Positions 1-32,897 of a DNA stretch of 32,897 bases are shown here, in pieces. Origin of the DNA: Catajapyx aquilonaris (Eukaryota). Location: contig KZ539119.1 in assembly GCA_000934665.2 (NCBI GenBank), positions 1 to 32,897 of the forward strand, written 5' to 3'. Under the pieces are notes generated by a model, which was not told where the DNA came from, made no database searches, and saw nothing but the letters and a program-made list of their open reading frames with translations. Position 1 is the stretch's first letter, and each line of letters opens with the position of its first letter. The translations under genes were made by a program, and so were the position numbers.

Positions 1-125
1 CGATGGCGCCGAAGTGGGACATTTACGCGTCGCTGCTACGTCACTGCTATTAATCGCCGTTATAAAACGACACTTGAAGTTGGTCCACCCTGTATATAGG
101 ACGCCAGTAATATTTGGGCTAAACG

Positions 126-220
126 CCGCCCAATTTTCCTGCTCATGCGCGGATATCCCCATCAGCTGTTTAAGCCCCGCCCATTTCTCATCCTGCTCAT
201 GCGCGTGGATATCCCTCCCC
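126..220. repeat. Two-copy imperfect tandem repeat (~35-45 bp unit)
   Basis: cgcccaattttcctgctcatgcgcggatatcccc (~127-160) is repeated as cgcccatttctcatcctgctcatgcgcgtggatatccctcccc (~178-220). Confidence 0.8.
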
Positions 221-1595
221 ATATCCATTCTACCATACGAGCCAACTCTCCCCTAATTCCATGGTGCCATGCCGCATCTAATAATCCCCCGCAGCATTCC
301 TGGCCGAATCCAAAGTCATTAATATGGTGTCGGGCCCAGGAAAGACCGGACCCAGATGAAACTTGCTAGTGGAAGTGGTCGAGATTGAGCAATTTGAGGC
401 CCCCGCACTCCAACGTGATCTGTGTCATCAAGCGCTATGGTGCCATATTTTCTTCCTCCCCCCCCCCCTTCTCCNACCAAAGCCTTCGGGGATTGGCCGG
501 CTCTCCCCTTCCACCCATAACACTTGCTAGCTCTCGCTTCAGAAATTCAATTATGAAGTCGATTTCACGCTGGAAGCGATTTAAACTGCCGCTAGGGTCA
601 TTGACGATTTTTCAACTGTCAGCGGGCGTGGAATTCCTAACCCCACCCCCCTCCCCCCACCCCAAAAAAAGCTCGACCCTCCCAACAAAAATCTCTATTT
701 CGTATCATCCTATCACCTGGTCTGCCACAGAGGGAATACAGGTACCGCTCATTGCACAACATTAATTACCATAACTGTAACCACACACAAAAAAAATTAA
801 TTTACACCACACGCATAATGTGGTGGGTAAATCTAGGGCACATATTCAGAATTATACACCACTTTTGGAACACAAAAATGGGGTTAAATGTGCCACTTCA
901 TTACTACTGCATGACTGTGCATGCTGTTTTTTTTGAAACAAGGAACATTCCGCGAACTTGTACAAATATAAAGCATGTTAAATTATTCAAAAAACTTGGA
1001 GGGGTTTTTTTTTTGTTTCATCCAGAGGCAAAACTGTTGGACCTCTTTTGTGTGTACGCAAGAAAATCACTTTAGAGAGACCTGGGACCTGGAAGGACAT
1101 GTCTCTGGAATCAAATGGAAAATGACAGCTATTTGCGAGTGAACCGTGACAGTGCACAAGGAATACTGGAACAGGCCAGGGAGCAGGAGTATAGTCCCAC
1201 GACAAAATCTCCAGAGAGTCACGTAGTACCGGTTAAGGTCACGTATCAAAATGGATTCTACAGTAAAGATGGATCGTGTTGTTTTAAAAGTAAAAATTAA
1301 ATTAAAAGTTTACCAAAATTGATCAGACTCGCAATATTATNCCCCCCTGTTGGGCTTCAACCCCCTTTGCGTTTCGACATATGCTGGTTTGAAATTGCAG
1401 GATAATAATTTATCAAGAATTTATCCATATCATCATAATTATAGAGTAATTGCAAGTGTTTGCATGTATTTTAGGGGGAAAGGGGGAGGTTCCCGAGGGA
1501 GGGAACTGTAATTATAGTCATTTCTGACTTTCTGAAATACACCAGACATCGCACCAGACCTTTTCTCTTGGCCCTGGGCAGAGTAGTATTTGCCT

Positions 1596-1882
1596 CAGCC
1601 GGCCATGGTGGTGTGGTAGTTAGCGCGCTGGCATCTAGACCTAAATAAAGTTGTGGGTTCGAACCCGGCCGAGGTCGGTGACTTTCCTCCGGGTGGTAGC
1701 AAAGTGAGAGTGCGCCTTCCTTCGGAGGGGAAGTAAAGCCGTCGGTCCCGTGTGCTTGTGACATTGCGCAAGTGCACGTTAAAGATCCCCAGAGAGGCCA
1801 AATTTCCAGGAGGAGGACCACCCCCTGCCGTCGGTGTTGAGCCTTAGAGGCAGAAATAGGCCGACGTTAAGCCCCACTGAAC
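1596..1882 (+). mobile_element. tRNA-derived SINE with Deu/Nin-like core
   Basis: A-box-like tggtgtggtagttagc (~1609-1624) and B-box ggttcgaaccc (1656-1666). Core ccttcggaggggaagtaaagccgtcggtcccgtgt...gcacgttaaagatccc resembles the Deu/Nin SINE domain. Perfect 14-bp TSD agtagtatttgcct at 1582-1595 and 1883-1896. Confidence 0.9.
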
Positions 1883-1908
1883 AGTAGTATTTGCCTGTAT
1901 TATTAACA

Positions 1909-2236
1909 TCTTCTATATAAATAAAGCCGTTTGTGAGTCTGTCTGTCTGCCTGTCTGCCTGACTCTCTGTCTGTCCGCCGGCCAACCGTCATTTGCCTGC
2001 CATCTGTGCTCCACCCCCAGGCCGGGAGAGGATGGAGGTGTTGGGGGTTCACGACAGATGGCAGGCAAATGACGGTTGCCGTTATACAGGCGGGAGAGGT
2101 TCAAGTTGTTGGAGTAGCAGGACCACAGATGGCATTGATGGCCGGACACACAGAAAGACAGACACTTGACGGGGCTACTGTCAGGTGTTTTCCCTTCATT
2201 CATTCCTTCCCAGGCAACGCCGGGTGCCGCAGCTAG
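1909..2236 (+). mobile_element. Non-autonomous Helitron (Lep1-like), copy 1
   Basis: 5' end A|TCTTCTATATAAATAAA, then a (gtct)n microsatellite and a 24-bp internal inverted repeat (1984-2007/2054-2077). 3' GC hairpin cccaggcaacgccggg followed by CTAG|T (2233-2237). Reverse complement of copies 2 and 3. Confidence 0.85.
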
Positions 2237-2536
2237 TCTAAAATAATTAACATGTAAGAACAAGGCTAGTGTCAGGACGAAATGTTTCAACTGTTCAACC
2301 GAGCTGACTATAACTTTTAATATGAAAGTACATACAGTACAGGCCCAAAACCGCTCAAAACTATTAACTAAATCGAACCTGTATGTGCCTCTGAGTAAAT
2401 ATTAGTTAACTAATTAATAAGCCATTACCTCACTATCAAGTGAATCATTTACTGAATAATTGAACCACAGAGTAATTCCTACAGCAACACCTCTCAACGT
2501 GTGATAATAGCATTTTGAAGTAATTCCCCCCCCCCC

Positions 2537-2873
2537 NNNNNNNNNNNNNNNNNNNNNNNNNNNNNNNNNNNNNNNNNNNNNNNNNNNNNNNNNNNNNNNN
2601 NNNNNNNNNNNNNNNNNNNNNNNNNNNNNNNNNNNNNNNNNNNNNNNNNNNNNNNNNNNNNNNNNNNNNNNNNNNNNNNNNNNNNNNNNNNNNNNNNNNN
2701 NNNNNNNNNNNNNNNNNNNNNNNNNNNNNNNNNNNNNNNNNNNNNNNNNNNNNNNNNNNNNNNNNNNNNNNNNNNNNNNNNNNNNNNNNNNNNNNNNNNN
2801 NNNNNNNNNNNNNNNNNNNNNNNNNNNNNNNNNNNNNNNNNNNNNNNNNNNNNNNNNNNNNNNNNNNNNNNNN
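2537..2873. other. Assembly gap (N run) flanked by poly-C and poly-G
   Basis: Run of n bases; ORF calls crossing it are artefacts. Confidence 0.99.
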
Positions 2874-3438
2874 GGGGGGGGGGGTAGAAACCAAATTAAA
2901 CCACCCTTGCGTTTGTTGCCGTAGATCACGTGTATTGTGTGCGAAAATACCAAGCCTCCGACCACATTTTATCCTCTGTTTAATTAATTCTTCACCCCCC
3001 ATCCCCATCCCCCTTCCCTCTATACCCCTCAGGACATACCCGGAAACTTGGGCTTTTGCGGTCCAGACCTACAGGTTCCATCTACCATGTGGACTTCGAG
3101 TCAAATGGGATCGATACACTGTACCGGTTGATACCCAGATGGTGCTAGAGGACAGGGTACAGGCCTGGAGGTGGATATGGTAACTAAATGTTCGAAAATA
3201 TTAGCCTGATACATGCTAGGTAAATAATTGCGACATAACCACTTGCTAATTAATATTGGAAAATTATGAGGCACACACCAACACCCTATTGTTCATACAA
3301 CTAGTTTTAACCTATTCTTCATCGTGTTTACAATCAGTAACAGAAATCCATTAATTGATTGACTGTATTCACACTGTTGACAAAATGCTGTATTTTAAAA
3401 CCTTCAAAGCGCACTTGTGTTAGCATTTTTATTAATTA

Positions 3439-3762
3439 CTAGCTGCGGCACCCGGCGCTGCCCGGGAAGAAATGAATGAAGGGAAAACACCTGCCAGTAC
3501 CCCCGTCAACTGTCTGTCTTTCTGTGTGTCCGGCCAACAATGCCATCTGCGGTCCAGCTACTCCAACACCTTGAACCTCTCCCGCCTGTATAACGGCAAC
3601 CGTCATTTGCCTGCCATCTGTAGTCAACCCCCAACACCTCATCCTCTCCCGGCCCGGGGGTGGAGCACAGATGGCAGGCAAATGACGGTTGGCAGGCGGA
3701 CAGACAGACAGAGAGGCAGACAGACAGACAGACAGACTCACAAACGGCTTTATTTATATAGA
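3439..3762 (-). mobile_element. Non-autonomous Helitron, copy 2
   Basis: On the minus strand it begins TCTATATAAATAAAG at 3762, carries the same microsatellite and internal inverted repeat, and ends in hairpin cccgggcagcgccggg plus CTAG|T (3442-3438). Confidence 0.85.
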
Positions 3763-4100
3763 CTAGCAGGATACCCGGCGTTGCTCGGGTTATGAAATAC
3801 TTTGAATGAATCGATGTATCGATGCTACATCCAGGGTTCCTGCTTTTCTGCCCTTTCGCCTCCTGCGGCCAATGATGACCTCGGAGGTCAAGTCCAAATG
3901 GGCTAAAAACGTTTCCCGTTAAAAACTACCCCTAATGATCAGCCTGGGGCATACGTCGAGGCCTCGGAAACAAGGAGACATACGTTGTGATATATGTATA
4001 TAAGATTCACCAGTTATTATTGGACAAATCGTTTAATTTTGACTCCAGAGTTGGATTACACAGTTTCGACTCAAAATTGGACTTTCTTCGGCAATGTCCT

Positions 4101-5552
4101 CTACGGATCATCTTGGTACTCCATGATGTGCAGTCTGATCTCCAAATTCCCGTACCATCCCGAATACTCCTGGAACTTCTGATGTATCACTTCAGGGTCC
4201 TCAGTCAGTTCGTCAAACTCGATGGTCAGCAGCTCCAACTCGTCTCCGATGTACTCGGTAACAATCGGCAGGATACCGAGCGAGAACGCCGAGCTGGTGA
4301 TGATCATCTTTCGCAGACGGGGCATCGGATTGCACTTGAGCAGCGAGTGGAAAGTGGCGTCTTCCAGACCTTCCACCATGTCCAGTCGGAGTGTCCTGAG
4401 GTCCTGACAGGAAGACATGAGGTACCTGAGATGGGATTTCTCGAAGGCGTTGTCCCAATCGCAGATGTCCAGGTATCGCAGGTGACAGAACGGGGTTTCG
4501 GTCAGTTCTGGCATCGGATCCGAATCGACCATGGTGCACTCGATTATGTCCAGTGTGATCAGATGCGGAAACACCTTCCAGATGTACTCCAAGTCGACGT
4601 CCAAGCAGGTATCCAAAGACAACAACTTAATGTTCTGAAGGCTGAAGCAGTCTGGATTCAGAGCCACGTTCATCTCCCTGACGTCCTCCAGGTACAGCCC
4701 ATCGAGGTCATGCAGCAATGGACCCAGATCAGATATCTGCTCTGGGGTCGCCCCTTTTAAAATAAGGGTCCTCAGGTGGACCAGCTGGTTCAGTGGGCTC
4801 AGAGATACGTTGGTAGGAAGATCGACACTGATGTACTCCAGCATCGGGAAGTGTCGGACTATGCGATCCAGCTGCTCCGAGTTGGTCACAGGTGAGTCCA
4901 TCTTCTTCACCGTGTATCGTCTCTTGCAGTTCTCAAGCATGTTGCTCAACAACTCGTTAGGAAAACGTATCTCCTGCAGCTGCGGTACGGTGTTGAGGAT
5001 GTACAAGACGTCAGTGCCCAGAGTCTGGTCCCTTAATATCACGTGAACACGAGTCAGGTTGGGAAAACTGGCAAGCACCACACTCTGGTCTCTCGACAGA
5101 CCCCATTTGAAGCTGAGCTCCTGGAGATGAGGACAGGACTCAAAAATCAGCGAGAAGAAGTTGTGCTCGTCTGTTATCATGGTTGCTGGAATCCACAGTT
5201 TTCGTAGCTTTTTGAGGTACGGTATGCCGTCCATCAGCTTCTTCGTCATGCTGCTCTGTCTGATGTAGATGTCGAGGCATTCCAGCTCCTTCAAGGTCTC
5301 CAGGTTGTTCAGTACTTGTTTCACTATATTTGTAGTTGCGAATGGCTCATCGGATAAATTGAGGGTGGTACACATGGGATGAAACGCTGGGCGCAAGGTG
5401 AATTTATCCCAGTGAATAACGTCGTCTCTGTCCGAGGATGCTTCCTGCAGCAACGTTACTGTGTACTGGTCCGCGAAATGGGGCGCTATCATCGCGACGT
5501 AGTTCTGGATCTCGTTGTACAAGGTGCCTATGTTGATGCATATGTCCTTCAT
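4101..5552 (-). CDS. RNI-like/F-box-LRR-type leucine-rich repeat protein (483 aa from first ATG), coding region uninterrupted
   Basis: Open frame 4101-5648. The track start is TTG; the first in-frame ATG is 5552 (acgATG, A at -3). Repeated LRR units: CPHLQELSF, FPNLTRVHV, VPQLQEIRF, FPMLEYISV, LVHLRTLIL, FPHLITLDI, FCHLRYLDI, CQDLRTLRL, MPRLRKMII. More GC-rich than its flanks. ATTAAA lies ~65 nt past the stop. Confidence 0.9.
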   Translation of the reverse strand: MKDICINIGTLYNEIQNYVAMIAPHFADQYTVTLLQEASSDRDDVIHWDKFTLRPAFHPMCTTLNLSDEPFATTNIVKQVLNNLETLKELECLDIYIRQSSMTKKLMDGIPYLKKLRKLWIPATMITDEHNFFSLIFESCPHLQELSFKWGLSRDQSVVLASFPNLTRVHVILRDQTLGTDVLYILNTVPQLQEIRFPNELLSNMLENCKRRYTVKKMDSPVTNSEQLDRIVRHFPMLEYISVDLPTNVSLSPLNQLVHLRTLILKGATPEQISDLGPLLHDLDGLYLEDVREMNVALNPDCFSLQNIKLLSLDTCLDVDLEYIWKVFPHLITLDIIECTMVDSDPMPELTETPFCHLRYLDICDWDNAFEKSHLRYLMSSCQDLRTLRLDMVEGLEDATFHSLLKCNPMPRLRKMIITSSAFSLGILPIVTEYIGDELELLTIEFDELTEDPEVIHQKFQEYSGWYGNLEIRLHIMEYQDDP

Positions 5553-5611
5553 CGTGTTGTCGGACTTGATTATGGAGAAAAACTCATTTGGCGTCGGCAG
5601 ACAATAACATC

Positions 5612-5697
5612 CTGTAAGCAAAACATATACACTCTCAGAATAATTCAAGCGTTGGAAACAAGTGCAGTGGCATACACCGACGATACAGAGAACTTAC
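5612..5697 (-). other. Candidate 86-nt intron in the 5' UTR of the LRR gene
   Basis: Donor GTG|GTAAGT (GT at 5697-5696) and acceptor ttttgcttacAG|G (AG at 5613-5612). No in-frame ATG found in the ~90 nt upstream of the donor. Confidence 0.55.
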
Positions 5698-5788
5698 CAC
5701 CTACTATATATAGATAGCGCCAACAGTGCACTCTGCGCGAAATGTGGTGCGCACTCGCTTGCGCTCGAAAAATAAAATTATCTAATTG

Positions 5789-6094
5789 CTAGATGCGGCA
5801 CCCGGGGTTGCCCGGGAAGAAATGAATGAAGGGAAAACACCTGCCAGTAGCCCCGTCACGTCAACTGTCTGTCTTTCTGTCTGTCCGTCCACCAATGCCA
5901 TCTGTGGTCCTCCTACTCCAACACCTTCAACCTCTCCCGCCTGTATAACGCCAACCGTGATTTGCCTGCCATCTGTAGGCAACCTCCAACGCCTCCATCC
6001 TCTCCCGGCCTGGGGGTGGAGCACAGATGGCAGGCAAATCACGGTTGGCAGGCGGACAGACAGACAGACTTACAAACTGCTTTATTGATATAGA
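5789..6094 (-). mobile_element. Non-autonomous Helitron, copy 3
   Basis: 5' end A|TCTATATCAATAAAG at 6095/6094, same body as copies 1 and 2, 3' hairpin cccgggcaaccccggg plus CTAG (5792-5789). Confidence 0.85.
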
Positions 6095-6119
6095 TTCATA
6101 CATCCCGCTTAACATTTTA

Positions 6120-7424
6120 AACTCTGTCACTTATTTGACTGATAATTATAATACCTAGTTCATGCCTAGTTCCATCATGCTTACCCCAGCTGCCTGCTGC
6201 TTCTGTCACCAACAGTTTCTGCATCACAACTTGATTGTTGTCCAACGTTATCACCTGCTGCTCAGATATGCCGCTGCATCTTGGTGTTTCTTGCAGTCGG
6301 TTACTCAACTTGGTTACAAGTTTGCTGAGTAACACGCAACAATCCAATACTGTACAAGCTATGCTGCTGATGCACATGCTCTCCAGTGAGAAAGGTTGGT
6401 GCAGTAGAGGCATGGTTCTATACGGAACAGAAGATTGTTAGATTTTTTTTTTTTTTTTAAAAAAGTTATAAACGCATGAATGTTCTCACCTGATTACTGA
6501 TTGTCTTGTAGGGGGTTAATATGTCTCCAAAAAAAACCGATTAAGTGAGATAAAATGTAAAGATATGAAATGTCTTCACTCGCTAGTTGCACTTCCAAAA
6601 AAAAGTGTAGAAGCCAACTTTTTTTTTGTCGTTAAGCAACAGTCAACAATAAATTTATTATAAACACTCTGTAGCCATAGACTAATAGCCATAGCTACAG
6701 GGTGATCAGTATTCTTGTGAACAATCAGCAGATTTTTTTTTTTTTGAGAAGTCATTTTGTTACGAGAAAAGCCCCGTAGTTGTTCCCACAACCCATTCAA
6801 ATCGCCCGCTCCTATTCTTCACTCTTGTTTGCTCACTTGAAATGCAGATGTCGCTACCTCCCGTCTGGTCCTCTTGTAATATATAGTCATTGGTCGGAAG
6901 CCATTTGCCTTTTTTTTTTCTTTTCATTTCTAGAACATTCCATCGGAAGTCGGATCGTCTTCGCCTCCGTCCCTCTCTGCCCCAGGGGCCAGACCAGGGG
7001 CCTGGCTCCTCACCTGGAGGCGAACACACGGGGGAACAGAAGCCTAGGAATGTATAGGCCAGGCCACATATCTATTAATATTTGATAAGGGCGTGTTATT
7101 TCTTGATTTTGCTGTATACCATTCGCGTCCTTGGATGCATGTCATCTGTCCAGCTGTGAAGTTCCACTTTCATCTTGTCTTGTTCATGTGGTTGAATTTC
7201 CGGGTCTTTGCCGCCGGAACTGGTAAGTACTGGAGATGAACAGCCACTTGCTTTGGTTGGTTACCTTCAGTCTGACGATATGATAACCTTATTCCTGGCG
7301 TGCATTCATCTCCGCCAAATGTGTTGGACACGATGGCACAATCATTTTCCCAATTTAATTTCGAGAAGAAATGGTCAATTATCCAGGTGTGTTTTAAAGT
7401 CCGGCCGATCTGGGCATTTTCCAT
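6120..7424 (-). pseudogene. Intronless MATH-BTB (SPOP/roadkill/TDPOZ-like) pseudogene
   Basis: Fragments occur in the expected order on the minus strand. MATH start KHTWIIDHF..IVSNTF..VAVHLQY (7424-7170); MATH end KWLPTNDYIL (~6905-6876); BTB start LWEQLRGFSRNKMTS..LLIV (~6790-6720); GDINP..RTFMRY (~6530-6468); SLESMC..TVLDCCVLL..NNQVVM..GSW (6390-6185). Broken by stops and by frameshifts at poly-A/T runs. Assigned from motifs by eye. Confidence 0.65.
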
Positions 7425-8121
7425 GTCTAGAAATAATTGAAGTTTTGAATATATTATTTAGTGCGGGTTTGATTCCGGCTAATCCGTATAGTTTTACTTA
7501 CCATTATAGTTACAACTCCAGCAGAAGCCCAGCACTTCTTCCCTCTGTGCTGACCCAGTGCAAAAAGGATTAGCGATTGGACAGTTCGCGTCTTATATTT
7601 CCTTGGAAGGCCCATACCACACTGTCTATTGGCCCATTATTAAAGTCCAAGATCATTTTTAAAAAAAGAAAAAAGAAAAAATAGCCAGAATGCCACCCCA
7701 TTTTTTTCCATTTGACGGATAATTACATGATCGCGTTAATTTAATGGCTATCAAATGCATTGTTGGCCATGTATTGATGTAAGCAATAATATCGGGTAGT
7801 GTCTTTCAGTGGGTGTACACTGTAAAAAAATTTGCGGAATGTTTTTTCTCTTTCATGTCGGGTACCTTTCCCGTGAAGTGTCAGAAAGCTTTGAAATCTC
7901 TTCCCTGTTGCAATGTTTTTGTCGTTTCGAGTGGTATATCAGGCTTGAATCATGCTGTACAGATGCGTATGGGGCAGAAGTTCTTCCTTGGGGAAGGTCT
8001 GATGACGAGTGGCATTTTCATTTTTGCTGTACAAAAATTGTAATGGTGAATCGCTCTATTTAATAATGCTTAATATGCTGACGTTTATACCATAAGCAGA
8101 TTCCATATTCTGCTGTTGAAG

Positions 8122-8420
8122 TTAAGAGTTTCCATTTGCACAATGTGGATATGTGTGCCCTCCAATGCTACCATTTAAGCATGTGTTGTCACTTATTAGG
8201 TGGGATTTGTGCAGGTCTTGAAGAATTTGGTCCATGTCTTCAGTCAAATTGGTCAAATTTACAGCTTCTTCCACGTTCTGTTTCATCTTCCTTGCCTCGC
8301 AGATCCTGTTGTATGTTTTGGGAAGGTAGATTTGTGCTACATGCAACAAGGCATTTTTTGTGTAATTATTTACTGTGACAAGACTACACAATATCAGCAT
8401 TCAGTTGGGTCCATTGCCAG
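8122..8420 (-). pseudogene. Repeated degenerate ORF of unknown (possibly viral matrix/accessory) identity
   Basis: TEDMDQILQDLHKS..VTTH is homologous to 26090-26280 (PEDID*LLQYLHKS..VTTHVEM; shared catgtgttgtcactta and ggatttgtgcaggt). Weaker relatives at ~12200-12480, ~14820-14960 and ~28780-28930. Confidence 0.4.
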
Positions 8421-8563
8421 TTCACAACTATTTGATAAACAGTGCCAAAGATGAAGTGTTGCTTCAGAATTTATAATATCTGTGCTGTCTTTGCCAGAAA
8501 TATCAGTGCGGCTTATATCTGGTATACTACTGGAAAAAATAGCTGGTCTTGAGTGCCGTTAAA

Positions 8564-8631
8564 CCCTGGTTTTGAAACCAGCATTGCTGGTATGCTGGTG
8601 TTTGCTGGTCTTGCTGGTTTCAAAACCAGGG
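8564..8631. mobile_element. Small MITE-like palindrome
   Basis: Perfect 20-bp inverted repeat ccctggttttgaaaccagca (8564-8583) / tgctggtttcaaaaccaggg (8612-8631), with internal tgctggt repeats. No clear TSD. Confidence 0.7.
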
Positions 8632-10619
8632 AATGATGTTCATTTTGGGCGACACTTGTGGAGCACTAGCCACAAGTCCATCAAATTAATAAAAGTGTAT
8701 GTCAATTGTCCACACACTTGAAAAGTTCAATAAGGGTGTCACTTGATGTACTGTACTAAGTTTTAAGCAGCATTAACGACATTGTACACTCCCAAAGGAT
8801 ATGGGAAATGACATAGTCCACCTCCTCAATTCCGCAGGACGCTGTACTTCTTCGAAACAGTCATCTCAGAATTTGTGTTGGTCATCTTTTCATAGACCCA
8901 ATTACAACTATCGTCTCCTGCAACACATACTTTTCATAGTTGTAAACAGGAGCTTCTAATTCTCACTTGGCAAACTGTGGATGTGTGAATCATGTTATTA
9001 GTGTACTGATAGTGAATAAGCCATAGGCCTACTGCTGTTCTTGATAACACTTTCTATGGTTCCATGTGCTGTCGTCCTCCCTTTATAAGTCCACAATGAG
9101 TATCAACGTACGGTCATAAGAAAAGGGTTGGCATAAATATTCCACATAAAGTGTACATACATTCATGGTCGTATTTGATGGCTGCTGGTTGACTGTTGTC
9201 TGGATGAGGTAATTCCTGCAAGCATGTGATGCAGATACAGATAAGGAGGGTCAAGTAAGGTTTTTCTAAGCAAGCCAATAGGCTACTTATTGGTCGTGTG
9301 ATTTTTGAATGGTATTCCATGGGTATTCCTTACCTATGTTCCAGGCGAGCTTGTACATCACTATGTGAACTGGCTACTGAAGTTGCAGCACATGCTGTTT
9401 GTGAAAATTGCAAAATTTATTTGTATTTGTTACACTAGTAAGTGGGTGCATTATTTTCCTTATTTGCTCAATTAGGTGGATCACTTGTGAATTCAATTTT
9501 AGTCAAAAAAGTGAGTGCCATAATATTGTGTTTTATTGATACTAGATATTATTTTAACAAAAATGATAATGTGGCAATGTCAGTTGCTGGATGTCAATGG
9601 TTATCCTTGTCTTGGCATGAATCCGTACCATTTCTGTGAAATTTCTGACCCTATCCATGAACACGGTGATGCCAATAATTCTACTGGACATTTAACTAGT
9701 GTCATTTGCTTCCATCCAAGCGACGGAATAGCAGCACAGCATTCCGAACATTATGTGACACATAAATTGGCGCAGTTTAGGAACTCAGTGGCATACACAC
9801 AATGTGCAGTCCGGCAAATTTCTCATCCACTTCCAGTAGAAATTTAAACTGTGACGTGAAATTGATGTTAGCTTCACATGACATGTTATGTTGTGGTTGG
9901 TGCCAATAATTGTCATATTTCAAGTGATTGTCTGTGAAAATCATAAATGTTATTATCTGTTCCCTTCATCTGCCTGATACGACTTAAGTGTTCCGATTCA
10001 TTGGAGATATTTGCTCGGGAATACACATTTCAGTTGTGTTAACCAGCAACAAAATGATGGTCACCGTCACACTGACTGTTCCGACCTGGTTGTTGACTTG
10101 GCTAGAGAGTCTTGAAGGCTCTCTACACTCCTAATACCATTATAATTACATATATACTCTGATACGTAACTACAGCGAGTGTCAGTTCGAGTGTGTAGTA
10201 GTTGGGAGGTAAACAACTGAAGGGTGGATGTCCCTACCTGGTCCCTACTAGTCCCTACCATAGGTAAAGGAAGGATCAAACTATGTTCCAACAACAGAAA
10301 TAGAAATGACCTGGTGGATTTTCAAGTAGTAAAAAAAAAAAGGCTTGTGCTTTCACCACATTTTGTGCCTTGCTGATGTTGCAAAGTCCTCGCTTCATCT
10401 CTGGGGCTTCGTTGTTACATATGTCACCGGCTATAGCTGTAGTTAAGGTGCTTGTCTTCATCCACTTTCATCAGAGGATATCACATCAGTCGTAGCGTGT
10501 AAATGAAATAGTAACTTTGGTTGTCTTCCTACACAATCGATGTCCTGTACACCAGGTATTTTAAAAATGTCAGCGACTTCCGAGAAGGAATGGTGTTACT
10601 TTGCACAGCATAATTACAT

Positions 10620-10944
10620 TTACAATTTTTTACTTGTTTAGAATTTTTTGGGTTTTCTTTTTTTCCCCTCCCGGTCCCATCCCTTGGGGCTGATTCATCA
10701 CATCTTTGCGGACGCGTGCCATACCGGTCACGGCCCCTGGGGTCGGGCTTTACCCCTCAGGCATCCCTCGACACCGGCCTCCCAGCCGCAGGATTACAGG
10801 AGTGCGCCCAGTGGTGCACAGGAGACAGAACAGGAGACAGAGTGGTGCACAGAACAGTGCACAGGAGGATTACAGGAGCTTTGCGCAGTGGCGATATCGT
10901 ACCCAATGAGGTCCAACCGAGGGGCGATTATTGCTAGTTGAAAA
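10620..10944 (-). mobile_element. Retroposon-like insertion (325 bp)
   Basis: 11-bp direct repeat cataattacat at 10609-10619 and 10945-10955. GC-rich body with a T-rich left end (A-rich tail on minus). Absent from the homologous block at ~23620-23650. Confidence 0.7.
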
Positions 10945-11240
10945 CATAATTACATGTCGTGCTGGAACTTAAAGTAAAGAGTATGTAAGCTATTTATGGG
11001 CTTTCCCCCCCCTTCGTTCACGTTCAGCATGTTGCCTTACAAGTTACAAGTGAAGGTTTCAAGCCATATGTGGAATGAGCGAACTCAAAGTGCAAAGTTG
11101 ACATTTTGCCTTAAAGCACGTACTCAGTAGACATCCTCTTACTTGCTGCTTTGAGCTTAACAAGCTTAATAAAGTGTAGTTAACAACAGCACTTTATTGT
11201 AGCACAATGTACTGTAGTTATTCTCAAGCGTACCAAATAG

Positions 11241-11279
11241 GTCCTGGAATGCTATTATTGCACTTTTTTAAGGGGACAC
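11241..11279 (-). repeat. Conserved unit-start motif, copy 1 (viral gene-junction-like)
   Basis: + strand gtcctggaatgctattattgcacttttttaaggggacac. Confidence 0.8.
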
Positions 11280-11339
11280 TTGCGCTTAACCTGAGCACTT
11301 GAAGTTTAGAACTAAGAAAATACCAGTAACATAATGTTT

Positions 11340-11950
11340 ATGGCTAACGTTGTATAAAAAGGCTTAACATTTAGTTCCAATTGGATCACATTGTGTACCT
11401 TGGCAAGTATTTTTGGACCAAGAAGATGCCATTCATTTGCATGCTGGTGCATGTAGAAGGAGATAGGAGACTATTCCTGTCTTTATGCATTAGCTGCTCT
11501 TCCTTGAAGCATCATGCAAAGAACCGTAATTCTTCCATATGGATGTCCTGGGACGATTTTTAAACATGGATCATATGTCTTCATTTTCATATATTTTTCA
11601 GTCAGCTGCATGGCACGAGAGGGGTTTATCTCACGGCTGCACTATTTGCATCTGGGCTACATTTTGACCACATTAAAAAGTCAATAAATCCTACTAATAC
11701 ATAGCTGTGCACCTTAAAATTTGCCAATGCATAGTTCATGCCATGACTTGGGAACAGTGATGCAACATAATGGTTTTTCTAGAAGTCTGTAAAGCGAATG
11801 GATATCATTCGACACTTGGAGTCCGTGTTACTTTTGTCGTCTTCAGGTGCACTTGGTCCAGATGGAAAGTTGGTTGATGCGACAAGAATACTTCGAGAGA
11901 ATATCTCGTCGATAGTAGCTACATCAGCAGTCACTAGACTATACTTAAAG
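11340..11950 (-). pseudogene. Divergent N-like EVE fragment
   Basis: TNFPSGPSAPEDDKSN aligns with HFPHGTIITPEDEKSN of the 13.3-14.4 kb copy. KIVPGHPYGRITVL is duplicated at 23880-24190. catgccatgacttgggaa is shared with ~26731. Confidence 0.45.
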
Positions 11951-12559
11951 TAACAGCTTAAAAGTAAATCCCTTCAACTTGGAATTTTACACGATGCAAG
12001 CACCACTTTCCATGATATTTCTAAAGCCTGTTATTATGTGAGGGACAAGTACTTTATGAAAAGTGAATTTGCGAGTTGGGTGGGAGCAAGTGGGTGGCTA
12101 AGGCTATGGTGATGGTCGGAGTTCCTTTTTTTAAATAATTCATGTTTGAGGCTTTCTCTGTAGTTCCCTGGACCCATCTCAGCCTTAGTCCGGAAAAAGT
12201 GTATGGTGATTCACTCTACATGCTTAATTTACTGACTTGTTAAGCATGCTATGTGCAGATTCCAGATTCTGGTTTAATTAGAATGACCCTTTCCTTGATG
12301 TGGAAGTGTGTCCATTTATTGGAACATATTAATCAAAATATTTAAAAATACAAATCTGCATGTTGCAGCACCTAGTATTCGCAAAGCCTCTTCGTGTGAT
12401 AAAGTGAGTATGACAAAACCGTAATTACACATATAAAAAGGGCCCTATCCGTTGTTGTGAGTCATTAACAACTGTTGGTGTACCGTTGATGGTACACAAG
12501 AGCATGTATTGTAGTGGTTTAGGGACTAACTTACACAAAGACAAAATTAGTCTCAAAAT

Positions 12560-13100
12560 CAGCGAATGGAATGATTACACCAGTTTTATACATTTGAAAA
12601 TGTAGATTGAATGAGGCAAAAATTGGCAATTCAACTCAACCCACCTGCTGATCATCCTCCATATATGTTATGCCATATGGGTAAAAAAATCGTCGTCCCA
12701 ACAGAATGTGTTTGCAGTGTTGTCTGCTTTGCAATGTGTCCGGATGTTGACTATCAGTCGTCGGAAGCATCCAGTTTTCAGATTTTGCATAATTATTATG
12801 ATTCCGCTGAGGCGCTTTCACTATGTTATTTATGGTGTTTCACAATGTTGCTGTTGGGCTGAAGCTCTGAATTAATGTATCAAAGGTTGGTTTCTTTATG
12901 TGTTGGAAGGGAATGGTATTCCGCTGCAGAGCCAAATACGAGTATTATTGCTCTCCTTTTTTCGAGTCTAAAAGTGGTGGTGACTGGTGTTGTATTATGG
13001 TGAGCAGAACCATCTCCTCGCATGATTTCATACTGTGCTGATTTTTCTTAATCCTGCAGGGATATATTATCAACATGTGAATCGTCAAAGGGCGATGTTT
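12560..13100 (-). pseudogene. Degenerate ORF downstream of N-like gene (possible phosphoprotein-position gene)
   Basis: IKKPTFDTLIQSFSPTAT..YMEDDQQVG is homologous to 29150-29750 (VKKPTFDTFIQSISPTAT..HMEEDEQVG). Identity is inferred from position only. Confidence 0.35.
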
Positions 13101-13379
13101 CATAACAGTGTGGAGATATCTCTGTCAGGAAGGAAATATGAAACATGCACATTCCTGCCATGTCTTAATGTGAAATGTGAAAAATAATTACTAAGTATTT
13201 TATGGCTTACCAATGAAGCTTATGATTCTCTTGGGACAAAGACCTCTTATGACTTGTCACTACTAGCCCTTTTCTGTAATCCATAGAAAATACTTATACT
13301 CAAAATGAGGTGGAATAGTCCAGAACAAATTGATTCTGTAAATTCGCAGATTTATTTGTCGTGTGTGTGTGTCGTGTAA

Positions 13380-14377
13380 GGTGGTCCTGAGATAACGCAA
13401 TAAGTACACCTGACGGCATTGTTTCCATCAGAATATCAACACTGATGCTTGATTAGTTAATGAAGATGGCTTATGGGGTATAGATAGTCTCCATTGTCCT
13501 TGCGAATTGGCTAATTTCACTTGATACAAGTGTCCGCAACTGCTTCCATGATGGTAACCATATGCTCAAAGTGCAATCTTGAATATTTTTCACTGTGTAA
13601 CGGTGTGCTGTATTGTCAACATGAGTGCCCATTGCTGAAATTATTGTAGGTGAATGGTAATAGTATTTGGTACAAATTGTTGCCGTATTTTGTTATTTGT
13701 AATTTGTGAACTCCGTTGAGCAACATGGCCTTGTGGGAATTATACTTCTGTTTTAATTCTGCTAACAGCTTTGAACCCTGTTCATCCCCAGCCTTGATCT
13801 ATAATGTGAGTGGGGCGTGACCAGTTCTGAATCTCAGTCTCAATATGTTACTCCTTGTTAGATATGAGTTGCAATGCATTTCGTAAATGGCACTCTTTTA
13901 TTTGTGCATCTGTTTGGCTGAAGACCATGTTATAAATTGATTAATCCAGGCCTATTGCTTTTTTCATCTTCAGGTGTAATTATTGTACCATGTGGGAAAT
14001 GCACATGACAATACGAGTGATGGTGTCTTCTTATGGACCAAACATGGCGACCACCACTTGTCATTTCCACTCGTCCCAACCTTTAACTATAGAAAGTGTA
14101 CCATGTTGCCGCCCCTGGTCCCGGACCCTGCCCACCTGAAGCTCAACACTGAAACAGCCGCAACAAGAGGACTGGCTTGTTGGCAAGTAATTATGCCAGG
14201 GTTGGTTAATTCTCTTTGTTTCAGCTTCAGGACTGGCCCTGCTTTTGTCACTGAGAAGTCCGTTTACGACATGATAATAAATGGGTTGCAAGTATCAAAC
14301 TGAATAAGTCAAAACTGAAAAAATGCAAAATGTAGCTATTTTCACCAATTGCAAGTACACCCTGGAAGGCTTTCATT
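13380..14377 (-). pseudogene. Nucleoprotein-like EVE (Mononegavirales/Jingchuvirales-like)
   Basis: In order: VVAMFGP (~14035-14055), FPHGTIITPEDEKSN, GDEQGSKLLAELKQKYNSHKAMLLNGVHKLQITKYG, RLHFEHMVTIMEAVADT (~13530-13580), SEISQF (~13504-13521), GDYLYPISHL (13463-13492). The order matches the C-terminal lobe of borna/nyami/xinmo-type N proteins. Multiple stops and frameshifts. Confidence 0.6.
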
Positions 14378-14397
14378 GCCCTTTTTTAAGGGGACAC
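14361..14397 (-). repeat. Conserved unit-start motif, copy 2
   Basis: + strand cctggaaggctttcattgcccttttttaaggggacac. Confidence 0.8.
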
Positions 14398-14402
14398 ATG
14401 TA

Positions 14403-14612
14403 CTATGGGCGCCAAAAGAATTGACCGGAGTTGATGGGTATATGGCGCTATATACCCATCAACGCCGGTCAATTCTTTTGGCGGCCCATAGTACGTGAAT
14501 CGTTCGTATATCGAGAAGCTTGTACTATGGGCGCCAAAAGAATTGACCGGAGTTGATGGGTATATAGCGCCATTTACCTATCAACTCCGGTCAATTCTTT
14601 TGGCGCCCATAG
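14403..14612. mobile_element. Double-hairpin MITE (Tc1/mariner-type TA target)
   Basis: Two near-perfect ~95-bp palindromes (14400-14494 and 14522-14615) built from ctatgggcgccaaaagaattgaccggagttgatgggtata. TA at 14401-14402 and 14613-14614. The empty site is seen in the homologue at ~31975-32005. Confidence 0.85.
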
Positions 14613-15179
14613 TACTACCTGTTCACTAAAGCAAAAATTATTTGAATATTCATTATACTGATTGAGGACATTGTCCGCACTAAGGTAGTTCAAGGATGGG
14701 CTTACAGCCATGCATCAACGTCAGGAGCTAGGAGTGGTCCAGTTGGGTAGTTGCGAGTAGTTAGATTTGCGCAGGGAACGTCGATAATTTCACATAAATG
14801 TTAATGGGAATCATAGTTTGATTTACATTAAACAGTGCCTATGCATACTACATGCATCAGTTGGGCCCATTGTGTCTTGTGAGTTCTTAGCGTCTAGACA
14901 CTGCCTCATAATGAGCGCAAGTTGATATGAAAGCATTTCTAATTGAGCTCACTTGCATTAATTTGATACACATAGTCAAAGCGGAAGTGTTCTTTCATAA
15001 TTATTATTTTACAATATCTGTGGAAAATGGAGTGTATGAGGCTAACATGCAGACAGAAGGCTCAATGCAAGTCAGAATATGTTCATGTGGAAAATGTCCC
15101 TCCGTCCAAGGCATCAACGTGTGACACCTGGCTATATTCATCAGGGTTTTTTATTAATATATGCCTACGTTGTGAGAGT

Positions 15180-15660
15180 GGTGCATTGGAAGGCTTCAGC
15201 TAATGTGTTCAAACTGCTGCTTGGTGATGTGGTTTCCTGGAACATGTGTCTTCCTTTGCATACGTACAGTATTTTTTTCAGCCGACTGTGTGGTGCGATC
15301 TCTCTCTGTCACAGTTGCACAGGGCAGTTTGGATCTGGGAGTGCATATGCCCCAATATATTAGGCATAATACTAATATAAATAATTATTCTTCTGATGAT
15401 TTTTGAGGATTTAAAAAAATAATGTACTGATGGTTTGATAGACATCGCCATTTTGGTTCTGCGACTCTTCCAGATCTATCCGGCCTGCTATTTCATCATG
15501 TGAATGTCCGCATTTGGGATGTCTAGGGTTGTTCCTATGGACGTGCACATTTTTCACCTGCCATTTGTAATGTACAGTATACAGGTTGAAATATTAATGA
15601 ATAAGCTCCTTGTATGATGACTCTCTCTGATCCGCATTAGGCATCAGCAAGTCATTCTTC
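15180..15660. repeat. Duplicated degenerate block (copy at ~25080-25480)
   Basis: Shared strings gtgatgtggtttcctggaac, ccagatctatccggcctgcta, tcatcatgtgaatgtccgcatttgggat and tcacctgccatttgtaat. Confidence 0.85.
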
Positions 15661-16329
15661 ATTACACCATCCCTTGAATTTTTGTTATTATATGTGAGGA
15701 AGCAATAAAATCACAGTAGGACGATTTTGTTAGACTTGAGAACCTATTCATTACACCACTTTATTAGCAGGTGGTCGAAATTGTATCAACCCCTTCGTTG
15801 CAGCAGGTTGCAGCATGTCACCGTCTAAGGTCGCAACTACAAGGTGGTCCTGTCGTGCTACCACGTTGTGTGTGTCAGTCGGTATTGAGATGGCCCACAA
15901 GAAAATAATCCCATAACAAATTGGGATCAGATGACCTTACAGGACACAAGGCCTCCACTGCCAATCCACTGTATGTGTATGAAATTAGAAGTAATATTGT
16001 ATGTACTTTTTAGGAAAATGACAATAAGACTATAATTTGACAAATTGTGGTGGTCAAGAAGGCCACGCACGTCGTCAGATTTATTAGTTGTTGTTTCATA
16101 TTTGTTCCTGGCCTGGGTGTTTGCTGGGTCGTATGCTGCTTCCAGTGCTCTGTACAGCTCACCCTGAATTTCGATGCAGATGAGCATTTCATTCTCGATG
16201 GATGTTGTTCAAGAGGAAGTAAAGCAGAGAATCTGAGTCCACCTCATGCTTTTGTCGCCGGGCATGCTCTAGTCCTGCTTGACTCGTTTCTGGATCCTCA
16301 TGTCTAATTTTGACAATTCCACTGTGTAG

Positions 16330-17168
16330 AAAGTCGTGTCACTTCTTTTGGCACAAATATTTAGCACCAGTGTCCGAAACTGCTTCCATGATAGTAATGG
16401 TAATGTGTGCTCTCAAAATCCACTTGAATTCTTCACTGTTTCAGCAGGAGGTATTGCTTACAAATTGTTGTCATGTTTTGTTATTTGTAATATTTGGCCT
16501 GTCCGTTAAGCAACATGGCATTGTGGGAATGTCGGAATTATCAATCTACATGTAACAGCTTGGAGCCCTATTCATCCCCAACCGTTATTGTGGGTGCGTC
16601 GTGACCAGTTAGCCTCAATGTTCCTCCTCGTTAGCTAATGAGTTGCAGTGCATTTTGTAAATGGCACTCTTTTATTTGTGTGTCTGTTTGGCCATATTAT
16701 AACTTGATGAATCCAGCCCTATACTGCTTGATTCATCTTCAGGTGCAATAATACCACATTTGAAATCCGCACCACAACATGAGTGTCTGCCTCTTCTTAT
16801 GGACCAAACATGGCAACCACCACGTGTCATTTCCACTTGTCCTAACCTTGAGAGTAGTTCCCTCTCCCAACCACCAGAGGGGAGCTGCTTACCCACTCTC
16901 TAGTCATGCAGGAGAAGGGAGAAGAAAGGGCGTGTCTCTCTTGCCTGTCTGCACCGCCCAGGGGCCGCCCCTGGTCCCAGACCCTGCCCATCTGAAGCTC
17001 AACACCACACTGAAGGGACTTGCTGGCTTTGGTTTAATTTCCATTATGTTTCAGGACTGGGCCCTGCTTTTGTCTTGTTTATGAAGTGGGGTACACGTAG
17101 GCCTAGTTCATGAGAAGCATATCATCAATATTGCAAGTCGCCGACTGTACATCCTGGAAAGCTCTCAT
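16330..17168 (-). pseudogene. Nucleoprotein-like EVE, paralogous copy
   Basis: Colinear with 13.5-14.4 kb: ggaccaaacatggc at 16801, tcatcttcaggtg at ~16733, aactgcttccatgat (IMEAV) at ~16379. Confidence 0.6.
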
Positions 17169-17187
17169 TGTAGTTTTTAAAGGGACA
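17152..17187 (-). repeat. Conserved unit-start motif, copy 3
   Basis: + strand tcctggaaagctctcattgtagtttttaaagggaca. Confidence 0.8.
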
Positions 17188-17864
17188 TTATTTGTACCCA
17201 AAATGCCTCTTAAGAGTCCTGAGTTTCAGCTGCAGCCTATTTCAGGTTAGCAAGTAGCAACTAGAAATTAATAGCTATCAGAAGCCAATAATTTTGAATA
17301 GTTTTCCAGCCATGACTTGATAATGATAATAATAATACTGTATATTGAAAATGATAGTGTACGTAGATAAGTATGTTGGTATTATCATCCTCACTGCAGT
17401 GCACTGGCTGGAATAACCAATGCATATAGGTGCGGTACACCTACAATTGATCATAATTCATCGCAACGCTCTATGCTCTTATGGGCGTCAGCAGTGCAGT
17501 GCAGTAGTTTTCTGTTGGGATCTACTGTCGTAGGGCTCCGAAGTACTGACAGATCATGATTTGTCCCCTGAAACTGTGGTTATCTTCTATCAACGTGCAT
17601 GAGAAATCACAGGCCATATGCTAGGGGTTATGGTTACCAGCATTCACTTTCTCGTGTTATAGTCATGTATTAATTTGGTTTTCATTATGTGAAAGTGGAC
17701 ATAACTCCCCAATGATTTCACGTCGTCATAATTATGATGCTATTGTCAGTGAAAGGATCGAATTTGTCAATGTAGCGTTCTTCGTGTCGAAACCAATGAT
17801 ATATAGTGTGTATCATATGCAGCACTTCTTCCGCCTTGCTCTACATGCCATGTAGTTATACCCA

Positions 17865-19075
17865 CTATGGTGGTCTCGGTGGACGTAATGTGATTTCATA
17901 ATAATGTATATAAGATAAAAATAGCAGATTGCAATGTCGTGCAGAAGTCATACAAACTGCTATTTTGCACTCTTGGTGTGAATCTAACAGAGCTTGGTTG
18001 ACTGCAGTCGCATCCTCGCTTCCCTTGTTGCATACTATTACTTTGGCTTGACGTATCCATGTTGAAGGGGTCATATGCCACATACTCTTTGAAGAAATAT
18101 GCACCTTCATGGGCAGAATATTATTTTCAAAATTGTGATTAAAACTACCCGACTTTTGATGTGTCATGTTCAGATGGTTCAGATGGTGGCGTGGGCTTGT
18201 ACTTGTGGACACAAAGAATGATAATTATGTACTTCATACTTGTCGGATGTGTAAATTAATCCTTGCTCAGTACAGGTACGGTCTTTTAGGTGACTGGCCA
18301 TTTGATTCCGGAGTTTTAGTAGTTCCACATTTTTTCTAGAAAGAATTACCTTGTGGTTGGCCGGAGCCTCATTGGCGGATCCTTTTAGAGTACTGATTTT
18401 GGACAGGTGGGGCTCTTGTTCGGTTTCCAACTGTTTTACTTTGTCTTCTAGTTGTATCATGTAGCCTTCTAGGTGTTCCTGTTCAAGTGTTGTTATAGAC
18501 TCGCTGGGAAGCGGTTGGGAGGACTCTGAGCCGTGCCTTCTTGCCAGCGGTGTACATCAGGAGACATGTACATGGGCACCGTTGCCTCTTTCATCTCAGT
18601 TCATGGTCTATTCCCGGCCTATATCTCTAGATTTTTTGATAAAGGAGCCGAGGAGAGTGCCAGATGTTCCTGCGGCTTGGGAAGGCAGGATTCTGAACAT
18701 GTCCTGTGGCATTGTAGATTTCCCACTGTCCTGACGGCCAGCTGCTTGTGACCGCAGTGTTCAAGGGGCTTGGATGGCCATGCAGCAGGGGAGCGTTCCT
18801 CCAGATCCCGGACAACTTCAACACATGCCTGGAAGTGGATGATGTGCTTGCGGAACTGAATGTGGACTTTAGGAGGACTGTATTATCAAGGGGAACTCCG
18901 TATCATTAGCATGGTTTGGTGACGGATGGTGACTAATTATGCTGGTGGATTGGGGCATGATGGTGAATATTGACAGTTGGGCTGGTGTGCTGTGAATGGA
19001 CTGGCGTTTGTTGGATTGACTGGCGTTTGTTAGAGCTTGAGTTTTACATTTTGCAATTTTTGTGTAGTGTCTCAT
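17865..19075 (-). pseudogene. Interrupted ORF, LINE ORF1-like (coiled coil plus possible SGNH-like segment)
   Basis: Removing 18526-18871 plus one TSD joins ...EFPLIIQSS to QPLPSESITTLEQEHLEGYMIQLEDKVKQLETEQ in frame. Downstream AKVIVCNKGSEDA resembles the GxND block of CR1/L2 ORF1 esterases. Confidence 0.5.
18526..18871 (+). mobile_element. Non-LTR retrotransposon (R1/LOA-like) C-terminal zinc-knuckle fragment
   Basis: FISVHGLFPAYISRF...SARCSCGLGRQDSEHVLWHC matches the GHGxFxxYLxRF..CxCG..EHVLxxC motif. 8-bp direct repeat ggaggact at 18518-18525 and 18872-18879. Confidence 0.8.
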
Positions 19076-19509
19076 AAGTGGGGAAGGAGGGGCTGTAGGG
19101 CCAAATTGGCTAGTCAGCCCGGAATTTCCGTTACAGTAGCCTACATGTTATGCGTAGCAATATAAGTTATATTCTCTGTGACATGGAAGGCGAACTGACA
19201 CTTGTTCTGGTGACATAAATAATTTGTTTTTTAAAGTGCAAAGCTGTATGTTGCAGCTTCTTGTAACATAATAGTTACAAATCCTTTTCTTGTGATTAAA
19301 TGAGTGTAAACATATGCAGAATTATTTGGTTAGAATGACGGTAACTAATTTAGCTTAATTAAAATACTGTATTTACAGACGGCATTGGCAGTATGCGTCA
19401 GTGAATGAAATCAGCTTTCGAATCTGGAAACTGAAATTTTCCTTTGTCAATGGATGTGCATTTCTGTGACCGTCTGAGCCGAATGTAGCCCATGCATACC
19501 GTTGTCTCC

Positions 19510-19635
19510 CAGTCCTTGGATACAAAACTAAATCCAGTCATTAATTATTAGTATTTAGTAGTAATCAATCATTCTCTTGATGTGATCCAGGCTGGGGAAA
19601 TAGCTGCTGCAATTCCACTGGATGACATTGGCCAT
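19510..19635 (-). mobile_element. LINE AP-endonuclease N-terminal remnant
   Basis: MANVIQWNCSSYFPSLDHIKRMID...FCIQ resembles the IxQWNC....CxQET start of I/Jockey-group ORF2. Confidence 0.5.
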
Positions 19636-20699
19636 TGTTCAAAGATCTAAAGTAATCGTCTTCCCTTCCCTTCCCGGGAGGCATGGCCAATGGCAACTTC
19701 TTGGACGCGTTATCATAACCATTGGTTAGGGTCCATGACAACCTATTCCTGTGGTATCAACAATAACAACACTTTTCATGTGGATTCAAATTCACTATAT
19801 TCCCCTTTTAACTAATAAATACACAGTAGTATACATTGGCACAGTTCGTGGAAGTTAATTCTCGCCAATTTTGAAATTCTCGATTCACTATTGTAGTGTC
19901 GCAAGTCCAATCGTAAATGACACCATGAAGTCGCTCTTTGTTCTACCCCTCGTCTTCCTTCCCCCATGATTCTGCAGTGCCATGCAATAATGTAGCATAT
20001 TTATAATGATAATATTACCCACAGTAGTTCGTCGTCCTAGAAAATAATATTTCAGATTTACATCATGACGCCACATATTTTGCGTCAACTTTTTAATAAC
20101 GCTATTCCCATTAATTTCTGTTAATTCCACACGTCTTTCGTAGCAGGGTGCCGAAGGATGTCTGGGCTCTCAGTCTTTCTATGCAGTCATCTGGTCTCAT
20201 CATTACAGGCTTTTCACGATTTTTATTGTATTGAAAAGCTAAAATGTGTTACTCTTAAAGTGAAATCTTCCAGACCAAGGCTTGCACTTATAAAGCAACA
20301 ATAAACACTAATAAAAATGTTACGTTGCAATGCTAATTATTTATTGGGGATAAACAACTGGCGCAGACTGAATGTGAAGCGACGTAAAGTAACATGCAAC
20401 TTAAAATAGTTTCGTTGCTGAAGATCAAGGTGCATGTTCTAAAAGCGACGTTCATTGCCTGACTGTGAAAGAGCCGGAAAGTGTACGATTACAATCCGGT
20501 GTCTGAAAACGCGCCGTACTCAGGATGCTGGATCCTCACGTCGCGTCGCAGTGTGCAGTACACCCTGCATGTAGTGGACCTTCGCTTCTGCTGCCAGAAA
20601 TGAATTCCTGCATATTCCTTCCAGTATGATAATGAGTGTGGAAAATTATGTGACCAGTTGTGGAGGTCGATGAGCACGGTCCATTCTATGTTTGGAAGA

Positions 20700-20950
20700 A
20701 TGATGTGCTTATTGAGATCATTTTGGAACACTCTGTGATTACATGGTATTTTTCAGAGATTGGGAATGTCGAATGTTCATTCTTAGCTGGTTTCTTGTGC
20801 CATTTTTGTTGGCTTCAGGTCTCCATGATGCTCAGATGACATTTTGTTCTTCTTGGATAGTTCTTAGAACTTGTGCTTACGTGATGGGCGTTATTTTATT
20901 GAACCATTGTGGGTGTTATTGGAATCATGCAGACTGGGTGGAGCCATGAA
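20700..20950. repeat. Duplicated degenerate block (copy at ~27910-28110)
   Basis: Shared gagattXggaatgtc, cttcaggXctcXatgatgXtcagatga and attgaaccattgt. Minus-strand reading QWFNKITPI versus QWFNLISPI. Confidence 0.7.
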
Positions 20951-21299
20951 TTCCGTTGGGAAATAAGTGTCGTCGTCTGCCAGCAATGCACTTCCAGTTG
21001 GCTGGCTGAGTTTTGTTATATCCACCAGTTCATGTAAGAATTCGCCATTTATCATGGGTGATATCGTGAAGTGATGTAAATGTCCTATAACGGGATATCC
21101 ACAATATGTTTATCGCGCACCTTGGTAGGGTAGGTTTTCCTCCAGTTTTCTTCGTAGCTCTGCGCAGGGGCACTGATCAGCTTTGTAAACATGTGTACAA
21201 TGTAAAATGTGTTATAAATTGAAAAATTCCTCTGCCACTGACAGTGCTGAAACTGCCGCTGCCATTTTCTTGTTGCCACTCATTCGTGGTGAGTCGTTT

Positions 21300-22330
21300 T
21301 CATTTGTTCCCTTGGTCCCCTTGGTTTCCTCTCTTGAATTCTTCACTCTTACTTTCTGCTAGTCGTGCACAGGCGCACCCATCATTTGTCAAACTTGCCG
21401 CACCGCTACACCTGAATATTAAATGGCATGTGACCTAATAAGAGAGAGGTGTAGGCCTACCTTCCTTTGGTAAGGTGGAATTTATAATATTGCTGGAGAG
21501 GACTAGGTGATAATAAATTGTGGCCCAATAATTCGGTTTTATGGATTGCGTCTTGGTTGGTTGGGTATCAGGCCCATCATGTTTCCTGTTAGTGCCTTTA
21601 TTGTTCTGATACATCACATATCGTAAGGAAATTCAAGTCTTGAATTTCGGATAATCATGATTTGTCTCCGGCTGGGATATTCAATTGGTGCGTTACGGTG
21701 TTTTACCCTGATCGAGGTTTTGCAATGACCTTATCACAATATTCATGTACACTGTAAAATAACCCACCACTAGTTCTTTGTTGGCCCTTCGTTTATTATA
21801 CAGTACGTTGCTTTATTAGGTGCCATGTAGTCACAGTGGCCGACGATGAAAACTATTTGTCTGGAATCACTCTTTTTGTAATGGTGGGCTGGGCGATAAA
21901 TTTCACCTTTCACCTTTGTACATATGTATTGAAAAAGTCTCCGTCCGTTATGAATCATGTGTCTCCGACGTTATCCTTAGGAACTCTTGATGCCTGATGG
22001 TAACTCGCACCAAATGTCACCAGATTGTCAACATTTGACATAATATTTAAAAAGTCTCATTGCTGTCACAATGCAATACAATACAATTTTTATTACCCCC
22101 TGGTATCCTTGCCAGGGGGGACTTCACTCCCATTACATTGCTGTCACAATTCCGCCAGTGGTGCACGTCTATGTGCCTCTGGTCCAAAGAGAAAAGGGAT
22201 CAGGATCACTCGATTAAGTAAGATCTGGACTTTGTAATTGTCTTAAATCCCTCTTCCAGTATCGGCTTCGGCAAAGCCTCCCGCAGCAGTCCCTTAGCCG
22301 CAATGGTAGAGGCCTCTCCCTCCCCCTGGA
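21300..22330 (-). pseudogene. Highly divergent nucleoprotein-like EVE
   Basis: Follows motif copy 4. ILIPFLFGPE corresponds to VAMFGP. LSEIQDL...KHDGP/xYP occupies the position of EISQF...YP. Little nucleotide similarity to the other copies. Confidence 0.4.
22073..22135 (-). mobile_element. 5'-truncated LINE/SINE 3' end (63 bp)
   Basis: 15-bp TSD cattgctgtcacaat (22058-22072, 22136-22150). On the minus strand: stem-loop ccccctggcaaggataccaggggg, then AATAAA and a (ttgta)n tail. Confidence 0.85.
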
Positions 22331-22351
22331 ACGTCCTTTTTAGGGGGACAC
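22325..22351 (-). repeat. Conserved unit-start motif, copy 4 (internally shortened)
   Basis: + strand cctggaacgtcctttttagggggacac. Confidence 0.7.
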
Positions 22352-22819
22352 GCTTGTACTTCTATAGCAAAAATTAGGGATATTGTGGAAATTGTCCAAG
22401 ACTGAGGATTACAGCCATGCATTTATTATGGTATCAGTAAACATGTGACTTAATTTTGTGATGTAAGTATGGTTACTTAATTTCATTTTAATTATGACAA
22501 ATTTTGTGATTTTGTTGATTGACTCAATAGTATTTATTTAACTATTGAGCCTGATTTATACTACGTATGTTTGGAAGAATCACGCTGATTGAGGTTATTT
22601 TGGAAGACGCAGTGATTTCATGAAGTTGCAGTGTTTTGTATGCTTGAGCAGAATACAAAATATGTTGTGGGACCAAGATGCCTGATGCATTTTGTCACCA
22701 CTGCCCAGGATCTGCGATACAGCCATTTTTCTATATGATACATGGATTTCAAATTGTCAATCCTTTCCGACCAACCGGAACCAGGAGGAATATTCCGAAA
22801 AATTGAGTCGGAGACACAA

Positions 22820-24190
22820 ACTCTACTGGACATTTCATCAGTGTTCTTTGCTTCTATCGCACGAATCAAGGCTACTATCTAGGTGCTCTATGTTGTCCAC
22901 CTCCTCTTAAAGTGATTGTGTCTGAAAACGTCATCTGAAGCTGGAACTTTTGGCAAGCGACGGAATAGCAGCACTGCTTGGTCGAAAATTATGTGACACA
23001 TAATGTGGCATGTTTTTCCATATTTCCCCAATTTATCTAATTTATTCGTTTATGTCAACATTCACTTTGATATTGCTGGTTTATAGGTTACATCCTTATA
23101 TGATTAATGTCAGTGCATTTCATCTAAATGTCCCCTCTCATTCTTGGCAAAGCGACGAGTACGTCACATACTTTGCCAATATTTTTATAGGCGGGACAGT
23201 AGTGTTCCATAATTGGAACTGTCCAAAGAAAATCCCGATGTGACTATGCCAATCCCTTATGATCAGACATGATCGGATGCGATGTAGTGACTCATATCAA
23301 CTCGGTCGAGGTGTAAGCTTGATGCTGTACAGTCACCTGAACCTCATGTCCTGCCAACAACAGAAATAGAAATATCCTGATGGATTTTCAAGTAGTAAAA
23401 ACAATTGGACTGTGTTTTCACCACATTTTTTGCCTCTGTTGATTTTGTGAAGTCCTCTCCTCATCTCTGGATCTTCGTTGTTATAGGCCACCAGCCGCAG
23501 CTCAGAATATGTCGTGGGGCCTTGTCTTCATCCTCTTTAATCGTCTGTCACAGCTGTCTTAGCGTGTAAATGAAAGTGAGAACGTTTGGTAGCCTTCCTC
23601 CACAATCAGCTAGTGTCCTGTACTATGTTGCTTACAAAAGAAAGATTCAAGTCATATATGGAATGAGCGAACTCGAAGTGCAAAGTTGACAGGCTGCCTG
23701 AAAACGTCTAGTTACTTGGTTACTTGCGGCTTTGAGCGAAACGAGCTTAAGTAGTCAACGACAGTATTAATCTTAATTGTAACGCAATGGAGTTATTCTC
23801 AATAGTAGCCTACCATAAACGTCCTGGAACACTATTATTGCCACTTTTTAAAGGGGACGCTTATACTTCACTTCAGACCACTTGGAAAGAACCGTAATTC
23901 TTCGATACGGATGTCCTGGGACGATTCTTGAAATTGGGTCACATAGTCTCCATTTGCATATATTATTCAGTCGGCTGTATGCCACGAGGGGATCTATGTC
24001 ACGGCTGCACAGGCCAGTTTTCATCTGGGCCACATTTTTGGCCACATTAAAAGTCCAATCAATCCTACTAATACATACTGTAGCTGTGCATCTTAAAAAT
24101 TAGCTTGATAATTCATGTCATGACTTGTTGTCTTATGCGATAAGAATGCGTCGCAAGAATATCTCGTCGAGTAGCAGTATCAGCAGTACA
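22820..24190. repeat. Long duplicated segment homologous to ~9680-11930
   Basis: Shared in the same order: ctactggacattt, aagcgacggaatagcagcac, ccaacaacagaaatagaaat, tggattttcaagtagtaaaa, ggaatgagcgaactcXaagtgcaaagttgaca, aagaaccgtaattctt, ggatgtcctgggacgatt, agaatatctcgtcga. Confidence 0.85.
23821..23858 (-). repeat. Conserved unit-start motif, copy 5
   Basis: + strand gtcctggaacactattattgccactttttaaaggggac. Confidence 0.8.
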
Positions 24191-24431
24191 CGATATAGGC
24201 ACCACTTCCCCTGGCATAGGGGAGTGTCTTCGTGTCGCCTATGTCTGACGCTGTCCTCTCGTTCGTGGCTGCTTCTTCTGGGCTGCTTTTATCCAGTCCC
24301 CCGTTACTCAGGCTGATTCGCCTTCGTTACATTGTCGCAATGCTGGATTACTATGAATCACTGCCTGAGTGATCCCGCTGCTCTTGTCACCCTTTACACA
24401 TGGGGCACCCTACTATTAGTCCCCCATTACA

Positions 24432-24868
24432 TACCAGATAACACGGCCCCAGAAGTCGTCTGGGCGAGGCAGATGTTCCAGGGCGAATCCCACCCGCTGG
24501 TCCCGATGTTGAGTCAGCTTGATGGTCTTCTTCGGGCGTCGGCAGTGGACGCCACCTTTCTGGAGTCGCTTCCGGACCGTCCGCGTCGAGACCTCCAGAT
24601 CCAGGATCTCTAGTAGCCGATCAGATGGCTGGAATGGGTTTTCGTCCGTGTGAATGATATATGGCGGCATCTTGCTGCGGAGTGGTCTTCCTCTTCGGGC
24701 CCACCTTGGCTGTCTTCCTGTGGTCTTTCCCCTTCTGCTTGTAGGCATTGACCCAGCGGCGCACAGTATGTGCTGAGATCTCATTGTAAGTTTTTTCCGC
24801 ACAGCGAAAACCCTGCAATTATCCGTCGGGTCACCTCTGAAATGTTGGCGTACTTCATCGTGTGACAT
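24432..24868 (-). mobile_element. Tc1-like transposase fragment (N-terminal HTH domains, frameshifted, truncated before the DDE domain)
   Basis: ISAHTVRRWVNAY..GPKRKTTPQQDAAI, then ENPF..LEVSTRTVRKRLQKGGVHCRRPKK..LTQHRDQRVGFALEHL..DFWGRVIW. Breaks where SDE would follow. Confidence 0.85.
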
Positions 24869-25599
24869 CACCGTAAGAAAAAGGCTGGTATAAATGTATT
24901 TACGTGTTGTCCATCTGCAACCCTTCTCTCTCCTTGAATTTGCTGGCGCTCTGACTGTCACCGATCCTGAAGGACGCGGGACCACTGGTTGTTCACCTTT
25001 GCCTTAATATGTTGTAGCTAACTTCACGCCTTCACTTGTGGGGTTATTTCAGCGTCAGCAAGTTAATACTTGCTGATGTCTGCTCCTCTGTGATGTGGTT
25101 TCCTGGAACGATCATTGTCTTTGACTTTGGGACACCGTGTCTTCCTTCGCACACATTTTTCAGCCAGTTGCATGGCGCGATGGGGGAGTGCATGGTCCAC
25201 AATATATTAGGCCCAATACTACATGTTATTATAACTAATTATTCTGATGATGATTTTTGACGATTTATTACTATTATGTACTGATAGCATGCCCATTTGG
25301 TTCTGCGATTCGTCCAGATCTATCCGGCCTGCTATATTTCATCATGTGAATGTCCGCATTTGGGATATCGATTCTTCGTCTTACGGACGTGTATATCTGT
25401 CACCTGCCATTTGTAATCTGCATGAAATGTTCATGACATACGTGCGTTTATGATGCGAATCAGGCATCAGCAAATCACACATTACTGAGGAGGAAAAATT
25501 AGTTTATGCTTATTCTTCATGTCGTTTACTCGACAATTGCTTATATCCTCTGGACTTATCATTTGTCGTCATCCGCATTTCTACGGTACGGCATCAACT

Positions 25600-25636
25600 T
25601 TATGGGCCTTTATGGTCGGGTCGCCGTAACTCTGAC
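25600..25636. mobile_element. 37-bp insertion flanked by a 17-bp direct repeat
   Basis: acggtacggcatcaact at 25583-25599 and 25637-25653. Confidence 0.6.
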
Positions 25637-26599
25637 ACGGTACGGCATCAACTATTCACATTTAAAACGCAACAAGTGCATCATTTGATGAATAATTTGT
25701 CCGCACGGCTACATATTTATGGGTAGTTTGTGCAGTGGTTCTCCCATGTTTGTCGCTGGCCTGCCTCTCTTGTTTGTTTTCCCCTGAGTCGTATGCTGCT
25801 TCCAGTTCTCTGTTCAGCTCACCATGCATCTTTTATCGGAATTGTGTACTTCCCTACTTAGTGGCATCAGTATTTCAGGAAAGAGAGTGGTCATTAATAA
25901 TGATTTCAATGGGGACAGTGGGGTACCAGGGAAAAAAAGTTGTCTCTTATTTCCAGTTCTCAGTTGTGTTGACATGCAGGCCTCCTTTGCGTGGTGGCCC
26001 TTTGGGTTTGGGTGACGTTAAGCATGCTTCGTGCATATGCCAAATTATGGTGTAATTAGAGCTTCACTAGTTGCATGAAGTGGAGGTGTGTGGCATTCAA
26101 TGCTACCAAATACCATTTCAACATGTGTTGTCACTTACTTGGATTTGTGCAGGTATTGAAGAAGTCAGTCTATGTCTTCTGGTATTTTGGATTTTATTCT
26201 GGCGCTCCCTGCCGTTCTAATATGTTTTCTTCCCGTGCCATATTCTGTTGTATGTGTCGCAATGGTGCATTTGTGTTGCTGATGGAGGCCAGCACTTCAT
26301 CGGTGCCTATGAAGTACCGTGGTTTCATTTCGATTTTAGCAACAAAAAAAAAAATCAATGCCACCATAGTGTCACTGTCTATAAATGATTTTTATAGCCA
26401 TTACTGGTGTATCAGTACCACTTAGCACTCGGATATTTAAATCATTTTCGAATATATGGTCTCCCTTTAATGCGAATAGAAAGCCACTGATATGAGCCAA
26501 AGAGTTATACATCAGAAGAAGTGTTAATCTTCGGCTTGCAAATGGAGTTATCATCTTGTGCAAATAATGTTTGGAGGTCCGAGGTTTATTTGTCCATCT

Positions 26600-27115
26600 A
26601 TGAATTTATTTGTCACATGTTTGAGGTAGAATTGTTCAGAACTGCTCACACAACACTTTTAGAATGGTGCCTGTGATATTTAAGCTACGTTCACTGCAAC
26701 GCCACGTATTATCAAGATAATTTAATAATTCATGCCATGACTTGGGAAGTAGGCCTTCTGCAGTGATGCAAAGTGTATAAAGCGAACCATAAATTGATGA
26801 TTGACCGTAAAAAAATAATTCGATACTTAAAATGGGTTTCCAGTGTGTTGCATTATTCATCTTCAAGTGCAATTGCTCCAGGCGGGAAATGTACTCAACA
26901 AAAATGAGTGGCTGCGTCGTCTTATAGTATAAGCTTAGACCAAACATGGCGACCCGCACTTGTCATTTGTGCTCGTCCTAACCTTTTTAACTTGCAGGTG
27001 AACTATGTTGAGAGTAGTTCCCTGTCCAAACCATCACTATGGGAAGGGACGAGCTGCTAATTACCCCCTCTCTAGTCAGCCACGATATCGCTCTTCCTGT
27101 CTGCACCACCCAGGG
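26600..27115 (-). pseudogene. Nucleoprotein-like EVE, partial copy
   Basis: VAMFG (gaccaaacatggcgac at ~26938) and FPPGAIALEDE. ttgagagtagttccct is shared with ~16848 and, with one mismatch, ~31564. Confidence 0.55.
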
Positions 27116-29999
27116 GTTAAGATATTGGTTCAGATTTTTTTATCTGACAAAATGATTAAGATCATCTTTGCTGGATCCTCATATCGCTGTGTGCAATATA
27201 CCAGGCGTGAAGTGGAAAGTGTCGCTTCTTTCATTGATAGTCTGAGCATGCTCCATTTCCAGGCATCACAAATAATTTAGTCGATTTAGTAGACCACCAT
27301 ACCAATTCATTTGAAATCCTTTACTGCGAATGGGCGTGTCTGGAGATCGAATGTCAGGGTCCATGGAAGATTTGTCAAGAGGATGTAAAAGAGTCGCAGG
27401 TGGCCACGTCTCTGTATGTCGCATGGGCATGATTACTCGATCCTCTATCTATACCGACCAGCATCGTATGTTTTTCTGACTTGATTCAATATATTACACT
27501 CAAAGTTATTATACAGGCTATTTTTTCTGTGGGTGAAAAAAAAACTATAATGTGGTCCTTCTATGATATCATCCTCAGGTTTCAGCATACACTTCTCTGT
27601 ATTGTTGGACACAATGATTCCGAGTGTATTGTTCAGGGAAGTCGCTGACCACTTGGACAGCACCTCAGTGTGTATGACATGTCACACTTTGAGAGCACCG
27701 AGTTCCTTCCCTATTTTCCACATTTTTTCTCCACTTGATAAATGCATAATATCATATTAAATATTATTATATTACAAATAATACACTAATAATATCATCG
27801 CGGCCGTGCCTTCGGTCAACTGGTACTTCTGTCGAACAGAAAATGACGAGAGGGGACATGACTGCCGCACATTTTGCTGTCCAGAGTCTCCCCATCTAGT
27901 CCTGCGAACTCTTAAATGCACAATTTTTATTGAGAGATTTGGAATGTCAGTCGTTCCATGCTTTCCTTTTGTTTCGTTACCGTTGACTTCAGGCCTCGAT
28001 GATGTTCAGATGAAACACTTCCTCTTCAATCGATTTTCTGCGGCCATAGTCCTTAGCACTTGTAGTGATAATGGGCGAAATTAGATTGAACCATTGTAGC
28101 TGGACGAATTCCCCTGTTTCTTGGCATGGTCGTGGAGTCGAATAATTATTTTCAATCCCTGCAGTGTTGCTACAAGGAAACAGTATGTTTCCTGTCATTT
28201 ATATACCTTCTCCGTCGTTGATGAAGGGCACAAAGTGGTTGTTTATGCAGCCTTTGAATAATGGTCGTCGTCCGTCTGTTGGATTCGATCTAACTGTACG
28301 TGTGTCACTTTTTCGACTGTCCGAGCCCTTCGACCCTGGGAAGATCATGTAGCAATAACGATAAAAATAAGTGCTCATATAGTATTATGGAGTATTTGAA
28401 ATCGAGTATTTTTGTCTGGGGGACCTCTTCTTTCTCCAGGGTTCCTGGAAGTCAATTGGCCAAGCTTACAGCCAACCAGAATCAGGGGAATATTCCCGAA
28501 TAAATAAATGAAATCTATAATAAGATCTCCCACAGTTTCATGTCAGTTACTACAGTGGAAAATGGAGAGTTCTGCGGAATTGTCAGTATTAAGAAAATAT
28601 ATCATTGTTGATTTGGAAAATATTTATCCTAAGATTAATACCACTGCTACATCCCATGCCTGCTGTGTATGTTTGGGATGATCTGAACCCACTGTTGATA
28701 AACCGTTCTGGAGCGGTGGGCTGTCCAATCAGTCTCATGTGCGTTTCGTCCTTTGTGTGTGTGTGTGTATTGGAAAAAGCATACCTCCTTCCTCAAAATG
28801 CCTCCGATTGGAAGTTCTGCATGTACAACACTACGTCTTCTTGCTTTGATTTCTCTAAAGCAGAAATATGTACAATAAGTATAGCAATACGCTATATCGG
28901 CCCGATCTTTAGCTATTACTTTATAACTATCTCTGTAACATACTTTTTCAGAAGGCAAATTAAAAGTATATTCCAAATGTTATCATTTTAACTAAACCTA
29001 TTTAAAGCAGAATACAGTACGTACAGTAGTTCACTAAAAACCTCTGAAAGGCTCATTTTTACAGTATCCAGGACCATTTTCGGACTACGTGTATTTTAAC
29101 GAGCATGTTTTGTTGTGGTTTCGGGACGAATTTACGTAATGACAAAATTAGTCACAAAGCCAGCATATGAAGTGAATACGTGGTGCTGCAAATGTCGATG
29201 GAAGGAGGCGGCAACAATGGACAACTCTACCGACCTGCTCGTCTTCCTCCATATGATTACTCACATATTACGTATATTATCATACGTGTATTTGTGCTGC
29301 CAACACACAGAATGTGTACGAAGTGCTGTCTGAGTTGCAATATTATGTCCAGATGTTGTCTACCAGTCGTCGGCATTATCATGTTCCATTTTGCGTAATT
29401 ATTATATTATTCTACTGAGGCTTCTTCACTATGTCGCAGTGTTTGATTTTAGGTGTTGCTGTTGGGCTGATGCTCTGAATGAATGTATCAAAAGTTGGTT
29501 TCTTTACGAGTTATATTAAAAGGGATTGAAGGATCTTCCGATGCAGAAGGTAGCATCAATTGTTGCTCTCCGTTCTTTTGACTTCTGACTACTCCCATGG
29601 AGTGTATACCTTTGAGGTCACAGACTCTTACTGTTAGACGTGGTTGTTGACTGAGCTGAGCAGGCCCATGTTCTCACATACCTACGTTGTTCTCATTCTG
29701 CAGTCATACATCAACATGTGAATCTTGAAAGGCCGATGTTCTGCACCAGCCACAGGCGTAGGTGATGTCCACGCATCAAAAGGTTTAGCATCCATTCCAG
29801 GCCATTTGTGAATATCTGGGCAAGTTGTCATCCTTACGTGCTTCTGTCTTTACGTAAATGTCACTATTCTGTCTACCGTTGCGTTATATGCTTTTCCTGC
29901 CAGGTGGAACACTCGCTTTACTCTTGTCCCTATACGTTTCTACATTAACAGACGACAAAGAGGCACATCAGTCTTACCTCTCTTTTAATTACCTTTGTT

Positions 30000-30680
30000 A
30001 TCCAGTGTCAAGTTGAAGCTTTATGAACAAAATGCCTAATCTTGATTGACAGTCATGGTGTAAATTTTCTTTGATCGAGTAATTCGTACAGTAATCGGCC
30101 TCCCAGTTTTGGCATTGCATTTTAAAGGCGCATTAGTGCGGAATATTTTTCTTTCTAAGTGAGGGACAACGGGAGCCGACTTTGGGCCTCCCATGAAACA
30201 TGGGTTCTTATTTTTAGCAGCTGCAGCCTTTCGTCGCACTTTCCAGTATGCTTGACATGTAGGATTCATTTGCTATTCTGAGTAGATTTGCATGGCTGTG
30301 GTTCGATTCTGGGAAACCATTACTGTCCCCTTGCGTGTCTGAGCAGTGTCCAAGTGACCATTGTTGCCATCGCCTTAACTCAAGCGTATAGCCGGACAGC
30401 AATAAATAAGTGAACCATATTTTGTTATTTGTTATTTGTGAAGTCCATTGAGCGACATGGCATTGTGAGAATTATCCTTCTGGTCTTCATTCGTCTGAAA
30501 GCTTGGGAGCCCTATTCAACCCCAACCTTTATCTGTAATGCGAGTGAGTCGTGACTGGTTCTTAATAACGAGTGTAGCTGGCCGTCGCTGGCAACCCCAT
30601 AACGGGAACATGCCGTGATTGTAATTATTGAATTGATTAATTTTTAATATACGCCTCGTTAGATATAACTTGGTTGTCCT
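30000..30680 (-). pseudogene. Nucleoprotein-like EVE, partial copy
   Basis: 30415-30560 is homologous to 13686-13830 (attttgttatttgt, acatggcXttgtg, cttXXagccctattca). LRIANESYMSSILESAT aligns with RLHFEHMVTIMEAVAD. Confidence 0.55.
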
Positions 30681-30779
30681 TCTCGTTGCCAGACTATGCG
30701 TGATTACTGATTATTATGCTTCTGCTGAGGCGACTTCACTATGTCGAAGTCGTTCATTTCAGGCGGGGATTTATTTGTC

Positions 30780-31959
30780 GTATACAGGTAGTTTCGTATC
30801 AGCTTTTGTATAACGCAATCAGTCCACCTGACGGCATTGTTTCCGCATTGTGTCAAGTAAATGGAGACGGCAAAAGGGGTATAGATTGTCTAGGTCATCA
30901 CTTTGAATTGGCTCATTTCACTTCACTAAGAGCTTATTCATTTTCTGAATTTATCAGTGAGAGATACTGTAGTGGACTTCAATCTGACTTGGGACCAGTG
31001 CTGATAACAATGACTACTTATGTGCAATACTTGGAATCTATGAATATAATTATATTCTCTAACACAGCTTTCAAACTGTGAAAAAACATTGGACAGGATT
31101 GGTCCATTCACTGAAGATTAGTGCCAAGTACAAATTAAATGTGATTAGGAGGGCAATAATAAATTATAGCATGCTGCGTAGAGATTCTATTATTTGGGTG
31201 TGATGAAATTTCTAGCACCAGGTAAAATATCATATATACCGCATAAATGATGCCCATGGTGTATTTTTAAGTGCCTTGGATTTTTAAATACCGGTATTAA
31301 TTATTGTTAGTACAGTCATGTCTCAGGAATATCTCGAACCTAACGTCAGTACGTCGTGACCAGTTATGAAGCAACAGCCTCAATGTTACTCCTCGTATGA
31401 GTCGCAGTGCATTTTGTAAATGGCATTCATTAATTTGTGCCTCATTTGGCTTATCTATAACTGCTCTTAAGAGCATGTTATAACTTGCCGAATCCAGACC
31501 TCTACTTCTTATGGACCAAACATGGCGCTCGTACTAATCGTTTTAGGTAACAAGTGTACCATGTTGAGAGTAGTTCTCTCTCCCAACCATCACTAGAAGG
31601 GAGCTTCTTGCCTCTATCTAGTCATACAGAAGAATGGAGAAGAAGCAGGGACGTCTCTCTCCCTCTCTTGTCTGTGTGCACCACCTAGGGGCCGCCCCTG
31701 GTCCCATAACCTGCCCACCTGAAGCTCAACACCACACTGAAGCGGCCCCAAAATGGGGACTGGCTTGCTGGTCAGGTATAATTATGCCAGGGTTGGTTAA
31801 TTCTCCGTATGTATCAGGACTTGCCGTGCTTTTGTCTAATTTCTGATAAGCCTGTTTATGACGTGATGTGTAAGTACTTTGTACTTTATGAAAAGTGAAT
31901 TTGCACAATGTAGCCATTTTGACCAATTGCAAGTACAGTACATCCTGGAAAGCTCGCAT
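30780..31959 (-). pseudogene. Nucleoprotein-like EVE, paralogous copy
   Basis: Starts MRAFQDV after motif copy 6. ggaccaaacatggc at 31513, SEMSQF (~30905-30922) and DNLYPFCRLHLL (30855-30890). cacctgacggcattgtttcc is shared with ~13407. Confidence 0.6.
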
Positions 31960-31980
31960 TGTACTTTTTAAGGGTGTCAC
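31943..31980 (-). repeat. Conserved unit-start motif, copy 6
   Basis: + strand tcctggaaagctcgcattgtactttttaagggtgtcac. Confidence 0.8.
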
Positions 31981-32077
31981 TACCTCTTCATTGGAGCAAA
32001 AATAATTTGAATATTAATTATTATATTGAAGGAATTGGCCGAGACTAAGGTACTTCAAGGAAGGGCTTAGAGCCGCG

Positions 32078-32184
32078 GGGTGGAATTTTCGTCCCACTAG
32101 CTACTGCTAACTTTGCAGTACCAGTGTTGGCCATGGCACTGATAAGTTAGCAGTAACTATCAGTGTGGGACGAAAATTCCACCC
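32078..32184. mobile_element. MITE with 20-bp TIRs
   Basis: gggtggaattttcgtcccac (32078-32097) / gtgggacgaaaattccaccc (32165-32184), plus an inner inverted repeat tactgctaactt/aagttagcagta. It interrupts the ttacagccatgcat string that is intact at ~14702 and ~22409. Confidence 0.85.
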
Positions 32185-32530
32185 ATGCATTTCTGCTACC
32201 ATACCAGTACACATGTTTAACTTTGTGATTATGGTTACTAATGAGCATGGTTACTAAATTTCATTTTAATTACAATGGCAAATTTTGTGAACCACTACGT
32301 TTGTAAATATGTAATATCTCCTACTATTAAGTCAATTACCATGTTGTCCGCCTAAGACGTTTTCAACTTGCCACTTGTAGGTTTTGAGCTGTGCTGTCCA
32401 GATATGTATAGGACCGAGTAAGTGATGCCTTTGGGAAGGTCTCCCAAGTAAAGTGACATTTTCATATATGCTGTACCAAAATCTCAATTATGAATTAGTT
32501 TTTTCATAATATTTTATTGATGTTTACATA

Positions 32531-32897
32531 CGAGGGAGGGTCAAAAAGTTATCTACCTAGGTATGAAGGACATGGCTTAGCGGCATAATTTTTTAATTAG
32601 AGGTACTTTCAACCCTTCTTGTACAAGTGTGCAAGTTTGAACTCGATCCGATCAGAAATGAATGAGCAGGGGTGTTGCGAAGCTAGGCAGATGTGGGCAA
32701 GGATGAATTTCAAGAAATTGAAGCACTGTGCTGTCATGAATTTTCTCACATTGGAGTGGATACGACGTTTTGATGTTCACCACAAGTTACAGGCAGTGTG
32801 TGGGGACAGTTCTCCTTCCATTGACCCAACAAAGTACTGGTGCAAGCAATTTAAGTGGGGCAGGGAGTCACTTGAAGATGACCCCCACTCCAGAAGG
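32531..32897 (+). mobile_element. Mariner (Mos1-like) transposon 5' end with start of transposase; runs off the window
   Basis: TA|CGAGGGAGGGTCAAAAAGT TIR at 32529-32549. ATG at 32703 gives MNFKKLKHCAVMNFL..VHHKLQAVCGDSSPS..YWCKQFKWGRESLEDDPHSRR, a mariner N-terminal HTH. Confidence 0.9.

Follow-up and report, generated by a model that had tools for sequence, protein, structure and literature searches.

A T-rich, head-to-tail duplicated graveyard of mobile elements beside a Helitron-like composite in Catajapyx aquilonaris

The window, that is, the whole stretch of 32,897 nucleotides analysed here (contig KZ539119.1), carries on its left a Helitron-like composite with an LRR-like gene and, from about 6.1 kb onwards, a gene-free mosaic of decayed repeats. 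The features are:

1596..1882, + strand: tRNA-type SINE with a 14-bp target-site duplication (TSD)
1912..2240, + strand: Helitron-like copy 1
3429..6094, − strand: Helitron-like composite with 5' TC and 3' hairpin and CTAG ends
4104..5693, − strand: intronless LRR-like ORF, intact over 530 stop-to-stop codons, with an ATG near 5552
6101..32520, + strand: polarised domain, T-rich on the + strand
7944..32531, + strand: old duplications in head-to-tail order, forming a network of 36 merged pairs of nhmmer tiles
10620..10944, − strand: 325-bp retroposon
13478..17188, unstranded: clearest tandem pair, offset 2,846 (nhmmer tiles)
14399..14615, no orientation: two tandem palindromic MITE-like units (z -13)
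18182..18556, − strand: 125-codon frame, coiled-coil-like only
~18500..18900, + strand: R1-like non-LTR C-terminal zinc-finger remnant, read by eye
22073..22340, − strand: LINE-like 3' end
24419..25003, − strand: truncated, frameshifted Tc1-type transposase remnant
32077..32185, no orientation: palindromic MITE-like insertion (z -11)
32528..32897, + strand: 5' remnant of a mariner transposase (HTH_48, E 0.004, below cut-off)

The composite consists of Helitron-like copy 2 (3429-3762), an extra 3' end (~3762-3790), the LRR-like ORF and copy 3 (5783-6094); copies 2 and 3 are inverted relative to copy 1, and identity among the copies is 90-93%. The attributes of a non-autonomous Helitron are all found at 3429-6094, namely the 5' TC, the 3' hairpin with CTRR, and cargo enclosed by the ends and oriented as they are. 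The ORF shows weak Pfam LRR matches (best E 2.8e-5, under the cut-off), and a homologue search with it returned 0 matches. Because the LRR gene lies left of the base-composition change-point described below and between Helitron ends, it is probably Helitron cargo, acquired in a single capture event with copies 2 and 3, and falls outside the polarised domain. From the ends of this 3.4-6.1 kb module and the change-point we infer that it is distinct from, and younger than, the domain next to it; Helitron copies were not detected within the T-rich domain. The initial annotation had counted the LRR gene and Helitron copies 2 and 3 among the minus-oriented cargo of a uni-strand locus; their orientation is as claimed, but they are located to the left of the T-rich domain and probably represent one event.

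In the domain, AT skew is negative in 52 of the 53 500-nt bins of 6101-32500 (mean -0.115), as opposed to approximately zero left of 6.1 kb, with the change-point at 6,080; sign-flip tests gave p 0.004 for a block size of 3 kb and p 0.03 for one of 5 kb. This base skew is the part of the polarity that exceeds chance. The skew is virtually the same in duplicated (-0.116) and non-duplicated (-0.111) DNA, the + strand is T-rich in 15 of the 16 unique segments of the domain, and the younger unduplicated pieces share this bias (-0.246 for 24189-25077 and -0.208 for 29751-30351). Since unique DNA is equally skewed, detectable duplication explains only part of the polarity. The 3-periodicity present in the LRR ORF is gone from the domain, of which 26 kb are visible; the window ends within the mariner remnant, where AT skew is +0.049. 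Thus, the strand bias on which the initial annotation was based is a real polarity, although it spans less of the interval and involves fewer independent elements than claimed: the skew starts only at about 6.1 kb, duplicates make up 44% or more of the domain, and the minus cargo comes down to four independent events.

The duplications run in one direction only. All 36 merged paralogous pairs of nhmmer tiles are direct, as are 35 of 35 blastn HSPs, the long ones being mostly 69-83% identical, and the 9 minus-strand tile matches at E <=1e-3 are all palindromes matching themselves. Duplicated DNA accounts for 7,717 nt by blastn and 11,640 of 26,400 nt by the more sensitive nhmmer. The earlier caveat that duplication inflates the bias is therefore borne out, and the effect is large: the apparent one-way cargo is in large part a consequence of head-to-tail copying, which keeps orientation. 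Third-position excess is absent from the paralogue divergence in the blastn HSPs and 25 of the 113 paralogue gaps are multiples of three, so that the divergence looks neutral. Block order is kept between copies (9.7-11.9 versus 22.95-24.19 kb, 13.5-14.4 versus 16.3-17.2 kb, and 13.8-14.7 versus 31.3-32.1 kb), which favours duplication over separate insertions; across the domain the order is collinear only in part, implying more than one unit. Additional copies of the tandem pair at 13478-17188 are found at 26.8-27.1, 30.35-30.57 and 31.3-32.0 kb. By eye, we read 13.5-14.1 kb and its copies as a putative piggyBac- or MULE-like DNA transposase on the minus strand; the alignments A1 and A2 of the pair had no credible match in Pfam or PDB, and a homologue search with A1 returned 0. 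A short motif recurs on the + strand at 11267, 14385, 17176, 22339 and 31967, and also near 23850, with a spacing of approximately 3 kb in the left half; a 22-base pattern taken from the repeated core had 0 matches in metagenome contigs.

An assembly artefact, in which mis-joined haplotypes or repeats would produce the duplicated pattern, might be suspected from the N gap of 337 bases and from the fragmentation of the genome into many pieces; however, long blocks at about 69-83% identity with many indels differ far too much to stem from haplotype or collapse errors, and this explanation is hardly credible. Purely inherited polarity is another alternative that we regard as improbable. Under this scenario, one ancestral unit with an A-rich sense strand would have been amplified head to tail, the 'unique' DNA would consist of copies decayed past detection, the later insertions would be minus by chance, and the region would be silent. 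The growth of detected duplication with search sensitivity, the recurrence of the + strand motif, and the skew of -0.116 already present in invariant columns of the paralogue alignments, along with the lack of visible asymmetric substitution, are all in line with this scenario; the T-richness of the younger unduplicated pieces and the multiple units implied by partial collinearity speak against it.

Few later insertions in the domain can be oriented from sequence features, and all three of these are minus, as originally proposed. The 325-bp retroposon at 10.6 kb has an A-rich tail on the minus strand and an 11-bp TSD, carries nucleotides 1-68 of U4 snRNA in + sense at 10877-10944, and is missing from the paralogue near 23.6 kb. 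The 22.1-kb tail shows a hairpin (z -2.6), AATAAA and a short-repeat tail on the minus strand, flanked by a 15-bp duplication; its LINE identity is presumed by eye. For the Tc1 fragment, the minus frame matches PF01498 (E 2.4e-10), with HTH_32 (E 0.0011) in a neighbouring frame.

The remaining cargo of the initial annotation fared differently. Among stop-free frames of at least 48 aa beyond 5.7 kb, 3 of 125 minus and 0 of 123 plus frames matched Pfam at E <=0.01; the three are two Tc1 frames and a sub-threshold Peptidase_S77, so that the Tc1 ORFs are the only credible match among the 248. Read-through frames gave 0 of 9 on the minus strand of 6101-19400, 1 of 24 (mariner) in another set, and 2 of 36 and 1 of 24, weak and unrelated, in two more; across 33 queries, 9 matched at E <=10, all below the cut-off, with only two mariner frames credible. 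The minus read-through omitted most of 22.4-23.85, 26.3-27.0 and 30.4-32.25 kb, and the plus read-through covered 9.5-9.9, 17.2-19.5 and 32.6-32.9 kb only. PDB searches mostly returned 0 matches and otherwise unrelated ones at E 0.76 or worse. One of the three minus frames of 6700-10299 found 0 hits among 1.84 billion proteins (phmmer), viral contigs yielded a single 8-residue chance match in one search and none in another, and the Atlas gave nothing usable for the viral/EVE query. The two virus-named Pfam families encountered, Peptidase_S77 (E 0.0062, 17868-18224) and Arena_ncap_C (E 0.17, 15930-16208), are both sub-threshold. The frame at 18182-18556, probably the LINE 'ORF1' of the initial annotation, retrieved from the Atlas generic hypothetical and coiled-coil clusters with a low recognition score, and bZIP_1 at E 0.073. 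No gag, RT, RNase H or integrase family of gypsy/LTR elements was found in the 125 minus, 123 plus and read-through frames, which very old debris could escape, and no LTR-like pairs occur among the 20 largest of 42 repeat families. Accordingly, the EVE fragments, the MATH-BTB pseudogene, and the LINE ORF1 and endonuclease are unsupported by the profile and protein searches (Pfam and PDB throughout, the Atlas for EVEs and the LINE, and phmmer and viral contigs for EVEs), although these negatives are weak in heavily frameshifted DNA, where sensitivity is lower and the tools covered differing frames. With no viral fragment supported, there is no basis here for proposing an antiviral role. By eye, we presume Harbinger-like remnants at 8.1-8.3, 12.2-12.4 and 26.0-26.3 kb, a pogo-like one at 27.4 kb and an RTE-like one at 22.3 kb; near 12.0 kb, the stretch read as 'BTB' appears to fit a Harbinger C-terminus about equally well.

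The claimed list, with every item treated as independent, gives 10 of 12 minus (p=0.039). The independent oriented events inside the same interval are 4 of 4 minus (p=0.125), namely the Helitron-LRR composite, the 325-bp retroposon, the LINE-like tail and the Tc1 fragment; inclusion of the R1-like piece, an exception to the bias for which Pfam gave no support and a homologue search returned 0, makes this 4 of 5 (p=0.375). Over the whole window the tally is 4 of 7 (p=1), as the limits of that interval leave out three plus elements, the SINE, Helitron copy 1 and the mariner. By-eye Harbinger, piggyBac, MULE, pogo and RTE readings were left out of these tallies, and relaxed ARAGORN matches were counted as noise except for the SINE head.

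The best explanation, which we put forward tentatively and at somewhat less than an even chance, is a duplicated transposon graveyard within an ordinary + strand transcribed region. The sequence itself shows that the mobile-element DNA at ~6.1-32.5 kb, an old and decayed mosaic, underwent several rounds of head-to-tail copying, lost material through deletions and later received a few insertions. Copying accounts for much of the one-way cargo (for at least 44% of the domain it is directly apparent). On this reading, long-standing + transcription, as a long intron, non-coding RNA or read-through, may have produced the T-rich + strand and the minus later insertions, given that a transcribed region acquires a composition skew and tolerates sense insertions bearing poly(A) signals less well; the locus would not be a dedicated piRNA source. 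The small number of independent oriented events and the failure to find gypsy/LTR and viral domains speak for this reading; against it, local duplication has also been reported for real piRNA clusters (PMC10495008). Composition skews and antisense repeat bias are described for ordinary human transcription units (PMC1391917), a result that may not apply to arthropods. The sequence footprints also weigh against the transcription component, as nothing in them points directly to transcription: the strands do not differ in polarised substitutions (p 0.25-0.84 over six class pairs) or in CpG decay (26 versus 32, p 0.51), both with low power; AATAAA is not depleted on the + strand (14 observed, 10.2 expected); + strand splice signals are not in excess; and no host exon or gene was found on the + strand of the window. 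Left of 6.1 kb, where the N gap occupies 2537-2873 of the window, no + strand frame exceeds 144 codons except one of 273 codons antisense to the LRR ORF and one of 219 codons that is mostly N gap.

A candidate uni-strand piRNA source, the proposal of the initial annotation, is only a little less probable than that reading, and the layout suits either about equally well. Here, a + precursor starting at ~6.1 kb would yield U-starting piRNAs antisense to transposons, selection would have retained antisense fragments, and duplication would have enlarged the locus. The gene-free, sharp-edged domain with its uniformly T-rich + strand and the three minus later insertions would be compatible with such a precursor, and the remnants of several DNA-transposon superfamilies read by eye are likewise minus. 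Somatic piRNAs are reported to be widespread in arthropods (PMC11726155), and uni-strand clusters are described from flies to crickets (PMC13172572). Nevertheless, three of three corresponds to p 0.25 only, with the R1-like piece plus by eye; EVE support is absent; most of the content is very old and may match few active elements; gypsy/LTR, the class reported to drive the bias in flam-like loci (PMC10643416), was not found; and the window contains no upstream + gene of the kind reported for most Aedes core clusters (10.1101/2022.08.22.504762). A more far-reaching version is unlikely, namely a source without gypsy, made of old DNA-transposon and LINE scraps and enlarged by internal head-to-tail duplication, in an arthropod that may not be an insect and whose genome would hold at least a dozen loci of this sort; T-skew alone would suffice to recognise such a cluster type, and DNA transposons would be its main targets. 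As it stands, the locus is a polarised repeat graveyard, and the antiviral claim is unsupported.

Among known systems, Helitron gene capture and Helitron-derived tandem arrays offer the closest parallel for the left part: captured genes are reported usually to lie between the ends and to share their orientation (PMC12001565), as the LRR ORF does, although here the cargo is an intact, intronless ORF and not a fragment. The domain resembles Drosophila flamenco and flam-like clusters, as described in PMC10643416 and PMC10495008, in being gene-poor and repeat-derived, in the prevalence of one orientation despite some sense exceptions (R1 is among those given for simulans-clade flamenco), and in local duplications. 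It differs in that it contains old, short and for the most part duplicated sequence, and in that the bias of flam-like loci is attributed to Gypsy LTR elements including full-length copies, whereas the antisense Gypsy/LTR enrichment by which such clusters are recognised (PMC10643416) is not found here. Size yardsticks are >35 kb in the proTRAC set and the 100-kb scan windows of PMC10643416, compared to 26 kb visible here, in a window that ends inside the mariner remnant. The one-strand layout is also reminiscent of Aedes core piRNA clusters with antisense nrEVEs, copies of which are reported to have been duplicated after integration (10.1101/2022.08.22.504762, PMC8048955); unlike those clusters, the locus has no supported nrEVE and no LTR neighbours, and a same-strand upstream gene is absent from the window, although it could lie beyond, the only intact ORF being on the opposite strand. 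Were the + piRNA source true, one-strand clusters would extend past the gypsy- and EVE-centred insect examples, and a T-skew domain with sharp edges and exclusively direct duplications would be a cheap sequence signature for finding clusters without RNA data. In comparison with ordinary long genes, the locus lacks visible poly(A)-signal depletion, substitution asymmetry and host exons, yet it shares with those described in human the combination of composition skew and antisense retroposon bias along one strand (PMC1391917).

The part of the window between 6101 and 32520, hereinafter the polarised domain, is an old duplicated mosaic of decayed repeats with a sharp-edged composition skew and three later minus-strand insertions. 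Of the 53 bins between 6.1 and 32.5 kb, 52 have a T-rich + strand, the mean AT skew being -0.115; left of 6.1 kb, there is no skew. The bias persists when homopolymer runs are removed (-0.10) and is supported by sign-flip tests (p 0.004 with 3-kb blocks, p 0.03 with 5-kb blocks); at 18900-19100, the skews are extreme (GC +0.59, AT -0.30). The window (GC content about 0.40) is eukaryotic, and the U4 match and the forms of the SINE and the Helitrons are consistent with an animal origin. The oriented features, together with an N gap, are:

1596-1882, plus: SINE with a 14-bp duplication
1912-2240, plus: Helitron copy 1
2537-2873: N gap
3429-3762, minus: Helitron copy 2, with an extra 3' end, downstream of the LRR-like ORF
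4104-5693, minus: LRR-like ORF (530 codons, intronless, GC 0.51), the sole long intact frame in the window
5783-6094, minus: Helitron copy 3, upstream of the ORF
10620-10944, minus: 325-bp retroposon insertion flanked by an 11-bp target-site duplication; its A-rich tail lies on the minus strand, and it contains U4 snRNA nt 1-68 in + sense
18.5-18.9 kb, plus: presumably an R1-like piece, recognised by eye
22073-22340, minus: LINE-like 3' end with hairpin, poly(A) signal and tail
24419-25003, minus: Tc1 remnant (E 2.4e-10)
from 32528, plus: mariner remnant

The retroposon joins a minus-oriented LINE-like tail to the oppositely oriented U4 fragment, an inverted snRNA chimera that possibly arose by twin priming or template switching. 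The best-fitting skew change-point (6,080) falls on the outer edge of Helitron copy 3, which places the LRR/Helitron module (3429-6094) outside the polarised domain and head to head with it. This module is a probable whole-gene capture of the LRR-like frame by a Helitron; because captured genes usually share the orientation of their Helitron (PMC12001565), the ORF and the flanking Helitron-type ends were counted as one event. A homologue search with the ORF found no relative; a TATA-like stretch lies beside it, near 5710. Youth might account for the absence of skew in the module, but the older DNA to its left is likewise unskewed.

The initial annotation had proposed that 3439-31980 is a uni-strand piRNA-cluster-like locus, from a list with 10 of 12 items on the minus strand (p 0.039, valid only with every item real and independent). 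The one-way orientation is borne out in part: within these limits, all four supported independent events are minus (p 0.125; 4 of 5, p 0.375, with the R1-like piece), but over the whole window only 4 of 7 are (p 1), given the plus-oriented SINE, Helitron copy 1 and mariner remnant just beyond the limits. A lone B-box-like motif at 30300 on the + strand is possibly the head of a decayed plus-oriented SINE.

Several items on that list could not be recovered. Searches of Pfam (248 stop-free frames, and read-through frames covering part of the DNA), PDB, Atlas and viral contigs, and a phmmer search of 1.84 billion proteins with a single frame of 6700-10299, identified no endogenous viral element, and the protein searches of the window found no MATH or BTB domain, LINE ORF1 or LINE endonuclease; with frameshifts every few dozen codons, these negatives are weak. 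Two virus-named Pfam families scored below threshold (Peptidase_S77, E 0.0062; Arena_ncap_C, E 0.17), about the chance expectation from hundreds of queries. By eye, the repeated cores seem to resemble DNA-transposase remnants more than virus genes. Of the segments that remain, 6700-7700 is the strongest candidate for a foreign insert: it is unduplicated, relatively CpG-rich and has several open frames of 95-125 codons on both strands, and the same searches returned no identity for it. Antiviral and gene-family targeting by the locus are unsupported.

Beyond 6.1 kb, all 35 blastn matches are direct, with identities mostly of 69-83% for the long matches; an assembly artefact as the source of the duplicated pattern appears highly improbable. 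Differences between the paralogues are not enriched at third positions, and 25 of the 113 gaps have a length divisible by three. A more permissive blastn search yielded one weak inverted match within the domain (8712-8757 versus 31932-31977, E 0.013), and its reversed control one match at E 0.038. With nhmmer tiles (E up to 1e-3), there were 153 plus and 9 minus matches (none in the control), all 9 of the latter being palindromic elements aligned to themselves; two weaker minus matches (E 0.002 and 0.009) connect 14.9-15.1 kb with 2.2-2.3 kb. After merging, the plus matches form 36 pairs, which together account for 11,640 of 26,400 nt; there are collinear stretches, for example 13478-14397 versus 16324-17188. 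This agrees with the earlier caveat that duplication inflates the bias. The paralogous blocks appear to be old, neutrally decayed head-to-tail copies and, as such, their shared orientation would carry no independent information. Duplication does not obviously explain the polarity because non-duplicated DNA is equally skewed (-0.111 versus -0.116 in duplicated DNA; 15 of 16 unique segments). That the polarity is purely inherited seems unlikely.

Near-perfect palindromic MITE-like elements lie at 14399-14615 (a tandem pair; fold z -13), 32077-32185 (z -11) and 8559-8636; if transcribed, they would fold into long hairpins. A short motif in which a run of T precedes a run of G occurs on the + strand only (11267, 14385, 17176, 22339, ~23850 and 31967), at a spacing of about 3 kb in the left half, and may be an old element end within the duplicated unit.

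The skew and the later minus-strand insertions suggest a force acting along the + strand. In human genes, ordinary transcription produces composition skew and an antisense repeat bias that is weakest for DNA transposons (PMC1391917), and ordinary + strand transcription combined with duplication is the explanation we tentatively place first. A uni-strand piRNA source is a possible and only slightly less favoured reading; its precursor would leave the same composition skew and antisense repeat bias, and sequence alone does not separate the two. As footprints of transcription, neither substitution or CpG asymmetry between the strands nor depletion of AATAAA on the + strand (14 observed versus 10.2 expected) was detected, both tests being weak.

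Among known piRNA clusters, Aedes core clusters contain antisense non-retroviral endogenous viral elements and mostly arise by read-through from upstream genes (10.1101/2022.08.22.504762; PMC8048955), uni-strand somatic clusters extend to crickets, one being transposon-poor (PMC13172572), and somatic piRNAs have a wide distribution among arthropods (PMC11726155). In flamenco itself, 50-79% is antisense; it also contains local duplications, as well as R1 copies in sense orientation (PMC10495008). In flam-like clusters, Gypsy elements drive the bias (PMC10643416), whereas no gypsy or LTR domain was found in the Pfam-searched frames of the window. We therefore do not classify the locus as flamenco-like, although it could function like one.

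Follow-up and report, generated by a model that had tools for sequence, protein, structure and literature searches.

The motif considered here resembles in form the gene junctions of mononegaviruses. Such junctions consist of a gene end with a U-tract (an A-run in mRNA sense), a few intergenic bases and a gene start, and they separate different genes. As a rule, viruses of this order stop and restart transcription at these gene-end and gene-start signals (PMC12662027). Two other kinds of system bear on the locus: old local segmental or tandem duplications, and short non-autonomous transposons of MITE or SINE size. The window, i.e. the whole stretch of DNA that was analysed, is contig KZ539119.1 of Catajapyx aquilonaris (32,897 nt). 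About 23 kb of it consist of old, decaying, locally duplicated DNA in which a motif with a comparable layout (an A-run, then 2-4 variable bases, then a conserved stretch) is repeated. The original prediction proposed that this motif was either a fossil viral transcription signal or a host cis element or recombination point organising a repeat-plus-cargo array.

Six copies of one motif

All six minus-strand copies listed by the original prediction are present where it placed them.

11241..11279, minus strand: motif c1, family A; ATA at the start-codon position, without ATG
14359..14397, minus strand: motif c2, family B; ATG opening a 42-codon ORF
17151..17188, minus strand: motif c3, family B; ATG opening a 21-codon ORF
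22325..22351, minus strand: motif c4; an internal deletion leaves 27 nt
23821..23860, minus strand: motif c5, family A; without ATG
31942..31982, minus strand: motif c6, family B; ATG opening a 77-codon ORF

The 15-mer head of the motif, searched with up to 2 mismatches, occurs 6 times in the window where 0.09 occurrences would be expected, and none of 100 shuffles reached 6. Five of them are minus-strand copies (11265-11279, 14383-14397, 17174-17188, 22337-22351 and 23846-23860). The remaining match lies on the plus strand (3911-3925, 2 mismatches) and is taken as chance. Copy c6 is too diverged for the 15-mer pattern yet plainly homologous (E=4.8e-21 against a profile that was built with c6 included), and c4 alone scores weakly on this profile (5.6 bits, E=0.38). 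A profile search of the whole window found no seventh copy at E<1.

TTCCAGG and an A-run of 5-6 are kept in 6/6 copies. TTAAAAA(A) is found in five, the c4 version being CTAAAAA; this is the copy that had been called shortened, as its 27 remaining nucleotides bear out. The predicted ATG of M(R/K)AFQ was recovered in three copies (c2, c3 and c6) in the form ATG-(AAA/AGA/CGA)-GCN-TTC-CAG. This ATG begins at base 3 of a conserved CAATG, 5-7 nt after the A-run. After codon 8, c6 is out of frame with c2 owing to a 5-nt duplication. The upstream flank of c3 beyond about -25 is unrelated to those of c2, c4 and c6; c4 has a B-type upstream flank and unrelated downstream sequence. Orientation is identical in all six copies, which all lie inside duplicated units.

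Duplicated units and their shared segment

The six copies are paralogues in duplicated DNA and not independent signals. They belong to two families of old duplicated units with a within-family identity of 70-81%. Family A has 2 copies while family B has 3, together with a truncated copy (c4) and a motif-less fragment. Collinear homology around the motif extends from -650 to +990 in A and from about -330 to +2900 in B.

9579..11979, minus strand: unit A1 (c1)
22755..24259, minus strand: unit A2 (c5), aligned blocks 74-80% identical to A1
12497..14943, minus strand: unit B1 (c2), containing the MITE-like insert 14399-14615
14399..14615, no strand assigned: two tandem palindromic MITE-like copies, family D6, within about 7 nt upstream of c2
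16366..17189, minus strand: unit B2 (c3), the part supported by homology
26846..27116, minus strand: fragment of a fourth B unit, motif-less (E=1.5e-39)
29082..32313, minus strand: unit B3 (c6), the longest of the B copies, containing a MITE-like insert (about 32078-32186)

Two stretches of A1 are without counterpart in A2 (10551-11043 and 11301-11515), and repeats, among them MITE-like and Tc1-like ones, inserted into the units at a later time. Their divergence is frame-free: similarity between copies appears in all frames of both strands, mismatches show no codon periodicity in any of 15 long HSPs (lowest p = 0.062), and one minus-strand frame of B3 carries 59 stops in about 966 codons.

The motif had been said to head each unit, but the homologous sequence reaches further upstream, by about 330 nt in B (c2/c6, c4) and by 470-650 nt in A (c1/c5). 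Nor does identity peak at the motif within families when the copies are aligned with their flanks, the check suggested by the original prediction. For the A pair, identity in the motif window is 0.88, a value equalled or exceeded by 49 of 1060 sliding 40-nt windows; the corresponding values are 0.81 and 57 of 988 for the B trio, and 0.68 and 509 of 3050 for the long c2-c6 pair. Blocks at 0.90-0.95 are better kept, near -278 and +176 in A and near +249 and +545 in B. Within families, the motif is therefore close to being no more conserved than the flanking duplicated DNA, yet it ranks in the top 5-6% of 40-nt windows in both A and B. A second, better conserved block is found in B copies only, with 4 copies located at 14036, 16802, 26938 and 31514, and may resemble an LTR-end/primer-binding-site junction.

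Families A and B have a single segment in common. It measures about 150 nt (about -18 to +132 from the motif start), has the motif at its core and shows fuzzy boundaries.

11147..11297, minus strand: shared segment in c1, full extent (about -18 to +132)
23783..23873: shared segment in c5, located by profile comparison

A profile of the B copies matches the A copies only at this segment (E=1e-09 and 8.5e-06), and outside it the A and B flanks could not be aligned, profiles included. Core identity between families is 0.67-0.85 (mean about 0.76) versus 0.74-0.83 within family B, and the cores of c1 and c2 are identical at 33/39 positions despite their different families. Since core identity is similar between and within families and the flanks are unalignable, only a short segment is shared; the same similarity suggests that this segment is no older than the unit duplications. 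Several breakpoints lie inside this segment or no more than about 25 nt from its 5' edge. These are the places where A-type flanks give way to B-type ones, where c3 has its different upstream flank and c4 its different downstream flank, and where c1 carries an additional stretch of 215 nt and c2 its MITE-like insert.

Copy number, coding and RNA searches

Copy number was estimated from the depth of the genome's own contigs aligned at >=80% likeness, a measure that misses diverged (<80%) or short copies. In the motif bins this depth is 41 (c3), 43 (c4), 65 (c2) and 62 (c5), with a baseline of 35-40, while real repeats in the same stretch reach 300-3800 and the MITE-like inserts beside c2 and c6 reach 2500-3800 (about 2500 in the c2 insert bin). 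At >=80% likeness the motif copies thus have about single-copy depth without a pile-up of contigs, and the motif does not behave as the terminus of a transposon that is common and dispersed. In the four copies tested, the shared segment is not framed by inverted repeats.

The Pfam scan covered 276 ORFs of >=45 aa (134 minus-strand and 142 plus-strand) and 6 read-through frames of the minus strand, the plus strand being represented by its ORFs of this size only. The sole match is a Tc1 transposase HTH. In this set, no transposon protein domain adjoins the segment and no viral protein domain was detected, arthropod negative-strand nucleoproteins being poorly covered by Pfam. The c6 ORF (77 aa) has no word-sharing candidate among proteins of 42-135 aa, and its best Atlas score is 0.76 with a recognition of 1212, which is low. 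For the c2 ORF (42 aa), three word-sharing candidates were obtained among proteins of 75-2000 aa, none at E<=1. Some differences in the M(K/R)AFQ(D/G) frame look synonymous (GCC/GCT/GCA; AGA/CGA; GAT/GAC).

A structured non-coding RNA gene was also considered and rejected. Rfam (E up to 1) gives no family at any motif copy and the tRNA search returned 0 tRNAs. RNAalifold predicts 0 pairs on the minus strand and 8 pairs on the plus strand (-2.1 kcal/mol) with 0 compensatory changes, i.e. neither a conserved fold nor covariation.

A pattern scan of public collections yielded 1 viral contig and 11 metagenome contig matches. None of these 12 extends past the pattern (best 17.2 bits), and the B-unit profile gave one match at E=0.15. 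The 12 matches are treated as chance.

Origin of the motif and comparison with known systems

The motif is most plausibly, and in our judgment with moderate confidence, the part best preserved within a non-coding segment, about 150 nt long, which carries no signal and was copied passively with the surrounding duplicated DNA; it is repeated because that DNA was duplicated. The array may have grown by tandem or segmental duplication and unequal exchange. Mosaic duplication or exchange, of about the same age as the unit duplications, would have brought the short segment into two unrelated contexts, and chance, low mutability or weak past constraint might account for its slightly better preservation. 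Several observations count against this passive reading. Sharing limited to 150 nt requires an extra event, and the 5' edge of the segment is a place where breakpoints of rearrangements gather. The rank of the motif and the retention of TTCCAGG and the A-run in all six copies could reflect constraint, and the synonymous-looking differences in the M(K/R)AFQ(D/G) frame would fit a former coding start.

It is very improbable that the motif represents a fossil gene-end/intergenic/gene-start junction, acquired together with a nucleoprotein gene when a mononegavirus-like genome was endogenised, and duplicated afterwards. The form is alike, down to the A-run of 5-6, the 2-4 variable bases and the conserved stretch, but no virus-like protein signal adjoins any copy. 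Virus-derived ORFs were found on neither side, and no viral domain appears in the 276 ORFs and 6 minus-strand frames, with the coverage of arthropod virus nucleoproteins in Pfam being thin. The ORFs that start in the motif (c6, c2) are without homologues in the searches above. In mononegaviral genes a leader that is not translated precedes the start codon; the ATG here would lie 2 nt into the supposed gene start, which would leave almost no leader. Finally, the copies are duplicates of one locus rather than boundaries between different genes, and their upstream flanks are homologous and also non-coding. A fossil viral transcription signal would be a rare find; on present evidence this reading does not hold.

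The other alternative of the original prediction, a cis element of the host or a point of recombination organising a repeat-plus-cargo array, is a candidate that agrees with the observations, the motif being the core of a shared segment with breakpoints nearby. Its two parts can be weighed separately. That the segment is a cis element, now or formerly constrained, and the units dead copies of a locally amplified transcription unit, appears unlikely. The element could be where a small lineage-specific gene began (start codon and roughly the first 15 codons), a core promoter of TATA-like type whose CCAAT-type box lies about 60 nt upstream, or a splice acceptor (TTCCAG|G). The invariance of TTCCAGG, the conserved A-run and the top 5-6% rank of the motif window in both families are consistent with such constraint, as are the 33/39 core identity of c1 and c2 across families and the GG(A/C)CAAT common to c2, c4 and c6 about 55-65 nt upstream. 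The ATG of three copies, followed by synonymous-looking codon differences, points in the same direction. However, the ORFs stop after 21, 42 and 77 codons, copies differ in frame through indels of 5 nt, neither the c6 ORF, for which Atlas recognition is low, nor the c2 ORF has protein homologues in our searches, and other blocks are better conserved than the motif. The promoter and ATG readings would in addition be mutually exclusive, since the predicted start site would fall downstream of the ATG. As for the second part, it is doubtful that the shared 150-nt segment is a host element acting as a preferred exchange or insertion point that built the "repeat plus variable cargo" layout.

That the segment comes from an old mobile element, either low in copy number or strongly diverged, a piece of which entered the progenitors of A and B separately and was amplified later with them, is rather unlikely. 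The source could have been a short non-autonomous element or an LTR-type leader region. The restriction of A-B homology to about 150 nt that are flanked on either side by unrelated DNA, the differing upstream flank of c3 and downstream flank of c4, the richness of the region in transposon debris and the better conserved B-only block, with its presumed likeness to an LTR end and primer-binding site, would all agree with such an origin. Against it stand the absence of a genomic-contig pile-up at the motif copies at >=80% likeness, of bracketing inverted repeats in 4/4 copies tested, of an adjoining transposon protein domain among the frames scanned and of an extra motif copy in the remaining 9.5 kb of the window (profile search). 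All six copies also share one orientation and lie within duplicated units. With short non-autonomous transposons the segment has in common its size of about 150 nt and its presence in unrelated contexts, but it differs by the absence of terminal inverted repeats, its low depth (>=80% likeness) and its fuzzy boundaries. The true MITE-like inserts beside c2 and c6 provide the contrast within the array itself.

The passive reading is closest to old local segmental or tandem duplications. Like these, the locus consists of units of a few kb in one orientation, which are 70-81% identical, diverge without regard to frame, were later interrupted by transposons and are near single-copy elsewhere (contigs, >=80% likeness). 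Unlike them, its two families have only 150 nt in common, with breakpoints at the edge of the segment, a situation not predicted by a simple duplication history. This short segment in two otherwise unrelated families is the sole unusual trait of the locus and constitutes a modest lead on how such arrays rearrange, the remainder being an ordinary patch made of decaying local duplicates.

Motif copies and duplicated units

The motif, an element of about 40 nt read on the minus strand, is present in six copies, and both their number and their coordinates are borne out: a pattern scan finds five on the minus strand and homology gives the sixth. The 15 bases of the motif head, allowing at most two mismatches, match six times in the window for 0.09 expected, and none of 100 shuffles reached six. 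A plus-strand match with two mismatches at 3911 is taken for chance. A profile was made from five of the copies and necessarily recovers them; it matches c4 weakly (5.6 bits, E=0.38) and finds no further copy in the window at E<1.

Motif copies (numbered by first base, plus-strand coordinates)
11279, minus: c1, motif-head match
14397, minus: c2, motif-head match
17188, minus: c3, motif-head match
22351, minus: c4, motif-head match
23860, minus: c5, motif-head match
31942-31982, minus: c6, more diverged, homology clear

The ATG-bearing M(K/R)AFQ form occurs in three copies (c2, c3 and c6), also as predicted. Both family A copies (c1 and c5) carry ATA in place of ATG, and c4 has lost this part of the motif.

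When the window, which is animal DNA, is compared with itself, the copies fall into two families of duplicated units. Collinearity relative to the motif extends between about -650 and +990 in family A (c1, c5), with 74-80% identity, and from about -330 to up to +2900 in family B (c2, c3, c6), with 70-81% identity. A fourth B fragment (26846-27116) lacks the motif. The upstream flank of c4 is of B type (positions -158 to -57 correspond to -311 to -197 in c6); a deletion lies inside its motif and the downstream sequence is unrelated. The motif had been described as heading each unit. However, upstream homology spans hundreds of bases in both families and the motif is therefore internal to the units. 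Every 1-kb bin between 6 kb and 32 kb (6001-32000) has a negative AT skew, the plus strand being T-rich; such an asymmetry would be consistent with duplicated units that all run one way, or with a long transcription unit.

Conservation and the segment shared by both families

The motif is well kept within families but is not an identity peak relative to its flanks. In sliding 40-nt windows, the motif window is 0.88 identical in the A pair (equalled or beaten by 49 of 1060 windows), 0.81 in the B trio (57 of 988) and 0.68 in the long c2-c6 alignment (509 of 3050), and other blocks reach 0.90-0.95 (in A around -278 and +176, in B around +249 and +545). All four B copies carry a second conserved block, specific to B and better kept than the motif, with 0-2 mismatches across its 17 bases (0.06 chance matches expected). 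Its form (…ACA then TGG…) may resemble an LTR end beside a primer-binding site.

Second block, B copies only
14036-14052, plus
16802-16818, plus
26938-26954, plus
31514-31530, plus

A profile of the B units matches the A units solely at 11147-11297 (E=1e-09) and 23783-23873 (E=8.5e-06). The shared stretch, about 150 nt long, spans approximately -18 to +132, in agreement with the search of B units using an A profile; it is the only one common to A and B and the motif is its core. Between families the core is 0.67-0.85 identical (mean about 0.76), similar to the 0.74-0.83 within B, and a comparison across families, c1 with c2, gives identity at 33 of 39 core positions. The flanks of A and B do not align, whereas those within a family do. 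Since flanks of the core's age should still align, the segment lies in two unrelated contexts; judging from these identities, it may be no older than the unit duplications.

Several rearrangements fall inside the segment, on its 5' edge or close by. A/B homology stops at about -18, a 215-nt stretch at -22 in c1 is missing from c5, two MITE-like copies sit no more than about 7 nt from c2, the upstream flank of c3 is unrelated beyond about -25, and c4 is broken internally.

Repeats and RNA-like elements in the window

Other elements (depth: the genome's own sequencing contigs placed at at least 80% likeness, baseline about 35-40)
10877-11008, plus: full-length U4 spliceosomal RNA match (75.9 bits, gathering score 46)
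14399-14615: two tandem palindromic MITE-like copies, 93% alike, just upstream of c2
18403-19736: dispersed repeat by depth (about 120)
24419-25003, minus: Tc1-type transposase fragment (HTH_Tnp_Tc3_2; 41 bits, cut-off 31.5)
25073-25739: dispersed repeat by depth (about 3000)
28408-29074: dispersed repeat by depth (about 300)
32078-32186: hairpin-forming MITE-like insert upstream of c6, depth up to tens of thousands

The U4 match sits in the c1 unit, within a 493-nt stretch (10551-11043) missing from its sister, the c5 unit. By eye, this possible variant or pseudogene looks U4-like in its 5' half and diverged in its 3' half. The bin depth of the MITE-like pair (about 2500 against 35-40) indicates a high-copy family. 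The insert upstream of c6 gave a weak match, below threshold, to a plant miRNA family in Rfam (33.8 bits, gathering score 100), surely spurious. The Tc1-type fragment is placed between the c5 unit and the next repeats. By eye, the end of a plus-strand ORF at 18530-18748 shows a Cys/His knuckle like those that close LINE ORF2.

Depth in the motif bins is 41 (c3), 43 (c4), 65 (c2) and 62 (c5), on a measure blind to copies less than 80% alike or too short to place. True repeats nearby reach about 300 (28408-29074), 2500 (14401-15067), 3000 (25073-25739) and 3800 (31743-32399). At a likeness of at least 80% the motif thus lies outside common dispersed repeats; nor is it seen there as the end of a common dispersed transposon, an outcome that would have refuted the original prediction. 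In the four copies searched, the segment is not flanked by inverted repeats. No Rfam family is found at any motif copy, nor any tRNA. The minus strand has no conserved fold (0 pairs); the plus strand gives a weak 8-pair hairpin (-2.1 kcal/mol) with no compensatory change, not counted as a conserved fold.

Coding capacity and origin of the motif

Protein-level matches between copies occur in all frames on both strands, and codon periodicity of mismatches is absent in all 15 long HSPs (lowest p = 0.062). One frame of the c6 unit is interrupted by 59 stops across about 966 codons. ORFs from the motif ATG reach 42 (c2), 21 (c3) and 77 (c6) codons, the frame being shifted between copies by 5-nt indels.

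The most likely account, in which we place moderate confidence, is that a 150-nt non-coding segment has been carried along passively within a decaying array of local duplicates that has also been rearranged, an ordinary kind of sequence. Retention of TTCCAGG and the A-run in all six copies, the rank of the motif window (top 5-6% in both families) and a few post-ATG differences that look synonymous count toward some function. Together with the c1-c2 core likeness and the 5'-edge breakpoints, they keep two other explanations alive: a host cis element, former or present, and an old low-copy mobile fragment, both of them unlikely.

The original prediction also proposed a fossil mononegaviral gene-end/gene-start junction. 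A relic would lose its frame after integration too, so the frame tests by themselves do not decide against this reading. However, no viral Pfam family was found in 134 minus-strand and 142 plus-strand ORFs, or in the six read-through minus-strand frames of 6001-32897 (translated with X for stops); the Tc1-type transposase HTH (24419-25003) is the only family over cut-off in these scans. The c6 and c2 ORFs have no homologues in a large protein collection, among proteins of 42-135 aa for c6 and 75-2000 aa for c2, and the best Atlas lead for the c6 ORF scores just 0.76, its recognition being low. A degenerate motif pattern gives one match in viral contigs and 11 in metagenome contigs, and these 12 show no likeness to the segment beyond the pattern. 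The absence of homology of any sort, together with paralogous, non-coding flanks, disfavors a viral origin, which appears very improbable. Viruses of the mononegaviral order do transcribe in stop-start fashion at gene-end and gene-start signals (PMC12662027); the motif and such a gene junction are alike in form only.
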